Source: Chitinophagales bacterium
Lineage (GTDB): Bacteria > Bacteroidota > Bacteroidia > Chitinophagales > Chitinophagaceae
DNA length: 64,000 bases
Reading direction: 5' to 3'
NCBI GenBank assembly: GCA_038206235.1
Contig: JBBRBB010000008.1
Span: 36,304-100,303 of the forward strand
This document shows, in pieces, positions 1 through 64,000 of the stretch. Every line of letters starts with the position of its first letter. Position 1 is the first letter of the stretch. Position numbers and translations under genes: made by a program. Below the pieces are notes generated by a model. It had not been told where the DNA came from. It saw only the letters and a program-made list of their open reading frames with translations, and did not search any database.

Positions 1-105
1 GCTGCAAACAAACAAAACCGATATAGTGATATGGATGTTGCATTAGTAGCTGATGAATTTACAGGCGTTCCGTCTGAAGATGTAAAATTGTTTTTAAAGG
101 CATAG
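1..105 (+). CDS. 3' end of an unidentified gene (partial, runs off the window)
   Basis: Frame 1 is open from the window edge to TAG at 103-105. No recognisable motif. The same frame stays open again from 106 to 216. Confidence 0.3.
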   Translation, partial: AANKQNRYSDMDVALVADEFTGVPSEDVKLFLKA

Positions 106-254
106 CGTAAACACTCTGCAGTGCAGCCTCAAACTTATAATACGCAAGATTTCTTTGCGGATAAAGATCCTTTTGTAGAAGAAATATTGAAAACCGGAAT
201 TGAGATTGAAGTATAAAATACATTTTTACTCCAATTATTTTTTCGTTTTAAACT

Positions 255-371
255 TTACTCCACCAACACAAATGCCACCCAATAGTAAGGCGGATATTTT
301 TCTTTCATTTTTAATTGTGCTGAAGGTAAGGCATCTCTTGTTGATTGACCGCTTAGCCAATTACGATAGCC
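255..371 (-). pseudogene. Orphan C-terminal remnant of a CHAT-domain gene
   Basis: The reverse strand translates to YRNWLSGQSTRDALPSAQLKMKEKYPPYYWVAFVLVE*. This is near-identical to the C-terminus of the CHAT ORF at 4086 (YRNWLSGESARDALRSTQLKMKEKYPPYDWAAFVLVE*). DNA identity is ~80% by eye, and the frame breaks upstream. Confidence 0.6.
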
Positions 372-746
372 AGTGCTTCTTCTATGGATTATTTTAATCT
401 TTGGTCTGTGGTAGTATCATGGAGATAGATTAGTAAATACCACAGGCTATCGTGAAGTGAAGATGAGGCATTCAGATTTTGAGCATTTGCATTTATGCTT
501 TGTGCACATATACAAACAAGCAGCAATAATATTTTTAGTTTGTTCATCCTCACAGTATTTGAAATAAAAACTAATACTACAATTAATAAAATTCGCAATT
601 CAGAGGATAGCAATGTATTCACAGGTGTTATATGCGCTGACTGCTGGTGTGGTATATCAAAGGAAATGGGTTTTATAATTGTTGGCTGTTCGTGCTTTTT
701 TGTTAAGCCAATGTTTTTTTCTTAGGAGATGAAAGTCTCGTCTTTC

Positions 747-878
747 TTATTTTTTTTTGCCGGAATGTCTTGCTTTATATTGGCGAATAAATTCACTTAT
801 AGCTGCCCTTTCTTCATTTGTCAATGGTTCGCTTTTAATAATGAAGTCAACACCTTTTGGCTCTTTTATATGTCCCAT
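747..878 (-). CDS. Small hypothetical protein, 43 aa (below the ORF-track cutoff)
   Basis: Runs ATG at 878 to TAA at 747 and encodes MGHIKEPKGVDFIIKSEPLTNEERAAISEFIRQYKARHSGKKK. The composition looks protein-like, with no internal stops. Confidence 0.3.
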   Translation of the reverse strand: MGHIKEPKGVDFIIKSEPLTNEERAAISEFIRQYKARHSGKKK

Positions 879-998
879 ATTTTTTAGATCATAAGTTTAC
901 AGTGGATGCTGTCACAGCAATAGCATGACCGCAACAATCTTTTGTAAATATATTTTTTTTGAAAGATGATATTGACTATCAGAAATAGCACTGCCAGC

Positions 999-1050
999 AA
1001 AAAGTATTGCTGCGAGTGGGGGTAGCATATTCTCCCACCTGCAGCAATAC
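999..1050 (-). terminator. Rho-independent terminator downstream of paralog 1
   Basis: 17-bp inverted repeat, gtattgctgcgagtggg (1004-1020) and cccacctgcagcaatac (1034-1050). It is followed by a T-run on the minus strand. Confidence 0.6.
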
Positions 1051-1077
1051 CTGAACGTATAGAACACCTACATTCTT

Positions 1078-3162
1078 CTATTCTTTCACCAGCTTCAGTA
1101 TTTTACTATGCTCTTTATCTTTTACCATTACTATGTAAGTGCCTCGGGCTAAATTGGCAACAGGTATGTTGGTGTTTCTGTCATTTATTTTTTCACTGTG
1201 CCATAAAACTTTTCCGCTTAGGTCTGTTAATGCAATTCTCAATTCATCACTTATATTACTCACACTTACCGAAGCAATATTTGTTGCAGGATTAGGAAAA
1301 ACTGTTGCATCAAAAGCATGTGCATTATGTTCATCCGCATTTAAAGTTTTTGCAGCACCCAAAACTGATAAGGTGAGAAACTCCGGCCCGTTAGCATAAT
1401 TACTGGTAATAGTATCGGGCGTTATTTTACATGCTGTAAGCATTCTCCACTGATAAATAGTAGCAGGTGAAAGGGAATATATAGTTCTGGATGCACTGCT
1501 TCCCCCGGTTACCGATACCGATGTCCATGCAGTAATTCCTTTTATACGGTATTGGTACTGGTATCCAATTGCACAGGTTACGGTGTCCCAGCTTAATGTG
1601 GCTCGTGCTGATGTAATACCGCTTACCCGTAAGTTTGTGGGGGCATTACACTTTTGTATTGTAACCACTGTAGGGTCGCTTGTATTTGCGCAGCCATTTG
1701 CATCAGTAATGGTAACGGTATAGCTGCCTGCTTTGTAAACCATAATACTTTTTGTAGTGCTGTCTCCCACATTCCATAAATAAGTAATCCCGGGTGAAGA
1801 GGTAAGCTTTACACCCTTACTGGGGCATACATTGATGGGTGAAATATTTGTTGTTATGATTGGTTTAGGCGGTAATGCGTTCAAATTCACTATCACAGCT
1901 GTAGTAGAATAAGCTTGGCAATTTCCCAGGTTTGATGTTACGGAATAATTGCCCTGAGCATTCACAGAAATAATTCGCGTAGTAGCTCCATTGCTCCACA
2001 GATAATTACTGAAACCGGATGAAGCAGTAAGTGTAGCACTGCTGCCCTGGCAAATATCAAGAGGACCTACAGGCGTTATAATAATTGTTTGCCCGCAGGA
2101 AGGTCCATGAATATAATCCCGGAAGGCTACTCCGGTTGGAAGTAATACACCTGTTGCGGATGTAAGAGACTGTGCACCAAAACCACCAGAGCCATCAAAA
2201 AAGAGGCAATACTTAACATTGGCGCTATCCCACTGCTGTAGCAACATGGTTACAAAAGAAGGAGTAGTGTCTTTAACGCCCGTTTCATTTGTAATTACTT
2301 GTTTACCCGTTTGCTGGGTTATGTAATTACAAAGAACCTGCAGCACACCTGTCATTCTATTCATACTTTTCAGCGGCTCATACCAATGAAGATTTACATA
2401 AGATAATTGTAATGTTTTATAAGCGTTTAATAAAGAATCTGTACGTAGCCATAGTGTTGAATCAGGAGAAACGCCGCCCATTTGCTGAGAAAGCCACAAT
2501 GAGCTATCTGGTTTGCCGTTTGTGTCGTAATAGTGTTTAAGGCTTGCAACAAGTGGAGTGGTTAATCCTCCGTTGGTAACAGGCACACCCTTTTTTTTGC
2601 ATGAATCCACTGCAACGGTTAATTCATTAATATAATCCTGCATACTGCCAAAATGATAAAGCTTAGTTTGAGAATCTGCAGTGTCATATCTATCCAATTC
2701 TTCATTTTCTATAACAACAAGCTCCACGCTGCTGCCATAAACATTAAGCACAGAGCCTAAATTATTTTCGAAGGTAACAAGCCTTGCTCCTTTAGGAAAT
2801 GCGGACGGAGTAGTATCATTGTTTATATTCAGCACAATTTTTTTTAAGTGTGTTTTCCAAAAATCAATATAGGTGTTTTGGGTGCCATTCCACCTGGCTA
2901 AAATTTGCGTTTCCCGAACATAATCAACCAACAGGTTATTTGCTGCGGTGTGCCTGTTATTGATATCTGGTCTCACAGATAACACGCCGAAATAGGTGGT
3001 GTCCGGCGCTGCTGCCGATACAGCGGATTTGTTAGAAACCGCAATGCTAAAAGGCAGACTGCCATTTCCTTTCTTGGAGTTTTGCGCATTGGACACATTT
3101 ACAATAAGGCTCAACAGCATTGTTGCAGTGAGCACACCGGTTAAGTACAAGGTTCTTTTCAT
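1078..3162 (-). CDS. Secreted clan-GH-A-like (beta/alpha)8 protein with 2 Ig-like domains, FN3 and a T9SS C-terminal sorting domain (paralog 1)
   Basis: Signal peptide MKRTLYLTGVLTATMLLS..NAQ. Motifs VVIENEE, YINELT, GVPVTNGG, YVNLHWYEP, ITNETG and KYCLFFDG. FN3-like NAPTNLRV..LSWD. The C-terminus FPNPA..GTYIVMV..KLVKE is typical of T9SS cargo. The start is taken at the internal ATG (3162). Confidence 0.7.
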   Translation of the reverse strand: MKRTLYLTGVLTATMLLSLIVNVSNAQNSKKGNGSLPFSIAVSNKSAVSAAAPDTTYFGVLSVRPDINNRHTAANNLLVDYVRETQILARWNGTQNTYIDFWKTHLKKIVLNINNDTTPSAFPKGARLVTFENNLGSVLNVYGSSVELVVIENEELDRYDTADSQTKLYHFGSMQDYINELTVAVDSCKKKGVPVTNGGLTTPLVASLKHYYDTNGKPDSSLWLSQQMGGVSPDSTLWLRTDSLLNAYKTLQLSYVNLHWYEPLKSMNRMTGVLQVLCNYITQQTGKQVITNETGVKDTTPSFVTMLLQQWDSANVKYCLFFDGSGGFGAQSLTSATGVLLPTGVAFRDYIHGPSCGQTIIITPVGPLDICQGSSATLTASSGFSNYLWSNGATTRIISVNAQGNYSVTSNLGNCQAYSTTAVIVNLNALPPKPIITTNISPINVCPSKGVKLTSSPGITYLWNVGDSTTKSIMVYKAGSYTVTITDANGCANTSDPTVVTIQKCNAPTNLRVSGITSARATLSWDTVTCAIGYQYQYRIKGITAWTSVSVTGGSSASRTIYSLSPATIYQWRMLTACKITPDTITSNYANGPEFLTLSVLGAAKTLNADEHNAHAFDATVFPNPATNIASVSVSNISDELRIALTDLSGKVLWHSEKINDRNTNIPVANLARGTYIVMVKDKEHSKILKLVKE

Positions 3163-3290
3163 GATTGAAATTTTTTTGGTTAAGAAATAAATTGAAGAGC
3201 AATTAATTTTGATAATACATTCCCTCGCCATGATAATTGTTACATAGATTTTTTAATTTTTTTTTGAACTTTTTATTTTGTTATGAAAAC

Positions 3291-3327
3291 AAAAAAAGCA
3301 CACTCATTTTTTATGATGAGTGTGCTT
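3291..3327 (-). terminator. Rho-independent terminator (copy 1 of a shared hairpin cassette)
   Basis: Minus-strand reading is aagcacactcat-cataaaaa-atgagtgtgctt followed by T7. It lies directly after the stop of ORF 3332..3637. Confidence 0.65.
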
Positions 3328-3331
3328 GCAG

Positions 3332-3637
3332 TTAATGCATGGCAGATGAAGCATTACCAATGCAACTCATTTTTGATGTGCCTGATTTAATAATGGCAGA
3401 AAGGCAATAAAGCAAACGGAGAAACTTCAGGTGAAGTATTACGGACTTCTGTGTGTAATTGTAATTTTCATCTGCAGACAATATGTTATCAAGCAGCTTT
3501 TTAAATTGTTTGTTTTGCTGTACTTGTGTTGTGCTTGCAGAAAGAAAATTCAGAAGGGTGACTTCATTAGTGTGCGGAGAGATTTCATTAGTGTCAATGT
3601 GGCTAATAGCGTAGCCTGCGTTATTGGTTTTGTTCAT
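3332..3637 (-). CDS. Hypothetical protein
   Basis: 101-aa ORF with its own downstream terminator. Its start context, ATCCAAATCCAATATGTTATGA, is shared with the locus at 10521. Confidence 0.4.
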   Translation of the reverse strand: MNKTNNAGYAISHIDTNEISPHTNEVTLLNFLSASTTQVQQNKQFKKLLDNILSADENYNYTQKSVILHLKFLRLLYCLSAIIKSGTSKMSCIGNASSAMH

Positions 3638-4085
3638 AACATATTGGATTTGGATATTAAGAAAATAAATTCTGCCCGAATGTAAATCCTTTTTGAAAAA
3701 AACGAACAGGCTTTCTTATTTTTCTGATTTTGCACTGCACATCTCCGGGAATGGAAACAACAACAAGAGTGCAGACGACGGCTATTTGGTGCAGATTTTC
3801 AGGTAGTTAGCTTTTATTTTCGGCACCACTTTAACTTGTATTTCTCCTCTAAAAAATTCAGTTTTTTTATGAACCCATTTGGGCAACAAGACGAAATGCT
3901 TTAAAATTTTTGCAGACGACTTCGATAAATAAATGATTTGATATTTACTGCCAGCTCTATTAAAAACAAAATAAGCGTTTTTAAAAGTAATACCAATACT
4001 TAATAAATTTAGTCCAAATTAAAATTGTATTAAAGAACTGAGAGCATCGTTATTATTTCAGCGGAACTTTTCATTTGCAAACTTT

Positions 4086-6909
4086 CTATTCTACCAACAC
4101 GAATGCCGCCCAATCGTAAGGAGGATATTTTTCTTTCATCTTTAATTGTGTTGAGCGTAATGCATCTCTTGCTGACTCTCCGCTTAACCAATTACGATAA
4201 AACAAAGTCATCAATTCTACCGTTTGCTTATCAGGCACACGCCATAAGCTGATTATCATTTGTTTTACGCCGGCCATTTTAAATGCACGCTGCAAACCAA
4301 TTACTCCTTCATTGCCCTGCAAATCTCCAAGTGCAGTTTCGCAGGCACTAAGCACTGCAAGATTTGTATTGCTTAAATCCATTTGCGCTATTTCATAAGC
4401 GGTGAGAATTCCATCTTCATGGTTTCCGGGAATATGTTCTTTATCAGCCTCTGTATTATTGCAACCTGCTAAAACCAAACCACTGCGAAACATTGGGTCT
4501 TGCTGCAGGGTGAAATTATTATTGAATGATTTTTCTTTTGTCGACCAGAAAAATCCATGCGTTGCAATATGAAACACCTCTGGGCTTCTTCCATCCAGCG
4601 CTTTAAATGTTTCTTCTGTAGCAACCGTATCGCTCACAGTAGTAACGCTTATTCCTGCTCTTGTAAATATTTTTTTGATGCTATCCATTTCCAATTTTGT
4701 TCCGGGCAATGGCGGCCATACAATGGATTGCGATAGTGTTGTATCAGACCTGTAAACATTAAAAGAAGATGCAGAGATATTCATATACATATCTGCATCC
4801 ATCCCTCTCGGTGCAAGTGCATGAGTCTTTGCGTTCGCATTATTTGTTTTAAAATCATATTGAATATTGCCCCAAATATTTATGGCAGAAGGTTTTTGCA
4901 TTATCGCTGAAGGCAATACAACAGAGCGTGTGCTGAGCATTTGATTCAAATGATATTTATTTATTAATGTATGATTTGAAGCATCATAAGGCAATGCTTC
5001 AAAAGCGATGCGATGAAGCAAACCTGCAGGTGCATAATAAATTGTATTAACACCTGTAAGATATTTTTCTAATGGTTTCCATAATAATTGGTATAAAGAA
5101 TCGCCTCTTTTGGGTAATTGTTTTTTATTGTTAGCGGCCCCTGAATAAAATCTATTAATGGCGCTTTTATTTTTTCCCTTAATAAGCCTGCCAATTGCTT
5201 TTCTTCAAACAGGGGAATAAATTTTGGGATGCTATCGCCGGGTAATAATATCAGCGCTGCGTACATTATGCTGTCAGTAAATTTTTTATTGTAGAGATTG
5301 AATTTGATAAATTCTATGGCAGCCTCGCCTTGCATTAACTTCTCTGCTATATTTTTTGATGCAAGCGTTTGTTGTTGTTGCTGCTGGCGGAAAGCGAAAG
5401 AAATGCGGGATAGGTTTTGTTCTAATTGATTGGTTGCTTCCTGGAGGCTGTCGAAGTTTTGTAAACGCTGATTAAAATTGATTCATCAAATAAAATTTTT
5501 GCTGAATCAAGTTCACCCGTTTGTTTATAAATATTTCCAAGTAAACTCAGAGAGGCGGCATACTGCGGATGCATTTCTCCGAAAATATTTTTTCTTGTGG
5601 CCAATGCCTGATTACATAAGGTTAATGCTGAATCATGTTTTCCCATTTTCTCATACAAGGATGCAAGATTATACAATCCATTTGCATAGTCCGGGGACTG
5701 TTCTCCTGATATTTTTTTTGTTGCCGCTATCGCTTGTTGCAGACAGGAAAGCGCATTTTCATTTTCGCCCATGCTTTCATATAAAGTGGACATATTGTTT
5801 AAGAGTGTTCCATAACGAGGACCCTCAGTCAATATTTTTAATGCATCCTGATAAAGGGATGAGGCCTTATTATACTCACCCAGGGTTTGATATAATAGCG
5901 CCTCCCAATTTAATTCTTACGCATAATTTGCGGTATTTCAGATGTTTTTTGTTGAATGTCTAAATCTTTTTGAAGATAAGGTATCGCCTGGTCATACTTG
6001 CCCAGGCGTATATAGGTGGTAGCAAGTTGATGTAAGGTTAAAGCAATTATCAGAATAGTCTTTCCCGTACAAATTTTCCTTTATTGTCAATGACTGTTTG
6101 TAATAAGGCAATGCCTTTTCATACTCGCCAATATTATAATAATAACTGCCCACCCCCTCTAAACAATATGCGTATTGAAGATTCTGTTCGCCCAATGTCT
6201 GTTTTGTAAGAGCTAATGCTGGTGTGCACCAGGTGAATGCTTTTTTATACTGCCACAGATAAATAATCATGTCTGAGATGAAATATAAATGCAGTGCATA
6301 ACGCGAATTTTGCTCGCCCAATATTTTTTTCCATATCTTAATTTCTTTTTCAAATATCTGCATTGAACTGTCATAGTCATGATTCTGTAGATATAATATA
6401 GCTAAGTCAAATAAACTATTGGCATACTCAGTATTTTCTTCTCCATAATATTTTTTTTGGATTGCTAATGCCTGCTTAATCATCTGTAATGCTTTTTTAT
6501 ATTCACCTTTCGTCCCACATATTCCACTCATATAATGCAAACTTTCTGCATACTCTGGATGTTCTTCTCCGAATATTTTTTTTCTGATTTCGCTCACGCT
6601 ATTATATTCCATTGTGTCTGTAATTGTTACCCATGTTTTTCTTTTTCTTAGCTCCTTCAGCCATTTGTTCCTGCAAACCACATATAGAAATGCATCGAAG
6701 GGGCAGGTAAGCGTAAAATTTTTTATTTTTGCTCTGTGATAAATTGACAACAGCACTTCCTGAAAAATATCTGCCGCAACTGTTTCAGTACCTTTGTTTT
6801 TCAATACCATCCATTTTATTTTGCCTGAAAATTTTTTGTATAGCTCTTCCTGAACTGTAAGGTCATTATTCAATAAGCCGTTAAAATATTTTTGGTCAGG
6901 GTGCTGCAT
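4086..6909 (-). pseudogene. Frameshifted sigma-70 region-2-like / TPR / CHAT-domain gene
   Basis: Four collinear ORF fragments: 5992..6909, 5422..5832, 5069..5335 and 4086..5021. The N-terminus resembles ECF sigma region 2 (DIFQEVLLSIYHR...FDAFLYVVCRNKWLKELRKRK). About 10 TPR-like repeats follow (GE.HP.YA.SL..L). The C-terminus is CHAT, with a His/Cys dyad context (HIATHGFF, LSACETALG). Translation continues sensibly across each break in another frame. Confidence 0.7.
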
Positions 6910-6961
6910 TGATGGGGATAATTAATGAGGTAAATTTAATAAAAATGCTGTAACAAATAAT

Positions 6962-6992
6962 AAAAAAACCGGACACATATTGTATCCGGCTA
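6962..6992 (-). terminator. Candidate terminator of the rpmI-rplT unit
   Basis: Minus-strand reading is agccgga-tacaatatgtg-tccggtt followed by T7. The stem is short. Confidence 0.5.
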
Positions 6993-7023
6993 AGAAACAT
7001 TTTTCATTTCTGAACTGTTACGG

Positions 7024-7072
7024 CTGACTGCTAACTGTTTACTGCTGACTGTTTACTGCCAACCGCTGACTG
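7024..7072. repeat. Heptamer tandem array (CTGACTG-type, 7 units) abutting the rplT stop codon
   Basis: ctgactg ctaactg tttactg ctgactg tttactg ccaaccg ctgactg. The next nucleotide, 7073, begins the rplT stop codon. Confidence 0.85.
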
Positions 7073-7417
7073 CTATTTCACCGCATCTATCAAAGCCTTA
7101 AAGCTCGCAGGTTCATTCATGGCCATGTCTGCAAGAATCTTTCTGTTTAATTCAATTCCCTTTGTATTCAATGCATGAATAAATTCGCTGTATGTTAAAC
7201 CTTCTGCTCTTACAGCAGCATTAATACGGGCAATCCATAACCGGCGATATTCACGCTTTTTATTTTTGCGGCCTACATAACTATAGGTCATTCCCTTTTC
7301 TACAATATTTTTGGCAACGGTATAAACGTTTTTACGCTTGCCGTAAAAGCCTTTGGCCTGCTTTAGAATTCTTTTTCTTCTTGCCCTTGATGCAACTGTA
7401 TTTACTGAACGTGGCAT
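7073..7417 (-). CDS. rplT: 50S ribosomal protein L20
   Basis: [30 protein letters not shown]... is a canonical L20 sequence. Confidence 0.97.
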
Positions 7418-7430
7418 GGTTAATTATTTT

Positions 7431-7458
7431 AGATTGAAGATTGCAGATTTAAGATTTT
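7431..7458. repeat. Heptamer tandem array (AGATTNN, 4 units) between rpmI and rplT
   Basis: agattga agattgc agattta agatttt. Confidence 0.6.
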
Positions 7459-7516
7459 TGTTTTCCAATGCAAATGGTGATTAGAATTTTTATTATCCCT
7501 TTAGCAGCAGGGATTT

Positions 7517-7714
7517 TTATTTTAAACGCAGCAAGCGCATTACAAAATCTTTGTTAGGCGCAGCAACAAGACCTTTATGGCGAAGATTTCTTTTGCGTTT
7601 TTTTGATTTCTTTGTGAGGATGTGCCGCTTATATGCTTTCTGATGGGTGATCTTTCCTGAAGCCGTTACCCTAAAGCGCTTCTTGGCGCTGGAGTTTGTT
7701 TTTACCTTTGGCAT
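7517..7714 (-). CDS. rpmI: 50S ribosomal protein L35
   Basis: [22 protein letters not shown]... is a canonical L35 sequence. The start is taken at the internal ATG (7714). Confidence 0.95.
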
Positions 7715-7841
7715 TCTAATAATCTTTTTTAAGATTACTCCCTGCTGGCGTTTCCGCAATGGTGCAGAACACTTGTTAGAGCCTTGTGGGAAATGGGCGG
7801 CAAAAGTAAGGAGAAGAACTTAAAAAATCTAACACTTATTA

Positions 7842-8816
7842 TTATCCGGCAAAATACTTTAATTCCTCATCGAAATTTAAACCCGAATATCTTTCCTGCA
7901 GCTCTAATGTTTTAGCATAAAATCGTTGCAGAAATTGTTTGTGCTGTTGGGATTGGGGATTGAAAGCTTTATGATTTTTTGCAATCATTATTTTTTTTAT
8001 TTCTTCCATCAACTGGCGGTTTTCTTCATTCATGCAGCTTTCGGTAAATTTTTCAAGCACAAACTCTGTAGCTGCATAGTTGGGATGAACAAGGTCAATA
8101 TCAAAGAAACGATAATCACGCAACACATCAATCACTAATTCATAAGCAGGAAAATAATACAGCTTTTCAAATTTATTTATAAGATGATGAACAGCTTCAA
8201 TTAATCTTGCTTTGCTTCGGTTATTATCAACTACGCCGTCGCGTATATGGCGCACAGGGCTAATGGTGAAAATGATTTTTATTTTTTGGTTGAAATTAAA
8301 AAGCCGGTGAATGGTATTATCGAATGCAGCGATAATTTCATTGTTGCTGCATAAATGTTTATCAAATGTTTGTGCCACTGCCCGATGACAGTTCGCCACG
8401 GGCTCATTTGTTTCTGCAAGTTTGTAAACAAAAGCCGAACCCAATGTTATCATCAGCCAATCGGCTTCGGCTAAAAAATGATGAGCTGTTTGTTGTGATA
8501 GATTAATATTCTGCAAACATGCTTCTTTATCAGGATTTGAAAAACGGCTGTGATGCTGCCAGCTATGCCAGCATTCATTCAGATAAAAAAGTTCTTCTTC
8601 GTTGTATTGCTTGTTTTGAATGTATGAAATAAGACTGCTGCAAGCACTAAGCGGATTAAACAAAATTCCATTTGGATTTTGAAGTGTATTGAATTTTGTA
8701 TTGGCGAGACAATCACCAATATGTTCTGTAAAGCAACTGCCAATAAGCAAAATTTTATCGCTGTATGTTATCGGTAGTGATAAAGATTTTATATGTATGG
8801 GCAATTGAAACTGCAT
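7842..8816 (-). CDS. GSCFA-family protein
   Basis: N-terminal LIGSCFTEHIG matches the eponymous GSCFA motif. Length of ~320 aa is typical. Confidence 0.85.
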   Translation of the reverse strand: MQFQLPIHIKSLSLPITYSDKILLIGSCFTEHIGDCLANTKFNTLQNPNGILFNPLSACSSLISYIQNKQYNEEELFYLNECWHSWQHHSRFSNPDKEACLQNINLSQQTAHHFLAEADWLMITLGSAFVYKLAETNEPVANCHRAVAQTFDKHLCSNNEIIAAFDNTIHRLFNFNQKIKIIFTISPVRHIRDGVVDNNRSKARLIEAVHHLINKFEKLYYFPAYELVIDVLRDYRFFDIDLVHPNYAATEFVLEKFTESCMNEENRQLMEEIKKIMIAKNHKAFNPQSQQHKQFLQRFYAKTLELQERYSGLNFDEELKYFAG

Positions 8817-8818
8817 GT

Positions 8819-9298
8819 TTATTTTTCTTGTTCAAAATGTAAAATCATTTTTTCTCCGGCAGGCAAATCATACCATTGCTGTATTAACTTGCTATATAAA
8901 TCTCTGATTGTTTCTAATTGATGATTCGATAGGGGAGGAGGTATAATTGTATTATCGTTGTTGATGAAACTTTCAGCTAACACCTTATAAAAATCATCCA
9001 ACTTTCCCTGCGCCATTTCTATGGTTAGCAAGTTAACAAGATGTTCGGTAATGATTGCTTCCGGCGTTAACTGAAATTTCCGTTGGGCTTTTGGCAATTC
9101 AAAATCTGTGATGGATACTCCGCCTGCGAGCATGCCATAAAATGCGCTTTTATATGCAAGGCTTGTTTCTACGGCATAATGCATCAGGTCGTGGGAAATA
9201 AAAAAATCATCACACTGCATCCATGTTTGGGTGCCATCATTTCTTATACATGAAATGGTATGCTTTTTATTTTCATGCCTGGTAAAAAAAATTTCCAT
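8819..9298 (-). CDS. Hypothetical protein (HDLMH motif)
   Basis: 159-aa ORF packed tightly between HMG-CoA lyase and the GSCFA gene. No family recognised. Confidence 0.6.
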   Translation of the reverse strand: MEIFFTRHENKKHTISCIRNDGTQTWMQCDDFFISHDLMHYAVETSLAYKSAFYGMLAGGVSITDFELPKAQRKFQLTPEAIITEHLVNLLTIEMAQGKLDDFYKVLAESFINNDNTIIPPPLSNHQLETIRDLYSKLIQQWYDLPAGEKMILHFEQEK

Positions 9299-10155
9299 TA
9301 CACAAAAATTTCTGATGCAAGTCGCAAACTTTCAGCTAATGCAGCTTTATCAATATTATTAAGTAAAGCCTTGCTTTCAAAATAATTAATCATGAATTCA
9401 GTGGGCATATTTCCCACCAAATCATCCTGTGCCATAGGGCAGCCGCCAATCCCTTTTAATGCGCCCTCGAATCTTGTGCAACCCGCATCAAGAGCGGCTT
9501 TCAGCTTTTCTTCCATAATATATGCAGTAGAATGAAGATGCACACCAAACTGCACCTGCGGATATTTTGGAATTAATGTCTTTAATACAAAACTTATTTG
9601 CTGTGGTGTTGCAAGCCCAACTGTATCAGCAAGAGAGATAACAGAAATATTTTTCGTTACCATTTCATTTGCCCAATGAATTAATATATCTTCATTATAT
9701 TCATCATTATACGGATTACCAAAACCCATGCTAAGGTAAATCACCAAGTTTTTGTTGTGCTTTATACATAGTTGCTGAATCTCATCAACCCTGATTATAC
9801 TTTCTTCAATGGTGCTGTTTGTATTTCTTAATTGAAAGGTTGCTGAAATGGAAAAAGGAAAACCGAGATAATTAATTATATCGTGTTGCACAGCTTCTTC
9901 TGCGCCTCTCACATTTGCGACAATAGCTAATAGCTTTGAGCCTGTAAACTTGTGAACTTGTAAACCTTTCAACACTTCTTTTGTATCTGCCATTTGCGGA
10001 ATTGCTTTTGGTGATACAAAGCTGCCGAAATCAAGGGTATGAAAGCCAACACGCAAAAGAGCATTTATATAGTCAACTTTTTTTTCGGTGGGAATAAAAT
10101 GTTTCCATCCCTGCATAGCATCTCGCGGGCATTCGATTAATTGTATGTTTTGCAT
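9298..10155 (-). CDS. Hydroxymethylglutaryl-CoA lyase (HMGL-like TIM barrel)
   Basis: N-terminus IECPRDAMQG, with DTVG and HLHSTA-type motifs. The 285-aa length fits. Confidence 0.85.
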   Translation of the reverse strand: MQNIQLIECPRDAMQGWKHFIPTEKKVDYINALLRVGFHTLDFGSFVSPKAIPQMADTKEVLKGLQVHKFTGSKLLAIVANVRGAEEAVQHDIINYLGFPFSISATFQLRNTNSTIEESIIRVDEIQQLCIKHNKNLVIYLSMGFGNPYNDEYNEDILIHWANEMVTKNISVISLADTVGLATPQQISFVLKTLIPKYPQVQFGVHLHSTAYIMEEKLKAALDAGCTRFEGALKGIGGCPMAQDDLVGNMPTEFMINYFESKALLNNIDKAALAESLRLASEIFV

Positions 10156-10865
10156 GAGGCAAATTTATTGGGAAACCTGACAGGTTTAACTAAAAAATCA
10201 ACGAATAAGAAATACGATAAGACATTTTTCATAGAAGTAAAATAATTTTAAAGTATTGCTTACCGGCGATGCAAAATATCTTTGAATTTCGCCTGTTTGG
10301 CCAAATAGGATAGTAAAAAAACTGAATTTTTTCAAAGACAAAAAAACAATATAATATCACTTTACTTTAAGCGTAAATGAATGAAATTCAGAATAAAAAA
10401 ATAGAAATTAATATTTATAGTTAACTATCGCATCGAAAAAAATTATTGTTTATAAGGCAGGAAAAAACACAACCATGTTTTTTATTTAAAAAAGGTAATT
10501 ACATTCGTTATTGTATTTATTAATTATCCAAATCCAATATGTTATGATGAACTTTACTTTTAATTCCTCTGTTAGAAATTTCTTACAGCCATTTGGTGAA
10601 GTCTGTTACCGCATAAAAAGTTCTCCCTTCAATGATGCGATGCCACATTGCAAAACAAATTTCCTGAAAAGGAAAATTTGCAGCTCTGTTATGGTTGTTG
10701 CTGTGTGCTAAAAAAATAAATGCACTCTCGTTTTATTTCCTTATTGAAAAATTTTTTAAACCAAGATAATTTTTCAAATTCTTCCCCTCGGTTATTTCCT
10801 CCCTCTAAAAGTTTAAACCTGGTTTAAGCTAACCATATTTATTTAACGTTAAAAATTCTAATGCT

Positions 10866-12935
10866 ATGAAAAACCGATTGTCCGCAATTAAATTGCTTGT
10901 AACACTGCTATTAAGTATTGGCGCTTGTTTATCTTATGCACAAACTGCCAACGAAGGGAGAACGGAGTTATTCTCAAAAAAGAATAGTCTCAATTCTCCG
11001 CAATCATCAGACCTGTTAAGCACCAATTTCGGGGTTTTATCTAATGGTCGTGATATTATCATACGTCAAACTGCCGCAGCCAATTTGGGATGCACGTACG
11101 TACGCGAAGCTCAAATTTTGAAAGATTGGAATGGAACAAATAATACTTATATTGATAAATGGATTGATGCCGGAAAAAAAATTTTGCTGAATATAAACAA
11201 TGATACAACTCCATCTGCATTTCCCAAAGACCTTGTTACTTATGAAGCTCAATTACGCTCTGTGCTTACAGTGTATCACCCGGAAGTTGCTGTGATAGAA
11301 AATGAAGAAGCTAATCAGTATGACTCTACCAAAGAAAATAATAGTCAATATCACATGGGAAGCCTGGCAGATTACATTAACGAATTGACAGTAGCTGTAA
11401 AAGTATGTAAGGAAAAAGGTGTGCCTGTTACAAATGGCGGGCTTACCCCGATAGTAATAGCAAGCCTTTGGAATTATTATAATACCAATAATAAACAAGA
11501 TTCCTGTACCTGGCTCAACAATCAAATGGGTGGCGTTTCCCATGACTCTGAAAGAATAGCAAGGGCGGATAGTTTAATTACAGCCTACAGACAATTAGAC
11601 CTTTCTTATGTGAATCTTCATTGGTACGAACCTAATGCGGATAAAACCAGGATGACGGGGGTTTTGAATGTTATGATTAATTATTTACAACAGCAAACAG
11701 GTAAAGAAATAATCACAAATGAAACAGGCGTTAAAACGAACGATTCATCTTTTGTAACAATGTTAATGAACCAATGGGATAGCGCAAATGTAAAATATTG
11801 TATTTTCTTCGATGCGAATGGTATTGATAATTTCGGCGCTTATCCTTTAACATCCGCAGCGGGTATATTGCTTTCAAATGGAATAGCTTTTAGAGATTAC
11901 AGCGCCGGGATAAATTCGTGTCCGCAAGATATTAATGTTACACCCGCAGGTCCTGTTTCAGTTTGCCAGGGAAATACGGTTACACTTACTGCCGCAAACG
12001 GTTTTACTAATTATAAATGGAGTAACGGAGATACCACACGAAATACTTCGGTTAATAAAACCGGAAATTATTATGTAACTTCAATTAATATAGGTTGCAC
12101 AGCTGTATCTAATATAGTAATAATCACTGTAAACCCCTTACCTGCTAAACCAACTATTACCACCAATATATCTCCAAACAATGTATGCCCAAATAAAACG
12201 GTAAGGCTTACTTCTTCATCCGGAGTTACTTTTTTGTGGACACCGGGAGACAGCACTACCAAAGTTATTATTGTAAGTAAAGCAGGAAGCTATAGAGTTA
12301 CCATTACTGATTTAAATGGCTGTGCTAATACAAGCGCACCTGCTGTGGTTACTTACCAAAAATGTAATGCCCCCACAAACTTAAGAGTAACTGACATTAC
12401 ACAAACCAGGGCCACTTTAAACTGGGATACTTCAGCTTGTTCAATTGGATACCAGTTGCAATACCGTATGAAAGGAACTGTTGTGTGGACAGTGGTACAA
12501 ATACACGCCGAATCTTCTACGTACAGAAATTTATATAACCTTACACCGGCTACAACGTATCAATGGAAAATGCTTTCGGCTTGTAAAACAATACCTGATA
12601 CTGTAACAAGCAATTATGTTACGGGGCCAGAGTTTACTACGTTAGCAAAATTTGCTGCAGCAAAAATGGCAAATGAAAATGTAAAAGGCATCAATGCTTT
12701 TGAAGCAAAAGTTTTTCCAAACCCTGCAACAAGCATCGCCACTGTAAAGATGAGTTATGTAACTAACGATTTGAAAATAATACTAACTGATCTATCGGGT
12801 AAAATTCTATGGCACAATGACAAAATAAATGATGTAAACATAAGCATACCTGTAAGCAACCTTGCTAATGGCACGTATATAATTATTGTGAAAGATAAAG
12901 AACATAATCAAACACTAAAGTTGGTAAAAGAATAA
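10866..12935 (+). CDS. Secreted clan-GH-A-like protein with Ig-like x2, FN3 and T9SS CTD (paralog 2)
   Basis: About 65-70% aa identity by eye to paralog 1 along the full length. Shares the VIENEE, YVNLHWYEP, ITNETG and KLVKE terminus motifs. Confidence 0.75.
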   Translation: MKNRLSAIKLLVTLLLSIGACLSYAQTANEGRTELFSKKNSLNSPQSSDLLSTNFGVLSNGRDIIIRQTAAANLGCTYVREAQILKDWNGTNNTYIDKWIDAGKKILLNINNDTTPSAFPKDLVTYEAQLRSVLTVYHPEVAVIENEEANQYDSTKENNSQYHMGSLADYINELTVAVKVCKEKGVPVTNGGLTPIVIASLWNYYNTNNKQDSCTWLNNQMGGVSHDSERIARADSLITAYRQLDLSYVNLHWYEPNADKTRMTGVLNVMINYLQQQTGKEIITNETGVKTNDSSFVTMLMNQWDSANVKYCIFFDANGIDNFGAYPLTSAAGILLSNGIAFRDYSAGINSCPQDINVTPAGPVSVCQGNTVTLTAANGFTNYKWSNGDTTRNTSVNKTGNYYVTSINIGCTAVSNIVIITVNPLPAKPTITTNISPNNVCPNKTVRLTSSSGVTFLWTPGDSTTKVIIVSKAGSYRVTITDLNGCANTSAPAVVTYQKCNAPTNLRVTDITQTRATLNWDTSACSIGYQLQYRMKGTVVWTVVQIHAESSTYRNLYNLTPATTYQWKMLSACKTIPDTVTSNYVTGPEFTTLAKFAAAKMANENVKGINAFEAKVFPNPATSIATVKMSYVTNDLKIILTDLSGKILWHNDKINDVNISIPVSNLANGTYIIIVKDKEHNQTLKLVKE

Positions 12936-12961
12936 TTATACATCATTAGCCGGTATTTGCA

Positions 12962-12997
12962 AAGCGCATTCATCTAAAAAATGGGTGCGCTTTTTTT
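12962..12997 (+). terminator. Rho-independent terminator (hairpin cassette copy 2)
   Basis: aagcgcattcat-ctaaaaa-atgggtgcgctt followed by T7. Confidence 0.7.
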
Positions 12998-13013
12998 CGG
13001 TAACAAAATGTAA

Positions 13014-13042
13014 CGGTCAGCCGGCTTAGAGCCGTCTGACCG
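13014..13042. repeat. REP-like palindrome, type 1
   Basis: cggtcagccggc-ttaga-gccgtctgaccg. Related copies lie at 33395 and 52694. Confidence 0.7.
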
Positions 13043-13145
13043 ATGGCTATTGAGACTCTTTTCTTTTCGGGATTGTATTTTCGATTGTACTGCAACAATT
13101 TTTTCAGGGTTAGTTGAAAAAATAAATATATAATTCATATCGGCA

Positions 13146-13182
13146 AAGTGCACTCATCTAAAAAATGAGTGCGCTTTTTTTT
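13146..13182 (+). terminator. Hairpin cassette copy 3 (possible bidirectional terminator between paralogs 2 and 3)
   Basis: aagtgcactcat-ctaaaaa-atgagtgcgctt followed by T8, with an A-run on the other side. Confidence 0.55.
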
Positions 13183-13235
13183 ACCCCGCAAATACTAACT
13201 ATCTCTCAACTTTTATCATGCATTCTTCCACACTT

Positions 13236-14336
13236 TTAATAAGTATAATTTCTAAATGCCACCCCGTTGTTTCTTAAAGTACCATCCGGATTGTGGAGTG
13301 CTACCGCAGAATTGGGACCGCCATCGCCACTATACCATATCAAATATTTTAATCCTGCTGCACTGCTTGTATCAAGCATAGAGACAACTAAATTCGGCTG
13401 TTTATTTAACTGGCCCATTTCGGTGCTGATAATTTTTTTTCCTATTGTTGCTGTAAGGTAATCACATATTTCCTGTAAAGCACCTGGCGTAGCCTCAGTA
13501 ATATTTTTAGATAAAGCAGTTGCATTTCGTTCGCCGCGATATTTAATGGGTTCATAAATATGTGCATTCACATAATCAATCGGAATGGTTTTATAAGCAG
13601 TAATCAGGCTGTCCCAACTCGTTAATTTATCTTCCAAAACAGGGTTGGTGCCGGGATGCGATATATTATATATAAACCTCTCCGGAATACATCTCTGTGC
13701 AAAATCATCAGCTTTATCATACTCACCTTTATTGTAATAATAGCGGTAAACCAAATAGGTGAGGGGCCGTATAGAAAGCCCGCCATTTGTTCCCTTCAAT
13801 CCATGTTGATGCACTACACCGATTGCTGCCGTTAATTCATTAATGTATTCTTTCATAGAGCCGCTATGTTTTGTAACATCGGTCTCTTCATTTTCAATAA
13901 TCACCATTGCCGGCGAATAAGTATCGAGAATGTCACTGAGTGTTTTCTTATAGCTTATCGTATCTTTTGTATATGGCGAAGGCAATAATGCAGTTGCCTT
14001 GCCATAACAAATATTGGCAAACACTTTATATCCGCCGGCATCAAACCTTTCAAATTCATCCCAGTAGCCATCCCAGTTACTCATAACTAATGAAGTGCGG
14101 GTGTATTGAACATTTAATTTTTCCAGTACGCTAATTTTAGAATCGGTGGTGAGTGAATCCAGGCTCGTAACGAGAACGCCGGTAATTATAGGAATAATGT
14201 TTTCACCTGACACATTCGTGTCAACAGGCGGTATTGGGTCTTCGCCATTTTGCTTAGAAACGTTTTTTTGGCAGGATGAAAGAAGAAGAAAAAGAACCGA
14301 AACTACCGCCATTACCTGCACATGGTTTTTCAACAT
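13236..14336 (-). CDS. Lipoprotein, clan-GH-A-like catalytic domain only (paralog 3)
   Basis: Lipobox LLSSC. Motifs VIIENEE, YINELT, KGTNGG, YVNAHIYEP, ISTEMG and IWYSGDGG. Confidence 0.7.
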   Translation of the reverse strand: MLKNHVQVMAVVSVLFLLLSSCQKNVSKQNGEDPIPPVDTNVSGENIIPIITGVLVTSLDSLTTDSKISVLEKLNVQYTRTSLVMSNWDGYWDEFERFDAGGYKVFANICYGKATALLPSPYTKDTISYKKTLSDILDTYSPAMVIIENEETDVTKHSGSMKEYINELTAAIGVVHQHGLKGTNGGLSIRPLTYLVYRYYYNKGEYDKADDFAQRCIPERFIYNISHPGTNPVLEDKLTSWDSLITAYKTIPIDYVNAHIYEPIKYRGERNATALSKNITEATPGALQEICDYLTATIGKKIISTEMGQLNKQPNLVVSMLDTSSAAGLKYLIWYSGDGGPNSAVALHNPDGTLRNNGVAFRNYTY

Positions 14337-14781
14337 TGGATTTTATTTAAAAAAGTAAAAAATAAAATACAGCAAACAGTATAATGGAAATTTTTTTGAA
14401 GGGTAGAATTTCACACTGCAAACTGAGCGATTCATAAGTTTTATATGGAACATAAACTTTTATGAAACATTACAAAGAAACAATTTATTCCTGAAAAAAT
14501 TACCTCGGCGATTAATTATTAATATATGAATTTGACGCTGCATATTCATATCTCAATTTTTTTAAACCTCAGAATGGCTAAATTTCCTTTCTGCTAATGA
14601 TTGTTAGTATTCAAAGTGGAATCATTGGTATTAAACCTTAAAAAAGGTATCTCTCATTTTTTCGGGGTGTTTGTTGTTGTGTTAAATAAAATTTTTTATT
14701 AAACAAACAGGTAAAATCATCTTCAAAAAATGGTAACAAAACAATCTATTTCGGGTTCTAATATTATCAAAAAGAAACAGA

Positions 14782-15102
14782 ATGAAACAGAATACTATAA
14801 GTCAGGAAATTTTACTAATGACTACAACCGTGTTTTCTCAAAGACAATTATGCATGCTGAACTCAAATAACCCCGCAGAGCATTTATCAAAGGCTGAACA
14901 AATAGAAGAAGCCTGCTGGAATGGAATGCTGAATGAATTTTTTCCCGGCATAGTAGCAAGCGGCAAGCAAATTTATTTATGGCAAATAAAGCATGGCAAA
15001 TGTTTTCTTGAAATAAAGTTGTTTGAAGGTTATTCCTTTTTAATTGATAACCACCTTTCTATTGACCCGTATTCCTTTTTGCCAACAATATACAGTAACT
15101 AA
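14782..15102 (+). CDS. Hypothetical protein
   Basis: ORF only; no motif recognised. Confidence 0.3.
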   Translation: MKQNTISQEILLMTTTVFSQRQLCMLNSNNPAEHLSKAEQIEEACWNGMLNEFFPGIVASGKQIYLWQIKHGKCFLEIKLFEGYSFLIDNHLSIDPYSFLPTIYSN

Positions 15103-15233
15103 AATTTTAGGTTGAAAAAAAACAATTTCCGAAGGCTTTATAAGAATATGGATTTTAAAAAAAAAATTTTGAAAAAAGGGGTACAAAGCAAATGATTTTG
15201 GAATTCTAATACAAAGCACTAAAAATAAATGTC

Positions 15234-15575
15234 ATGAAAACAAATATTATTGCAGCTCCGTTTTTAATTCAAACCCGTACTGAAAAATCAAGCACTAATA
15301 CTGCTGCCTCGAAAAAGTATGCGTGGCTCTTTAAGAGAATATCTCCCTTTTTCTTGTTAGCTATATTTTTTCTTTTTTTATTTCCGTATATGTTTATTAC
15401 TGCTTCAGAAAATATTCAAAATATCTATGCAAAAATAATTTTGTTTCCCTTCTTATTTGCAAATGTGTTATTTGCCGATTTTGTTATATGGAATTATTTT
15501 GAAGGAAAAAATATTGTACGCATCTGGGTTATTGAATTGTGTGTTTCAGCCTTGCTCATTTATTTGCTTGTCTGA
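15234..15575 (+). CDS. Hypothetical membrane protein
   Basis: Has 2-3 hydrophobic segments, and a terminator follows. Confidence 0.4.
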   Translation: MKTNIIAAPFLIQTRTEKSSTNTAASKKYAWLFKRISPFFLLAIFFLFLFPYMFITASENIQNIYAKIILFPFLFANVLFADFVIWNYFEGKNIVRIWVIELCVSALLIYLLV

Positions 15576-15659
15576 AATTTCATATACCGCTTTCAATTCC
15601 CTTACTAAGTTTAATCCTTAACCCTTACAGCCAATAAATAAGGCATCTGTCTTATTAAA

Positions 15660-15694
15660 GGATGCAGGCCGCTAACCTGCATCCTTTTCTTTTT
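15660..15694 (+). terminator. Rho-independent terminator
   Basis: ggatgcagg-ccgctaa-cctgcatcc followed by ttttcttttt. Confidence 0.7.
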
Positions 15695-15741
15695 AAATTA
15701 ATACTTTAGTTTACATTTGATTCATTAAAAAAATCACTGCC

Positions 15742-16746
15742 ATGCGAAAACTCCTTTTTCCTTTCATCGTTGTTTTTCTATTTGCTGCCTGCAAAAAAGA
15801 AAATCTTTCTGTTACCGAAAATAAGATTGCAAAGAATGAGCTTAACCTCCGGGTGGCTGAAACCAATATTGCAATACTTGAGCACAAGGCATTGCCATCA
15901 GCAACTGACCCCAACATCCATACGTCAACCATTGGCAATCCCACTCAATACGCATACCTGCCTGCAAATGCAACCTTGCGGAAAGACAATTTATTTATTT
16001 TTATTCCCGGTACAACAGCCACACCCGGCGGCTATCTTAAAATTGCTAAAGCCGCAGCCCAACAGGGTTATTACAGTTTTGGAGTAGCTTACAGCAATCT
16101 TTTTCCTATTGAATTTTATGAAGGAATAAATCCTAATGACAACACTGTTGAAAATATTCTGGATGAATATCTCGAGGGCATAGATGTTTCACCGAAGGTA
16201 AATGTATCAAGAGCGAATAGTTTTGAAAACAGGATAATCAAAATGATTTTATACTTAGATGCAAATTATCCCGCTGAAAACTGGAAAAGATTTTTAAACT
16301 CCAGTAATGAAATATGCTGGGACAAACTTTCTGTTGCCGGTCATTCACAGGGCAGCGACCATGCAATGTATATGAGCAAGGCAAGAAGTGTTTTAAGGGC
16401 AGGCTTCTTTGGCGGTCCCGGCAGTTTTAAATTAAACAACGGACAATATCCAACCTTTATGCAGGAGCCTGGTTTCACACCCGATGAAAATTTATATGGC
16501 TTCAATCACACAAGAGATTTAATACGCCTATGGGCCGATGTGAGACCTACCTGGGAAGTGTTGGGATTGCCCGGTATGCCTAACAGTGTAGATGACAGAA
16601 TGGTAAACGGCGATCATAAATTAACCACCTCCCTGCAATCGAATGATGCGCATAGCTCACCTGTTGCGGATGCCGCTACGCCTAATGATGCAAACGGAAA
16701 TCCGCTGTATGAGCCTGTGTGGGATTATATGTGCTTTCCAAGATAA
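15742..16746 (+). CDS. Alpha/beta-hydrolase-fold lipoprotein
   Basis: Lipobox LFAAC. Nucleophile elbow GHSQGS. Confidence 0.7.
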   Translation: MRKLLFPFIVVFLFAACKKENLSVTENKIAKNELNLRVAETNIAILEHKALPSATDPNIHTSTIGNPTQYAYLPANATLRKDNLFIFIPGTTATPGGYLKIAKAAAQQGYYSFGVAYSNLFPIEFYEGINPNDNTVENILDEYLEGIDVSPKVNVSRANSFENRIIKMILYLDANYPAENWKRFLNSSNEICWDKLSVAGHSQGSDHAMYMSKARSVLRAGFFGGPGSFKLNNGQYPTFMQEPGFTPDENLYGFNHTRDLIRLWADVRPTWEVLGLPGMPNSVDDRMVNGDHKLTTSLQSNDAHSSPVADAATPNDANGNPLYEPVWDYMCFPR

Positions 16747-16802
16747 TGTGCTAATGTGCTAATGCGATAATGCGATAATATGATAATAAGATAATGAGCT
16801 AT
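16747..16802. repeat. Octamer tandem array (TAATG-containing, 7 units) starting right after the stop codon
   Basis: tgtgctaa tgtgctaa tgcgataa tgcgataa tatgataa taagataa tgagctat. In the alternative phase the unit agataatg includes the last codon and the stop (16741-16746). Confidence 0.85.
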
Positions 16803-16828
16803 CCGGAAGTAAAATCTTCCGGTTTTTT
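16803..16828 (+). terminator. Rho-independent terminator
   Basis: ccggaag-taaaat-cttccgg followed by T6. Confidence 0.75.
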
Positions 16829-16862
16829 ATATACCCAAAATTTCTGCAAACAACTATTTTTG

Positions 16863-17055
16863 TGCGCAGGATTTTAAAATGAAAACTGAAGATGACCAAT
16901 GATATACAGATGAACGTAATGCGACCACCGCCTCGCCTAAGACGAAGGAGCAGGCGCAACGAACGATGCCCCACGCCATTGGTGGGGCAGGCACAACGAA
17001 CAAAAGCCGGGTACACAAAAAATATTATTCAAACTAAAACAACTAACCCCAAAGA
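16863..17055 (+). promoter_or_regulatory. Candidate structured 5' leader of the decarboxylase gene
   Basis: A TAttTTTG box at 16855-16862 resembles the Bacteroidetes -7 element. A locally GC-rich ~120-nt core follows, with hairpin ccccac-gccattg-gtgggg (16969-16988) and direct repeat caggcRcaacgaac (16951, 16988). Only spurious ORFs lie here. Confidence 0.3.
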
Positions 17056-18483
17056 ATGGATAATACCTACACCGCCCTGGTGAAACAAACCTTCCACTTT
17101 CCGCAGGAAGGTTTTGATGTGAATGAAGATGGTTACCTGGAATACAACAATGTTGATTTGAAAGCGCTGATTGAAAAGTATGGCACACCGCTTAAGCTTT
17201 CTTATCTTCCTAAAATTGGTATGCAGATAAATAAAGCAAAGAAGATGTTTGCTGCAGCCATAAAAAAATATAAATATGAGGGCAAATATTTTTATTGCTA
17301 CTGCACCAAAAGCTCTCATTTTTCTTTTATAATAGAAGAAGCGCTGAAACATGATATTCATATTGAAACTTCGTACGCTTATGATATTGAAATAATCAAT
17401 AAGCTGTATCAGCGAAAGAAAATTTCGAAAGACACTTTTATTATCTGCAACGGCTTTAAGCAAAAAGGCTACACGCAGCGTATTGCAAGGCTTTTAAACA
17501 CCGGCTTTAAAAATGTAATACCGGTTCTTGATAATAAAGAAGAATTGAATGCATACCGGCGCAGTGTACGCGTTCCTTTTAGATTGGGCATTCGTGTTGC
17601 GGCAGAAGAAGAACCAAATTTTCCTTTTTATACCTCAAGGCTAGGAATGCGTGCAAGAGATATACTTGAATTTTATGTAGATGATATTGAAGGGTATGAA
17701 GAAAAATTTCAGTTGAAGATGCTGCACATATTTTTAAACAAAGGAATAAAAGATGATATTTATTACTGGAGCGAGCTTAACAAAATCATCAACCTGTATT
17801 GCCAGTTGAAAAAGATTTGTCCAGAGCTGGATAGTATAAATATTGGCGGCGGGTTTCCCATTAAACATTCTCTTGGCTTTGAGTACGATTACCAGTTCAT
17901 GATAAATGAAATTGTAAGCAACATTAAAAAAGCATGTAAAAAAGCCCGTGTGCCCATGCCGCATATTTATTCTGAGTTCGGCAGCTATACTGTGGGTGAA
18001 AGCATGGCACATATTTACAGCGTAGTAGCGCAAAAAATTCAGAACGACCGTGAGATTTGGTACATGATTGATTCATCCTTCATCACTACACTGCCCGATA
18101 CATGGGGCATTGGAGAACGTTTTTTGTTGCTGCCAGTAAACAAATGGGATAATGAATACCAGCGTGTGGTGCTCGGCGGCATGACTTGTGATAGTCATGA
18201 TTACTACGACAGCGAGGAGCACATTAATGAAGTGTTTCTTCCCAAACTTGCAAACAATACGAATGGTGAAGACCTTACCAATAAAGAACCTCTTTATCTT
18301 GGCTTCTTTCATACCGGCGCTTACCAGGACCAGATAAGCGGCTACGGCGGTATTAAGCATTGCCTTATTCCCTCACCTAAACACATTATTGTGGGTCATG
18401 ATAAAAACGGAAAGCTTACAGACTGGGTTAATGCAAAAGAGCAAACAGCACAAAGCATGCTGAAGATATTGGGATATATGTAG
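17056..18483 (+). CDS. Type III PLP-dependent (Orn/DAP/Arg) decarboxylase, arginine-decarboxylase-like
   Basis: N-terminal GTPLKL.YLP and a YCTKS-type PLP-Lys context. Also GGG(F)P and a C-terminal GAYQ-like motif. Length 475 aa. Confidence 0.8.
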   Translation: MDNTYTALVKQTFHFPQEGFDVNEDGYLEYNNVDLKALIEKYGTPLKLSYLPKIGMQINKAKKMFAAAIKKYKYEGKYFYCYCTKSSHFSFIIEEALKHDIHIETSYAYDIEIINKLYQRKKISKDTFIICNGFKQKGYTQRIARLLNTGFKNVIPVLDNKEELNAYRRSVRVPFRLGIRVAAEEEPNFPFYTSRLGMRARDILEFYVDDIEGYEEKFQLKMLHIFLNKGIKDDIYYWSELNKIINLYCQLKKICPELDSINIGGGFPIKHSLGFEYDYQFMINEIVSNIKKACKKARVPMPHIYSEFGSYTVGESMAHIYSVVAQKIQNDREIWYMIDSSFITTLPDTWGIGERFLLLPVNKWDNEYQRVVLGGMTCDSHDYYDSEEHINEVFLPKLANNTNGEDLTNKEPLYLGFFHTGAYQDQISGYGGIKHCLIPSPKHIIVGHDKNGKLTDWVNAKEQTAQSMLKILGYM

Positions 18484-18829
18484 ATGACTTTTTTTACAAA
18501 TATTTTTATGGTACGAGCTTCGGTTTTTTATGCCTGCCCGTCCTGTTTTCATTGCATCTTCAGTTCGCAGTTTTTGTCTTATTTTTTTCCTTGTTTCAGA
18601 AATAATCACTATATCTTTGGGATGAATTAATCATACTCTATAAGCAAGATTTTATTAAAGAAGATTGGAGCTAACTCAACGACCGCCTAAATATTTCCTC
18701 ACCATAAAAACAATTTGTATGAAAAAAAAATCAACCTATTATTCCTTGTCCTTGCACTTGCTTTTTGTTGGATCTCAACGATAATTGCGCAACCAAATTA
18801 TTTTGTCAATAATCAATAAAATTTATTTT

Positions 18830-20710
18830 ATGAAAAAGATATTTATTAAATCATTTATTTTTCTTTATCTGCAGGTATGTTTTATTTACAACACTTCTGC
18901 CCAGCCGGGTAACTTAGATAAATCTTTTGGTACAGATGGAAAAACAGTTACAGAGAATACTTTTAAACTTTTCTCACTCGCTATACAAAGAAATGGTAAC
19001 ATTATCGCCGGTGGGCAAGGTACTTCTATAATTGGAACACCAAATACAAGTTTATTTGCTGTGCGTTATACGCCAGATGGTATCCTTGATAATTCGTTTG
19101 GGGAGAATGGAATATTAAAATATGCCCCGGAAGATTATATTCTTACCGAAGGGCAGTATGCAATTGTTCAGCCTGATGATAAAATAATAGTAGCCGGAAA
19201 TGGCTATAAAGATTATTATTATTCGAATGCTGTTTTTGATTGGATTGGCAACTACAACCTTATTCTGCGCAGGTATATGCCTGATGGAACGCCTGATTCA
19301 AGTTTTGGAGAAAATAGCGTAGTTATTACAGATTTTGGTGAAAGAGACTTTGTTAAAGAAGTGGCTTTGCAAACCGATGGTAAAATTATTGTAGCTGGCG
19401 GACGCAGCTTTGATTATGGCGGTACTGACAGCTTTCTTATATGCCGCTATTTGCCAAACGGTATGCTTGATGAAAGTTTTGGTGATAAGGGAAAAGTATT
19501 TGATGATTTTGGAGAATGTTCTTCCTTGGTCATACAAAGAGATGGAAAAATATTAGTTGGTGGCACAACATCAGGAAGAAGTTTTATTTTTTTCAGGTAT
19601 AACAGTGACGGCACAAGAGATATAACCTTTGACCATGATGGAAAATTATTTACCGATTTAACTAAATATGGAGAATATTTACGGGATATAGCTGTGCAGG
19701 ACGATGGTAAAATACTGGCGGCAGGGTTAAGCAATTACAGATTTGAACCCAAGGAATATTTCGGCGATATGGTTGTGCTGAGATATAATGACGATGGAAG
19801 TTTTGACAGCACTTTTGGTATTAATGGAAGAAAAGACATAAAATTTGATACAAGTTCAGATGCACGTTCAGTATCTATACAAAAGAACGGAAAAATAGTA
19901 TTGGCAGGTCTTGTAACTAATGATTATATAAGTTATTCAGATTTTGCTTTAGCAAGATTAAATACGGATGGCTCGCTTGACACCACCTTTGGAGTTGAAG
20001 GAAAACAAAAATTGGATATTGATGTAAGTGATGGATTTAATGCCTCATTAATTCTTAATGATGGAAAAATTCTTGCTGGAGGATATACTTACTCGGCCGT
20101 TCCATATCCGGGAGCCTTTGTTCTCACCCGCTACTTCGGCGACCCCATTCAACAATCCCTCATCACCAAAATCAAACGGTGGATTCGCAATCACATCCTC
20201 AACTTCCAGGATGCAAATGCAAACAACACCGCTTACTATGTAATTGAAAAAAGCAATAACAGCAGCAACGGCTTCAAAGAAGTGGCGACGATTAATCCGT
20301 CAACTGTCAACCGGCAACCAACCACCGAATACAGCTACGCTCTTCCTTCAACATCAACAGAGAGTCTTTACAGAATAAAAGCAGTTAGCAACGATGGCGG
20401 CGTTGCATATTCCGATGTTATTGCAGATGAATCAACTTTTCAACCAATCAACTCTTCAACTCTTCAACTATCCCCCAATCCCGTAAAAGATGTCTTGCAT
20501 GTGCAGGGGTTAAGTGCATCTCCGCAAGGAGTCCTTTGGACAAACAAAACAACGCTCATCATTTCAAACATTCAGGGAAATGTAATTAAAAGAGTAAGCA
20601 TGCAGGCAGATAGCTATGATTTTGATGTTAGCACATTAAAACCGGGAACATATTATCTCAAAGCAGACACAGACAAAACCAGCAACACTTACCGGTTCAT
20701 AAAAGAATAA
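18830..20710 (+). CDS. Delta-60-repeat (beta-propeller-like) protein with T9SS CTD
   Basis: About 9 repeats of the motif LD.SFG.NG/DG(K)..., a signal peptide, and the C-terminus SPNPV...GTYYLKA...YRFIKE. The start is taken at ATG 18830. Confidence 0.75.
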   Translation: MKKIFIKSFIFLYLQVCFIYNTSAQPGNLDKSFGTDGKTVTENTFKLFSLAIQRNGNIIAGGQGTSIIGTPNTSLFAVRYTPDGILDNSFGENGILKYAPEDYILTEGQYAIVQPDDKIIVAGNGYKDYYYSNAVFDWIGNYNLILRRYMPDGTPDSSFGENSVVITDFGERDFVKEVALQTDGKIIVAGGRSFDYGGTDSFLICRYLPNGMLDESFGDKGKVFDDFGECSSLVIQRDGKILVGGTTSGRSFIFFRYNSDGTRDITFDHDGKLFTDLTKYGEYLRDIAVQDDGKILAAGLSNYRFEPKEYFGDMVVLRYNDDGSFDSTFGINGRKDIKFDTSSDARSVSIQKNGKIVLAGLVTNDYISYSDFALARLNTDGSLDTTFGVEGKQKLDIDVSDGFNASLILNDGKILAGGYTYSAVPYPGAFVLTRYFGDPIQQSLITKIKRWIRNHILNFQDANANNTAYYVIEKSNNSSNGFKEVATINPSTVNRQPTTEYSYALPSTSTESLYRIKAVSNDGGVAYSDVIADESTFQPINSSTLQLSPNPVKDVLHVQGLSASPQGVLWTNKTTLIISNIQGNVIKRVSMQADSYDFDVSTLKPGTYYLKADTDKTSNTYRFIKE

Positions 20711-20732
20711 CCTTCCGGTTTTTCTTGGTCAT

Positions 20733-20766
20733 AACCTGCCTGTTTAAAAAGCGGCAGGTTTTTTTA
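20733..20766 (+). terminator. Rho-independent terminator
   Basis: aacctgcc-tgtttaaaaagc-ggcaggtt followed by T5. Confidence 0.75.
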
Positions 20767-20820
20767 ATTTTTCCCCAATCGTGCAAAGGTTAGCCTGTAC
20801 ACTTGTCTATATTTGCCCCC

Positions 20821-22758
20821 ATGATTTCTCCGCAAACCATACAACAAATTACCAGCCGTGTTGATATAATTGATGTGGTTAGTGAATTTGTAAAACTAAA
20901 AAAACGCGGGGCGAATTATCTTGGGCTTTGTCCGTTTCATAACGAGAAAACGCCTTCTTTCACTGTTTCCCCTGCAAAGGAAATTTATAAATGTTTTGGC
21001 TGCGGCAAAAGCGGTAACACCATTACTTTTTTAATGGAGCATGAGAAGTATAGCTATGCAGAAGCATTGCGCTGGCTTGCTAACCGCTACAACATAGAAA
21101 TTGAAGAAACAGTTCAAACAGATGAATCACGTCACCAACAGCAAGCTGCAGAAAGTTTGTATGCAATTAATGCCTTTGCTCAAAAATATTTTACACAGCA
21201 ATTATTTTTAGATGAAGAGGGCGATAGTGTAGCGTTAAGTTATCTTGAACAACGAGGCTTTAATGAAGACATCATTCGTAAATTTCAATTAGGTTATAAT
21301 CCCGCACATGCGGGAAACAGTTTCACAACTATCGCTATACAAAATCAATTTAATCCTGAGTTGCTTGTAAAATCAGGTCTTGTTGTAAAACGAAACGAAG
21401 AGCTCATAGATAATTATCGCGGCAGAATTATTTTTCCTGTTCACAATAACACCGGGAAAATTATTGGCTTTGGTGCAAGAATTATTGGCAATCCCGCACG
21501 TGCGGGAGATAAGGCACCTAAGTACATCAACACACCAGAGAATGAAATTTATTTCAAGGGCAAAATATTATATGGAAGCTATTTTGCACGCACTGCGATT
21601 GATAAAAACAATGAATGTTTGTTGGTTGAAGGATATACTGACGCACTCAGTCTGCACCAGTCAGGAATTGAAAATGTGGTTGCCAGCGGAGGAACCTCTT
21701 TAACAGCAGACCAGTTGCGTCTTGTAAAAAAATATACAAACAATCTCACTATTATTTATGACGGAGATGAAGCCGGAGTGAAAGCCGCTCTTCGCGGACT
21801 TGATATGGCGCTTGAAGAAAGCCTGAATGTGAAGCTTGTTTTAATTCCTGATAATGAAGACCCGGATAGCTATGTAAATAAAATAGGAGCGAATGAATTC
21901 AGGCAATTCATCAAAGAAAATAAAAAAGACTTTATTCTTTTTCAGTTAGAAGTAATGTTGAAAGATGCCGGCAATGATGTAAACAAAAAGAATGAGGTTG
22001 TAAATCAAATAGCAGAAACGCTTAGCAAGATTAACAAAGCAGAAGATTTTATCAAGCAGCAGGAATACACAAAACAATGCGCCTCTATATTAAAGATTGA
22101 TGAAGCAGGACTTACGAATCTTGTAAATAAATACAAAAGAGAAAAAATCTCAAAAGACGAAAAGCGGCTTCCTGCCGAACAGGAATCTCACTCGAATCCA
22201 CAAACTAAAACTAATTTAGATGATACAGACTGGTTGACACAAACAGATATTCTGCAGGAAGAAAATTTGTTGCGTGTGTTGCTTGAATATGGATTGAATA
22301 TATGGGATGATAACAGAACAGCAGCAGAATATATTTTTGAAGAGCTGGAACAATTTCGATTTGATAATACTGAAACAGAACGCTTGTTCGAAATTTATAA
22401 ACAGCAATACGAGCAAAATCTTGAGCCTTCTGCTAAAACTTTATTGTATCATGAAGATGAAAGTATAAGAAACCATGTTGTTAATATAACATTATTCCCT
22501 TTTGAATTAAGCCAGCGGTGGGATGAAGTGCTGGAAAACATGAATATTGTTAACCGCGATACCAGCCACCAGGATGTTATTATGAGCATCAATTATTTTA
22601 AGCTGCGAAAAATAAAAAAGATGTTTTTGCAAAATCAGCAGGATATGGAGCAAAGCAAAGACCTTGCTGAGCAATTACGCCTGATGGAAGTGCATAAACA
22701 TCTTAAGGCAATTGAAGTAGATATTACAAAGCAGTTGGGCACAGTGATTATAAAATAA
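20821..22758 (+). CDS. dnaG: DNA primase
   Basis: Zinc ribbon CPFHNEKTPSF...CFGCG. TOPRIM motifs EGYTD and DGDEAG. Confidence 0.95.
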   Translation: MISPQTIQQITSRVDIIDVVSEFVKLKKRGANYLGLCPFHNEKTPSFTVSPAKEIYKCFGCGKSGNTITFLMEHEKYSYAEALRWLANRYNIEIEETVQTDESRHQQQAAESLYAINAFAQKYFTQQLFLDEEGDSVALSYLEQRGFNEDIIRKFQLGYNPAHAGNSFTTIAIQNQFNPELLVKSGLVVKRNEELIDNYRGRIIFPVHNNTGKIIGFGARIIGNPARAGDKAPKYINTPENEIYFKGKILYGSYFARTAIDKNNECLLVEGYTDALSLHQSGIENVVASGGTSLTADQLRLVKKYTNNLTIIYDGDEAGVKAALRGLDMALEESLNVKLVLIPDNEDPDSYVNKIGANEFRQFIKENKKDFILFQLEVMLKDAGNDVNKKNEVVNQIAETLSKINKAEDFIKQQEYTKQCASILKIDEAGLTNLVNKYKREKISKDEKRLPAEQESHSNPQTKTNLDDTDWLTQTDILQEENLLRVLLEYGLNIWDDNRTAAEYIFEELEQFRFDNTETERLFEIYKQQYEQNLEPSAKTLLYHEDESIRNHVVNITLFPFELSQRWDEVLENMNIVNRDTSHQDVIMSINYFKLRKIKKMFLQNQQDMEQSKDLAEQLRLMEVHKHLKAIEVDITKQLGTVIIK

Positions 22759-22774
22759 GGTGAGCTTTAAATGT

Positions 22775-23770
22775 TTAATTTTTTTTATTTATCAACTGCT
22801 GCAATGCCGCCTGAATTGAAGGGTATAAAAAAGTGAAGCCCGTTTGTCTTATTTTTTCAGCACTTACCGTAGTGCTTTTTAAAACTTCTATGCTCATTTC
22901 ACCCAGCATCCATCTTAAAATAAAGGAAGGAACATGCAGTGAGATAAAATATTTTCCGCGTATAGCTTTTGCAAGTTGCAACGTGAAGTCTTTATTTTTT
23001 ACAGGCATTGGCGCAACTGCATTATACACACCCTGAAGCTGATTGTTTTCCAGTGCATGGATATACATTCTGCAAATGTCATCAATATGAATCCAGCTTA
23101 TCACTTGTTCGCCATTGCCTAAAATAGCAGCCATACCTTTCTTCACAGGCTTTTTAAATTCTTCATAAGCGCCGCCATCATTACTAAAAACAATCCCTGT
23201 TCTTAAAATAACCAATCGCTTTTGCAAATCTGTTACCGGCTCAATGCTTTGCTCCCATTGTTTACATGTATCTCCTAAAAAATCATCTGCAGCAAGTGCA
23301 TCTTCTTTAAAGCCCTCTCCCTTGGAGTCCCGATATTTATCGGGATGGGTGAGGTTGCAACCATACCATCCAATTGCCGAAGCGCTGATTACCGCTTTTA
23401 CTTTATTCGAAATTGTCTTTAAAGATGTAACAATTAAACCACTGCTTTTCGTTCTGCTCTCAACAATTTCCTGCTTTCGTTTCCTATTCCATTTTTTGTC
23501 AGCTATCCCTGCGCCTGCAAGATGAATAATGTAGTCAGCCTTTGCGAAAGAATCTTTATCAAGCCATCCTTCTTCAATATTCCATTGTGCATAAGAAATA
23601 TTTGACTGAAGACTTACAACTGATGACTGAGAACTAACGTCTGATGACTGCCGACTGCCAACTGATGACTGACGACTGACAACCACCACCTCATATCCTT
23701 TCTCCGCAAGCATTTGCGATAATCTTTTTCCTATCATTCCTGTGCCGCCTGTAATAAGTACTCTTGCCAT
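22775..23770 (-). CDS. TIGR01777/YfcH-like SDR (epimerase-family) protein with a 28-aa repeat insertion
   Basis: Rossmann motif ITGGTGMIGK. The DUF1731-like C-terminus is conserved. The insertion SRQSSVGSRQSSDVSSQSSVVSLQSNIS follows the second beta-strand. Confidence 0.85.
   Translation of the reverse strand: MARVLITGGTGMIGKRLSQMLAEKGYEVVVVSRQSSVGSRQSSDVSSQSSVVSLQSNISYAQWNIEEGWLDKDSFAKADYIIHLAGAGIADKKWNRKRKQEIVESRTKSSGLIVTSLKTISNKVKAVISASAIGWYGCNLTHPDKYRDSKGEGFKEDALAADDFLGDTCKQWEQSIEPVTDLQKRLVILRTGIVFSNDGGAYEEFKKPVKKGMAAILGNGEQVISWIHIDDICRMYIHALENNQLQGVYNAVAPMPVKNKDFTLQLAKAIRGKYFISLHVPSFILRWMLGEMSIEVLKSTTVSAEKIRQTGFTFLYPSIQAALQQLINKKN
23602..23685. repeat. Heptamer tandem array (NNGACTG, 12 units = 84 nt) embedded in frame in the SDR CDS
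   Basis: ttgactg aagactt acaactg atgactg agaacta acgtctg atgactg ccgactg ccaactg atgactg acgactg acaacca. This is the same unit family as the array at 7024-7072. Confidence 0.85.
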
Positions 23771-23837
23771 AAATTACAATTTACAGATTAACATCAAAAT
23801 TTAAAACCGGATAAAGAAAAAAAAGTAAATTTGATGT

Positions 23838-24395
23838 ATGCAATCATCAGTTAAAGATAAACATTACACGCCTGAAGAATATTTTCTTCTCGAGCAAACC
23901 GGTGAAATACGTCATGAATTTATTAACGGAAATATTTATGAAATGAGCGGGGCATCACGAAAGCATCATCGAATATGCAAAAAACTGCTTTTTATTTTTG
24001 AAGCTTTATTGGCATCAAAAGGGTATGAAATTTTTATAGAAAATATGAAAGTAAAAATTCCAAACGAAAGCAAATATTATTATCCCGATATCATCGTTAC
24101 CAAAGAACCTCAGACAAATGATAATAACTATGTTCAATTTCAGCCGGAATTGCTTGCAGAAGTTATATCAGAATTTTCCAGAAATAAAGACATGGTAGAT
24201 AAGCTGATTCAATATCAAAAATTTCCATCTCTTAAATATTATCTCATTGCAGAAAGCGAGAAGCAGCAAATTATTGTGGTAAGCCGTAATGCGGAAGGAA
24301 GCTGGCAAAGTGAAACCTTCGATACACCGGATGCCTCAATAGCTTTGCCTGCACTTGAAACCGAACTGAAAATAAATGAGGTATATAACAGTTAA
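23838..24395 (+). CDS. Uma2-family (DUF820) endonuclease
   Basis: EEYFLLEQTGEIRHEFINGNIYEMSGAS...YYYPDIIV...PELLAEVISE is a typical Uma2 layout. Confidence 0.85.
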   Translation: MQSSVKDKHYTPEEYFLLEQTGEIRHEFINGNIYEMSGASRKHHRICKKLLFIFEALLASKGYEIFIENMKVKIPNESKYYYPDIIVTKEPQTNDNNYVQFQPELLAEVISEFSRNKDMVDKLIQYQKFPSLKYYLIAESEKQQIIVVSRNAEGSWQSETFDTPDASIALPALETELKINEVYNS

Positions 24396-24520
24396 TTTAG
24401 CATCATCCCCTTATAAAAAAATAATTCTTTTGTTGAAAAGAAAATTTCCTAAATTTATCTGCATGAAATTCCTGATTCTCCGGATAAAAAATATTTCTTC
24501 ACAATTAAAATTTTAATTCT

Positions 24521-24901
24521 ATGGTTCAAACAGACATCTTGCAGCTTTCAAAGGAATGCAATAACTGGAGAGAAGCATTGCATTCCTGGCGTGATGAATT
24601 CAACCATTTTAAAACAAGCCTTCACAAAGTAAACAACAAGTCTCTCTCTAAAGAACAATGGGCGCACATTGAACATTACCAGAATCTTCTTCACATTCAG
24701 CTCATCAACATTCACGACCTTAAGCAGGCGGTAAAAGCCCACGACCGCAAAGTGAATTTTGAAGTTGACACTAACAACGGCCAAATTGCAGATGATACAC
24801 TGGCGCATCATGAACATTTATTCGATGAGTTTCAATCACTGGAAAATACACTTAATGATTTTCGAAGTGATTGCCAAAAATTTATCAGCAGCTTACAATA
24901 A
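24521..24901 (+). CDS. Hypothetical helical protein
   Basis: 126-aa ORF with a His/Glu-rich helical pattern. No family recognised. Confidence 0.5.
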   Translation: MVQTDILQLSKECNNWREALHSWRDEFNHFKTSLHKVNNKSLSKEQWAHIEHYQNLLHIQLINIHDLKQAVKAHDRKVNFEVDTNNGQIADDTLAHHEHLFDEFQSLENTLNDFRSDCQKFISSLQ

Positions 24902-25027
24902 AACAACAATCGTAAAGCATCATCATTGAAATATTTGTGTTGATGTTTTTTGATTTTAACGATGATTGCTTATTTTTTAAATCATTTTATTTTTAAATCC
25001 CTGTGTTTTTAAAACCAATTGTTTGTC

Positions 25028-27163
25028 ATGGCAGAATTTGATACCTCACATGTAAAAACTATTGTTTTATTGGGGCACGCCGGCTCCGGTAAAACATCTT
25101 TGTCGGAATGTATGCTTTATGAAGCAGGCGTAATCAACCGCCGCGGAACCATCGCCGAAAAAAATACCGTTTCCGATTATCATGAGCTTGAACAGGAACG
25201 CGGTAATTCCATCTTTAGTAAGCTGCTGCATGTAAAATGGCGCGGCTTTAAAATAAATATTATTGATACGCCGGGCTACGATGATTTTACCGGCGAAGTT
25301 ATTTCTGCGCTGCGTGTAGCAGATACCGGTGTGATGCTTTTGAATGCAACGGCAGGCGTTGAAGTTTCTACTGATATTATTTGGGAATACACGGAGAAGT
25401 TTAAAACGCCAATGATATTTGCTGCAAATAAATTAGATGATGACCAGGCCGATTTTGATAAAACCGTGCAGGAGGCAAAAAAACATTTTGGTAATAAAGT
25501 ATTAGTAGTGCAATATCCAAGACAGCAGGGAGCAGGCTTTCATGAAATCATTGATGTGCTTCGCATGACGATGTATAAATTCAGCGGCTCAGGAGGCAAG
25601 CCCGAAAAATTACCTGTGCCGGATGATGAAAAATCAAAAGCAGATGAATTGCATAAAGAATTGATAGAAGCGATTGCAAGCAATGATGAAAGCTTAATGG
25701 AAAAATATTTCGATAAAGGCGAGCTTGATGAAGACGACATGAAAATGGGTTTAAAGAAGGCAATGATAAATCATGATTTATTTCCCCTGTTCTGCTTATC
25801 GGCAGAGCGCAATATGGGCAGCGGCCGCTTAATGGGATTTATAGATAATGTGTGCCCCAGCGCCAATGAAATGCCGCCGCAAATAACAAAAAACGGCGAC
25901 AAGGTTGAATCTAATGCAAACGGTTCTCCATGCATCTTTGTCTTTAAAACAGTTAGTGAGCCGCATGTGGGTGACCTCTCTTTTTTCAGGGTGTTCTCCG
26001 GAACAATAAAAAGCGGAATGGAGCTTGAAAATGAATCTACCGGTGCATCTGAAAAAATCAACCAGTTGTTTTTGGTTGAAGGCAATAAGCGGGTAAATAT
26101 AAATGAACTTGTTGCAGGTGATATTGGAGCTACCCTTAAATTAAAAAATACGCATGTAAATAATACACTGCATACCAAAGGCAAACACTATGCGCTTCCG
26201 CCGATTGAATTTCCTTCTCCTAATATGACGATGGCAATTGAAGCTACAAAAAAAGGAGAAGAAGAAAAATTATCACAGGCGCTGCATCAGTTACGCGAAG
26301 AAGATCCCACACTTATTATTGAGCCTTCTCCCGAATTAAAACAAATACTCATCCATTGCCAGGGCGATATGCATCTTGCTGTTGCCAAATGGAAAATTGA
26401 GCACGGGCAAAAAATTGAAGTGAGATTTACAAAGCCAAGAATCCCTTACCGCGAAACCATTCGCAAAATGGCCGATGCAAATTACCGTCATAAAAAACAA
26501 AGCGGCGGCGCCGGTCAGTTTGGTGAAGTGTATATGCGTATAGAACCCTGGCATGAAGGAATCCCGGAACCCCATGGACTTACAGTGCGCGGCAGAGACA
26601 CACACAATTTAGATTGGGGCGGAAGACTGGTATTTTATAATTGCATAGTTGGCGGCGCCATTGATACGCGTTTTCTTCCCTCGATTTTAAAAGGTGTAAT
26701 GGAGAAGATGCAAACAGGCCCGCTCACCGGCTCTTATGTGCGTGATGTGCGTGTATGTGTATATGATGGAAAAATGCATCCAGTTGACAGCAATGATATC
26801 TCCTTTAAGATTGCCGGTTTGCAGGCATTCAGGCAGGCATTTAAAAATGCTGACCCGCAAATACTTGAACCAATTTATACGGTTGAAGTATTGTGCCCTG
26901 ATGATCTTACAGGCGCTGTGATGGGAGATTTGCAAAGCCGCAGAGCTGTTGTTGAAGGGATTGATGCAGAAGGTCATTTTCAAAAAGTAATTGCAAAAAT
27001 CCCATTGGCTGAGATGGATGGCTATTCTTCATCATTGCGTTCTATAAGCCAGGGCAGGGCTAAATTTAAAAGTCGTTTTCATGAGTATGCTGCTCTGCCT
27101 TATGAGCTGCAGAAAAAGCTTATTGAAGATTATAGTAAAACAGCGAAAGAAGAAGTGGCCTAA
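25028..27163 (+). CDS. Elongation factor G-family GTPase (EF-G paralog, outside the str operon)
   Basis: G1 motif GHAGSGKTS, DTPGYDDF, NKLD, and domain IV/V conservation. The start is taken at ATG 25028. Confidence 0.9.
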   Translation: MAEFDTSHVKTIVLLGHAGSGKTSLSECMLYEAGVINRRGTIAEKNTVSDYHELEQERGNSIFSKLLHVKWRGFKINIIDTPGYDDFTGEVISALRVADTGVMLLNATAGVEVSTDIIWEYTEKFKTPMIFAANKLDDDQADFDKTVQEAKKHFGNKVLVVQYPRQQGAGFHEIIDVLRMTMYKFSGSGGKPEKLPVPDDEKSKADELHKELIEAIASNDESLMEKYFDKGELDEDDMKMGLKKAMINHDLFPLFCLSAERNMGSGRLMGFIDNVCPSANEMPPQITKNGDKVESNANGSPCIFVFKTVSEPHVGDLSFFRVFSGTIKSGMELENESTGASEKINQLFLVEGNKRVNINELVAGDIGATLKLKNTHVNNTLHTKGKHYALPPIEFPSPNMTMAIEATKKGEEEKLSQALHQLREEDPTLIIEPSPELKQILIHCQGDMHLAVAKWKIEHGQKIEVRFTKPRIPYRETIRKMADANYRHKKQSGGAGQFGEVYMRIEPWHEGIPEPHGLTVRGRDTHNLDWGGRLVFYNCIVGGAIDTRFLPSILKGVMEKMQTGPLTGSYVRDVRVCVYDGKMHPVDSNDISFKIAGLQAFRQAFKNADPQILEPIYTVEVLCPDDLTGAVMGDLQSRRAVVEGIDAEGHFQKVIAKIPLAEMDGYSSSLRSISQGRAKFKSRFHEYAALPYELQKKLIEDYSKTAKEEVA

Positions 27164-27192
27164 TAATAATTAAAATCAAAAACTTTTATCCC

Positions 27193-28323
27193 TTGATACT
27201 AAATAACCGCATAGCAAAATGGAAAATAATAGTTATACTTTCCATTTTCCTGATGAGTGCTTGTATGCCAAATGCTCACAGAAAAAATTCAAAAAGAAAT
27301 AATAATAATGATAATTCCGATACGGTTTATAATTCAAACACTACTGCACGCTCCTCATTAGATCCGGGAAAAATTGCAATCGGTGCATTAGTTAGCTCAG
27401 GCGCGGGAAATATAAAAGACGCTGCTACCAGACTAAAAGCGTATCAATTATTAAACGTTACCTATGTTCGCCATGGTATATTTATGAACGCATGGAATGG
27501 TTCTAATGCGTTTTATAATACTTTACAGAAAGCAGGTTATAAGATTATTCTTAATGTTGCGTATCTGCCCCAGGGCGGCGGTCCGCAATCGTTCCCAACA
27601 AATCTTGAAGAGTACAAGCGCAGACTGAACGAAATTCTTAGCACTTATAAACCTGAAGTAGTAGTTGTTGAAAATGAAGAATATAATACCACATATCACA
27701 CAGGTACTGCACAGCAATATATAAATGAATTAAAAGCAGCCATTGAAGTTGCACACTCAAAAGGACTTAAAGTAACCAATGGTGGATTAACAGCAAGAGT
27801 AATGACAATGATGGTTTGGAAAGATTATAAAGACCGCGCCTTAAATACAGAGGCTGATGATTTTGCCCGGCGCACTATGTCTCCTGATTTATTAGCCGAT
27901 ATTCCAAAACTTACCAAACATAAATCAGTAGCCATCGGCATGCAAGTGTTTGATGAGTTATTAAACGCCTACAAAACATTGGATATTGATTATGTAAATT
28001 TTCATTGGTACGAGCCAATCGGCCAAAGAAAAAATGCCAATGCGCTTACTGTTACACATATAGATACAAAGGCGCTTGGCGAAGCAGTTGATTATATTCG
28101 CAGAAGAACAGGCAAGTCTGTAATTACAAATGAAATAGGACAGTTCAATCAATCCCCTGATATGGTAAAAGATATTTTAGAAAAGTGCGTAGAATTAAAA
28201 CTACCTTACATTATTTGGTATAGCGGTGATGGTGGTGAAGGAAAAGCGGTTGCTCTTACGAATCTTGATGGAAGCCTGAGAGAGAATGGAAGAGTGTTTG
28301 CCGATTTTGTAAAACAGCATTAA
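27193..28323 (+). CDS. Lipoprotein, clan-GH-A-like catalytic domain only (paralog 4)
   Basis: Lipobox LMSAC, which requires the TTG start at 27193. Motifs VVVENEE, YINELK, KVTNGG, YVNFHWYEP, ITNEIG and IWYSGDGG. Confidence 0.7.
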   Translation: MILNNRIAKWKIIVILSIFLMSACMPNAHRKNSKRNNNNDNSDTVYNSNTTARSSLDPGKIAIGALVSSGAGNIKDAATRLKAYQLLNVTYVRHGIFMNAWNGSNAFYNTLQKAGYKIILNVAYLPQGGGPQSFPTNLEEYKRRLNEILSTYKPEVVVVENEEYNTTYHTGTAQQYINELKAAIEVAHSKGLKVTNGGLTARVMTMMVWKDYKDRALNTEADDFARRTMSPDLLADIPKLTKHKSVAIGMQVFDELLNAYKTLDIDYVNFHWYEPIGQRKNANALTVTHIDTKALGEAVDYIRRRTGKSVITNEIGQFNQSPDMVKDILEKCVELKLPYIIWYSGDGGEGKAVALTNLDGSLRENGRVFADFVKQH

Positions 28324-28488
28324 TAAAATAAATTTCTCCGAACATCTTAATACACTAATTTCGCTGAAGACTTTACTAATAAGTTTCCCCAAAAAAAATG
28401 AACGCTAATATATTTTTATATATTTTAGCTGCTTATTTATCAAAAATTTTATCTCATTGCAATTACCAAACTAAAAATCAAAAACTTT

Positions 28489-29898
28489 ATGAAAACAAGT
28501 TTATGGTCTATGGATGCAAAATATTTTTTGCATTTACTTTTGTTTATTTCTATGAACGCATCTCTTACAAGCTGCAAAAAAGACTTATATGAGAAAAAAG
28601 ATTCCGTTGCTAAAAATAATCTTTCTGGATCTTTTAAAAAAAACCGCCCTGCCGCATCTCAGCCTAACGTGATTCTTATTTTAATAGATGATATGGGATA
28701 TGAAGTACCTTCTTATTCCGGCGGGCAATCTTATGAAACCCCCAGTTTAGATTTTATGGCATACAATGGCATGCAGTTTTCTCAATGTTATTGCCACCCT
28801 GATGGTTTTCCTTCACGCCTGGCAATGTATACGGGGAAATATAATTTCAGAAATTATGTTCATTGGGCTGTATTGCCTGATGGTTCAAAAACAATTGGAA
28901 ACCTGATGCAAGATGCAGGATATGCTACCTGTTTTCTTGGGAAATGGCAATGCGGCGGCGGCGATGCAAAAATAATCAGCTCCGGTTACAGCAAGTACAG
29001 AGCCTTTGATGTTATTGGTGATGACCAAAGAGTGGGGCGATATAAAAATCCAGTAATTTATGAAAATGGACAATACCTGCCTGATAGCTTGACCAATGGC
29101 CGATATTCAGAAGATATGTTTTTTGACTATTTTAGTAATTTTGTTGACAGTAACATTACGAATCCTTTTTTTGTTGTTTACGCAAGTAACCTCGTTGCTC
29201 AGCCCTTTGTTCCCTCGCCTGATGACCCGGACTACGCAACATGGGACCCTGCTTTTGACCAGGACAATCAAGATATTAAATATTTTCCGGGCATGGTAAA
29301 ATATGTGGACAAAAAAATAGGTCAAATAATTCAAAAAGTAAGCGATGCTGGTTTAGCAGAAAATACTTTAATAATGTTTACGGCTGATAATGCAACGCGT
29401 TCAACAATTACCTCTGATTTTAAAGGTTACACTATTTCCGGGCAAAAAACAGAGACTACAAGACCGGGAACTAATATTTCCTTTGCTGCTTATTGGCCAG
29501 GCACCATACTGCCCGGTCAAATAAACAATACTGACTTGATTGATTTTACTGACTTTCTTCCTACTCTTGCAGACTTAGCCGGCACAACTATTACGTCTGA
29601 CTATGGCATCACCGATGGTGTTAGCTTTAACGATAATCTGTTAGGAATTCCCGGCGTAAACAGGGATTGGGTATTCTGTCATTGGGACAACAACCTAAAC
29701 GACTATAATTTAGTACCACCTCAGCGATTTGTAAATAACAAGTTTTACAAATTATATGGCGGTAGTAACTATAAAAGGTTTTTTAATATACAAAAAGACA
29801 TTTTTGAAAAAAAGCCACTTCCTGATAGCGCACTTACTCCCTATGAACAGAGGGTGAAGTTATCATTTGAGCAGGTACTTCAGACGGAGCACAATTAA
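28489..29898 (+). CDS. Sulfatase-family (alkaline-phosphatase superfamily) lipoprotein lacking the Cys/Ser formylglycine position
   Basis: PNVILILIDDMGY is a sulfatase N-terminus. The expected C/S-x-P-x-R....TG reads G-F-P-S-R-LAMY-TG. Confidence 0.8.
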   Translation: MKTSLWSMDAKYFLHLLLFISMNASLTSCKKDLYEKKDSVAKNNLSGSFKKNRPAASQPNVILILIDDMGYEVPSYSGGQSYETPSLDFMAYNGMQFSQCYCHPDGFPSRLAMYTGKYNFRNYVHWAVLPDGSKTIGNLMQDAGYATCFLGKWQCGGGDAKIISSGYSKYRAFDVIGDDQRVGRYKNPVIYENGQYLPDSLTNGRYSEDMFFDYFSNFVDSNITNPFFVVYASNLVAQPFVPSPDDPDYATWDPAFDQDNQDIKYFPGMVKYVDKKIGQIIQKVSDAGLAENTLIMFTADNATRSTITSDFKGYTISGQKTETTRPGTNISFAAYWPGTILPGQINNTDLIDFTDFLPTLADLAGTTITSDYGITDGVSFNDNLLGIPGVNRDWVFCHWDNNLNDYNLVPPQRFVNNKFYKLYGGSNYKRFFNIQKDIFEKKPLPDSALTPYEQRVKLSFEQVLQTEHN

Positions 29899-29951
29899 TT
29901 TTTTTTTTGGATGTATCAGCAAAAGTTTCACGATTACTTATCATACTTTAC

Positions 29952-29987
29952 AAGGCTTACTTTTAAAAAAGTGAGCCTTTGTTTTTT
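29952..29987 (+). terminator. Rho-independent terminator
   Basis: aaggcttac-ttttaaaaaa-gtgagcctt followed by tgtttttt. Confidence 0.65.
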
Positions 29988-30167
29988 CGAAGCTTTCGAA
30001 ATGAATATAAAAGTTTATCAATTCATCAATTTACTAAATAAAATTTTTTAAAAACAGGCGTACAATTACTTTGCTGTTGTGTAAAGTTTACACATATTTG
30101 CACTGGCTTAATTATAAAATTTAAAGAACCTTCTTTTTCTTCACAAAAATTATAAATCGTTTGCGCT

Positions 30168-33100
30168 ATGAAAAAATTTTCCCCTTTCACTTTTTTGCTG
30201 CTGTTATCTGCTTCTCTTAATGCACAGTTACTTTCGTGGACGCCTGATTTTATACAGGAAAGTTCTACACCTGTTGATATAACGATGGATGCCACTTTTG
30301 GCAACAACGGATTATTAAATTATACACCTACATCAGACGTGTATGTGCATATAGGAGTAATTACTAATAAAAGCATTTCAACTACTGACTGGAAGCATTC
30401 AAAATTTACATGGGGTACCACAGACCCGCTGGCACAATGCGTGTATCTTGGAAATAATAAATGGAAATATACCATTACCGGGGGATTAAGAACTTACTTC
30501 AATGTAACTGATGTAACTGAAACGATTCAAAAAATTGCTATTCTTTTCAGAAATGGTGCAGGCACTTCAGTGCAGCGTAATAAGAATTATAGCGATATGT
30601 ATGTTCCGGTTTACGATAATGGTTTATACGCAAGAATTGATGTGCCTCTTATTCAGCCATTATACGATCCTCTCCCAGAACCTATTAATAAAAAAGTGGG
30701 AGATGCACTTACCGTTACTGCAAAAGCAAGCCAAAGCAGCACCATGAAAATTTATCTTAATGGCGTTGTCGTTGGCTCAGGCAGCGGAACTTCATTAACG
30801 GCCACCCCAACAATTACAACCGCAGGTAATGAGCAAATAATTGCGGAAGCTACGAACGGCACTACCAGCAGAGACACTATTAGTTTCGGTGTGAGCAAGG
30901 TGCAGGATTTGCCCCCTGGCACAAATGACGGAATAAATTATGAAGCCGGTGATACTTCTGCCACGCTTGTTTTATATGCTCCCGGCAAAAGCAATGTTTA
31001 TGTAGTAGGCGATTTCAATAACTGGACTTCATCTGCAAATTACCTTATGAATATTACAAGTGACAGCAAACGTTTCTGGACACGCCTTACACATCTTACT
31101 TCAGGCACCGAATATGCTTATCAATTTTTAATTGATGGCAGCTTGAAAGTTGCTGACTTCAACACAGAAAAAATTCTCGATCCTGATAATGACCCATATA
31201 TTCTGCCAAGTACTTATCCTAACTTAAAGCCATATCCAACGGGCAAAACCACCGGAATAGTAAGTGTTCTTCAAACAGCAAAACCAACGTACACATGGCA
31301 GGTAAATAATTTTGCAAAACCAGATAAAAGAAATCTGCTTATATATGAATTATTGGTAAGAGATTTTGTAGCAAATCATGATTGGCAAACGCTGAAAGAT
31401 ACGCTGAGCTATCTCAAACGTCTTGGTATAAATGCAATTGAAGTAATGCCTTTTAACGAGTTCGACGGGAATATTAGCTGGGGCTATGGTCCTGATTTTT
31501 ATTTTGCTCCTGATAAATATTACGGAACAGAAACGGCTCTGAAACAATTTATTGATGAATGCCATAAAAAAGGAATGGCAGTTATTATGGATATGGCAAT
31601 GAATGGTTCCCTATACACATCGCCGATGGTGCAAATGTATTGGGATGCCGCCAATAACAGGCCTGCACCTGATAATCCCTGGTACAATACAGTACCTAAA
31701 CATGCTTTTAATGTAGGGTACGATTTTAATCATGAAAGTACAGCCACAAATGATTTGGTGAATCGTGTTATCAATCACTGGCTGGTAGATTTTAAGATTG
31801 ATGGTTTTCGATGGGACTTATCAAAAGGCTACACTCAAAAACAAACCTGTGATAACAATGGAGAAAATTGTGACGTTGCCGCATGGAGTGCTTACGATGC
31901 AAGCCGCATTGCTATCTGGAAAAAATATTATGGTTATATGAAGGCTGCATCGCCAAACAGTTATTGCATCTTAGAACATCTTAGCGATAATACTGAAGAA
32001 AAAGAATTGTCTGATAACGGGATGATGCCCTGGGGCAATCTTAATTACAGTTACAACCAGGCAACAAAAGGTGTTAACACCGGTTCTGATTTTAGCTGGG
32101 GAATTTACACAGCCCGCGGATGGAGTAATCCCTATCTTGTTACTTACCAGGAAAGCCATGATGAAGAAAGATTGATGTATAGAAATATAACAGAAGGCAA
32201 CAGCATTTTAGGATATAATGTAAAGGATACTGCAATTGGTTTAAAACGTAATGGTATGGCTACTGCATTCTGGAGCATGCAGCCCGGCCCAAAAATGATG
32301 TGGCAGTTTGGGGAATTAGGATATGATTATACAATTAACCGATGCGAAGACGGCAGCATTAGCACAAATTGCAGAACATCTCCAAAGCCTATCCGCTGGG
32401 ATTATTACAGCAACACCAACCGCAAAGCATTATATGATGTGTACGCAGGTTTATTCAAGCTGCGCAACACACCTAATTATATTTCTACATTTACAACAGG
32501 TACTATTACCTATAATTTATCAAGCGCTGTTAAATGGCAAAATCTTGTTGACGATTCTCTGAAGATAGTTGTTTTTGGAAATTTTGATGTAGCAGTACAA
32601 ACGGCTAATGTTACTTTTCCATCTACAGGAATATGGTACAGTTACTTTACTGATTCTGTAAAAAATGTTGCTTCAACTAATCTGTTTATTACGCTGAAGC
32701 CCGGAGAATATTATGTGTTTACGAATAAAAATGTGCGCCAGTCTGTTTTGCTGCCGGTAAGCTGGCTAAGCTTTACAGCACAAAAAGCAACGAACAATTC
32801 AGTGCAATTAAACTGGAGCACTGCTAATGAAATAAACAATAATCATTTTGAAGTGCAGCGCAGTGTAAACGGAATAAGCTTTACAACAATTACAAGTATT
32901 GCTGCTGCAAATAATGGAAATAATGTACAGCGTTATCAGTACACAGATATCTTACCATTGAAAGGCATCAATTATTATCGCATAAAGCAGGTTGATAATG
33001 ATGGTCGTTATTCTTACTCAGCCGTTGAAAAAATAAATATGGATGCTGTTGCAAAACTGTTGAAGCTATATCCTAATCCGGCTGTAAACGAAACCGCGAT

Positions 33101-33299
33101 TTATACGCTGGCAGAATTAAACCAATTCGTTTATACTATAACAGACCTTTCAGGAAAACTGTTATATCACAGTAATACAACAAACGTTTCTGCAAATCAG
33201 CGAATAGAAATTCCGGTACAAAATCTTACCAAAGGTGTGTACATGCTAAAGATAAATTCTGATAAAGGCGCTGATGTTGAAAAGCTGATTATTGAATAA
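30168..33299 (+). CDS. GH13 alpha-amylase-family enzyme with N-terminal E-set/CBM48-like domain and T9SS CTD
   Basis: GH13 regions AVIMDMAMNG, DGFRWDLSKGY, ILEHL and YQESHDE. LVLYAPGKSNVYVVGDFNNWT is CBM48-like. The C-terminus is YPNPA...GVYMLKI...KLIIE. Confidence 0.9.
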   Translation: MKKFSPFTFLLLLSASLNAQLLSWTPDFIQESSTPVDITMDATFGNNGLLNYTPTSDVYVHIGVITNKSISTTDWKHSKFTWGTTDPLAQCVYLGNNKWKYTITGGLRTYFNVTDVTETIQKIAILFRNGAGTSVQRNKNYSDMYVPVYDNGLYARIDVPLIQPLYDPLPEPINKKVGDALTVTAKASQSSTMKIYLNGVVVGSGSGTSLTATPTITTAGNEQIIAEATNGTTSRDTISFGVSKVQDLPPGTNDGINYEAGDTSATLVLYAPGKSNVYVVGDFNNWTSSANYLMNITSDSKRFWTRLTHLTSGTEYAYQFLIDGSLKVADFNTEKILDPDNDPYILPSTYPNLKPYPTGKTTGIVSVLQTAKPTYTWQVNNFAKPDKRNLLIYELLVRDFVANHDWQTLKDTLSYLKRLGINAIEVMPFNEFDGNISWGYGPDFYFAPDKYYGTETALKQFIDECHKKGMAVIMDMAMNGSLYTSPMVQMYWDAANNRPAPDNPWYNTVPKHAFNVGYDFNHESTATNDLVNRVINHWLVDFKIDGFRWDLSKGYTQKQTCDNNGENCDVAAWSAYDASRIAIWKKYYGYMKAASPNSYCILEHLSDNTEEKELSDNGMMPWGNLNYSYNQATKGVNTGSDFSWGIYTARGWSNPYLVTYQESHDEERLMYRNITEGNSILGYNVKDTAIGLKRNGMATAFWSMQPGPKMMWQFGELGYDYTINRCEDGSISTNCRTSPKPIRWDYYSNTNRKALYDVYAGLFKLRNTPNYISTFTTGTITYNLSSAVKWQNLVDDSLKIVVFGNFDVAVQTANVTFPSTGIWYSYFTDSVKNVASTNLFITLKPGEYYVFTNKNVRQSVLLPVSWLSFTAQKATNNSVQLNWSTANEINNNHFEVQRSVNGISFTTITSIAAANNGNNVQRYQYTDILPLKGINYYRIKQVDNDGRYSYSAVEKINMDAVAKLLKLYPNPAVNETAIYTLAELNQFVYTITDLSGKLLYHSNTTNVSANQRIEIPVQNLTKGVYMLKINSDKGADVEKLIIE

Positions 33300-33324
33300 A
33301 AATTATTATCACAATACAATAAAA

Positions 33325-33361
33325 AACCATCCCGAATGTTTGGGATGGTTTTTTGTTTTTT
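33325..33361 (+). terminator. Rho-independent terminator
   Basis: aaccatccc-gaatgttt-gggatggtt followed by ttttgtttttt. Confidence 0.8.
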
Positions 33362-33394
33362 ACAGCAGGCAAGCGAAAAGCCCGCCTGTCAATA

Positions 33395-33419
33395 GTCAGA
33401 CGGCTCTGAGCCGTTTGAC
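33395..33419. repeat. REP-like palindrome, type 1
   Basis: gtcagacggc-tctga-gccgtttgac. Confidence 0.65.
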
Positions 33420-33437
33420 CGACGACCTTCACTTGTA

Positions 33438-33956
33438 TCATAAATATTTTTTCATCAGCCAGTCTGTTTGTACATCATTACCCAAAATAAATTCATGCTC
33501 GCCGAATTTTTCAAAACCCCAGCGGGTATAAAAACCAATGGCTCTTTGATTTTTTTCCCATACTCCTAACCAAATAATTTCTTTATTCATCTCTAAAGCA
33601 ACATCAATACATTTTTGCATTAAAGCGCAGCCAATGCCTTTGCCGATTGCATTTTGCACTGCATAAATTCTTGCAATTTCAATGGCTTCTGCAGTATTCA
33701 ATTCTTTTGGAATTTCTGATTCCCTCATCCGCACATAACCCGCAGCATCATCGTCGCACAATGCTAACAGAAAAATATTTCCCTGTGCTCCAACTTCTGC
33801 AACAAGATTTTCCTGAGTAAAAATTTCATTCATGAATTTATCCATATTCTCTTTTGTATTATCTGCAGCAAAGGAGTCGTAAAAAGTTTTACGGCTTAAT
33901 TCTGCTATTAAGTTTGCATCTTCTAAAGTTGCATAACGAACGGTAATTGTTTCCAT
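33438..33956 (-). CDS. GNAT-family N-acetyltransferase
   Basis: An acetyl-CoA-binding motif of the Q/RxxGxG/A type (NAIGKGIGCALM). Length 172 aa. Confidence 0.85.
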   Translation of the reverse strand: METITVRYATLEDANLIAELSRKTFYDSFAADNTKENMDKFMNEIFTQENLVAEVGAQGNIFLLALCDDDAAGYVRMRESEIPKELNTAEAIEIARIYAVQNAIGKGIGCALMQKCIDVALEMNKEIIWLGVWEKNQRAIGFYTRWGFEKFGEHEFILGNDVQTDWLMKKYL

Positions 33957-33976
33957 TTATAGGCGCCAGTTTGATA

Positions 33977-34009
33977 AAACCTCACAGGTCTTAAAGACCT
34001 GTGAGGTTT
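33977..34009. repeat. REP-like palindrome, type 2
   Basis: aaacctcacaggtc-ttaaa-gacctgtgaggttt is a perfect palindrome. A second locus lies at 59048. Confidence 0.75.
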
Positions 34010-34021
34010 CCATGCGGGGTT

Positions 34022-34690
34022 TTACATTCTTTCTTTTTGTATTAGTTGTACTAATTGCTCCGGAGTAATTTCTGTATAGTCGTTAATGATGAGGTCTGCT
34101 TCCTGTACATCTTCTGCAGCATGCGTAGTGGTTAAGGCAACAACCTTCATTCCCGCAGCTTTTGCGCTTCGTATGCCTGCAACAGAATCTTCAAAAGCAA
34201 TGCATTTTTTTGGATTTACAAGTAGTGCTTCTGCAGCTTTCAAAAATATTTCGGGATGAGGTTTTCCTGTTGTGATGTTTGATGCATTAATAATGGCCCG
34301 GAAATATTTTTTTATATCAATATTTTCAAACATGAAATCAATATTCGGCGGCAGACCTGATGTGGCAACTGCCATAGGGTAACACTCTTTATGCAACTGC
34401 TCTAAGAAATTAATTAGACCACCAACAGGCCTTATATGTGATGCGTACAATTGCCTGTACAACGATTCTTTTTCATTATCATACACACTTATTTCATCAT
34501 CACTCAACTCCTTATTTAGAACATACGGAAAGATAGCTTTGCTTATTCTGCCATTGATTTTATTCTTGTATTCATCAACTGAAAATTGTAATCCCATTTT
34601 TTTATAAAATGCTTTCCATGCTTCAATGTGGTAAGCATTGTTATCAATCAGAGTTCCATCCAAATCAAAAATAATTCCCTGGGGTTTCAT
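34022..34690 (-). CDS. HAD-superfamily hydrolase (beta-phosphoglucomutase-like subfamily IA)
   Basis: Motif I is IIFDLDGTLIDN. Motifs II-IV (ATSG, KPHPE, FEDSVAG) are also present. Confidence 0.85.
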   Translation of the reverse strand: MKPQGIIFDLDGTLIDNNAYHIEAWKAFYKKMGLQFSVDEYKNKINGRISKAIFPYVLNKELSDDEISVYDNEKESLYRQLYASHIRPVGGLINFLEQLHKECYPMAVATSGLPPNIDFMFENIDIKKYFRAIINASNITTGKPHPEIFLKAAEALLVNPKKCIAFEDSVAGIRSAKAAGMKVVALTTTHAAEDVQEADLIINDYTEITPEQLVQLIQKERM

Positions 34691-35220
34691 GGATTAGTTT
34701 TTTTCATTTGCTGATTAAATTCATTGCTTTTTTTCTTTGCGATGCTTAGTGTGTGCCAGTTTGCATCTTTTATAATTTTCCCAACAAAAATGATTTGACC
34801 CACATGATACGCATAATGCGCAATCTGCCTTATGATGGCATCACAAACAGTTAAGGGGTCATTCCTGATAGAAATAGTTTTCATCAAATCTGCCGGCTCC
34901 AATTGTTCGAGAGCGGTGAAAACACAGTGCCAGCCTGCTTCCCACAAACTTAATAATTCACTTTTATTTGTTGCCGATGGTTCAAACTCTGCATCTCTTT
35001 GCCGCCAGGGTTTTTCACCATCTTCGGTAAGAAAGTTTGTCCAGCGGCTCATCATATTGCCATGTAAATGTTGAATGATGATTGCAATGCTGTTGCTTTC
35101 AGATGATGGCTGATAAAAAAAATCTTTTTCATCTAACTGCGCAAATGTTTTATCTGCCAAAGCTTTATCAGCATGAAAGCGTTTGATGGAGTCTTTTAAA
35201 AATGTTTCTTCTGATTGCAT
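34687..35220 (-). CDS. DinB/DUF1572-like four-helix-bundle protein
   Basis: The His triad spacing (IIQHLHGN...HYAYHVGQI) is typical of the DinB superfamily. Confidence 0.7.
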   Translation of the reverse strand: MQSEETFLKDSIKRFHADKALADKTFAQLDEKDFFYQPSSESNSIAIIIQHLHGNMMSRWTNFLTEDGEKPWRQRDAEFEPSATNKSELLSLWEAGWHCVFTALEQLEPADLMKTISIRNDPLTVCDAIIRQIAHYAYHVGQIIFVGKIIKDANWHTLSIAKKKSNEFNQQMKKTNP

Positions 35221-35225
35221 AAGAT

Positions 35226-35273
35226 AGTCATTAAGTCATTAAGTCAATGAGTCAATAAAGTCATTAGTGATAA
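35226..35273. repeat. Octamer tandem array (AGTCATTA; reverse complement TAATGACT), 6 units, 5 nt upstream of the DinB-like start
   Basis: agtcatta agtcatta agtcaatg agtcaata (a)agtcatt agtgataa. Confidence 0.8.
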
Positions 35274-35358
35274 AATTATCAAGCATTAGCAAAAAAATAA
35301 AATTTCCCATTTACTCAAGCTGATTTCAAGTCCCCCGAAGGGGGATTTAGGGGGCTTG

Positions 35359-37074
35359 TCAATATCCCGCCGCACTATCATCTCCGCGTGGATCAGCCGC
35401 CGCTTCACGTTTTCCATCATTCAAAATTTTTATCAGCTCTACTCTTCCTATTTGTTTCTCCTCTTTTAATGTATAACCCATTTGTTCTAATTTCATTTGT
35501 GTGCCTGCGGAGAATCCGCTTTCAATCAGCACTTCATCCGGCAGCCATTGATGATGAAATTTTGGATTATTCACCGCATCACCTGCATTCATATTAAAAT
35601 CAATCACGTTTACGATAGTTTGAAAAACAGATGTTGGAATGGCTGTACCGCCGGGAGTACCCACAACCATAAACGGCTGATGATTTTTCAGCACCAGTGT
35701 TGGCGTCATAGAGCTAAGCATTCTTTTTCCGGGTGCAATAGAATTCGCTTCGCCGCCAATGGCTCCATACATATTGGGCACACCGGGTTTTATGCTGAAA
35801 TCATCCATCTCATCATTCAATAAAAATCCTGCGCCGCCAACAACTGTTGCACTGCCAAAGCTGTTATTTAATGTGGTTGTTACGGCAACCATATTTCCTT
35901 CAGCATCTATAATGCTGATGTGTGTTGTTTCATTACTTTCATGAATTACACCTGCTTTTATACCGGCGCTTGCAGAGGCATGTGTGCTGTCGTAATCTTT
36001 CATTCGCTTTGCGAGGTATGTATTACTTATTAATGTGTCAACAGGCACATGATAATAGTCCGGGTCGCCCATGTGTACAGCCCTGTCTGCAAAAGCTCTG
36101 CGCTCTGCTTCTATCATTAGCTGCACACTTTTCGCAGTTTGAAAACCGTAATCAAACAATGGATATTTTTCAATCATCTTCAGCATTTGAGCAAGCAAAA
36201 TTCCGCCACTGCTTGGCGGCGGAAAACTTATTACATGATAATACCTGTAATTAAACTCAATGGGTTTTCTTTCTTTCACCACATAATTTTTTAAATCATC
36301 ATAGCTTATTAATCCATTGCCCCTTTGCATTTCTTCAACAATCAGCTTTGCAGTTTCACCTTCATAAAAACCTTTCAGGCCGCTGTCTCTTATGCGTTTT
36401 AAAGTATTAGCAAGTTCCTTTTGTATTAATGTATCGCCAACTCTCCACAATTCTTTTTTTACGAAGACAACCGGTCTGGTATTGTATTTAATAAAGTTTG
36501 CCCGTTCGCTGTTTAAACTGTAAGCTCCTCTTGATGTTAGCACAAAGCCTTTTTCAGCAAGGTCAATAGCGGGCTGTATCAATTCTTTGAATGGAAGCTT
36601 TGCACATTTATAGGTGGCAAATAAACCGGCAACAGTTCCGGGCACACCTGAAGACAAATGACCACTCTGCGACAATTGAGTTTGCGCATTTCCGTTTGCA
36701 TCAATATACATATCTCTAAAAGCCTTGCCGGCAGCCATTTCGCGGTAGTCAAGCGCAATAAGACTATCATTATTTTTTCTTGCAAGTAAAAATCCGCCGC
36801 CGCCTAAATTGCCTGCGGCTGGATAAACAACTGCAAGCGCTAATTGTGTTGCAATCATGGCATCAAAAGCATTGCCGCCATTTTTCATTATTGCAATGCC
36901 AACTTCACTTGCCAGCGGATATGCACTCACTACACAACCCTTATTATAGGTTGCAGATTTTGTTGAAGTGAAATGATAAGGGTCAACAATTCTTCCGGCA
37001 CCAACAATTTTTTTTGAAGGTTTGCAACCGGCAAAGCCAAATAATAAAAATAATAGTGCAAAAAATATTTTCAT
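35359..37074 (-). CDS. ggt: Gamma-glutamyltransferase
   Basis: Autoprocessing/catalytic Thr context NETTHISIID, GGF and TPGG motifs, and a signal peptide. Confidence 0.93.
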   Translation of the reverse strand: MKIFFALLFLLFGFAGCKPSKKIVGAGRIVDPYHFTSTKSATYNKGCVVSAYPLASEVGIAIMKNGGNAFDAMIATQLALAVVYPAAGNLGGGGFLLARKNNDSLIALDYREMAAGKAFRDMYIDANGNAQTQLSQSGHLSSGVPGTVAGLFATYKCAKLPFKELIQPAIDLAEKGFVLTSRGAYSLNSERANFIKYNTRPVVFVKKELWRVGDTLIQKELANTLKRIRDSGLKGFYEGETAKLIVEEMQRGNGLISYDDLKNYVVKERKPIEFNYRYYHVISFPPPSSGGILLAQMLKMIEKYPLFDYGFQTAKSVQLMIEAERRAFADRAVHMGDPDYYHVPVDTLISNTYLAKRMKDYDSTHASASAGIKAGVIHESNETTHISIIDAEGNMVAVTTTLNNSFGSATVVGGAGFLLNDEMDDFSIKPGVPNMYGAIGGEANSIAPGKRMLSSMTPTLVLKNHQPFMVVGTPGGTAIPTSVFQTIVNVIDFNMNAGDAVNNPKFHHQWLPDEVLIESGFSAGTQMKLEQMGYTLKEEKQIGRVELIKILNDGKREAAADPRGDDSAAGY

Positions 37075-37140
37075 AGTTTCAAATTTATGTGTTAGAGTTG
37101 AAAGAATCTGTTAGATATTTGAATTAAAGAAAAAAAATTA

Positions 37141-37253
37141 TCACATAGGCACATAAGACACCCGCCCTTACCGAATGGTGTGTTCGGGCGGGCATAGAAA
37201 AAAAGATATAAAAGGCTATATGAAATCTATGTTATCTGTGTGTCTATGTGTCA
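37141..37253. repeat. Short hairpin-rich inverted-repeat element
   Basis: The ends cacataggcaca and tgtgtctatgtg are inverted. They enclose the GC hairpin cccgccc...gggcggg. Confidence 0.45.
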
Positions 37254-37316
37254 TCTTTGCTGAATAAAGAACTGAACCTGCCTGCGGCAGGCCGGCGTAA
37301 AAGAGTCCCGTTGCCG

Positions 37317-37595
37317 GCGCATAGGCGTCAAGCTAAAGTTTGAAAAAATATAATGAAACTAAAGCTGGATAAAGGTTACAGCCATTATGTAATTCGTGTG
37401 CCGTAGGCACAAAATATTGGTAGAAATAAATATCAGTAAGTGAAGGGCGTGCCGTAGGTACCCAATCTTAGTAATTGTTTGAGACTATTGCGTACCTACG
37501 GCACGAAGGGAATCAGGCAAATTTTTTTTACCAATATTAAGTCCCTACAGGACTTCCGGGACATCAAAATAAAAATTAACTTGACGCCTATGCGC
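37317..37595. repeat. ~280-bp imperfect palindromic (MITE-like) element A upstream of the M14 gene
   Basis: Termini gcgcataggcgtcaagctaa and ttaacttgacgcctatgcgc are inverted. Internal hairpins are gtgccgtaggcac, cgtgccgtaggtac...gtacctacggcacg (37448-37505) and gtccctacaggac. Confidence 0.6.
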
Positions 37596-37657
37596 TGCTG
37601 GCGGGAAGCGCAATTTAATCTATGCGGTAAAGCCCGGCTCCAAAAAAAATAATCATA

Positions 37658-40147
37658 ATGAAAAAAATTTATTTTTTACTTTTTGCTTTCGCTATCTGCA
37701 CAACCATTTCTGCGCAAACTTTACAATCTCCTGAAAAATTCTTAGGCTACAAGATTGGTGAGCACTATACACCGCATTATAAAATTTTGAATTACTTCAA
37801 TGCCGTTGCGCAAGCCGTGCCTCAAATGGTAAAGATTGAAAAGTATGGTGAAACGTATGAAGGCAGAGATTTGATTGTAGCTTATATAGCTTCTGGCGAA
37901 AACATGCAAAGACTCGATGAAATACGAATGAATAATCTTCGTCTCGCAGGGATTGCAAAAGATAATGCAGCAACTGTAACCAATGCGTCTGCAATTGTTT
38001 GGCTTAGCTATAATGTGCATGGCAATGAGCCTTCGTCATCAGAAGCGGCAATGCTTACTTTATTTGCACTGGTTGACCCAAACAATTCTCAAACAAAAGA
38101 GTGGCTAAAAAATACGCTTGTAATTATTGACCCATGTCTTAATCCCGATGGGCGTGAAAGGTATGTGAGCTGGTACACGAATGCAGCAGGCATGCAATTC
38201 AATGCAGACCCTCAAAGCCGCGAACATGATGAGCTGTGGCCTTATGGAAGAACGAATCACTACAATTTTGATTTGAACAGAGACTGGGCATGGCAAACAC
38301 AAAAAGAGAGCGCAGCACGCATAAAAAAATATAATGAATGGCTTCCGCAGGTGCACGTAGATTTTCATGAGCAGGGATATAATGAGCCTTATTATTTTGC
38401 TCCCGCTGCAGAGCCGTATCACAAAGTAATTACGCAGTGGCAAAGAGATTTTCAAACACGGATAGGAAAAAATAATGCAAAATATTTTGATGAAAAAGGC
38501 TGGCTATATTTTACCAAAGAATTTTTTGATTTGTTTTATCCTTCTTACGGAGATACTTATCCCACTTACAATGGCTCTATCGGCATGACGTATGAGCAAG
38601 GCGGAATAAGCGCCGGTCTTGGCATTAAAACAGAGGAGGGAGATACGCTTACGTTAAGCGAAAGAGCGTTGCACCATTACACTACAAGTCTTTCAACAAT
38701 TGAAGTGTCATCAAAAAATGCAGGACAGCTTATCAATGAATTTAAAAAATTTTTTGATGATAACATGCATGATGAATCAACCGAATACAAAGCATATATA
38801 CTCACAGCCAAAGATGCCAATAAAATAAAAGAGGTTACTGATTTGCTCGATGCCAACGGAATTGAATATGGAAGTCCTTCATCAAATACATTGAAAGGCT
38901 ATAATTATTTTACAAATAAAGAAGAAGATTTTGCAGATGAAGGAAACATTCTGGCGGTAAATGCTCTGCAACCAAAAGGGAAATTGCTGAAAGTATTATT
39001 TGAACCCAAAAGCATGTTAAGCGATTCTGCAACGTATGATATTACTGCATGGGCTGTGCCTTATGCTTACGGAGTAAAGGCTTATGGAATAAAAGATAAT
39101 ATTGAATTGCTTCCTTATAAAAATGCTGCTGGCATTACAACTGTTTCTGCGAATTATGGATTGCTGATACCTTATACATCATTCAGCGCTGCAGAATTAC
39201 TAAGCGAACTTTTGCAGAAAAAAGTAAAAGTTCGTTTTGCACTAAAACCTTTTACTTACAACGAAAAAAAATTTGAGAGAGGAACACTGATTGTTTTGAA
39301 AGGAAATAATATTGATAACTGGAATGCGATAACAAATGAAGCCTGTAAGAAATTTAATATTCAGCCCACCGAAGCAGAGAGCGGATTTATGGAAGCAGGC
39401 GCAGATTTTGGCTCACCCGATGTCAGATTAATAAAAGCGCCGCGTGTTGCTTTGCTTACAGGCAGAGAGGTTTCTGCTTCTGCAGCAGGTGAAGTGTGGA
39501 GCTTATTTGATAATAGCCTGCACTATCCCATAACACAATTAAACAGTGAAGAATTGAGTGAATTGAATTTACAACTCTATGATGTTTTAATTGTTCCCGA
39601 TGGCTCTTATTCTTCTTTCAATAATAAAGATGTAACGGATAAGATTCAGAATTTTTTAAAAGGTGGAGGAAAAATTATTGCTATGGAAAATGGTGCAGCA
39701 AAGTTTGCAGGCATGGATTTTACAAACTTAAAATTAAAAGAAGATACATCGGCTGAAAAAGATTCTGCTGTAATAAGAAAGTTTGCAAATTATGAGCGGG
39801 ATGAATTGAGCAACAGCATTCCCGGCGCTATATACAAAGTTGAATTAGACAATACACATCCGCTTGCATTTGGCTACCCTGATTTTTATTACACTCTAAA
39901 GCAGGATGCGCACTTATATAAATATTTAAAGGATGGATGGAATGTTGGCACTATTAAATCTTCAGGTTATGTTTCGGGTTTTGTGGGCAGCAAATTAAAG
40001 CAGCGTTTAAAGGATGGGATGCTAGTTGGTGATATTAACTATGAAGATGGAAATATAATATTGCTTTCAGACAATCCTTTGTTCCGATTATTCTGGCAAA
40101 ATGGAAAATTGATGTTTGCGAATGCAGTGTTTCTGGTAGGGGAGTAG
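37658..40147 (+). CDS. M14-family zinc carboxypeptidase (long Bacteroidota form)
   Basis: Signal peptide; zinc motif YNVHGNEPSS (HxxE); a downstream HEQ-type ligand. Length 829 aa. Confidence 0.88.
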   Translation: MKKIYFLLFAFAICTTISAQTLQSPEKFLGYKIGEHYTPHYKILNYFNAVAQAVPQMVKIEKYGETYEGRDLIVAYIASGENMQRLDEIRMNNLRLAGIAKDNAATVTNASAIVWLSYNVHGNEPSSSEAAMLTLFALVDPNNSQTKEWLKNTLVIIDPCLNPDGRERYVSWYTNAAGMQFNADPQSREHDELWPYGRTNHYNFDLNRDWAWQTQKESAARIKKYNEWLPQVHVDFHEQGYNEPYYFAPAAEPYHKVITQWQRDFQTRIGKNNAKYFDEKGWLYFTKEFFDLFYPSYGDTYPTYNGSIGMTYEQGGISAGLGIKTEEGDTLTLSERALHHYTTSLSTIEVSSKNAGQLINEFKKFFDDNMHDESTEYKAYILTAKDANKIKEVTDLLDANGIEYGSPSSNTLKGYNYFTNKEEDFADEGNILAVNALQPKGKLLKVLFEPKSMLSDSATYDITAWAVPYAYGVKAYGIKDNIELLPYKNAAGITTVSANYGLLIPYTSFSAAELLSELLQKKVKVRFALKPFTYNEKKFERGTLIVLKGNNIDNWNAITNEACKKFNIQPTEAESGFMEAGADFGSPDVRLIKAPRVALLTGREVSASAAGEVWSLFDNSLHYPITQLNSEELSELNLQLYDVLIVPDGSYSSFNNKDVTDKIQNFLKGGGKIIAMENGAAKFAGMDFTNLKLKEDTSAEKDSAVIRKFANYERDELSNSIPGAIYKVELDNTHPLAFGYPDFYYTLKQDAHLYKYLKDGWNVGTIKSSGYVSGFVGSKLKQRLKDGMLVGDINYEDGNIILLSDNPLFRLFWQNGKLMFANAVFLVGE

Positions 40148-40182
40148 CGTTTATCGTTTGTCGTTTGACGTTTATCGCCTGC
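40148..40182. repeat. Heptamer tandem array (CGTTTAT-type) starting at the first nt after the stop
   Basis: cgtttat cgtttgt cgtttga cgtttat cgcctgc. Confidence 0.8.
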
Positions 40183-40193
40183 TCGACAAAGGT

Positions 40194-40452
40194 GTATAGC
40201 GACAAGCTAAGAATTGATTTTTGAGTCATAATAACCATTGCCACGACCTTCAGGTCGTGGATTCAAAATGCATTTTCTTACTTGGCTTTAGCCAAATGAT
40301 TTGTTGGGCTAAAGCCCTTTGTTTCATACATTCTCATCCACGGCTTAAAAGCCGTGGCAATAAAAAAGCCTCAACATTATAACTTCCCAAAGTGCCTACT
40401 TGGCTTCACTTCTAACGAGTTTCATCATAAAATTAACTTGACACCTATGCGA
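40194..40452. repeat. ~260-bp hairpin-rich element B downstream of the M14 gene (related termini to element A)
   Basis: The left end is gtatagcgacaagctaa and the right end is ttaacttgacacctatgcga. Internal hairpins are ccacgacc-ttca-ggtcgtgg, ggctttagcc/ggctaaagcc and ccacggc-ttaaaa-gccgtgg. Confidence 0.55.
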
Positions 40453-40520
40453 CAAAGACAGGGTTTCTCATCCGCTGAATAAGAATTTTTAGCTACCATT
40501 GAATTATAAACAGTACGAGA

Positions 40521-40556
40521 AATAAAAACAAAGCGGCTTGAAATGTAAGCCGCTTT
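40521..40556 (-). terminator. Rho-independent terminator
   Basis: Minus-strand reading is aaagcggctt-acatttc-aagccgcttt followed by a T-rich run. Confidence 0.65.
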
Positions 40557-40578
40557 ATTGTTATCTGCATTATCTTTT

Positions 40579-41991
40579 CTATTGCTTAATAAATTTAATT
40601 GCTGCTGCCTGCTTATTATTTTCAGCCACCATTAAATAATAGGTTCCTGAAGGCAGACGCTGAATATTCCAGCTATATGTTTCAGCAGTGATATTTATTT
40701 GAGCAACTGCTTTTCCTGAAATATCAGTAATCATAAGTGTTGTTAATGTTGATGAATTCAGTCTCTCAATTTTTAAAATATCTTTTACAGGATTGGGTGA
40801 TATTCTTACTATTACTCTATTAATAAATTCTGCAGTTGTAATTTTAGAATAGGTGAAGCTTCCATCCTTATCAACCATTTGCAACCGATAATAAAACTTC
40901 GCTATTCCTGCATTAAAGGCGGCAGCATCGGGGAACCGGTAAGAAGTTTTGTGCGTGCTGTTGCCAACTGCATTCACAGTCCCGATATTTTCAAAATTTA
41001 TTCCATCACGGCTGCGCTGAATAACAAAATTCTTTGTATTGCTTTCGGTTAATGTGACCCAATTCAATTCCACAACTTTATCTTTAAGAGTGGCGGTAAA
41101 GCTGGCAAGTGTAAGAGGCAATGCGCAACTGTTATAAGAGAAGGTGCTTCTTGTAATATTTATCCAGGTGCTTGTGCCTTTGTCCCAATTTTGCGAAATA
41201 GCCACTGCCACTGTTCCGTTGCTGTTATTCATGTAATTTATCTGGGAATTATTTTCCCAGGAAGATGTTGCACTATTCCATGTCTGAAACAATGTATTTA
41301 TTAAGTAATCATTGCCATCATAGGTGTTTGTAGTGAGTTCATTATTTTTCCACTGGTTGCTTTTCCATGTTTCGTTTAGGTCTGTAATTATTTTTTTCGT
41401 GGCGCTGTAGGTATAAGTATTTCTCGATGCATTAGTCCAGTTTTGGAAAATCAGGTTCCAGGTTTGCGTAACATCCTGGTTAACTGTTTTATCAGCGTTG
41501 TACGTATAAGTTATACGCGAAGAATTGTTCCAGCTTGTGAGCCAAATTTGAAAAAGAAGTATATTTACAGTGCCATCAGCATTATAGGTGTAAGTAAATA
41601 AGGTTGCATTTTTCCAATTATTATTAAACCAGGCTTCCGCTAAAACACTGTCTACTGCATTGTTACCGTTATAGGAAAATGTCTCGCGTAAGAAGTTATC
41701 CCACATGCTCGTGTTACTGTTCCAGATTTGAAATAGTGTTTGGCTTACCTCATTGTTTGCATTATAGGTGTAGCTTAAAAGCAAAGTATCTGCCCATGTA
41801 GAAGAGCTTTGCTGCCAGCTCTGAGTTAAAACTGTTGTTACTAAACAAGAACTGTTATAAGAAAAAACATCTCTTGTTGAGTGCTGCCACGAAGTGTTTT
41901 GCCAGGTATCGTTGGTAACAGTATCAACTCTCTGAGAGTAAATAGTTGCAGTAAGCAGAAAGCTGAAAACGAAGAATAGTAAATGTTTCAT
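40579..41991 (-). CDS. Secreted W/N-rich repeat protein (YD-like ~28-aa repeats x9) with T9SS CTD
   Basis: Signal peptide; nine repeats of the form W.N..R.TYTYN..G.V......Q.W; CTD SPNPV...GTYYLMV...IKFIKQ. Confidence 0.75.
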   Translation of the reverse strand: MKHLLFFVFSFLLTATIYSQRVDTVTNDTWQNTSWQHSTRDVFSYNSSCLVTTVLTQSWQQSSSTWADTLLLSYTYNANNEVSQTLFQIWNSNTSMWDNFLRETFSYNGNNAVDSVLAEAWFNNNWKNATLFTYTYNADGTVNILLFQIWLTSWNNSSRITYTYNADKTVNQDVTQTWNLIFQNWTNASRNTYTYSATKKIITDLNETWKSNQWKNNELTTNTYDGNDYLINTLFQTWNSATSSWENNSQINYMNNSNGTVAVAISQNWDKGTSTWINITRSTFSYNSCALPLTLASFTATLKDKVVELNWVTLTESNTKNFVIQRSRDGINFENIGTVNAVGNSTHKTSYRFPDAAAFNAGIAKFYYRLQMVDKDGSFTYSKITTAEFINRVIVRISPNPVKDILKIERLNSSTLTTLMITDISGKAVAQINITAETYSWNIQRLPSGTYYLMVAENNKQAAAIKFIKQ

Positions 41992-42132
41992 AGTAATAAG
42001 TTTTAGAAGTGATGTTTAAAAGAAGTACAGAATTAGGATACTAAGATACATAATAATAAGACAAAAAATTAAAACAAAAAGCGGCTCAGATAAATCGAAT
42101 CCGCTTAATTATTTTGCAGTAATTAGAATTCC

Positions 42133-42321
42133 CTACATAAACAATTTCACAAACGCAATCATTGCAGCCAATTGCCCAACCCAAAAAATAAACATCCATT
42201 TTATTATATCTGATTTAATTTCCCTCATTTCAATCCTTACGTTAGCAATATCTTCCTTTGTTGCTAAATCTGTTTTTTTTTCTTCAAATTTCTTTACAGC
42301 TTTTTCATCAAAATACTCCAT
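42133..42321 (-). CDS. Small coiled-coil protein with C-terminal TM helix (DUF1640-like)
   Basis: The pattern LATKEDIANVRIEMREIKSDIIKWMFIFWVGQLAAMIAFVKL. Confidence 0.5.
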   Translation of the reverse strand: MEYFDEKAVKKFEEKKTDLATKEDIANVRIEMREIKSDIIKWMFIFWVGQLAAMIAFVKLFM

Positions 42322-42441
42322 TATTGTAGAGGCCTCCTGCTCTCCAAATTTGCTTTTAAAGATATCATACGTTTTTAATTCTAATTGTTGACATCACATT
42401 TCTTTTCGTAAAGATAAAAAGATTAAAACTTAAAAATAACA

Positions 42442-42476
42442 TCCAACCTCCAACACCCAACTTCCAACTTCCAACA
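42442..42476. repeat. Heptamer tandem array (TCCAACN; sense to the CBS gene TGTTGGA) abutting the CBS stop codon
   Basis: tccaacc tccaaca cccaact tccaact tccaaca. The next nucleotide, 42477, is the CBS gene stop. Confidence 0.8.
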
Positions 42477-42905
42477 TTATGATTGAATATAGCTATGAAG
42501 ATGAGAGATAGTTTCTTCCTGAATAATGATTGTTTCAGTAACCACATCATTAATAGAAATAATACCTGTAAGCTTATCCTTTTCCATTACCGGCAAATAA
42601 CGCAGGTTGTTTGATGACATTAATTGCATGCAATATTCCACTGAATCATTTTCAGAAACTGAGTGAAGCTCACTCGTCATAATTTCAGAAACGGCAGTGT
42701 CTGTTGAAGACCTTCCTTTCAAAATAACTTTGCGTGAATAATCTCTTTCAGTCATAATGCCTAAAAACTTTTCGCCCTCCATCACTACCACAGAACCTAT
42801 ATTTTTAGCAGCCATCATGCGCAAAGCATCTATTACAGTGGCATTGGGTTCAATGGATGCAATGCTGCGGCCTTTACGGCTTAGTATATCTTTTACTTTG
42901 CTCAT
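42477..42905 (-). CDS. CBS-domain pair protein
   Basis: Two CBS motifs (GSVVVMEGEKFLGIMTERD and LPVMEKDKLTGIISINDV). Confidence 0.9.
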   Translation of the reverse strand: MSKVKDILSRKGRSIASIEPNATVIDALRMMAAKNIGSVVVMEGEKFLGIMTERDYSRKVILKGRSSTDTAVSEIMTSELHSVSENDSVEYCMQLMSSNNLRYLPVMEKDKLTGIISINDVVTETIIIQEETISHLHSYIQS

Positions 42906-43014
42906 GAAAGAAAGGATTTAAAAATAATTTTAGATTCGAAATTTCAATAGTAATTCTACTGTAAATGTAAAATAAATACTCCTAAAATATAATTACAAAA
43001 TTTTCTCAATCCTT

Positions 43015-43150
43015 TACAAACTTCTCACAGAGTCCTGCGGACCAACTGCTGGTCTTCTCACCTTCATCAACTCGTAAATAATAAATTCCGTTTACAAGTT
43101 GCTTAATATCTAAATCATAGTGAACTGCATGAATATTTGTTTGGCTGATT
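43015..43150 (-). pseudogene. Orphan fragment of a T9SS C-terminal sorting domain
   Basis: The reverse strand reads ...ISQTNIHAVHYDLDIKQLVNGIYYLRVDEGEKTSSWSAGLCEKL*. The L.NGIYYLRV pattern matches the CTD ends of five intact cargo genes in this window. There is no upstream body; the fragment runs into the MTase 3' end in another frame. Confidence 0.5.
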
Positions 43151-43157
43151 GTTTTCT

Positions 43158-43742
43158 TTATTGAAAAAGTTTGAGTGTTTTGCGATCTATTCCAATATGT
43201 TCATCCATAAGATTTGAAATGTCAACAACTGCACCATGTTCAATAAATACTTCATAAAACTTTAAATAGTTGTCACCCCAATAAACCATTGCACATGCCA
43301 TTGGTGCACCTTTTCCAACGTCTTGTCCATTTTCAAGAAACCGAAGTCGGGTGTCATATAAAAAACAAATAGCTCTTGCTTTTGTAAAAACATACTTTTT
43401 CCAATGTCCTGTATTTGCTGCAACGGGAACTAATGCTAATACTTCTGAACCATATTCATGATAAGCATGAGCACATCTTGCCAACCAATTTTTTATGGTT
43501 GTACCCGTTACTTTGTCAATTCCATAAGGCGGATTAACATAAATGGTTAAATTATTCCATGTTTCTTTTAAGCCGTCATGTTTAGGAAGCCTGTATTCTA
43601 CTTCTGCTTCCACGATAGAATATTCATTTGAACAAGGGTCAAGATGAATTGTGCCTCCAAATACTTTTTTAACGGCTTTTACATATTTATGAGGTGTGCC
43701 CCAACTTTGGCTTAATGTGTTTATATTTCTTCCTGCACTCAT
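43158..43742 (-). CDS. DNA N6-adenine methyltransferase (phage-Dam-like family)
   Basis: WGTP...HLDPCS and the catalytic motif IYVNPPYG. Length 194 aa. Confidence 0.85.
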   Translation of the reverse strand: MSAGRNINTLSQSWGTPHKYVKAVKKVFGGTIHLDPCSNEYSIVEAEVEYRLPKHDGLKETWNNLTIYVNPPYGIDKVTGTTIKNWLARCAHAYHEYGSEVLALVPVAANTGHWKKYVFTKARAICFLYDTRLRFLENGQDVGKGAPMACAMVYWGDNYLKFYEVFIEHGAVVDISNLMDEHIGIDRKTLKLFQ

Positions 43743-44923
43743 GATAAAATATCTTTCCAGTTTTTGTTATTAAGTTCTTTTAGTTCGTCTTTTAAAATTA
43801 CTAATTCTTTACCTTTCGGAGAAATGACTTTGAACCAACTTTCTATTGCTGCAATGTTCTTACTGAAAAAATCAAGCAGGATGCGGTCTGCATTAATATT
43901 CATTTGAACTTTTGTGAACTGATTTTTCTTTTTATCCTCTACATAGCTTGATAAAAAAACTTTTTTAACAGGCTCAAATTCTTCTGTTGGATTTAATAGC
44001 AATTTTTCTATAAATTCTGAAAGCCCTTGGTCAGTAAGAAAGAGTAACCAATCATAAGATTGAGCAAGCACCATTAATTCTTTCTGAAAATTCTCATCGC
44101 TAAAATCAAATGATCCATTTTTGCTACGCTTTATCCAGTTACCGTGATTACTTACAACTCCTACTGTTAGAATAAAGCGCCTCAATAACTCATGGTCATT
44201 TGAATAAATAACATCTTCCATAAGTTCTATGTACGGTTTCATAAAATACGTATTGTCACTTTTATAAATAATGCCATACAATTCGCCTGATTCGTTTCTG
44301 ATTTTTTGAAGAGAAGATGTTGTTCTTGCTACATAAGCCCCTTGTTTTGCTTTTTCAATTGTTTGAGGTCCTTTGCTCATGCCTTCTTCAACACCAACTC
44401 TTTTACATTCAAATATTGCATAAGCTTTTGAACGTTGTTCATAAATATGTAATTCTATTTCATCATTGTCATATTTGTTTTCCTTTATGCTGCATAATAA
44501 ATACGTGTCATCAGATTTTGTCATGGTATAAGCATTCCGCAAAATGCCAGATTTTGTAAGCAATGCTCTTTCAAATTTGGATGCATATTTTGCAATATCA
44601 AAAATGTTTTCAGTTGTAAGAGCTTTATGAATAACATTACCGGTTATTGTTTTGCCCTTTGTATTAACCTTTATTGTATGTTCTCTGATTACAGGATGCA
44701 GTGAAAATTCAACATTATGAGTTATTGCAGGATTACCATATTCAGCTAATCCTCTTTCAATAGAAGTTTGATGATTAAATCCCCACGTTTTAAGTAAATA
44801 GTAAGTGATGATTTCAATAAACGTTCCTAATGCTCTGCCTGCGGCTTTCTTAGGGTCTTTTGTATGACTGAAAATTTTTTCTGCTAATACTTTTTGAAGT
44901 TTATCAACTGATTCGTATGCCAT
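43739..44923 (-). CDS. Putative type II restriction endonuclease partnered with the adjacent MTase
   Basis: A 4-nt ATGA overlap with the MTase gene. A PD-(D/E)XK-like core, DNDEIELHIYEQRSKAYAIFECKRVG (E-C-K). No other family recognised. Confidence 0.55.
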   Translation of the reverse strand: MAYESVDKLQKVLAEKIFSHTKDPKKAAGRALGTFIEIITYYLLKTWGFNHQTSIERGLAEYGNPAITHNVEFSLHPVIREHTIKVNTKGKTITGNVIHKALTTENIFDIAKYASKFERALLTKSGILRNAYTMTKSDDTYLLCSIKENKYDNDEIELHIYEQRSKAYAIFECKRVGVEEGMSKGPQTIEKAKQGAYVARTTSSLQKIRNESGELYGIIYKSDNTYFMKPYIELMEDVIYSNDHELLRRFILTVGVVSNHGNWIKRSKNGSFDFSDENFQKELMVLAQSYDWLLFLTDQGLSEFIEKLLLNPTEEFEPVKKVFLSSYVEDKKKNQFTKVQMNINADRILLDFFSKNIAAIESWFKVISPKGKELVILKDELKELNNKNWKDILS

Positions 44924-45071
44924 TTAGAGTTTTGTCAAAGATAACTTTTTTGAATTTTGCGAGTAACTCAACAACATTTATCATATTTGTGGAAATTGGA
45001 TATTTAATTCTTCAACTCCCTCACCTCCTCCTCATCATCACCTCTTTCAGCAATCCAATTTGTCTTTTCAG

Positions 45072-46550
45072 TTAATACGCCCTTGCAAACAAAACCCTTT
45101 GTGTTGAAAGCTTTCCGGTAAGAATACATTTTCCATCTTCCTGCTTTGCATTAAGCGGAATGCATCTTACGGTTGCTTTAGTTTGTTCTTTTATTTTTTC
45201 TTCAGTTTCAGAACTGCCATCCCAATGCGCAGAAATAAAACCGCCTTTTTCATCAAGCAATTTTACAAACTCATCCCATTCATTTGCTTCAGTAATGTTT
45301 TCATCGCGGTATTGCTTTGCACGATTGTAGATATTTTGCTGAATTTCATTCAATAAATTTTTTATGTATGATGAAATTCCATCAAGACTAATCGTCTTTT
45401 TTTCTTTTGTATCTCTTCGTGCAACTTCTGCATTATTATTCGCTAAATCACGTGGACCGATTGCAATTCGTACAGGTACTCCCTTCATTTCATATTCAGT
45501 AAATTTCCAGCCCGGTCTGTTATTATCATTGTCATCATATTTCACACTAATGGCAAGCTCTTTTAGTTGCTTCACTATTTCATGCGCCTTTTCGTCTACC
45601 CGATTTTTTTCATCTTCATTTTTATAAATAGGAATAATCACAGCTTGAAGCGGTGCAATTTTTGGAGGTAATATCAAACCATCATCATCGCTATGAGCCA
45701 TAACCAATGCCCCAATTAATCTTGTGCTTACACCCCAGCTTGTTGCCCATACATAATCGAGGTTATTATTTTTATCGGTGAACTTTACATCAAATGCTTT
45801 TGCAAAATTCTGCCCGAGGAAATGAGAGGTGCCTGCCTGTAATGCTTTGCCATCCTGCATCAGCGCCTCGATGCAGTAAGTGTCTTCTGCGCCTGCGAAA
45901 CGTTCATTCGGTGTCTTCACGCCTTTGATTACAGGCAATGCCATCCAGTTCTCCACAAAATCTGCATACACATCAAGTATTAGTTTTGTTTCTTTAATTG
46001 CTTCTTCTTTTGTGGCATGCGCCGTATGACCTTCCTGCCAAAGAAATTCTGCTGTACGCAAAAACAAACGGGTTCGCATTTCCCATCTTACCACATTTGC
46101 CCATTGATTTATAAGAAGAGGTAAGTCGCGGTAACTCTGTATCCAATTTTTATACGTACTCCAGATTATGGCTTCGCTTGTGGGGCGAATTATCAGCTCT
46201 TCTTCAAGCTTTGCTTCTGGGTCAACAATTAATTTTCCTTTTTTATCGGGGTCTGCTTTTAAACGGTAATGCGTTACTACTGCAACTTCTTTTGCAAAAC
46301 CTTCCGCATTTGTTTCCTCTGCTTCGAATAAACTCTTAGGAACAAACAAAGGGAAGTAAGCGTTTACATGTCCGGTATCTTTAAACATTTTATCAAGCGC
46401 ATCACGCATAATTTCCCATAAAGCAAAGCCATAAGGCTTAATTATCATGCAACCTCTTACAGCGCTGTAATCTGCCAGCCCGCTCTTGAGAACAAGGTCA
46501 TTGTACCACTGTGCATAGTCCTCTTTTCGTGTAGTTATTTCTTTAGCCAT
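45072..46550 (-). CDS. proS: Proline--tRNA ligase (archaeal/eukaryote-like class IIa form)
   Basis: Class II motifs ([25 protein letters not shown]). The C-terminal Zn-binding-type domain ends in ..FARAY. Confidence 0.95.
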
Positions 46551-46717
46551 TTATAAAATTTATGAGTTGTTTTTTGCGAAGTTAGTTTTAGTATTGTGTT
46601 AACAGGACTAAGAAAATGATATTGCTTCATAAGAGTAAAATGTTGTAACTTACATTGTTTCTTAGTTTAAAAATGCTGCAAAAATAATCACTTAAAATAA
46701 TTGAAAAATAATTTAGC

Positions 46718-47476
46718 ATGAAAAAGAAAATTTTTGGAATTTGCGTGCTCGCAGCAATTCTTAGTGGCTGCTCATCTGCATATAAAACATCTCAAACACC
46801 TGATGATGTTTATTATTCTCCCGGGCGAAGTGTAAGCGCCGGTAATAATGATGAATACATGGATTACACTTCAAGCAGTGATGACCAATATCTGCGAATG
46901 AAAGTGCAAAACCGTTCTCAATGGGCGCCAATAGACGATTATAGCTATTGGTACGACAGCAGATATTATACTCCTGGATATTATAATCCTTATGGTGGTT
47001 ATTATTATAACCCTTATTCATATCATTCACCTTACAGTTATTACAGCCCCTTTGGCTATAGCTCTTACGGTTATGGATATTATAGTCCATATTCAGGGTT
47101 TGGATATAATCCCTGGTGCTCGTGGAATTATCCATACTATACGGTGGTTTATTACAAAAATCCCGGCGTGTATTATGGTACCAACAACAGAACAACTTTA
47201 GGTGGATATAATAATGGTACCTATAACAACACCAATAATAATTTGCTTCTTCCGCGCAGCAATAGCACTAACATCAACACGTACAACACAACCACTACGG
47301 GAAGACAAAGCAAGTATTCAAACAGTAATACTATTTCAAATACTTCAACAAGACCTGTAAGAACATTTAATTCAGAAAATAAAATTAATACGCCGAGAAG
47401 TAACGGCGGATTTAAGAATTCAGGAAGTAATTCCACTGCACCGCGTACTCCAAAACATGGCGGTGGTGGTTTTTAA
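46718..47476 (+). CDS. Tyr/Gly/Asn/Ser-rich low-complexity lipoprotein
   Basis: Lipobox LSGC. YYSPYGY-type degenerate repeats, then an N/T/S-rich tail ending in HGGGGF. Confidence 0.65.
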   Translation: MKKKIFGICVLAAILSGCSSAYKTSQTPDDVYYSPGRSVSAGNNDEYMDYTSSSDDQYLRMKVQNRSQWAPIDDYSYWYDSRYYTPGYYNPYGGYYYNPYSYHSPYSYYSPFGYSSYGYGYYSPYSGFGYNPWCSWNYPYYTVVYYKNPGVYYGTNNRTTLGGYNNGTYNNTNNNLLLPRSNSTNINTYNTTTTGRQSKYSNSNTISNTSTRPVRTFNSENKINTPRSNGGFKNSGSNSTAPRTPKHGGGGF

Positions 47477-47575
47477 TTAAATCTTATTAATGTAAAACCA
47501 CTAGAAGTATTTTCATAAGAGTTTAAAGATCCATATTGCATAACCTTTAATAACAGTGACGCAATCAAATACTTT

Positions 47576-49111
47576 ATGAAAATACTTTTTCTTATTATAA
47601 CTGCACTCCTTCTTTTTTCAAAAACAAATACTGCACAAACTCCTGATGATGCATTACGAAACGCATGGTTTATTCCAAATGGTACGGCAAGAAATATAGC
47701 AATTGGCGGCGCCATGGGTTCTTTAGGCGGCGATATTTCTGCGAACAATATTAATCCCGCCGGTATTGGATTATTCAAAACAATGGAAGTGGTTGCAACA
47801 CCGGTCTTCTCATTCAACAATAATGACATTGATTTTCGCGGTACCCCATCATCAATTAGTAAATCTAATTTTTCTTTAGGACCAACAGGTTTTATTGCAG
47901 GCGGAATGCCAAATCGAAAAGGTTCCGGTACGTATTCATTTTCCATTTCAGTGAATCAATTAGCAGGCTTCAACAATCATATTTATTATAAAGGAATAAA
48001 TAATGTAAGCTCTTTTTCAGAACAATATCTCGAAGAGCTTGTAGCAAATAACGCAGATACAATTTCTGCTTTAAGCGATTATATTTTTGGCTCATCACTT
48101 GCATTCAGAACCTATTTGATTGATAAAGTAATTGACACCTTTGGAAATCTCATTGGCTATCAAACCCTTGTTCCTGTTTCTACAGGAGTTACACAGGAAA
48201 ATGATGAAACATCAAGAGGCAGCATTTATGAAATATCATTGGCGTATGCAGATAACAAACAAGACAAATTGTATCTGGGAGCAAGCCTGAACATTCCTCT
48301 TATAACATATAAAAATGACAGGGTTTACAAAGAGTCAGATATAAGTAACGATCCCAATAACAATTTCAATTATTTTAAATATACAGAGAATTTCAAATCA
48401 TCGGGTATTGGTGTAAATGCAAAGCTTGGACTTATTTATAAGCCGCAAGAGATGATCCGCCTTGGATTAGCCATTCATACTCCTTCTTTCATTTTTTTTA
48501 CTGATGAGATAAGTGCAGTAATAACCACAGATACTGAAGGCTATGCCGGAACATTAACCGAGAGCAGCGACAATCTTAATAACAATGCCCCCGGGCAAAG
48601 ACAATATATGCAACTAACGCCCTGGAAAATTATTGGCAGCGCTTCTTATGTTTTCAGGGAAGCAGAAGATATAAGACAGCAAAGAGGTTTTGTTACCGCA
48701 GACATTGAATTTGTAAATTACCAGGGCGCAAGATTTTATTCTTCGGGAAGTGCGGTTGATGTGTCATCAACGGGTTATTATGATGAGCTGAACAGCGTAA
48801 CAAAAAATTATCTTAAAGGCAATTTTAATTTCAGGCTTGGCGGTGAATTGAAGTTTAATCTTTGGGCATTCCGTCTTGGTGGCGCTTACTATGGCAGCCC
48901 TTATGAAGATAAAATTTTAAAAGCCAGCCGTAGCATGTTAAGCGGAGGGATAGGTTATCGCAATCATGGAATTTTTATTGATATGGCGTATGCTTATACA
49001 ATAAACAAAGATGTAAATTTTCCGTATCGTTTAAATGATAAACCTAACACTTTTGCAACATTAAATAATAAGAGAAGTAATATTATTTTTACGGTGGGTG
49101 TTAAGATATAA
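47576..49111 (+). CDS. Outer-membrane beta-barrel protein (FadL/PorV-like)
   Basis: Signal peptide; N-terminal GTARNIAIGGAMGSLGGD motif; alternating beta-strand pattern to the C-terminus. Confidence 0.6.
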   Translation: MKILFLIITALLLFSKTNTAQTPDDALRNAWFIPNGTARNIAIGGAMGSLGGDISANNINPAGIGLFKTMEVVATPVFSFNNNDIDFRGTPSSISKSNFSLGPTGFIAGGMPNRKGSGTYSFSISVNQLAGFNNHIYYKGINNVSSFSEQYLEELVANNADTISALSDYIFGSSLAFRTYLIDKVIDTFGNLIGYQTLVPVSTGVTQENDETSRGSIYEISLAYADNKQDKLYLGASLNIPLITYKNDRVYKESDISNDPNNNFNYFKYTENFKSSGIGVNAKLGLIYKPQEMIRLGLAIHTPSFIFFTDEISAVITTDTEGYAGTLTESSDNLNNNAPGQRQYMQLTPWKIIGSASYVFREAEDIRQQRGFVTADIEFVNYQGARFYSSGSAVDVSSTGYYDELNSVTKNYLKGNFNFRLGGELKFNLWAFRLGGAYYGSPYEDKILKASRSMLSGGIGYRNHGIFIDMAYAYTINKDVNFPYRLNDKPNTFATLNNKRSNIIFTVGVKI

Positions 49112-49163
49112 ATCAAGGCAAAACCTGACTTACTTTATTTACCTTATATACTTTATATACCAA

Positions 49164-49718
49164 TTACTCTTTCGTTCCTTTTTGTACCACTTCTACCCTA
49201 ACTTTTGCCGTACCCGCTTTTGTAAAATTGAGCAGCCTGGCTGCAGTAACTGTAAGGTCAACTACTCTTCCTTTGGCTGCCATGCGGGGATGCATGCGGT
49301 CGTTTATACGAACTATAATTGACTTGCCATTGAGCAAATTAATTACCCGTACCCATGTATTTAATTTAAAGCTATTGCTGGCTGCGGTTAAATTTGAATG
49401 ATGAAAAATTTCACCTGTTGCTGTAAGCATTCCTTCAAAATATTTTGCATAAAAACTGGCAATGCCATAAGTGAGATTTTTCTTCTTTACCGTATCGGCT
49501 TTTGCGGGTTCCTTAGGATTATCTCTTGACTCATTTTCAATGCTATTATTATTCAGTGATTCAAATACAATGTTATTGTTAATTGCTGCTGTTTCCATAA
49601 CGTTGCCCAATGAATTTTCTTTGTTTTGTAAACTATCTTTGGCTTGTGCAGAAACTGAGGTAAATGACAGTGCGCTAAAACACACGATGAATACGAGGGT
49701 TAAGATATGATTTTTCAT
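49164..49718 (-). CDS. rlpA: RlpA-family (double-psi beta-barrel) lytic transglycosylase-like protein
   Basis: GIASFYAKYFEG..TATGE...VRVINLLNGKSIIVRINDR is a DPBB signature. Confidence 0.85.
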   Translation of the reverse strand: MKNHILTLVFIVCFSALSFTSVSAQAKDSLQNKENSLGNVMETAAINNNIVFESLNNNSIENESRDNPKEPAKADTVKKKNLTYGIASFYAKYFEGMLTATGEIFHHSNLTAASNSFKLNTWVRVINLLNGKSIIVRINDRMHPRMAAKGRVVDLTVTAARLLNFTKAGTAKVRVEVVQKGTKE

Positions 49719-49847
49719 GATTGGGGATTTAATAATTAATCGGATGCTGTTATCAATGTTTATATGCTTTCAAACACAAAATAAAACATTCTAAAAATCC
49801 AGCTATTAACCGTGCAATCTCTCACCTGTTGTAACAAAAAAGAATAT

Positions 49848-50585
49848 ATGCGGGGGCAAATGTACATTATTATTTTTATATGCTCGTTCTTACAATTTTT
49901 TACAGCAAATGCCCAGGTAATACCAACTCTTGCAAAAAATGAATATGGACTTGAGATAATAAATGATGAAAACAGTTACAGGCAAATAGTATTGCTTGAT
50001 TCTAATCAAAAAATGATTTCATTAAGAAGCATCATTCCCAATATTATTCTTGATTTGCGATACGCAACTTCAAATAACTTCATGCATAAAAAGATGTATC
50101 CTTCAAATCCTGATGAAACATATTTGCGGCTGCAGGGTGCAAAGGCATTAGCTTTTGTACAGCATGAACTAAATGAACAAGGCCTGGGATTGAAAATTTT
50201 TGATGCCTACCGTCCTTATTCTGTTACAAAAGATTTTTGGAAACAGGTGCATGATGAAAGATATGTTGCCAACCCTGCAAAAGGCAGCGGACATAATCTC
50301 GGCATTGCGGTTGACCTCACCATCATTGATTTAAAAACCGCAAAAGAATTGGATATGGGAACAGGCTTTGACAACTTTACTGATTCTGCTCATCAAAACT
50401 TTATTGCTTTGCCTGAAAATAGTTTAAACAACCGTGAGCTATTAAGAACAACCATGAAAAAATATGGATTTATTATGTACGATACTGAATGGTGGCATTA
50501 TGCCTGGCCTAATGACTATAACTATGCGATTCTTGATTTGTCTTTTGAAGAATTAAAACACCTTTCTAAAGTTGATAAGCAATAG
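49848..50585 (+). CDS. D-alanyl-D-alanine dipeptidase (peptidase M15D, VanX/DdpX-like)
   Basis: FDAYRPY, GSGHNLGIAVDLT and EWWHY motifs. The start is taken at ATG 49848. Confidence 0.8.
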   Translation: MRGQMYIIIFICSFLQFFTANAQVIPTLAKNEYGLEIINDENSYRQIVLLDSNQKMISLRSIIPNIILDLRYATSNNFMHKKMYPSNPDETYLRLQGAKALAFVQHELNEQGLGLKIFDAYRPYSVTKDFWKQVHDERYVANPAKGSGHNLGIAVDLTIIDLKTAKELDMGTGFDNFTDSAHQNFIALPENSLNNRELLRTTMKKYGFIMYDTEWWHYAWPNDYNYAILDLSFEELKHLSKVDKQ

Positions 50586-50639
50586 TCTGTTGATGTTTTA
50601 TAATTTTTCCCCCTTACTTTTGCCGCCGAAATAATTTGT

Positions 50640-51383
50640 ATGAAGATATTGGTCTGCATAAGCAAAACACCTGATACCACCGCAAAAATTGCATTTAAAG
50701 ATGGCAATACAAAATTCGATGATGCCGGTGTGCAGTGGATAATTAATCCTTACGATGAATGGTATGCGCTGGTAAGAGCAATTGAATTAAAAGAAAAGGA
50801 TGCTTCCATTGTGTTGCATCTTGTAAGTGTTGGCGGCGCTGATTATGACCCGGTGATAAGAAAAGCGTTGGCATTAGGCGGTGATGAAGCCATTCGTGTG
50901 AATGCAACTTCCGGCGACAGTTTTTATATTGCCTCGCAAATTGCAGTCATAGCAAAGCAAAATAATTATGATTTAATTTTCACCGGCAAAGAAACCATTG
51001 ACTATAACAGCGCTTCTCTTGGAGGCATGCTATCAGAAATGCTTGACCTGCCTTACATTTCGCTGGCAACAAAATTTGAACTCAATGGAGCAACAGCAAT
51101 TGTAACACGTGAAATTGATGGCGGCGAAGAAGTGAATGAAGCTGATCTTCCCCTTGTAGTAAGTTGCCAGAAAGGTGTTGCAGAACAGCGCATACCAAAC
51201 ATGCGTGGCATTATGTCTGCACGCACCAAGCCTTTAAAAGTTGTGGAACCAGTTGCAGCAGATACTTTAACTGCAGTTGTGAGTTATGAATTGCCGCCAC
51301 CAAAAGCAGGTGTAAAATTAGTGGCGCCCGATAATGTAGCAGAATTAGTTCGTTTGCTGCATGAAGAAGCGAGAGTGATTTGA
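50640..51383 (+). CDS. etfB: Electron transfer flavoprotein beta subunit
   Basis: MKILVCISKTPDTTAKI...INPYDE is a canonical EtfB sequence. Confidence 0.93.
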   Translation: MKILVCISKTPDTTAKIAFKDGNTKFDDAGVQWIINPYDEWYALVRAIELKEKDASIVLHLVSVGGADYDPVIRKALALGGDEAIRVNATSGDSFYIASQIAVIAKQNNYDLIFTGKETIDYNSASLGGMLSEMLDLPYISLATKFELNGATAIVTREIDGGEEVNEADLPLVVSCQKGVAEQRIPNMRGIMSARTKPLKVVEPVAADTLTAVVSYELPPPKAGVKLVAPDNVAELVRLLHEEARVI

Positions 51384-51436
51384 TAATGCGCTGATGAGAT
51401 AATGTGCTGATGTGATAATGAGATAATGTGCTAATG
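51381..51436. repeat. Octamer tandem array (..TAATG/..TGATG, 7 units) beginning with the etfB stop codon
   Basis: tgataatg cgctgatg agataatg tgctgatg tgataatg agataatg tgctaatg. Confidence 0.85.
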
Positions 51437-51535
51437 AAGAAAAGTGATGAAAGCATAATTTTTATGGAACCCGCATATAGAAACTTTTTCAACTTCGTTC
51501 TCCCGTTGGCGGAACTATTTTACGCTCAGTTCTTC

Positions 51536-51583
51536 ATTCAACAATTCAACAATATAACAATTCAACAATTTCAATATTCAATC
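51536..51583. repeat. Octamer tandem array (ATTCAACA, 6 units) upstream of etfA
   Basis: attcaaca attcaaca atataaca attcaaca atttcaat attcaatc. Confidence 0.8.
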
Positions 51584-51610
51584 TTAAATATTAATTATTA
51601 AATATAAATT

Positions 51611-52576
51611 ATGCCTGTTCTAATATTCATTGACCATTCAGAAAGCGAAATAAAAAAATCATCTCACGAAGCATTAACGTATGGCGCTGATATTGCCAAA
51701 CAATTAAACACCACAGCAGAAGGGTTATTATTAGGTACAGTAAAAGATGATTTAACTGCTTTAGGTAAACACGGCATTACAAAAGTTCATCAGGTTGCAA
51801 ATGAGTTACTCAATACTGTAGATGCTCAGGTTTATGCCAAAGTAATTGCAGAAGCAATTTCAGGTATTGGTGCCACAGTTGTTATCTTCTCTCACAATCA
51901 AACGGGAAAGGCAGTGGCAGCAAGGGCTGCAGCAAGATTAAAAGCAGGAATAGTAACAGGAGCCTGTGCTCTGCCTGGTACAAGTAATGGATTTGTGGTG
52001 AAAAAAACTGTATTCAGCGGTAAGGCATTTGAGAATGTCAACATCACTTCATCCATAAAAATAATTTCGCTTAATGTAAACAGTTATCATATTACTCATG
52101 GTGAAGGCACAGCAGAAGTTGTTCCATTAAATATTGCTGTTGATGCTCCGAAAGTAAAAATAACTTCTGTAAATAAAGTAAAAGGAGAAGTGCCTTTAAC
52201 CGAAGCTGATATTGTAGTAAGTGGCGGACGTGGTTTAAAGGGACCGGAGAACTGGAAAATGCTCGAAGACCTTGCACATGTATTACACGCTGCTACTGCA
52301 TGCAGTCGCCCTGTTGCAGATGCACATTGGAGACCACATAACGAACACGTAGGACAAACAGGAATACAAATAGCGCCCAACTTATATATTGCTTTGGGAA
52401 TATCAGGAGCTATACAACATCTTGCCGGAGTAAACAGAAGCAAGGTAATGGTTGTTATAAATAAAGACCCGGAAGCTCCCTTCTTCAAAGCCGCAGACTA
52501 TGGCATTGTAGGAGATGTGTTTGATGTAGTGCCCAAGCTTACAGAAGAGATAAAAAAGATGAAGGGAGTTTCATAA
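51611..52576 (+). CDS. etfA: Electron transfer flavoprotein alpha subunit
   Basis: The FAD-binding C-terminus (VSGGRG, LYIALGISGAIQHLAG) is present. Confidence 0.93.
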   Translation: MPVLIFIDHSESEIKKSSHEALTYGADIAKQLNTTAEGLLLGTVKDDLTALGKHGITKVHQVANELLNTVDAQVYAKVIAEAISGIGATVVIFSHNQTGKAVAARAAARLKAGIVTGACALPGTSNGFVVKKTVFSGKAFENVNITSSIKIISLNVNSYHITHGEGTAEVVPLNIAVDAPKVKITSVNKVKGEVPLTEADIVVSGGRGLKGPENWKMLEDLAHVLHAATACSRPVADAHWRPHNEHVGQTGIQIAPNLYIALGISGAIQHLAGVNRSKVMVVINKDPEAPFFKAADYGIVGDVFDVVPKLTEEIKKMKGVS

Positions 52577-52693
52577 AAGAAATTGGTTATAAAATAAACA
52601 CAAAGGTCGTTCTGGAAAAACAGCCTTCATATTATCTAATATAAACAAAAATTTTTTTCCCGACCATTGAGATAATCACTGAGCAAGCGTTCA

Positions 52694-52708
52694 CGGTCAG
52701 ACGGCTCT
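52694..52708. repeat. Half-copy of the REP-like palindrome type 1
   Basis: cggtcagacggctct matches the left arm of the copies at 13014 and 33395. Confidence 0.4.
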
Positions 52709-52727
52709 TGTTGAAATATAAATCGTA

Positions 52728-53630
52728 TTATTTTCTAAACGCCGGATGGTATTGCTGAAGTGTAGCACGCAAATAATCCCGGTCGAGATGCGTATAAATT
52801 TCGGTAGTGGTGATGCTTTCATGTCCCAGCATTTCCTGCACTGCACGCAGGTTTGCGCCTCCTTCCACTAAATGCGTTGCAAAAGAATGACGGAAAGTAT
52901 GGGGCGAAACATTTTTAATAATGCCGGCTCTTTTCGCCATGTCTTTAATAATATAAAATATCATTACACGGCTTAGCTTTCTTCCCTGCTTATTAAGAAA
53001 CAAAACATCTTCAAAGCCATTTCTAATTTCTAAATGCGTTCTTGCATTTTCTTTATAGAGCTTAATATATTTCACTGCATCTCTGCCGATAGGCACAAGC
53101 CGTTCCTTATCTCCTTTGCCGATAACGCGTATAAATCCTGCATCAAGATACAGGCAGCTTAATTTTACATTTACCAGTTCGCTCACCCTCAACCCGCAGC
53201 TATACATCGTTTCCAAAATGGCTTTGTTACGTGTGCCCTCAGGCTTGCTTAAATCAATTGCATTGATGAGCATTTCTATTTCTTCAAAACTTAATACATC
53301 GGGCAACGCTCTTTTAAGTTTGGGTGACTCAAGCAATGTTGATGGGTCAACGGAAACAATATTCTCCATTAAACAATATTTATAAAAAGCTCTTATTCCT
53401 GAGATAATTCTCGCCTGTGATGCAGCCCCGATTCCCAATTCAGAAAGCCGTTTTACAAATTGCTGAAGCCCTTTCAAATTCAATTCCGGCGGGCTTTTCA
53501 GATTACCAACTGCCTGCAGGTAATCAGTAAGTTTTTCCACATCACGCAGGTATGCTTCAACAGAATTATCGCTCAGAGATTTTTCTAATTGAAGAAAAGC
53601 CTTAAATCCTTTTTTATATGCATCCCACAT
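52728..53630 (-). CDS. xerD: Tyrosine recombinase XerD
   Basis: ARI/R..R..H..R.H..Y catalytic pattern (HTFRHSFATHL, LGHESITTTEIYTH). Length 300 aa. Confidence 0.9.
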   Translation of the reverse strand: MWDAYKKGFKAFLQLEKSLSDNSVEAYLRDVEKLTDYLQAVGNLKSPPELNLKGLQQFVKRLSELGIGAASQARIISGIRAFYKYCLMENIVSVDPSTLLESPKLKRALPDVLSFEEIEMLINAIDLSKPEGTRNKAILETMYSCGLRVSELVNVKLSCLYLDAGFIRVIGKGDKERLVPIGRDAVKYIKLYKENARTHLEIRNGFEDVLFLNKQGRKLSRVMIFYIIKDMAKRAGIIKNVSPHTFRHSFATHLVEGGANLRAVQEMLGHESITTTEIYTHLDRDYLRATLQQYHPAFRK

Positions 53631-53794
53631 GAGTGATTGAATATTGTCCGAATGACTTCTTCGGAAAAGATTTTTAATTGAATCTTGAAAATAGAAAATA
53701 CAAGATATTTAATAGTTAGATATTTGCAGAATCATTTTACATTCGATGGTATATTATTAAATATTAAATCCGCAATATTCAAATTCAAATATCA

Positions 53795-54292
53795 ATGGTA
53801 AACCTTCGCTCATTCATCCAAAAAGTTAGTTATTATAAAAAACCGATGCTACGATTTCTCAGAAAGCTCGAAAAAAACCCGCCGCAAAAATTAGATACCA
53901 TTTGCGAAGAAATAAGTGCAGAAGTTTGGAAGGAGATTGATTGCACAACCTGCGGTAATTGCTGCAAAAAAATGACGCCTACCTTTTCGGGTAAAGACGT
54001 GGTACGCATTGCCGCCTATTTGAACATGAGCAAAAAAGAGTTTAGAGAGAAATGGCTATACTATGATAAAAAAGATAATGACTGGATGAACACTACACAA
54101 CCCTGCCAGTTCCTTGACCTGAATACAAATCTTTGCACCATTTATGAAGTGCGACCGGCAGACTGTGCCAATTTTCCGCATCTTATAAAAAAGGGAATGA
54201 AGCATTATATTCATATTCATCAACAAAATATTCAATACTGCCCCGCCACGTTTAAGATGGTTGAGAAAATGATGGAGCAAATTAATTTGTAG
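53795..54292 (+). CDS. YkgJ-family cysteine-cluster protein (UPF0153)
   Basis: CTTCGNCCKK followed by a C....C..Y..RP..C pattern. Confidence 0.8.
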   Translation: MVNLRSFIQKVSYYKKPMLRFLRKLEKNPPQKLDTICEEISAEVWKEIDCTTCGNCCKKMTPTFSGKDVVRIAAYLNMSKKEFREKWLYYDKKDNDWMNTTQPCQFLDLNTNLCTIYEVRPADCANFPHLIKKGMKHYIHIHQQNIQYCPATFKMVEKMMEQINL

Positions 54293-54325
54293 TTGATACC
54301 TTATCCCAATTACAAAGAAGTTATT

Positions 54326-55504
54326 TCAAAAATCAAGCGCTTTATTAATAAAGTTGCAAGCATGAACTAACTCATCATCGGATATTATTAGCGGAGGGCA
54401 GATGCGCATACATTCCGGCGCAAATAGAAACCAGTCTGTGATTAATCCATTTTCAATACATCTGTGAATTATTTTTTTATTGGTCTCAAAATTTTCGAAT
54501 TGCAAAGAAGCCCAAAGCCCGCAGCTTCTTATTTCAATTATCTTTTCCGAATGTATTAGTTCTCTTATTATTTTTTCTTTACAGCTTACCTCAGCTATAA
54601 GATTGGTTTGCAATAAAACATCAAGCGCTGCTTTACCTGCAGCACATGAAACAGGATGACCGCCAAACGTAGTGATATGTCCAAGCACGGGATTATGCGT
54701 TAAAACATTCATCAAACTTTTATTAGCTATAAAAGTGCCAAGCGGCATACCTCCACCAAGCGCTTTACCAAGAAGCAAAATATCAGGCACAATATCAAAT
54801 TGTTCAAATGCCCAGAGTGTGCCTGTTCTTCCAAAGCCACATTGCACTTCATCCAATATCAATAAAGCTCCCTGTTCATTGCACTTTTTACGCAGAGCCT
54901 GCAACCATTCTTTAGCAGGTTTATGTATGCCGCTTTCTGCCTGCACTGTTTCAAGAATTACGCAGGCAGTTTCGTCATTAATTTCTTCGAACACTTCATC
55001 ACTACCATAATTAAAATGATATATGTTTGGCAATAAGGGGCGATAGGAATTGCGCCAGTATTCATCACCCATAATACTTAATGCACCCTGCGTGCTTCCA
55101 TGATAACTTTTTTTAAATGCAATTATTTTAGAGCGATTTGTAAAACGCTTTGCCAGCTTCATGGCCCCCTCAGTTGCTTCCGTGCCGCTGTTTGTGAAAT
55201 AAACAGAGTTAAGGTTTGAAGGCAGATTATCAGTAATAAGTTTTGCGTAAGCTACCTGCGGCGCTTCAATAAATTCTCCATAAACAATCAAATGCATGTA
55301 CTGCGCAACCTGCTTTTGTACGGCTTCTACAACTTTGGGATGAGAGTGTCCAATGTTGGCAACATTAAAACCGGAAATAAGGTCAATATATTTTTTCCCG
55401 TTTACATCGAACTGGTAAATCCCTTCAGCCTTTACTATTTCCAAACCAATAGGAATGTTTGATGTTTGAGCAATATGCTGAAAAAAAAGCTGACGATAGT
55501 TCAT
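54326..55504 (-). CDS. Class III aminotransferase (acetylornithine/ornithine aminotransferase-like)
   Basis: SGTEATE, DEVQCGFGRTG and a KALGGG PLP-Lys context. Confidence 0.88.
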   Translation of the reverse strand: MNYRQLFFQHIAQTSNIPIGLEIVKAEGIYQFDVNGKKYIDLISGFNVANIGHSHPKVVEAVQKQVAQYMHLIVYGEFIEAPQVAYAKLITDNLPSNLNSVYFTNSGTEATEGAMKLAKRFTNRSKIIAFKKSYHGSTQGALSIMGDEYWRNSYRPLLPNIYHFNYGSDEVFEEINDETACVILETVQAESGIHKPAKEWLQALRKKCNEQGALLILDEVQCGFGRTGTLWAFEQFDIVPDILLLGKALGGGMPLGTFIANKSLMNVLTHNPVLGHITTFGGHPVSCAAGKAALDVLLQTNLIAEVSCKEKIIRELIHSEKIIEIRSCGLWASLQFENFETNKKIIHRCIENGLITDWFLFAPECMRICPPLIISDDELVHACNFINKALDF

Positions 55505-55539
55505 TGCTGATAGTTGGCTGATGATAGTTGATAGTATTT
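55505..55539. repeat. 7/14-nt periodic array abutting the aminotransferase start codon
   Basis: tgctgat agttggc tgatgat agttgat agtattt. Confidence 0.6.
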
Positions 55540-55693
55540 AAAATGGGATACAAATTTAGAGGATGGATGTTGACAATAACAGTAACCGATGGCAGAAGAA
55601 TATAGATTATAAAAATTATTTACCTTAAATTCGATTGTAAGACTATTCAACTGTTAGCGGTAATTTTTAACAAATTGTACTTTGAATAAAACA

Positions 55694-56179
55694 ATGACGA
55701 AAATATATAGACAAGGACCCGTTGGAGCATTGCTTGACATATATGAACAAACAATTTCAGATTTCAAAAAAGTCATTAAAGATATTCCTGACAATGCTTT
55801 GACTATTATCATAGACCCACAAACAACTGACGAAAATTGTAAATCTATCCAGACAATTTTATCTCACGTAATACATTCAGGTTATGGTTATGCGACGAGC
55901 ATTCATAATCTGAAAGGATATAACAATGCAAGACCTGACAAAACCTATCATTTAACTATCAAGGAATATTTGGAAGACTTGAGCAACATTTTTACATATA
56001 CTGAAAATATTTTTAAAGAAATTAAAGACAATGAATTAGAACAATTTGACAATTCATTAAAGATAAAAGCAGGTTGGGGACAATTGTACGATATAGAGCA
56101 GATAACTGAACATGCAATTGTGCACATTCTTAGATACAGACGACAAATTGATAAAATTAAATGCAACGAATTGAAATAA
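55694..56179 (+). CDS. DinB-family protein
   Basis: His-containing helices (ILSHVIHSGY, EHAIVHILRYRRQI). The start is taken at ATG 55694. Confidence 0.6.
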   Translation: MTKIYRQGPVGALLDIYEQTISDFKKVIKDIPDNALTIIIDPQTTDENCKSIQTILSHVIHSGYGYATSIHNLKGYNNARPDKTYHLTIKEYLEDLSNIFTYTENIFKEIKDNELEQFDNSLKIKAGWGQLYDIEQITEHAIVHILRYRRQIDKIKCNELK

Positions 56180-56399
56180 AAACAACTGCTAACAGGAGGT
56201 TTGCTGGCCGACGGAAGCAAAATCAGCTACAAATCAATATCAGCAATAGCTTCAGCTGAACATTATTAATTTAGCTTTAGTTGTTAACTTCATCTTTAGC
56301 CAAGCCCTAATGTTGTTTTGAAATTAAATAAATTGTTTCAGAGAGATTGCATCCGAACGTTAATAGAAATAAAGAAACAGATATGAAATGTTTTGAACT

Positions 56400-56434
56400 C
56401 AAACTACAAACCACAGACTACAAACTACAAACTG
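56400..56434. repeat. Heptamer tandem array (CAAACTA, 5 units) 4 nt upstream of a start codon
   Basis: caaacta caaacca cagacta caaacta caaactg. Confidence 0.75.
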
Positions 56435-56438
56435 TTTT

Positions 56439-56969
56439 ATGGCTACAATAATTCCTGTTCTCGGCAAACATCCTCAAATGGGGCGAAATTGTTTTATTGC
56501 ACCCAATGCAACTATTATAGGAGATGTGGTAATGGGTGATGAATGCAGTATATGGTTTAATGCGGTTCTGCGCGGCGACGTGCATTATATTAAACTGGGA
56601 AATAAAGTGAATGTGCAGGATGGCGCTGTAATACATTGCACGTATCAAAAAAACCCTGTAAATATTGGAAGCAATGTTTCTATCGGCCATCTTGCAATTG
56701 TACACGGCTGCACGGTACATGATAACGTGCTCATTGGCATGGGCGCTATTGTAATGGACAGATGTATAGTTCACAGCAACTCTATTATTGCTGCCGGGGC
56801 TGTGGTGCTTGAAGATACTATTGTAGAGGATGGAACTATATATGCCGGCGTGCCTGCACGCAAGGTAAAAGATATAACCAAAGATGTAGTTCACGAAGAA
56901 ATTGAACGCATCGCAAACAATTATGTAAAATATTCTTCCTGGTTTTCTGACTTTAATGCAGCGAAATAA
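56439..56969 (+). CDS. Gamma-class carbonic anhydrase-family (left-handed beta-helix, PaaY/YrdA-like) protein
   Basis: Hexapeptide repeats with the His ligand pattern (VLRGD..., IGHLAIVHGC). Confidence 0.9.
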   Translation: MATIIPVLGKHPQMGRNCFIAPNATIIGDVVMGDECSIWFNAVLRGDVHYIKLGNKVNVQDGAVIHCTYQKNPVNIGSNVSIGHLAIVHGCTVHDNVLIGMGAIVMDRCIVHSNSIIAAGAVVLEDTIVEDGTIYAGVPARKVKDITKDVVHEEIERIANNYVKYSSWFSDFNAAK

Positions 56970-57220
56970 AAAACAATTTGTCTTATTGTTTGGATAGTTT
57001 TTGTGTTGCTTCCAAAACTTGCTGCTTATGATGAATCATAAATAACACACCCGCAGAAACTATCCTTTTCTTTGCAACTTTTAAATTCATTCCTGTTAAG
57101 ACCGGTATATCTCCAAATGATGATTGATGATTGCAAAGCGCGATTAAAGCAATTAAAAGTGCAGGGAAAATAAGCCTTTCAATACAACCCGTTTTTTATA
57201 AATAACGTATATATATTGGT

Positions 57221-57505
57221 ATGAAACCTTTTGAATATAGCAACGCTTCTGAAATGGTTATTAATGAAACCGGCAGCCTGCGGGAATTTTACCGGCTTAC
57301 CAATGAATTAAGCAAAGACAGGCATGTGCGTTTTATTGGCAAGCATGATGATGCCTATAATATTGAATGGTATTTTAAATACCGCGGCAACCAGCTTGCT
57401 TTGCAGTACAGTATTTTTAATGGCGTTACTTTGCTTCTTCAAAGCGGTAAAGATTTTAAAGCCGCAAACAAGCTTGCAGTAAAGCTTAAAACCACCCACA
57501 CCTAA
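57221..57505 (+). CDS. Hypothetical protein
   Basis: 94-aa ORF. Its 3' end overlaps the rsgA 3' end by 4 nt (convergent). Confidence 0.45.
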   Translation: MKPFEYSNASEMVINETGSLREFYRLTNELSKDRHVRFIGKHDDAYNIEWYFKYRGNQLALQYSIFNGVTLLLQSGKDFKAANKLAVKLKTTHT

Positions 57506-58428
57506 TAATCGCTATCAGTCATGGTATTAAGAATGTTACAATAGCTTATGTAGCGTTGCTCAGAAATTTTACCATTCTCTGCGGCTTCACTCACTGCACA
57601 GCCCGGCTCATTTACATGTAAACAATTATTAAAGCGGCACTGTTGAATTAATTGCCGCATTTCAGGAAAATAATGCGATAGTTCCTGGCGGGTAATACCT
57701 GTAATGCCAAATTCTTTTATCCCGGGAGTATCAATAATGCTGCCGCCAAAAGGCATGGCAAACATTTCTGCAAATGTGGTAGTATGTACTCCTTTACCGC
57801 TCCAGTTACTAACTTCACGAATGGCCAAATTGCTTTCGGGAAGTATTAAATTTATAAAAGTGGATTTTCCTACACCACTATGCCCCGCAAGCAGTGTAGT
57901 CTTATTTTTTAAAATATCCTTTAATTCGTTTAGCCCTTCCTTTGTATCCATGCTTGTTAGAAAAACTTTATAGCCAATGTTTGAATATATGGTTTTAAGT
58001 ACTTGATATTTGTCAAGCTCTTTTTTTTTATAGACATCAGCCTTATTAAATATAATGACTGCGGGAATATGATAGGCTTCGGCGCAAACCAGGAAACGGT
58101 CAATAAATCCATGGGAGGTTCGCGGCTCCTTTAATGTTGCAAATAATAAAACCTGGTCAAGGTTACTCGCTACAATATGCTGTTGTTTTTTATGATGTGG
58201 GGAACGGCGGGCTATATAATTTCTTCTTTCAGAAATTCCGGTGATAATGCCTGTACCTGTTGTTTCATTTTCTAACTCAAACTCAACTTCATCGCCTACT
58301 GCAATGGGATTGGTTGAAGTAATATCGTCAATCTTAAATATTCCTTTTATGCGGGTATTTAAAAAATTACCTGTTTCCGTTTTTAATAGATACCAGCTTC
58401 CGGTTGATTTATAAACAATGCCTCTCAT
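57502..58428 (-). CDS. rsgA: Ribosome small-subunit-dependent GTPase A
   Basis: Circularly permuted GTPase motifs (NKADV, GHSGVGKST, DTPG). C-terminal Zn cluster C..C.H...C. Confidence 0.93.
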   Translation of the reverse strand: MRGIVYKSTGSWYLLKTETGNFLNTRIKGIFKIDDITSTNPIAVGDEVEFELENETTGTGIITGISERRNYIARRSPHHKKQQHIVASNLDQVLLFATLKEPRTSHGFIDRFLVCAEAYHIPAVIIFNKADVYKKKELDKYQVLKTIYSNIGYKVFLTSMDTKEGLNELKDILKNKTTLLAGHSGVGKSTFINLILPESNLAIREVSNWSGKGVHTTTFAEMFAMPFGGSIIDTPGIKEFGITGITRQELSHYFPEMRQLIQQCRFNNCLHVNEPGCAVSEAAENGKISEQRYISYCNILNTMTDSDY

Positions 58429-58454
58429 TTAAAAACGAAGATGTATTTCATTAG

Positions 58455-59024
58455 TTAAGAATTCTGACTGTACACATCTTCAACTTTAAAAGAAATATTA
58501 AGTGCAGTAAGCTGAATAATATCTTCGGGTTTAGCGAATGTGCTTAACTCCCAATCGTTGTGTTCTGCACGACTAAATACACTTATAAGAGTAAATTCAG
58601 GTTCAACCAATAAGTAATATTGAAGTGAATCAAATTTTTGGTAGTTGATAAATTTATCTACGGTATCATATTTACGGGTGCCCTCTGAAAGGACTTCAAT
58701 AATTAATTCCGGTTTATGTTTTACAAATTCAACCCCGGCAGATAAGGGTTCCCGAGTTATAAAAATATCGGGATAAAAATATTTTGCTTCTGATGGAACT
58801 TTTGCTTTAACGCCCTCCATAAAAACAAAATAATTTTTGTTGCGAAGTAATGTTCGTAATAAGACAAGCAAATTTGCTGCAATAAAATTGTTAAGATCAG
58901 ATTCTCCGGGCATATCAATAAGTTTACCGTTTACATATTCATGTCTTATTTCTGATTGCTGTTCAAACAATATATATTCTTCTTCACTCATTATATGTTC
59001 TCTTGTTATCAGTGGCATCTGCAA
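58455..59024 (-). CDS. Uma2-family (DUF820) endonuclease, second copy
   Basis: About 40-45% identity by eye to 23838..24395 (EIRHEYVNG, YFYPDIFIT, PELIIEVLSE). Confidence 0.85.
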   Translation of the reverse strand: MQMPLITREHIMSEEEYILFEQQSEIRHEYVNGKLIDMPGESDLNNFIAANLLVLLRTLLRNKNYFVFMEGVKAKVPSEAKYFYPDIFITREPLSAGVEFVKHKPELIIEVLSEGTRKYDTVDKFINYQKFDSLQYYLLVEPEFTLISVFSRAEHNDWELSTFAKPEDIIQLTALNISFKVEDVYSQNS

Positions 59025-59047
59025 AATTTTGTTCTAAGGTACAAAAT

Positions 59048-59108
59048 AAACCTCACAGGTCTTAAAGTTCAAACTAACCCTCACAGGTCTTTAAGACCTG
59101 TGAGGTTT
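59048..59108. repeat. REP-like palindrome type 2 with a partial duplication
   Basis: aaacctcacaggtcttaaag + ttcaaactaa + ccctcacaggtctttaagacctgtgaggttt. Confidence 0.7.
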
Positions 59109-59120
59109 GAAGATACTCCT

Positions 59121-59168
59121 CAACCTTTCAACTTTTCAACCTTTCAACTTTTCAACCTTTCAACATTG
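59121..59168. repeat. Octamer tandem array (CAACYTTT, 6 units) upstream of uvrD
   Basis: caaccttt caactttt caaccttt caactttt caaccttt caacattg. Confidence 0.85.
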
Positions 59169-59180
59169 TAACTTGCGTTT

Positions 59181-61505
59181 ATGATTGATTATTTGAGCGG
59201 ATTGAATGAACCCCAGCGTGAAGCAGTTACTTATATCACCGGTCCATTAATGATTGTGGCAGGTGCAGGCAGCGGTAAAACACGTGTGCTTACTACACGC
59301 ATTGCCCACCTGATGGCGAATGGTGTGGATGCTTTTAATATTCTTGCACTCACTTTTACCAACAAGGCTGCCGCAGAGATGAAGGAGCGGGTAGAAAAAA
59401 TTCTTGGCAACACCGAAGCAAGGAATCTTTACATCGGCACTTTTCACAGCGTATTTGCACGCATTCTTCGTGCAGAGGCGCGTCACATTGGTTATCCAAA
59501 CAACTTCACTATTTATGATACGGATGACAGCCGCTCTGTGTTGAAAACAGTTATCAACGAATTGAATCTTGATGATAAGCACTACAAGCCAAGCATAGTG
59601 CACAACCGCATTTCCGCAGCAAAGAATGCATTGGTAGGTCCAGCTGAATATGCAAATGATTCCTATATTCAGCAGGAAGATATACGTTCCAATCGCCCCG
59701 CTATTGCGCAGATATACCATGCATATTCAGCAAGATGCTTTAAGAATGGCGCCATGGATTTTGATGATTTGCTGTTGAAGATGTATGAATTATTGCGGGA
59801 CTTTCCAGAAGTGCTTCACAAGTATCAGCATAAGTTCAAATATATTTTGATTGATGAGTATCAGGATACAAATCCTGTGCAATATCAAATCACAAAACTG
59901 CTTGCTGCTGTGAATGAAAACATTTGTGTAGTGGGAGATGATGCGCAAAGCATCTATAGTTTTCGCGGCGCAACGATTGAAAACATTTTGCAGTTTCAAA
60001 AAGATTATGATGATGTAAAAATTATCAAGCTGGAACAAAACTATCGCAGCACACAAAATATTTTAACCGCTGCAAACGAAGTAATAAAAAATAATAAAGG
60101 TCAAATACCCAAAGTTCTCTGGACAAATAATGACACAGGTGAAAGAATAAAAGTTATACGAACAAACAGTGATAATGACGAAGGGAAATTTATGGCAGAT
60201 TCTATTCAGGAACAAAAGCTGCGCAATCATTATCTCAATAAAGAGTTTGCTATTCTTTATCGCACCAATGCACAGAGCCGTGCCTTTGAAGAGAGTCTTC
60301 GCCGCATGGGAATTCCTTACAGAATCTTCGGAGGCATCAGTTTTTACCAGCGCAAAGAAATAAAAGATGTGCTTGCCTATTTAAGATTGATTGTAAATAC
60401 AAAAGATGAAGAGGCGCTGAAACGCATCATCAATTTTCCTGCAAGAGGAATTGGTAAAACAACGATAGAGAAAACTGTTATCATAGCGAATGAGCAAAAC
60501 ATAAGCATGTTTGAAGTGCTTATAAGAGCAGCAGAGTTTGGCTTTAAGGCCGGCACATTGGAAAGCCTGCAAAATTTTGTAACAATGATTCGTTACTTCC
60601 AGAGCTTGATGAAAGAAAAGAATGCTTATGAAATTGCAACGCAGGTAGGCAAGCATACCAATTTGATAAAAGAATTGTTTAATGATAAAACTACTGAAGG
60701 TCTTGCACGATATGAAAACATACAGGAGTTATTAAACTCAATTAAAGAGTGGACTGAAAGTCCTGCAAACGAAGAAGGAGAATTGGGTGATAAAAGTCTT
60801 GGGGGTTATTTGCAGCAAATAACTTTACTTACTGATGCGGATGAACAAAAAGGCGATGCAGATGTTGTAAAGCTGATGACAATACATTCTGCAAAAGGAT
60901 TAGAGTTTGCCTGTGTATTCGTTGGGGGACTGGAAGAGACATTATTTCCGAATGCACTCTCAATTAACACAAGAGAAGAATTGGAAGAAGAGCGCCGTTT
61001 ATTTTATGTTGCTGTTACAAGAGCCAAACACAGGTTGTGGCTCACTTATGCAAATAACCGCTACCGTTTTGGAAATTTAATAAAGAATGAACCAAGTCGT
61101 TTTTTGCAAGAGTTACCCGAAAATTTTTTAGATAAAAGTTTTGCGGGCAGAAGCCATACAGGCGAGTCTGTTGGTTTGGGTTCAGCCTTTGAAAGAATGC
61201 GAAAGGGTTTTGGATATGGGGACAATTCCAATGAAGAATCGTTATCTCAAACAAATAAACCCTCTTATCTCTCTGCAATATCATCTTTACCAAAAGTTGC
61301 AGAGCATATTGCAAGCAAAGATTTTGCAGCAAGCGATACCCGTAATTTGCAGCAAGGCCAACGGATAGAGCATCAGAAATTCGGTTTTGGTAAGGTAAGT
61401 AAAATAGAAGGCGGAGCACATAATCCTGTTGCTACAATTGTGTTTGAACATAATGGAGAAAAAAAAATCATGTTGAATTATGCGAAGCTGAGGATAGTGG
61501 AGTAA
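59181..61505 (+). CDS. uvrD: ATP-dependent DNA helicase (UvrD/PcrA family)
   Basis: SF1 motifs AGAGSGKTRVLT, LIDEYQDTN, VGDDAQSIYSFRGA, TIHSAKGLEF and YVAVTRAK. Confidence 0.93.
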   Translation: MIDYLSGLNEPQREAVTYITGPLMIVAGAGSGKTRVLTTRIAHLMANGVDAFNILALTFTNKAAAEMKERVEKILGNTEARNLYIGTFHSVFARILRAEARHIGYPNNFTIYDTDDSRSVLKTVINELNLDDKHYKPSIVHNRISAAKNALVGPAEYANDSYIQQEDIRSNRPAIAQIYHAYSARCFKNGAMDFDDLLLKMYELLRDFPEVLHKYQHKFKYILIDEYQDTNPVQYQITKLLAAVNENICVVGDDAQSIYSFRGATIENILQFQKDYDDVKIIKLEQNYRSTQNILTAANEVIKNNKGQIPKVLWTNNDTGERIKVIRTNSDNDEGKFMADSIQEQKLRNHYLNKEFAILYRTNAQSRAFEESLRRMGIPYRIFGGISFYQRKEIKDVLAYLRLIVNTKDEEALKRIINFPARGIGKTTIEKTVIIANEQNISMFEVLIRAAEFGFKAGTLESLQNFVTMIRYFQSLMKEKNAYEIATQVGKHTNLIKELFNDKTTEGLARYENIQELLNSIKEWTESPANEEGELGDKSLGGYLQQITLLTDADEQKGDADVVKLMTIHSAKGLEFACVFVGGLEETLFPNALSINTREELEEERRLFYVAVTRAKHRLWLTYANNRYRFGNLIKNEPSRFLQELPENFLDKSFAGRSHTGESVGLGSAFERMRKGFGYGDNSNEESLSQTNKPSYLSAISSLPKVAEHIASKDFAASDTRNLQQGQRIEHQKFGFGKVSKIEGGAHNPVATIVFEHNGEKKIMLNYAKLRIVE

Positions 61506-61533
61506 CGTTTATCGTTTTTCGTTTATCGTTTAT
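61506..61533. repeat. Heptamer tandem array (CGTTTAT) starting at the first nt after the uvrD stop
   Basis: cgtttat cgttttt cgtttat cgtttat. Confidence 0.85.
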
Positions 61534-61708
61534 TGGCATATTTAGCCTCTAACTCTTCTGCGGTAAATGTTACAAATTCTCCTCTTCCTGTTAGCCTCTG
61601 ATGACAATAAATACGTTGTCTTGCTTCTCATTCCCTTCATCAACTTATCAATCTTAATCTTTTCAATATTACATTTGTAAAACTTCTTACTTTAAATAAA
61701 AAGCTTTC

Positions 61709-62440
61709 ATGTCAGTTGATAAAGTTTTCGATGAAGAAATAAAAAAAGCATCTGACTTTAAATTTGGAACCACGGTTGCAAATGTGTTTGATGATATGGT
61801 CAACCGCTCTGTTCCTTTCTACGGTGAAATTCAAAGAATGATTGCAGAACTGGCTGCTGATTATGCACAACCTGATACTGAAATCTACGACCTTGGCTGC
61901 TCCACCGGTACAACTATGATTGGGATGAACATACTGGTTGATGAAAACATTGCATTTACCGGCATTGATGATTCTCCTGAAATGCTGGAGAAATGTAAAA
62001 ACAAATTAAGTGAAGTTGGGTTCAAACGTAAATATCAATTACGCGTTGCGGATTTAAACAACGGAGTGGAAATGAGCAATGCTTCCGTTGCTGTGCTCTG
62101 CCTTACGCTGCAGTTCATCCGTCCTATCTACCGTGAAAAATTATTGAGAAATATTTATGAAGGTCTTGTACCCGGCGGTGGCTTAATATTAGTAGAAAAA
62201 ATTCTTGCAGAAGACAATCGTTTCAACAGAGAATTCATTAACCATTATTATAACTACAAGCGCAGGAATAATTACAGTGAAATGGAAATTTCTCAAAAAA
62301 GAGAAGCACTGGAAAATGTGCTTATTCCTTACAAGCTTAGCGAGAACATCACTATACTCCGCGATACGGGCTTCGACCATGTGGAAGTTTTTTTTAAATG
62401 GTACAACTTTGCAGCATTAATGGCAATAAAAAAACAATAA
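61709..62440 (+). CDS. cmoA: Carboxy-S-adenosyl-L-methionine synthase
   Basis: Collinear with E. coli CmoA as I recall it: FDDMV.RSVP.Y, YDLGCS.G, L.LQF, and YSE(M/L)EISQKR..LENV. Confidence 0.9.
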   Translation: MSVDKVFDEEIKKASDFKFGTTVANVFDDMVNRSVPFYGEIQRMIAELAADYAQPDTEIYDLGCSTGTTMIGMNILVDENIAFTGIDDSPEMLEKCKNKLSEVGFKRKYQLRVADLNNGVEMSNASVAVLCLTLQFIRPIYREKLLRNIYEGLVPGGGLILVEKILAEDNRFNREFINHYYNYKRRNNYSEMEISQKREALENVLIPYKLSENITILRDTGFDHVEVFFKWYNFAALMAIKKQ

Positions 62441-63162
62441 TGGTACAAATTGGAAATTTCTTTTTCAAATACCGCAACTGGATTTTTATTCTCTTTTACC
62501 TCGCACTTTTTATTCCCTCGCCGCCACTATTTTCTCGAAGACATTTTAGTAACAACTATTATTTGTGGCCGATAATAATCGGCATAATCATAACTATCTC
62601 AGGTCAGTTGATTCGTGGCGCAACGATTGGACTTGCATACATTGTGCGTGGCGGCAAAGGAGGAAAGCCTTATGCAGAAGGGCTTGTAACAGAGGGCATT
62701 TTTAATCACTGCCGCAACCCACTGTATGTGGGTAATATTTTAATGCTGTTTGGAATAGGTATTTTATCTAACTCACTTTTTTACGTGGCGGTTATGATAC
62801 CTGTATTTTTATTCATCTACCAGGCTATCGTACTTGCTGAAGAAAATTTTCTGCGCGATAAATTCGGCGCATCATTCAATGAATATTGTGCAAGAGTAAA
62901 TCGCTGGATTCCCAATTTCAGCGGCATTGGAAAAACTTTCAGCGGCATGGAGTTTCGCTGGAAGAGATGGATACTGAAAGAGCATACCACGCAATTCATC
63001 TGGCTTGCAGGCATCATACTCATCCTGTTTTTAAAATATCCGCAGCTATCAAATTACAACATAGCGCAACGCAATAAAATTTTAATCATACTCTTATCAG
63101 CATTGGTATTAGTATATGCGCTGGTAAGATATTTAAAGAAGAGCGGCAAGATGGTGGAATAA
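62440..63162 (+). CDS. ICMT/PEMT-family membrane methyltransferase
   Basis: Multi-TM protein with LVTEGIFNHCRNPLYVGN (ICMT signature). Its start ATG overlaps the cmoA TAA (TAATG). Confidence 0.8.
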   Translation: MVQIGNFFFKYRNWIFILFYLALFIPSPPLFSRRHFSNNYYLWPIIIGIIITISGQLIRGATIGLAYIVRGGKGGKPYAEGLVTEGIFNHCRNPLYVGNILMLFGIGILSNSLFYVAVMIPVFLFIYQAIVLAEENFLRDKFGASFNEYCARVNRWIPNFSGIGKTFSGMEFRWKRWILKEHTTQFIWLAGIILILFLKYPQLSNYNIAQRNKILIILLSALVLVYALVRYLKKSGKMVE

Positions 63163-63190
63163 CGTTTAGCGTTTAGTGTTTCTCGTCAGT
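63163..63190. repeat. Heptamer tandem array (CGTTTAG/CGTTTAT family) starting at the first nt after the stop
   Basis: cgtttag cgtttag tgtttct cgtcagt. Confidence 0.7.
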
Positions 63191-63367
63191 TTCTGATTCC
63201 CCCCTTTCGAGTGCTGATTGAAGGGAGTGAGACCTAACAGTCAATTAGCTCACAGTAACTGGCAACTCACCACTCATGATCTCCAATTTTTCCGACTCCT
63301 GAAAGCTGGTATCTGAAAGCTGATACCTCCGATCTTTTCGTTATTTTTGCAGTTCAAATTATTTTGT

Positions 63368-63970
63368 ATGATTAAAACAGGTAATCCGGTCATCAGCATA
63401 TACACAGAAATGACTCCCAATCCTGAGACCATGAAGTTTGTAGCAAACAAACTTTTGTATCCTGGCAAGAGCATAGATTTTCAGGATGAATCTCAGGCAG
63501 ACCCATCGCCGCTTGCTAAAGAACTATTCAGCTTTCCCTTTATAAAAAGTGTATTTATTGCAAGCAATTTTGTAACACTTACAAAAACGCCCGATACGGA
63601 AGACTGGTACGAGGTTATACCTTCTGTAAAGCAATTTCTAAAAGAGTATCTTGAAAATGGCGAACCGATAATTAATGAAGAAGAAGTAGCAAAAACAAAA
63701 CAGGATACCGGCAATATTGTTTTGAGTGAAGACCCGGATGTGGTAAAGCGCATTAAAGAACTGCTCGATAATTATGTAAAGCCTGCAGTGGAAATGGATG
63801 GCGGTGCCATACAATTCAAGAGTTATGATGATGATGGCGTTTTAACCTTAATGTTGCAGGGAAGCTGCAGTGGCTGCCCCTCATCAATGATTACCTTAAA
63901 AGCAGGAATTGAAGGAATGATGAAACGCATGATACCAGAAGTAAAAGAAGTAGTGGCGGAGGCAGAGTGA
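63368..63970 (+). CDS. Nfu/NifU-like Fe-S cluster assembly protein (Nfu_N + NifU C-terminal domain)
   Basis: N-terminus IYTEMTPNPETMKF and C-terminus LQGSCSGCPSS. The start is taken at ATG 63368. Confidence 0.88.
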   Translation: MIKTGNPVISIYTEMTPNPETMKFVANKLLYPGKSIDFQDESQADPSPLAKELFSFPFIKSVFIASNFVTLTKTPDTEDWYEVIPSVKQFLKEYLENGEPIINEEEVAKTKQDTGNIVLSEDPDVVKRIKELLDNYVKPAVEMDGGAIQFKSYDDDGVLTLMLQGSCSGCPSSMITLKAGIEGMMKRMIPEVKEVVAEAE

Positions 63971-64000
63971 AGTTGCAGGAGTTGAATGGTTGAATGGTTA
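63971..64000. repeat. Octamer array (GTTGAATG) starting right after the stop; runs off the window
   Basis: agttgcag gagttgaatg gttgaatg gtta. Confidence 0.7.

Follow-up and report, generated by a model that had tools for sequence, protein, structure and literature searches.

Arrays of tandem 7- and 8-nt units adjoin the coding sequences of a Chitinophagaceae bacterium (Bacteroidota), and these arrays are probably hypervariable simple-sequence repeats (SSRs) of the heptamer-type long SSR kind, generated by slippage and retained through selective tolerance. The window, which is the whole 64,000-nt stretch that was analyzed, contains such arrays in what sequence motifs indicate are untranslated parts of mRNAs, flush with the borders of coding sequences (CDSs). 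Whole units are gained and lost between close relatives, the arrays are recent in the window lineage, and an excess of period 7 is a trait of the Chitinophagaceae family. The gene-flanking arrays described in the original prediction are confirmed as an observation, and its interpretation as a whole is partly supported.

Tandem Repeats Finder (TRF; score at least 30, at least 3 copies) returned 20 period-7/8 rows in the window as compared with ∼0.4 per shuffle, or ∼50 times the expectation; the rows comprised 12 of period 7 and 8 of period 8 (0.23 and 0.17, respectively, per dinucleotide shuffle). At the same thresholds, periods 5, 6, and 10 gave no rows in the window. The merged set comprises 21 arrays. 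All 15 arrays listed in the original prediction are real and lie at or within a few nucleotides of the positions given there; those it missed are at 20297-20319 and 20430-20469 (linker of a T9SS protein), 42410-36, and 51573-612. The proposal that the units fall into a few families holds for CGTTTAT (three arrays) and GATAATGN (two arrays), the only two clear recurring families, but not beyond them: clustering gave 18 clusters among the 21 arrays, and most units are unique to their own locus. Neighboring units within an array are frequently identical pairs, and the variants inside one array resemble local duplication followed by point mutation. The arrays are spacerless and, with an RNA minimum free energy of ∼0 for most, do not fold into hairpins, consistent with the earlier view that they are neither CRISPR nor terminal-inverted-repeat elements; none of the window arrays is paired with an inverted one. 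The rule that periods are not divisible by 3 has an exception, in that the array at 49131-49161, located 2 nt from a stop codon, has period 9.

Arrays in the window, ordered by position
Array	Coordinates	Strand	Relation to CDS	Units
rplT 3' array	7013..7075	-	overlaps stop 7073-7075 (TRF)	CAGTCAG/CAGTAAA/CAGTTAG (sense); period 7/14/21
rplT 5' array	7426..7458	-	8 nt upstream of ATG (7417) (TRF)	AAATCTT/AAATCTG/CAATCTT (sense)
ORF 15742-16746 3' array	16740..16802	+	overlaps stop	TGYGMTAA x7
In-CDS heptamer array	20297..20319	+	linker of T9SS-sorted protein	CCGTCAA x3.3
In-CDS octamer array	20430..20469	+	just before Por_Secre_tail sorting domain	TCAACTYT x4.8
In-CDS array	23603..23683	-	in CDS	NNACTGA-type on + strand; TRF periods 7 and 21
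DUF1572/DinB_2 gene 5' array	35226..35274	-	ends 5 nt upstream of ATG (35220)	TAATGACT (sense), 8 nt
Mid-intergenic octamer array	37226..37252	.	between divergent genes	TCTATGTG x3.2
M14 peptidase gene 3' array	40148..40182	+	from first nt past stop	CGTTTAT x4-5
CBS-domain gene 3' array	42410..42477	-	flush with stop 42477-42479	GTTGGAA x5.7 (sense)
DPBB_1 gene (49164-49718, -) array	49131..49161	-	2 nt from stop	TACCTTATA x3.4; period 9
etfB 3' array	51376..51437	+	overlaps stop 51381-51383	seven 8-nt units, TGATAATG/TGCTGATG type
etfA 5' array	51536..51612	+	reaches ATG (51611)	ATTCAACA x4-6, then AATATTA-type units
Class-III aminotransferase gene 5' array	55489..55539	-	at start 55504	AACTATC (sense); weak
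Hexapeptide-repeat transferase gene 5' array	56396..56434	+	ends 4-5 nt before ATG (56439)	CAAACTA x5.6
uvrD 5' array	59120..59174	+	ends 6 nt before ATG (59181)	CAACYTTT x5.6
uvrD 3' array	61506..61533	+	from first nt past stop	CGTTTAT x4
PEMT/ICMT-family gene 3' array	63163..63190	+	from first nt past stop	CGTTTAG x2.7; weak
nfu 3' array	63971..64000	+	after stop 63970; runs into window end	GTTGAATG; weak

Sixteen of the 21 arrays (76%) are intergenic as compared with 16.4% of the bases in the window (p = 2e-9). Fourteen of these 16 contact a CDS border, where 2.8 were expected and at most 8 observed when arrays were re-placed uniformly in intergenic DNA 1000 times. Seven arrays lie within 2 nt of a stop codon (0.82 expected, maximum 4) and seven within 15 nt of a start codon (2.0 expected, maximum 6); the start set includes the arrays that had been noted at 55504, 56439, and 35220. 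Proximity to start codons is significant in the window only, the start codons of relatives being approximations. Eight genes had been proposed to have arrays abutting their stops. By TRF boundaries the stop is touched or overlapped at seven (rplT, ORF 15742-16746, etfB, M14, CBS, uvrD, and PEMT/ICMT), and the nfu array is periodic only loosely from +1 after the stop, with 2.4 clean copies before the window end. The Pfam CBS assignment was taken from the annotation of a contig (L162) that is 100% identical to the window. The C-termini of L20, UvrD, and EtfB are native and conserved, indicating that the arrays begin at the real stop codon. Candidate terminator hairpins are present 3' of two arrays: an intrinsic terminator hairpin ∼35 nt beyond the rplT 3' array, and CCGGAAG...CTTCCGG-T6 after the 16740..16802 array, which occupies the whole gap between stop and terminator. 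The genes neighboring the arrays are housekeeping genes (rplT, uvrD, etfBA, nfu, and cmoA).

Several local features accompany this pattern. A T-rich octamer array (42410-42436) adjoins the GTTGGAA array of the CBS gene, and the DPBB_1 array lies between convergent genes. The nfu unit is the reverse complement of the ATTCAACA family. The bases preceding the CGTTTAT arrays are alike at the three stops (GGAGTAG, GGAGTAA, and GGAATAA). At 55505-55539 the TRF matches are 58–71%, and a TAAATTTG box (-7-like) is located 54 nt upstream of ATG 55504. The array at 37226..37252 is one of two intergenic arrays away from CDS borders. Arrays inside CDSs are located in linkers and are in frame; the 23602-23685 span in the original prediction is 84 nt, or 4 x 21 nt, and translation of the array there gives VVSRQSS-like 7-aa repeats, which follow strand beta-2 in a protein of the NAD-epimerase family (Pfam Epimerase match).

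The arrays also obey a strand rule. Read in the mRNA sense, 22 of 27 stop-abutting arrays contain more G than C (p = 0.0015), whereas G equals C in array-free 3' flanks; GTTGGAA has zero C, and the DPBB_1 array is C-free in the sense of its gene. Stops in all three frames occur in 10 of the 27, as compared with a baseline of 13% (p = 0.0017). The 5' arrays of the window are nearly G-free in sense (etfA, 0 G in 77 nt; rplT, 1 per 32 nt; hexapeptide-repeat transferase gene, 1 in 38 nt; uvrD, 1 in 55 nt) and depleted of start triplets, and leaders in general are G-depleted. Array orientation follows the abutted gene and its direction of transcription, not local composition.

Close relatives, at 92–95% DNA identity, display the slippage polymorphism that the original prediction had suggested looking for. 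The etfB array has 7 units in the window and 10 in L167 (92% identity) between conserved flanks, and the unit structure of the period-9 array also differs in L167. In L081 (95% identity) the rplT 3' array has an extra 15 nt, ∼2 units, while the rplT 5' array is identical to that of the window. L165, with 85% protein identity and the same gene order, lacks arrays at four orthologous sites, among them uvrD 5', uvrD 3', and PEMT/ICMT-family gene 3', and the 3' array is not present after rplT in 28 relatives with L20 identity of 73–88%. Many relatives in that identity range have G-poor heptamer-periodic leaders at rplT, and the lag-7 autocorrelation of the relatives' rplT leaders is 0.352 versus a baseline of 0.28. 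The association with stop codons is likewise seen in relatives, with unrelated units; around 10 of them carry such arrays at the conserved uvrD stop. In L169 and L170, arrays with other units occupy the etfB stop and the etfA start, and here the post-etfB array, TTTGAAAA, and the pre-etfA array, TTTTCAAA, are reverse complements that are predicted to fold into a long stem extending from the etfB stop to the etfA start (z = -2.6 and -4.2); in the window, the arrays at these two positions lack such complementarity (z = +0.9). In 1.4 Mb of sequence from Chitinophagaceae loci, the combined density of periods 7 and 8 is 5.1 per 100 kb versus 2.5 for periods 5, 6, 9, and 10, and period 7 is dominant there, not in distant taxa. 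Same-family unit pairs are found within genomes 4 times as often as between them, and unit repertoires are genome-specific.

In the explanation we favor, replication strand slippage would create the arrays, in many cases seeded by a sequence that contains or borders on a stop codon, and those that survive would be the ones that selection tolerates, with no need for dedicated machinery or function. Within genes, persistence would be limited to in-frame copies in linker regions. In 5' leaders only a G-poor strand would be tolerated, lacking AUG, GUG, and UUG as well as secondary structure, and such leaders would suit Shine-Dalgarno-independent initiation in Bacteroidota; upstream nucleotides and mRNA structure, and not a Shine-Dalgarno sequence, tune initiation in Bacteroidetes (PMC6847099). 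After stops, only a C-poor, G-rich strand would be tolerated, which would offer many back-up stop triplets and no C-rich Rho-loading site. We infer that start-codon avoidance, back-up stops, and Rho avoidance are the reasons for the strand filter. Tolerance alone gives no obvious reason for 3' arrays to adjoin the stop and not the terminator, given the ∼35 nt left between the rplT array and its hairpin, and it does not explain arrays of unrelated units at identical borders in separate lineages (uvrD stop, etfB stop/etfA start, rplT leader). Purely local seeding does not predict CGTTTAT at three separate stops or the within-genome excess of same-family pairs.

Those recurrences at identical borders, together with the conserved position of the rplT leader, its identical sequence in the window and L081, which differ in the 3' array, the etfB-etfA stem in L169/L170, and the dependence of orientation on the abutted gene, argue for selected cis-acting RNA modules, a possibility that we nevertheless consider doubtful. 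G-free heptamers in leaders might serve as landing or enhancer sequences free of structure, or offer multivalent platforms to a single-strand RNA-binding protein (S1, cold-shock, or RRM type), and post-stop arrays might act in termination or re-initiation or, by pairing with a 5' array farther downstream, link the translation of one gene to that of the next; for start-proximal TAACTGA repeats, a post-transcriptional regulator has been proposed as the binding partner (PMC4679880). However, the units are unrelated between loci and genomes and therefore provide no single binding motif, copy number is unstable, arrays are missing from orthologous sites in the 85%-identity relative, the etfB/etfA pair of the window is non-complementary, as are its arrays generally, and arrays of like kind also occur in coding linkers. 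It is improbable that a sequence- or site-specific process, and not slippage, wrote the arrays, either as insertion/excision footprints with 7-8-bp target duplications or by templated addition of repeats where breaks occur near gene ends. Seven and 8 are common target-site duplication sizes, CGTTTAT follows three stops with like preceding bases, and unit repertoires are genome-specific, but no transposase or terminal repeats accompany the arrays, units are mostly locus-unique, the GGAGTAA end of uvrD encodes a conserved native C-terminus, and variants within arrays look like duplication plus point mutation. Excision of bacterial IS elements also rarely leaves footprints.

Heptad repeats do act as DNA-level sites upstream of ctxAB (10.1101/2021.05.14.444153) and as DNA-level switches at Haemophilus contingency loci (PMC8262952, PMC12721329), and unit number differs between close relatives of the window. 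Even so, there is little likelihood that the arrays are tandem sites for transcription factors or nucleoid proteins, or phase-variation repeats switching their neighbors: these neighbors are housekeeping genes, half of the arrays follow stops, where promoter spacing is irrelevant, the strand rule tracks transcription direction, and units vary from locus to locus. G-quadruplex or i-motif structures, favored for the Xanthomonas/Nostoc heptamers, have the same positional and strand rule in their favor (PMC4692102); GGG runs are absent from the 15 window arrays checked, CCC runs occur in just one of them, and the units are AT-rich (e.g., CGTTTAT and TGATAATG), which refutes this explanation for the window and makes the position and strand rule independent of G-quadruplexes. 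An assembly or polishing artifact is just as remote. Short contigs of relatives (L167 and L168) end shortly past the etfB stop, a hint that such repeats can disturb assembly, but the window and an independent Logan assembly (run SRR19962011) match at 100% identity across 14.8 kb in which 7 arrays lie, Logan contig L163 reproduces the 35226..35274 array, like arrays are present in relatives known from isolate genomes and complete chromosomes, and orthologous arrays are found in another MAG. The artifact reading is thereby effectively refuted.

The original prediction could match the arrays to no named element class, but heptamer-type long SSRs have been described, so that the kind of element is already catalogued, though not for the Chitinophagaceae lineage. 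As summarized in PMC4679880 and PMC4692102, Mrazek et al. (2007) found the heptanucleotide class to be the most abundant of long SSRs with 5-11-nt units, with a non-coding bias, sporadic phylogenetic distribution, and polymerase slippage as the proposed origin; Burkholderia, Xanthomonas, cyanobacteria, and actinobacteria are rich in them. The window arrays share the heptanucleotide abundance and non-coding bias, and those summaries of the survey contain neither Chitinophagaceae nor the CDS-border rule. Cyanobacterial STRR heptamers of Calothrix PCC 7601, as cited in PMC4692102, belong to another lineage. They resemble the window arrays in being tandem heptanucleotides, in having several families in a genome, and in their dispersed, largely intergenic locations. 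The STRR units CCCCAGT, TTGGTCA, and CAACAGT do not occur in tandem in the window. Within the available account of structure-based translational coupling and ribosome termination structures (PMC7518266), the likeness is limited to the predicted L169/L170 stem, the window arrays being unstructured and unpaired.

TAACTGA direct repeats are found in Beggiatoaceae, cyanobacteria, and five Bacteroidetes, a few nucleotides upstream of starts, including those of ribosomal-protein genes, and in Flexibacter litoralis one set lies directly past a stop in reverse orientation (MacGregor 2015, PMC4679880). The window likewise has start-proximal heptamers and related units, NNACTGA (23603) and CTGACTG (7013), with no tandem TAACTGA copies; unlike that system it has many unit families, and half of its arrays abut stops. 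Xanthomonas and Nostoc/Anabaena have heptameric SSRs, GGGNATC and GGGGA(C/T)T, that are ∼90% intergenic, single or in inverted pairs, and lie mostly at most 50 bp past a stop, overlap included, with the G-rich strand as the coding strand, or else upstream of an ORF within the same distance, where the C-rich strand is the sense strand (Rehm et al. 2015, PMC4692102). These repeats are transcribed, closely related species differ in their length and sequence, and the genes beside them are housekeeping genes. The window shares the tandem 7-nt units, intergenic location, and position and strand rule, but has both periods 7 and 8, AT-rich units whose lack of G-runs makes G-quadruplexes impossible, many unrelated units per genome in place of a single dominant motif, arrays of which most adjoin the stop directly (0-2 nt), and a Bacteroidota host that does not use Shine-Dalgarno sequences. 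Because the position and strand rule and the TAACTGA heptamers are already published, we conclude that the window arrays represent a known kind of element, the heptamer-type SSRs, in which both the lineage and the unit set are new.

Tandem Repeats Finder (TRF), run on the window at a score of at least 30 and at least 3 copies, returned 12 period-7 and 8 period-8 rows, whereas 30 dinucleotide-preserving shuffles of the window, used as the null, gave 0.23 and 0.17 rows per shuffle, respectively (20 real rows against ∼0.4 together). Periods 5, 6 and 10 gave zero rows in the real window at the same thresholds. Both the excess over shuffles and the unit lengths are those of heptamer-type long simple-sequence repeats (LSSRs), which are head-to-tail units of 5-11 nt present above chance. 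All of the arrays listed in the original prediction were recovered by TRF, with coordinates exact or a few bases off, and their unit sequences were confirmed by direct reading; they are real, although three are weak (see table). The window also contains arrays that the prediction had missed. Because one of these has a period of 9, the claim that the period is never a multiple of 3 does not hold strictly. Over 14.8 kb of the window that includes seven arrays, three Logan contigs assembled independently from run SRR19962011 match it with 100% identity, and the arrays are therefore not an artefact of one assembler; these contigs come from the same sample and serve as a check on assembly, not on polymorphism. 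The window has a GC content of ∼37%, and its Por_Secre_tail domains and nearest UvrD, L20, CmoA and EtfB homologues assign it to Chitinophagaceae (Bacteroidota), near Parafilimonas; no tRNA or Rfam family was found within it. Separate from the arrays, a REP-like perfect palindrome (AAACCTCACAGGTCTT / AAGACCTGTGAGGTTT) is present at two intergenic loci, and its core CCTCACAGGTCT has 5 matches against 0.07 expected.

Coordinates of arrays and associated features in the window and in loci of relatives (L-numbers)
Feature	Locus	Coordinates	Remark
Weak array	window	55505-55539	58-71% matches (TRF)
Weak array	window	63163-63190	2.7 copies (TRF)
Weak array	window	63971-64000	2.4 copies (TRF), cut by window end
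Array absent from original prediction	window	20297-20319	in CDS, same CDS as 20430-20469
Array absent from original prediction	window	20430-20469	in CDS, same CDS as 20297-20319
Array absent from original prediction	window	42410-42436	
Array absent from original prediction	window	51573-51612	
Period-9 array absent from original prediction	window	49131-49161	2 nt from stop
Array in epimerase-family gene	window	23603-23683	84 nt by the coordinates of the original prediction (23602-23685); CDS 22775-23770, minus strand
REP-like palindrome	window	33977-34009	
REP-like palindrome	window	59048-59108	within 28-nt direct repeat (x2.2), just upstream of uvrD 5′ array
rplT leader array	window	7426-7458	
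rplT leader array	L084, L085, L090, L092, L106, L110, L119		
UvrD C-terminal heptamer arrays	L001, L006, L007, L017, L022, L023, L034, L043, L044, L064		
etfB-etfA spacer with paired arrays	L169	6742-6891	
etfB-etfA spacer with paired arrays	L170	1796-1954	
Inverted array pair	L008	~5169-5270	
Inverted array pair	L063	3750-3808	
Inverted array pair	L069	3691-3749	
Inverted array pair	L018	16283-16350	
Inverted array pair	L076	649-738	

The gene map consisted of long non-overlapping ORFs, and genes adjoining arrays were checked with Pfam. After merging, 16 of 21 arrays in the window are intergenic as compared with 16.4% of its bases (p = 2e-9), a strong non-coding bias like that of LSSRs. Intergenic arrays were then re-placed uniformly in intergenic DNA 1000 times. 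Seven real arrays are at most 2 nt from a stop, where 0.82 were expected and the re-placements reached no more than 4, and seven are at most 15 nt from a start, where 2.0 were expected and the maximum was 6; the 14 arrays at one or the other border, against 2.8 expected and a maximum of 8, substantiate the predicted location at gene boundaries. The relatives, sampled as 80 uvrD-centred Chitinophagaceae loci (1.41 Mb), have 13 stop-abutting arrays among 66 intergenic ones (4.5 expected, maximum 11 in 1000 permutations). When window and relatives are pooled (82 arrays), 20 arrays are located at most 2 nt from a stop and 16 at 3-10 nt, against 5.3 and 3.0 expected, giving 36 within 10 nt as compared with 8.3. 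Starts in the relatives were approximated by the longest ORF, and start proximity was therefore judged in the window only; nine nominally in-CDS arrays of relatives, located <100 nt from longest-ORF starts, are probably leader arrays.

The stops next to arrays are native ones, because the C-termini of L20, UvrD (LNYAKLRIVE-stop) and EtfB (...HEEARVI-stop, 247 aa) are conserved in relatives, which rules out truncation of these genes by array-borne stops. The 3′ arrays of rplT and ORF 15742-16746 are each followed by a predicted canonical intrinsic terminator, which would place both arrays inside the 3′ UTR. One 5′ array has a -7-like box of the Bacteroidetes type (TAAATTTG) 54 nt upstream of the ATG, and a search for TAnnTTTG gave one clean match only. 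The two terminators and the box are indirect signs that the arrays may be transcribed, as LSSRs are. Counts from promoter and terminator consensus scans were at or below shuffle expectation, and these scans were uninformative for Bacteroidota promoters. A 62-aa ORF (window ∼42130-42320, minus strand), called in Logan contig L162 (3542-3730) and too short for the ORF cut-off of the window gene map, is located between the genes for the CBS and T9SS proteins. If it is counted, the arrays at 42410-42477 have the CBS stop on one side and a short downstream gene on the other.

Array sequence is oriented with respect to the abutted gene. On the sense strand, 22 of 27 stop-abutting arrays have more G than C (261 G, 119 C; p = 0.0015), and all seven start-proximal arrays of the window have more C than G, as in the LSSR strand rule of G-rich sense strands after stops and C-rich ones before starts. 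The 5′ arrays of the window are almost without G in sense (0 in 77 nt before etfA, 1 in 55 nt before uvrD), and 3′ arrays are reverse complements of 5′-type families, as with GTTGAATG downstream of nfu and ATTCAACA upstream of etfA, or CAGTCAG downstream of rplT and the CTGACTG/NNACTGA type. Local composition was rejected as the source of the 3′ strand bias because array-free flanks after stops have equal G and C (skew -0.02); leaders are mildly G-depleted (skew -0.125), and local composition is only partly sufficient for the bias of 5′ arrays. Stop triplets in all three frames are present in 10 of 27 3′ arrays as compared with 13% of array-free flanks (p = 0.0017), and start triplets in the window 5′ arrays are depleted in sense (2.1 per 100 nt versus 8.4 antisense). 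The arrays are mostly unstructured as RNA (MFE ∼0), and no window array has an inverted partner within 250 nt, in agreement with the prediction that they are neither hairpins nor bounded by terminal inverted repeats.

Unit number and sequence at a given locus vary between close relatives, another LSSR property. The Parafilimonas MAG GCA_040002775.1 has 92-95% DNA identity to the window and carries the same arrays with differing unit numbers. The etfB 3′ array contains 7 octamers in the window and 10 in the MAG, with conserved flanks, and the rplT 3′ array has 15 nt extra in the MAG; this is the slippage polymorphism that the original prediction had proposed to look for. The period-9 array differs too, and the rplT 5′ array is identical in both. 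None of four orthologous sites carries an array in a relative at 85% protein identity that shares the uvrD-cmoA-PEMT-nfu order, and the rplT 3′ array is missing in 28 relatives; a metagenome scan with L20 gave no relative above 88%. Synteny with the 95%-identical MAG locus L081 breaks right after the rplT terminator. There, ∼2.3 kb of the window (4662-6958), including the gene for a Sigma70_r2 + TPR protein, is missing in L081, and the window segment 4662-1076 follows the terminator directly. Two short contigs of relatives (L167 and L168) end 119 nt and 66 nt after the etfB stop within the array-bearing spacer, which suggests that arrays can break short-read assemblies.

Period 7 is the dominant tandem-repeat period in the 80 uvrD loci, where periods 7 and 8 give 5.1 arrays per 100 kb versus 2.5 for periods 5, 6, 9 and 10 together. 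The corresponding densities at rplT loci are 11.2 and 2.3 in close relatives, and 2.7 and 6.3 in distant taxa, which have no period-7/8 excess. The window reaches ∼30 arrays per 100 kb; genomes differ widely in this density.

The original prediction assigned the units to a few families, but the 21 window arrays divide into 18 unit clusters, and clear recurrence is limited to CGTTTAT, in three arrays that each lie flush after a stop, and GATAATGN, in two arrays that each overlap one. Units are partly genome-specific, with 17.5% same-family pairs within a locus versus 4.2% between loci. The conserved uvrD stop is followed in several relatives by the unrelated units TCGTGAA, AAGAGAC, GGTNNAN, AGGATTTG, GCCATTA and AAGAAAC. 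Similarly, many Chitinophagaceae have a G-poor, heptamer-periodic leader before rplT in the rpmI-rplT spacer, with AAACTYT, AAATCTN or TTCGTAC units and a lag-7 autocorrelation of 0.352 versus 0.28 in other leaders; its position is conserved and its sequence is not. The etfB-etfA spacers of two relatives (L169 and L170, 84% EtfB identity) contain octamer TTTGAAAA units starting flush after the etfB stop and a reverse-complementary TTTTCAAA array ending flush at the etfA start. Folding predicts that these arms pair as a long stem with the spacer looped out (MFE z = -2.6 and -4.2), which could form a translational-coupling device built from repeats. No pairing is predicted between the etfB and etfA arrays of the window (z = +0.9). 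The last etfB codons (…CATGAAGAAGCGAGAGT; window 51354-51376) and the sequence at 51522-51544, just before the etfA 5′ array, show 78% complementarity across 23 nt, and a similar TCTTCATTCAAC motif is present in the L169 and L170 spacers. Inverted array pairs are found in relatives only; some make long terminator-like hairpins with stems of 7-8-nt repeats (e.g., CCTTCCCGTCTTCCCGCCTTACCG...CGGTAAGGCGGGAAGACGGGAAG).

Arrays inside genes occupy permissive places only and are in frame. One array encodes four VVSRQSS-like heptads, a 28-aa insert directly after the first Rossmann beta-alpha-beta unit of an epimerase-family protein (Epimerase + DUF1731), and two others lie in the linker preceding a T9SS sorting domain. 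The UvrD C-terminal region (ORF ∼nt 2044-2108) contains heptamer arrays at one site in 11 relatives, with at least 8 different units (e.g., AAACCGG, CCGTCAA, CAGTCAA, AAACCAG, CGCCAAC) encoding 7-aa-periodic low-complexity inserts; the window UvrD has no such C-terminal insert.

Taken together, the arrays are tandem, unstable in unit number, recent in the lineage, enriched at CDS borders and strand-biased relative to transcription. Their dynamics and in-frame placement at permissive sites are those of simple-sequence repeats that are prone to slippage and pass a filter of selection. On the most likely account, arrays would originate by replication slippage, often seeded at the stop codon, and selection would then prune them; the seeding is suggested by 13 of 27 stop-abutting arrays whose TRF alignments reach 1-22 nt into the end of the CDS. 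Trailers would have to stay C-poor; stop triplets would then remain frequent, and the trailers would not resemble a Rho-loading site, as expected from the general properties of rut sites. Leaders would have to stay G-free, and thus without start codons and structure, a filter consistent with initiation in Bacteroidetes, which one study describes as tuned by mRNA structure and not by a Shine-Dalgarno sequence (PMC6847099).

Slippage and selection leave unaccounted for the placement of arrays flush with the stop rather than the terminator, their recurrence at particular borders and the recurrence of some units within a genome. These features keep alive the reading that the arrays are functional RNA modules, which we regard as unlikely. 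A fuller version, in which the arrays would be selected RNA-level modules of Shine-Dalgarno-less translation, seems to us distinctly improbable. G-free leaders would recruit ribosomes or a single-stranded RNA-binding protein, C-poor, stop-rich trailers would act at termination, and complementary trailer-leader pairs such as those of L169 and L170 would couple translation of adjacent genes; units would drift freely, with only composition, periodicity and position mattering.

Several known systems were compared with the arrays. CRISPR arrays (23-50-nt repeats with unique spacers) were rejected since the units are 7-8 nt and contiguous, as the prediction had argued, and a CRISPR search of the window was empty. 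REP- or MITE-type elements have a palindromic core or terminal inverted repeats, which the unstructured, unpartnered arrays lack. Phase-variation contingency repeats, found in promoters or 5′ coding regions of surface or restriction-modification genes whose expression they switch by changes in unit number, also appear not to fit, because the neighbors are housekeeping genes and half of the arrays follow stops. Cyanobacterial STRR units are CCCCAGT, TTGGTCA and CAACAGT; none forms tandem dimers in the window, and the host belongs to Bacteroidota. TAACTGA is present as 10 single copies versus 7.8 by chance, with no tandem dimers. G-quadruplex GGGNATC repeats, which require at least 4 tracts of 3 or more G, were rejected because the 15 arrays checked contain no GGG run, and the window has no tandem GGGAATC.

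Scattered bacterial lineages are rich in heptamer simple-sequence repeats. GGGNATC-type heptamers of Xanthomonas and Nostoc/Anabaena are ∼90% intergenic and for the most part transcribed; they stand alone or in inverted pairs, vary between close species and are found next to genes from every functional class (Rehm et al., 2015; PMC4692102). TAACTGA heptamers lie a few nt before start codons in Beggiatoaceae, cyanobacteria and five Bacteroidetes, with one set directly after a stop in reverse orientation (MacGregor, 2015; PMC4679880). Mrazek (2007), as cited in these two papers, noted a general excess of heptanucleotide repeats and raised the idea of polymerase slippage. The original prediction could match the arrays to no named element class, yet their count excess, non-coding bias, strand rule and unit variation fit heptamer-type LSSRs of the Xanthomonas/Nostoc type. 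Tandem units of the named classes and G-runs are absent, and the arrays therefore represent a known kind of repeat in a further lineage, built from novel AT-rich units of 7 and 8 nt that fall into multiple families. Cultivable relatives include Parafilimonas terrae and Limnovirga soli. Because unit counts vary between close relatives and the arrays are hard to assemble, they can break contigs and mislead the calling of ORF starts. The window differs from the Xanthomonas/Nostoc heptamers in its AT-rich units without G-runs but shares their position and strand rule, which is thereby extended from G-rich motifs to Chitinophagaceae (window and 1.4 Mb of relatives). That the rule holds for units unable to form G-quadruplexes argues that it is general, reflecting transcription, translation or slippage rather than a quadruplex effect.

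Follow-up and report, generated by a model that had tools for sequence, protein, structure and literature searches.

The 64,000-nucleotide stretch of a Chitinophagales contig analysed here, referred to as the window, carries on its minus strand an intact open reading frame of 331 amino acids (22775 to 23770) that encodes an NAD(P)-dependent oxidoreductase of the TIGR01777/YfcH family (SDR39U1-type). The protein scores 285.1 bits against the NCBIfam model TIGR01777 (cut-off 207.35), with residues 4 to 323 aligned to model positions 1 to 292, and matches the Pfam families Epimerase (PF01370) and, at its C-terminus, DUF1731 (PF08338). Its N-terminal Rossmann motif GxxGxxG is GGTGMIG, at residues 8 to 14. 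The AlphaFold2 model has a mean pLDDT of 85.9, and SDR39U1 is its top Foldseek match; the nearest PDB entries, alike in both sequence and fold, are 4b4o (human SDR39U1 with NADPH, TM 0.78/0.87) and 3oh8. The gene, yfcH, is kept across Bacteroidota with a conserved Uma2-yfcH-dnaG synteny, and its product is a conserved cytoplasmic SDR of the housekeeping type.

Anatomy of the heptamer array

A preliminary description of the window reported an array of heptamers lying in frame inside this SDR/epimerase-family gene, which is confirmed by the sequence, by TRF and by the TIGR01777 match, and placed it directly after the GxxGxxG β-α-β unit, where it is indeed found. The array spans positions 23602 to 23678 on the minus strand (nucleotides 93 to 169 of the 996-nucleotide gene) and comprises 11 degenerate CAGTNNN units, which read along the gene CAGTCGT CAGTCAT CAGTTGG CAGTCGG CAGTCAT CAGACGT TAGTTCT CAGTCAT CAGTTGT AAGTCTT CAGTCAA. 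The CAGT core is almost invariant and variation falls on positions 5 to 7. On the plus strand, positions 23602 to 23685 read TTGACTG AAGACTT ACAACTG ATGACTG AGAACTA ACGTCTG ATGACTG CCGACTG CCAACTG ATGACTG ACGACTG ACAACCA. Eleven of the twelve heptamers originally counted there are real units, and the twelfth, ACAACCA, represents Val codons of strand β2. The 5' boundary of the array is formed by this strand (EVVVVS) and the nearly invariant Arg33 (23672 to 23692, minus strand). At the other end, the native 3' flank (23579 to 23601, minus strand; ..AAT ATT TCT TAT GCA CAA TGG AAT) encodes N-I-S-Y-A-Q-W-N of strand β3. The final unit, CAGTCAA, contributes the native Gln-Ser-Asn codons, which are also present in the ortholog P0016.

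Translation of the array yields a linker with a heptapeptide period, SRQSSVG SRQSSDV SSQSSVV SLQSNIS (codons S32 to S59). This peptide had been given correctly in sequence and misplaced on the DNA: it is encoded by positions 23594 to 23677 of the minus strand, 8 nucleotides away from the range quoted for it. In the AlphaFold2 model the linker connects the strands at residues 27 to 32 and 58 to 64 (β2 and β3) of the Rossmann fold. Residues 39 to 53 have a pLDDT below 50 while the remainder of the fold is confident, so that the expected loop placement is borne out as a low-confidence loop, and the predicted β2-β3 loop looks like one that tolerates the array. Across the array the frame of the gene is open; a single stop interrupts either of the other two sense frames, and none of the three antisense frames is open. 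The array RNA displays no unusual structure (z = -1.6), and Rfam returned no match across the whole window.

In the array, TRF detects a period of 7 (11.0 copies, 68% matches, score 63, positions 23604 to 23680) and a better kept period of 21 (3.9 copies, 76% matches, score 99). At lag 7, the linker DNA has an autocorrelation of 0.58 (z = 6.5 versus shuffles), and perfect period-7 tracts reach at most 14 nucleotides, or two units. The 10-mer CAGTCATCAG occurs three times on the minus strand at an exact spacing of 21 nucleotides (23662 to 23671, 23641 to 23650 and 23620 to 23629; span 23620 to 23671), and these copies are a substrate for gain or loss of 21 nucleotides in frame.

The same properties bear on the proposal that the array is a contingency (phase-variable) locus, in which slippage by a single unit would toggle the gene by frameshift. 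The unit length cannot be divided by 3, the array lies near the 5' end of the gene, and the frameshift predicted for the gain or loss of one unit is correct: net changes of one or two units in either direction lead to stop codons at codons 41 to 57. SSRs close to the N-terminus are the expected arrangement of a switch (PMC3315296). Heptanucleotide switches exist in Haemophilus influenzae, where hmw1A and a TonB-dependent receptor harbor perfect tracts of 8 to 38 copies and out-of-frame alleles have been observed (Power et al. 2009, PMC2651432); as in yfcH, these tracts lie within the ORF near its 5' end and a change of one unit shifts the frame. Unlike these tracts in surface and uptake genes, however, the yfcH array has at most two perfect units, and indel variability climbs steeply with perfect-repeat length (PMC3315296). 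Moreover, its best kept period is the frame-neutral 21 nucleotides, both of its known alleles, 21 nucleotides apart, are in frame, as are all six analogous arrays elsewhere, and its gene encodes a housekeeping cytoplasmic enzyme, whereas the typical switch classes are surface, restriction-modification and uptake functions. A phase-variable switch at this position is thus very improbable.

Length variation of the β2-β3 linker among orthologs

The closest relative of the gene comes from a Parafilimonas MAG (L001; 83% amino acid and 90.5% nucleotide identity), the sole relative above 70% amino acid identity in a search of 5.8 billion proteins, a GTDB genome scan and a metagenome scan. These searches revealed two alleles of the array. 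Among orthologs that lack an array, L162/P0004 and L163/P0003 are the nearest, and their linker measures 36 nucleotides; the linker is 21 nucleotides longer in L001 and 42 nucleotides longer in the window gene. The L001 and window alleles therefore lie exactly three units apart, both in frame. The 21 nucleotides (3 units) missing in L001 align to positions 23631 to 23651, and the 42 nucleotides (6 units) missing in the array-free orthologs to positions 23624 to 23665 (minus strand, MAFFT), a placement that is arbitrary within the repeat. Ortholog alignment supports the lineage specificity of the insert. The idea that the whole array is an insert holds for these 42 nucleotides only: the rest sits where the native 36-nucleotide linker sits.

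In the outgroups, native linker codons align with both edges of the array. At the 5' edge, AGT CGT CAG TCA is the counterpart of native AGC CGC AAG CCG, which forms an AGCCGCA AGCC proto-repeat. At the other edge, 20 of the 3'-most 30 nucleotides match the native linker of L162, to which the gene-wide identity is 73%; other orthologs natively carry Q-S-N-I-S and S-R-Q-S. Homology of the array edges to the native linker is thus plausible from these alignments, which are ambiguous within the repeat. The lag-7 signal of the native L162 linker is marginal (z = 1.8, p = 0.06).

An assembly or sequencing artefact is conceivable in a contig of MAG origin, and repeats are prone to mis-assembly. The array, at 77 to 84 nucleotides, is however below the typical read length, the ORF is intact, a homologous array is present in the related MAG, and about 3 kb that include the array read identically in an independent Logan assembly (SRR19962011). 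This explanation can for practical purposes be set aside.

We surveyed 166 yfcH genes, representing 150 kb of coding DNA. All tandem arrays of at least 3.5 copies in these genes are located at residues 30 to 36, and all have a period of 7 with the exception of one 18-nucleotide repeat. Heptamer arrays occupy the β2-β3 loop in at least six lineages, the window lineage and at least five others, with different units: CAGTCNN, NATCAGC, AATCAGA, ACCCGAA, CGGCCAT and CGGGATA. In the other lineages each unit resembles the native codons of its own gene, and all six analogous arrays preserve the reading frame. A neighbor-joining tree pairs every array carrier with a sister having a linker of 15 to 17 amino acids. 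In P0016, compared with its sister L003, the gain is again 21 nucleotides, and the units are copies of the native GCATCGGC and GATCAG. Among 120 homologs, the linker from R33 to W63 has a mode of 16 amino acids and a tail reaching 34, and the array peptide varies from 14 to 34 amino acids among close homologs, with no conserved residues. The long Ser/Gln/Asn-rich linkers encountered were heptamer arrays, and distant orthologs yielded no homologous Ser/Gln-rich segment of any other make. Once the obvious arrays were removed, the remaining ortholog linkers held no hidden lag-7 signal.

A second length-variable loop, at residues 138 to 152, contains arrays in none of the orthologs, and structural permissiveness alone may thus be insufficient to account for the hotspot. 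The host gene also contains another lineage-specific insert, which forms an imperfect palindrome (positions 23313 to 23353). Its identity to L165 (36 of 41 positions) is not significant when about 20 windows are allowed for, and no further copies that would mark it as a dispersed element were detected in the window or the related loci.

Heptamer arrays elsewhere in the window

The window contains 11 arrays of at least four copies, all with a period of 7 or 8, compared with none in 20 shuffles; the related loci contain 42 such arrays in 0.95 Mb. Many of the window arrays are pinned to stop codons. One of them, CAGTCAG CGGTTGG CAGTAAA CAGTCAG CAGTAAA CAGTTAG CAGTCAG CCGTAAC (7020 to 7072, minus strand), runs from the stop codon of rplT and precedes a terminator hairpin. 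The preliminary description had assigned it to the same unit type and orientation as the yfcH array, which stands for the CAGT core and the minus strand that both arrays have in common. The motif CAGTNNNCAGTNNNCAGT, with at most one mismatch, matches the window 13 times against 0.15 expected, and all 13 matches fall in one or the other of these two arrays. Other unit families recur as well: CGTTTAT at three loci, GATAATGN at two and TCAAC at three. Both the core repeated on the same strand after rplT and the families present at several loci speak against purely local slippage and hint at sequence-specific selection or spread.

One alternative is that recombination, gene conversion or a small mobile element brought a pre-formed, intergenic-type CAGT array into the loop. 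CAGTNNN periodicity is confined to exactly two sites in the window, both on the minus strand, unit families recur at separate window loci, and TAACTGA/TCAGTTA-type heptamers, which are scattered over phyla, have been suggested to spread horizontally (PMC4679880). The yfcH array, by contrast, lacks foreign flanks, inverted ends and duplications of a target site, and on both sides it passes gradually into sequence with homology to the outgroup linker. The same loop acquired different units in at least five other lineages, each similar to native codons of its own. Nor does the translated array have a counterpart in other proteins: two natural alleles, concatenated and compared with 5.8 billion proteins, gave 8 word-sharing candidates, none of which scored. 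By our estimate, about 15 window arrays would produce about 0.8 pairs sharing a 4-nucleotide core by chance. Invasion of the loop by a ready-made repeat, raised earlier as the alternative to a switch, is therefore probably wrong, and we regard it as unlikely. Single copies of TAACTGA show no enrichment in the window (10 versus 8.6 expected).

Rickettsia palindromic elements are reportedly inserted in frame in protein genes, where they occupy surface loops and leave the proteins intact (Ogata et al. 2000); they are said to be dispersed, mobile elements of about 100 to 150 bp with a common sequence. Unlike them, the yfcH array is local and tandem and lacks mobile-element features. A mobile in-frame insertion of the RPE or MITE kind was also considered as a candidate and rejected on account of the native edges; the only other CAGT array is the local tandem after rplT.

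The array could alternatively be maintained by selection, and not just tolerated, either because the periodic CAGT cores form a nucleic-acid site, for instance one that a single-strand-binding regulator recognizes as in the 3' UTR arrays, or because the Ser/Gln-rich loop is adaptive, for instance in cofactor access near Arg33. In SDRs, a basic residue following β2 touches the 2'-phosphate of NADP(H). The insert begins directly behind the nearly invariant Arg33, the human homolog 4b4o was solved with NADPH, and the expansion hotspot is restricted to the β2-β3 loop. The rplT 3' UTR has the same core, and within the yfcH array the core is kept while the spacer varies, although the test of core against spacer variation is weak: it gives p = 0.05 on the gene array alone, and its pooled version is circular since the core had served to identify the arrays. 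Cores nevertheless vary among arrays and lineages, so that there is no single binding motif, the RNA structure is ordinary and Rfam silent, and the peptide is of low confidence, variable in length and devoid of conserved residues. We consider a selected element improbable. Slightly more doubtful still is a dual use of the CAGT array, by which it would act, like the stop-codon-pinned 3' UTR arrays, as a nucleic-acid element, namely a single-strand binding platform within the coding region whose cores are selected as nucleotides and whose loop is merely tolerated.

Probable slippage in a permissive loop and relation to known heptamer repeats

The array is probably the product of heptamer slippage in situ in a permissive β2-β3 loop, with a filter on reading frame, in a family whose genomes abound in 7- and 8-nucleotide arrays. 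The starting sequence would have come from native loop codons, and replication slippage or unequal pairing would have lengthened the array where it stands. The loop is presumably permissive in structure, and the approximately 270 residues downstream of it would be under purifying selection, so that only net changes divisible by three survive, that is, steps of 21 nucleotides or 7 codons. Such steps would account for the additional 21 nucleotides in L001 and 42 nucleotides in the window gene, and for the 21-nucleotide super-period being kept better than the 7-nucleotide period. As one heptamer is read in all three phases, a Ser/Gln/Val heptapeptide repeat would result. The present state would be a degenerate array encoding a length-variable, disordered loop, and not a switch. 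We infer that slippage is the generating process and that the insert is selectively neutral.

This scenario makes the yfcH array a tidy example of a process that is already known. In the portions of the literature that summarize LSSRs (units of 5 to 11 nucleotides), heptanucleotides are described as the commonest class in many prokaryotes and ascribed to polymerase slippage (Mrazek, Guo & Shah 2007, in PMC4679880 and PMC4692102). According to the same summaries, LSSRs are enriched in intergenic DNA, and coding DNA rarely contains units whose length is not divisible by 3. The yfcH array is longer than chance and qualifies as a head-to-tail repeat of this class, though degenerate with respect to the near-perfect original definition. 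Relative to LSSRs as summarized there, it is one of the rare cases of such a unit in a coding sequence, stabilized as a 21-nucleotide super-repeat of three units. Chitinophagaceae are not among the taxa that these summaries highlight (PMC4679880, PMC4692102).

Direct repeats of TAACTGA/TCAGTTA have been described in Beggiatoaceae, Cyanobacteria and some Bacteroidetes, mostly in intergenic positions beside start or stop codons (MacGregor 2015, PMC4679880). The TCAGTTA orientation is open in three phases and occurs within 11 ORFs as LSVISYQ repeats (PMC4679880). The yfcH array resembles this family in being placed inside an ORF in the stop-free orientation, in its units TCAGTCA and TCAGTTG, which are 1 to 2 mismatches away from TCAGTTA, and in its peptide, Q-S-S-V-x-S-x versus Q-L-S-V-I-S-Y. 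It differs in that it is degenerate and none of its units equals TCAGTTA, in that its origin in situ is traceable to native codons, and in its location, an internal loop within a conserved catalytic domain as opposed to the protein periphery, where most TCAGTTA cases inside ORFs lie. The GGGNATC heptamers of Xanthomonas and Nostoc form genome-wide tandem families, are transcribed and cluster on the sense strand at distances of up to 50 bp from a stop codon (Rehm et al. 2015, PMC4692102). These and the Calothrix STRR heptamers (PMC4692102) are similar to the stop-codon-pinned arrays of the window; unlike GGGNATC, the window units are not G-rich and the yfcH array is coding.

If slippage in a permissive loop is correct, a short tandem repeat with a unit length that three does not divide is able to persist in an essential-looking fold by growing in triplets of units. 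One 40-nucleotide loop of a housekeeping gene has been struck at least six times independently by heptamers in Chitinophagaceae, and could thus serve as a natural reporter for period-specific slippage, with polymerase footprint or repair bias as possible causes. For annotation pipelines and structure predictors, the lesson is that Ser/Gln low-complexity loops can be mutational rather than functional in origin. Finally, an intergenic array common to the window and L001 differs in length between them by a number of nucleotides not divisible by 3, as would be expected for DNA that no reading frame constrains.

The array and the loop it encodes

The array lies within a 331-residue ORF (22775..23770, minus strand), whose product reaches 285 bits with the TIGR01777/YfcH model (cut-off 207) and contains the Pfam domains Epimerase and DUF1731. 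On the plus strand, 23602-23685 divides into twelve NNGACTG-type 7-mers, as in the preliminary description; eleven are clear CAGTNNN units on the gene strand (23602-23678), whereas the twelfth corresponds to the Val codons of the preceding β-strand. Units 1 to 6 read CAGTCGT, CAGTCAT, CAGTTGG, CAGTCGG, CAGTCAT and CAGACGT, and units 7 to 11 TAGTTCT, CAGTCAT, CAGTTGT, AAGTCTT and CAGTCAA. Tandem Repeats Finder (TRF) reports 11.0 copies at period 7 (68% matches) and 3.9 at period 21 (76% matches), and the linker DNA has an autocorrelation of 0.58 at lag 7 (z = 6.5 versus shuffles). With at most one mismatch, CAGTNNNCAGTNNNCAGT has 13 matches in the window against 0.15 expected, all confined to this array and to the array that starts at the rplT stop codon (7020..7072, minus strand). 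The three copies of CAGTCATCAG in the yfcH array are spaced by exactly 21 nt and are an obvious substrate for in-frame gain or loss. Run SRR19962011, assembled independently in Logan, gives an identical locus, and the array is thus not an assembly artefact.

The nearest solved relatives of the host protein are 4b4o (human SDR39U1 with NADPH) and 3oh8. An AlphaFold2 model computed from 120 homologs (mean pLDDT 85.9, pTM 0.87) has 4b4o as its top Foldseek match (TM 0.78/0.87). It displays a strand (3-7), a helix (12-23), a strand (27-32), a low-confidence segment (39-53, pLDDT < 50) and a strand (58-64). From this order, the repeat-encoded peptide SRQSSVG SRQSSDV SSQSSVV SLQSNIS (S32-S59; 23594-23677, minus strand, by codon mapping), which directly follows the nearly invariant Arg33, is predicted to be the β2-β3 connection. 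The structural setting first proposed was right; the DNA and peptide coordinates proposed with it were mutually offset by 8 nt.

Origin of the array

Searches of 5.8 billion proteins, one genome per GTDB species and the JGI metagenomes yielded a sole close relative, a Parafilimonas MAG (P0002/L001). It has the same Uma2-yfcH-dnaG synteny, and its yfcH is 83% identical to that of the window at the protein level and 90.5% at the DNA level. Its array is that of the window minus three units; in DNA alignments the window linker is 21 nt longer than that of L001 and 42 nt longer than the ordinary 36-nt linker of P0003 and P0004, which come next in relatedness (about 73% nt identity). Both edges of the array resemble native sequence in these comparisons. 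The last 30 nt match the linker of L162, the P0004 locus, at 20 of 30 positions (whole gene, 73%), and the 5' edge AGT CGT CAG TCA aligns with native AGC CGC AAG CCG, which already forms an AGCC-N3-AGCC proto-repeat. Other orthologs have Q-S-N-I-S-Y-A-Q-W and S-R-Q-S as native sequence. The in situ origin of the array is traceable. The alternative that it invaded the loop from elsewhere draws on the CAGT core common to the yfcH and rplT arrays and on unit families that recur within the window. These observations leave invasion a minor possibility, but the proposal is weakened by the native edges, by each lineage having its own unit and by a protein database search that found the translated array in no other protein.

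We scanned linker DNA from 73 distinct orthologs at lag 7; in a set of 120 close homologs, R33..W63 linkers are most often 16 aa long, with lengths of up to 34 aa in the tail. Strong signals were observed in the window, L001, L024 (ACCCGAA x7.3, 84% matches) and L085/L086 (CGGCCAT x4.7, 84% matches), and none in the remaining linkers of the 73. DNA of four long-linker proteins, added to this set, revealed NATCAGC x6.6 in P0016 (z = 4.2), AATCAGA x4.3 in P0008 (z = 3.2), CGGGATA x3.9 plus ACGAATC in P0022 (z = 6.9) and an 18-nt unit in P0058. Across 166 yfcH genes, which total 150 kb of coding sequence, every TRF array of at least 3.5 copies lies at residues 30-36 and none elsewhere, including the length-variable loop 138-152. 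When the linker columns are left out of a neighbour-joining tree, every array-bearing yfcH pairs with a sister having a 15-17 aa linker. This implies that at least six Chitinophagaceae lineages gained heptamer arrays in this loop independently. The P0016 linker exceeds that of its sister L003, again by 21 nt, and the P0016 units are similar to native GCATCGGC and GATCAG.

The preliminary description also named the array as a candidate contingency locus, a phase-variable switch. This is not supported: the main requirement is lacking, as the longest perfect tract is two units, while the heptanucleotide switches on record have 8-38 perfect copies (PMC2651432) and indel variability depends strongly on perfect-repeat length (PMC3315296). 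Furthermore, the reading frame is kept in both known alleles and in all analogous arrays, and the product is a cytoplasmic SDR. Nucleotide-level selection or an adaptive loop could be invoked from the conserved CAGT core and the position adjoining Arg33, the two points on which such a functional reading rests; against it, the array RNA was not unusual in a structure test, an Rfam search found nothing, and the peptide is low-confidence and unconserved. Slippage in a permissive loop is the simplest account. Heptamer slippage would be rife in Chitinophagaceae, with arrays surviving wherever selection permits; within a gene, survival would mean a permissive loop and net 21-nt changes, and the Ser/Gln/Val heptapeptide would follow automatically from CAGTCNN read in three phases. 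The array is genuine, and the mechanism proposed for it is ordinary.

Arrays of 7- and 8-nt units in the genomic background

The window (G+C 37%) contains 11 arrays of at least 4 copies with a TRF score of at least 40, five of period 7, six of period 8 and none of another period; 20 composition-preserving shuffles yielded no array of at least 4 copies. Most are intergenic, and many start at or overlap a stop codon. Related loci harbor 42 such arrays in a total of 0.95 Mb, 6 of them coding. An intergenic 8-mer array behind a 334-aa gene sits at the same place in the window and in L001, but the two copies differ in length by a number of nucleotides not divisible by 3, in contrast to the exact 21 nt of the coding array.

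Unit families found at several window loci are CGTTTAT (three), GATAATGN (two), TCAAC-containing (three) and CAGT (two). The majority of the intergenic 7- and 8-nt arrays start at or overlap the stop codon of the gene upstream; these lie at 40148-40177, 61506-61533, 63163-63181, 16740-16801 and 51376-51437 (plus strand) and at 7020-7075, 42438-42477 and 56396-56433 (minus strand), and precede a terminator hairpin wherever one is visible. The first triplet of unit 1 is the stop codon, followed by a constant 4-mer (TAA-CGTT TAT-CGTT..., TAG-CAGT CAG-CGGT..., TAA-TGTT GGA-AGTT...). We read these arrays as expansions that continue until selection halts growth; a 3' UTR function is possible. Three unrelated genes have near-identical ends that enter a common CGTTTAT/CGTTTAG array (40127-40177, 61485-61533, 63142-63181; junctions GGGGAGTAG|CGTTTAT, GTGGAGTAA|CGTTTAT and GTGGAATAA|CGTTTAG), which suggests either a common element providing the last codons and stop or a sequence-specific seed. 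In several other Bacteroidota genomes, a heptamer array opens at the stop codon of yfcH (L139 3904-4002; L020 3931-3985; L016 3931-3968; L033 2783-2810). TAA or TGA opens nearly all L139 units (TAAGTGT TGAGTGT ...), giving stops in all three frames, and the L020 units are [NNN]AGGT, the first triplet being the stop TGA.

A DUF5122 beta-propeller protein (ORF 18785..20710) harbors two in-frame arrays on the plus strand, CCGTCAA x3.3 (20297-20319) and TCAACTCT x4.8 (20430-20469), encoding ..INPSTVNRQPTT.. and ..ESTFQPINSSTLQLSPNP.., both in linkers just before its T9SS Por_Secre_tail domain. An AACTATC-type heptamer array (55489-55535, minus strand) reaches and crosses the start codon of a class-III aminotransferase (ORF 54326..55504; ATG AAC TAT CGT CAG) and corresponds, at the 5' end of a gene, to the arrays pinned to stop codons. 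Very long arrays in relatives include TTAATCG x19.7 (89% matches) in a Chitinophagaceae MAG (L002 1726-1864) and TGAGGAAC x32.5 (93% matches) in another Bacteroidota contig (L145 1966-2225).

Known repeats and other variable features near the array

Rickettsia palindromic elements are in-frame repeat insertions into loops, but, unlike the yfcH array, they are dispersed mobile elements. The closest description is that of the TAACTGA repeats of MacGregor, mostly intergenic tandem heptamers of Beggiatoaceae, Cyanobacteria and five Bacteroidetes, whose stop-free form TCAGTTA is translated as LSVISYQ in 11 ORFs, for the most part in peripheral regions of the proteins (PMC4679880). Since the yfcH units are one or two mismatches away from TCAGTTA, with none exact, and TAACTGA is not enriched in the window, the array is a relative in kind and not a member. 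It can be placed in the long-SSR class of Mrazek 2007, as summarised in later papers (PMC4679880, PMC4692102), and the intergenic arrays of the window resemble the stop-codon-proximal GGGNATC repeats of Xanthomonas and Nostoc (PMC4692102). The added value here is modest: a traceable in situ origin, and one loop that gained heptamer arrays independently in six or more Chitinophagaceae lineages.

A second lineage-variable insert, CNLTHPDKYRDSKGE (23313-23353, minus strand), occupies codons about 138-152 of yfcH, where residues 145-148 have pLDDT < 50. A longish, imperfect palindrome in this insert includes a perfect inverted repeat of 8 bp, TCCCGATA|AA|TATCGGGA. The insert is absent from L001, has no further copies in the window or loci, and is found in L165/P0006 at 36/41 identity (overall 71% nt identity), an excess that is not significant after multiple-window correction. 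Divergent from yfcH is a Uma2-family gene, which we take to encode a putative restriction endonuclease-like protein. In the window (23838-24395) it forms one ORF of 185 aa; it is called as two genes of 116 and 66 aa in L001 (658-1214), where it may be a pseudogene.
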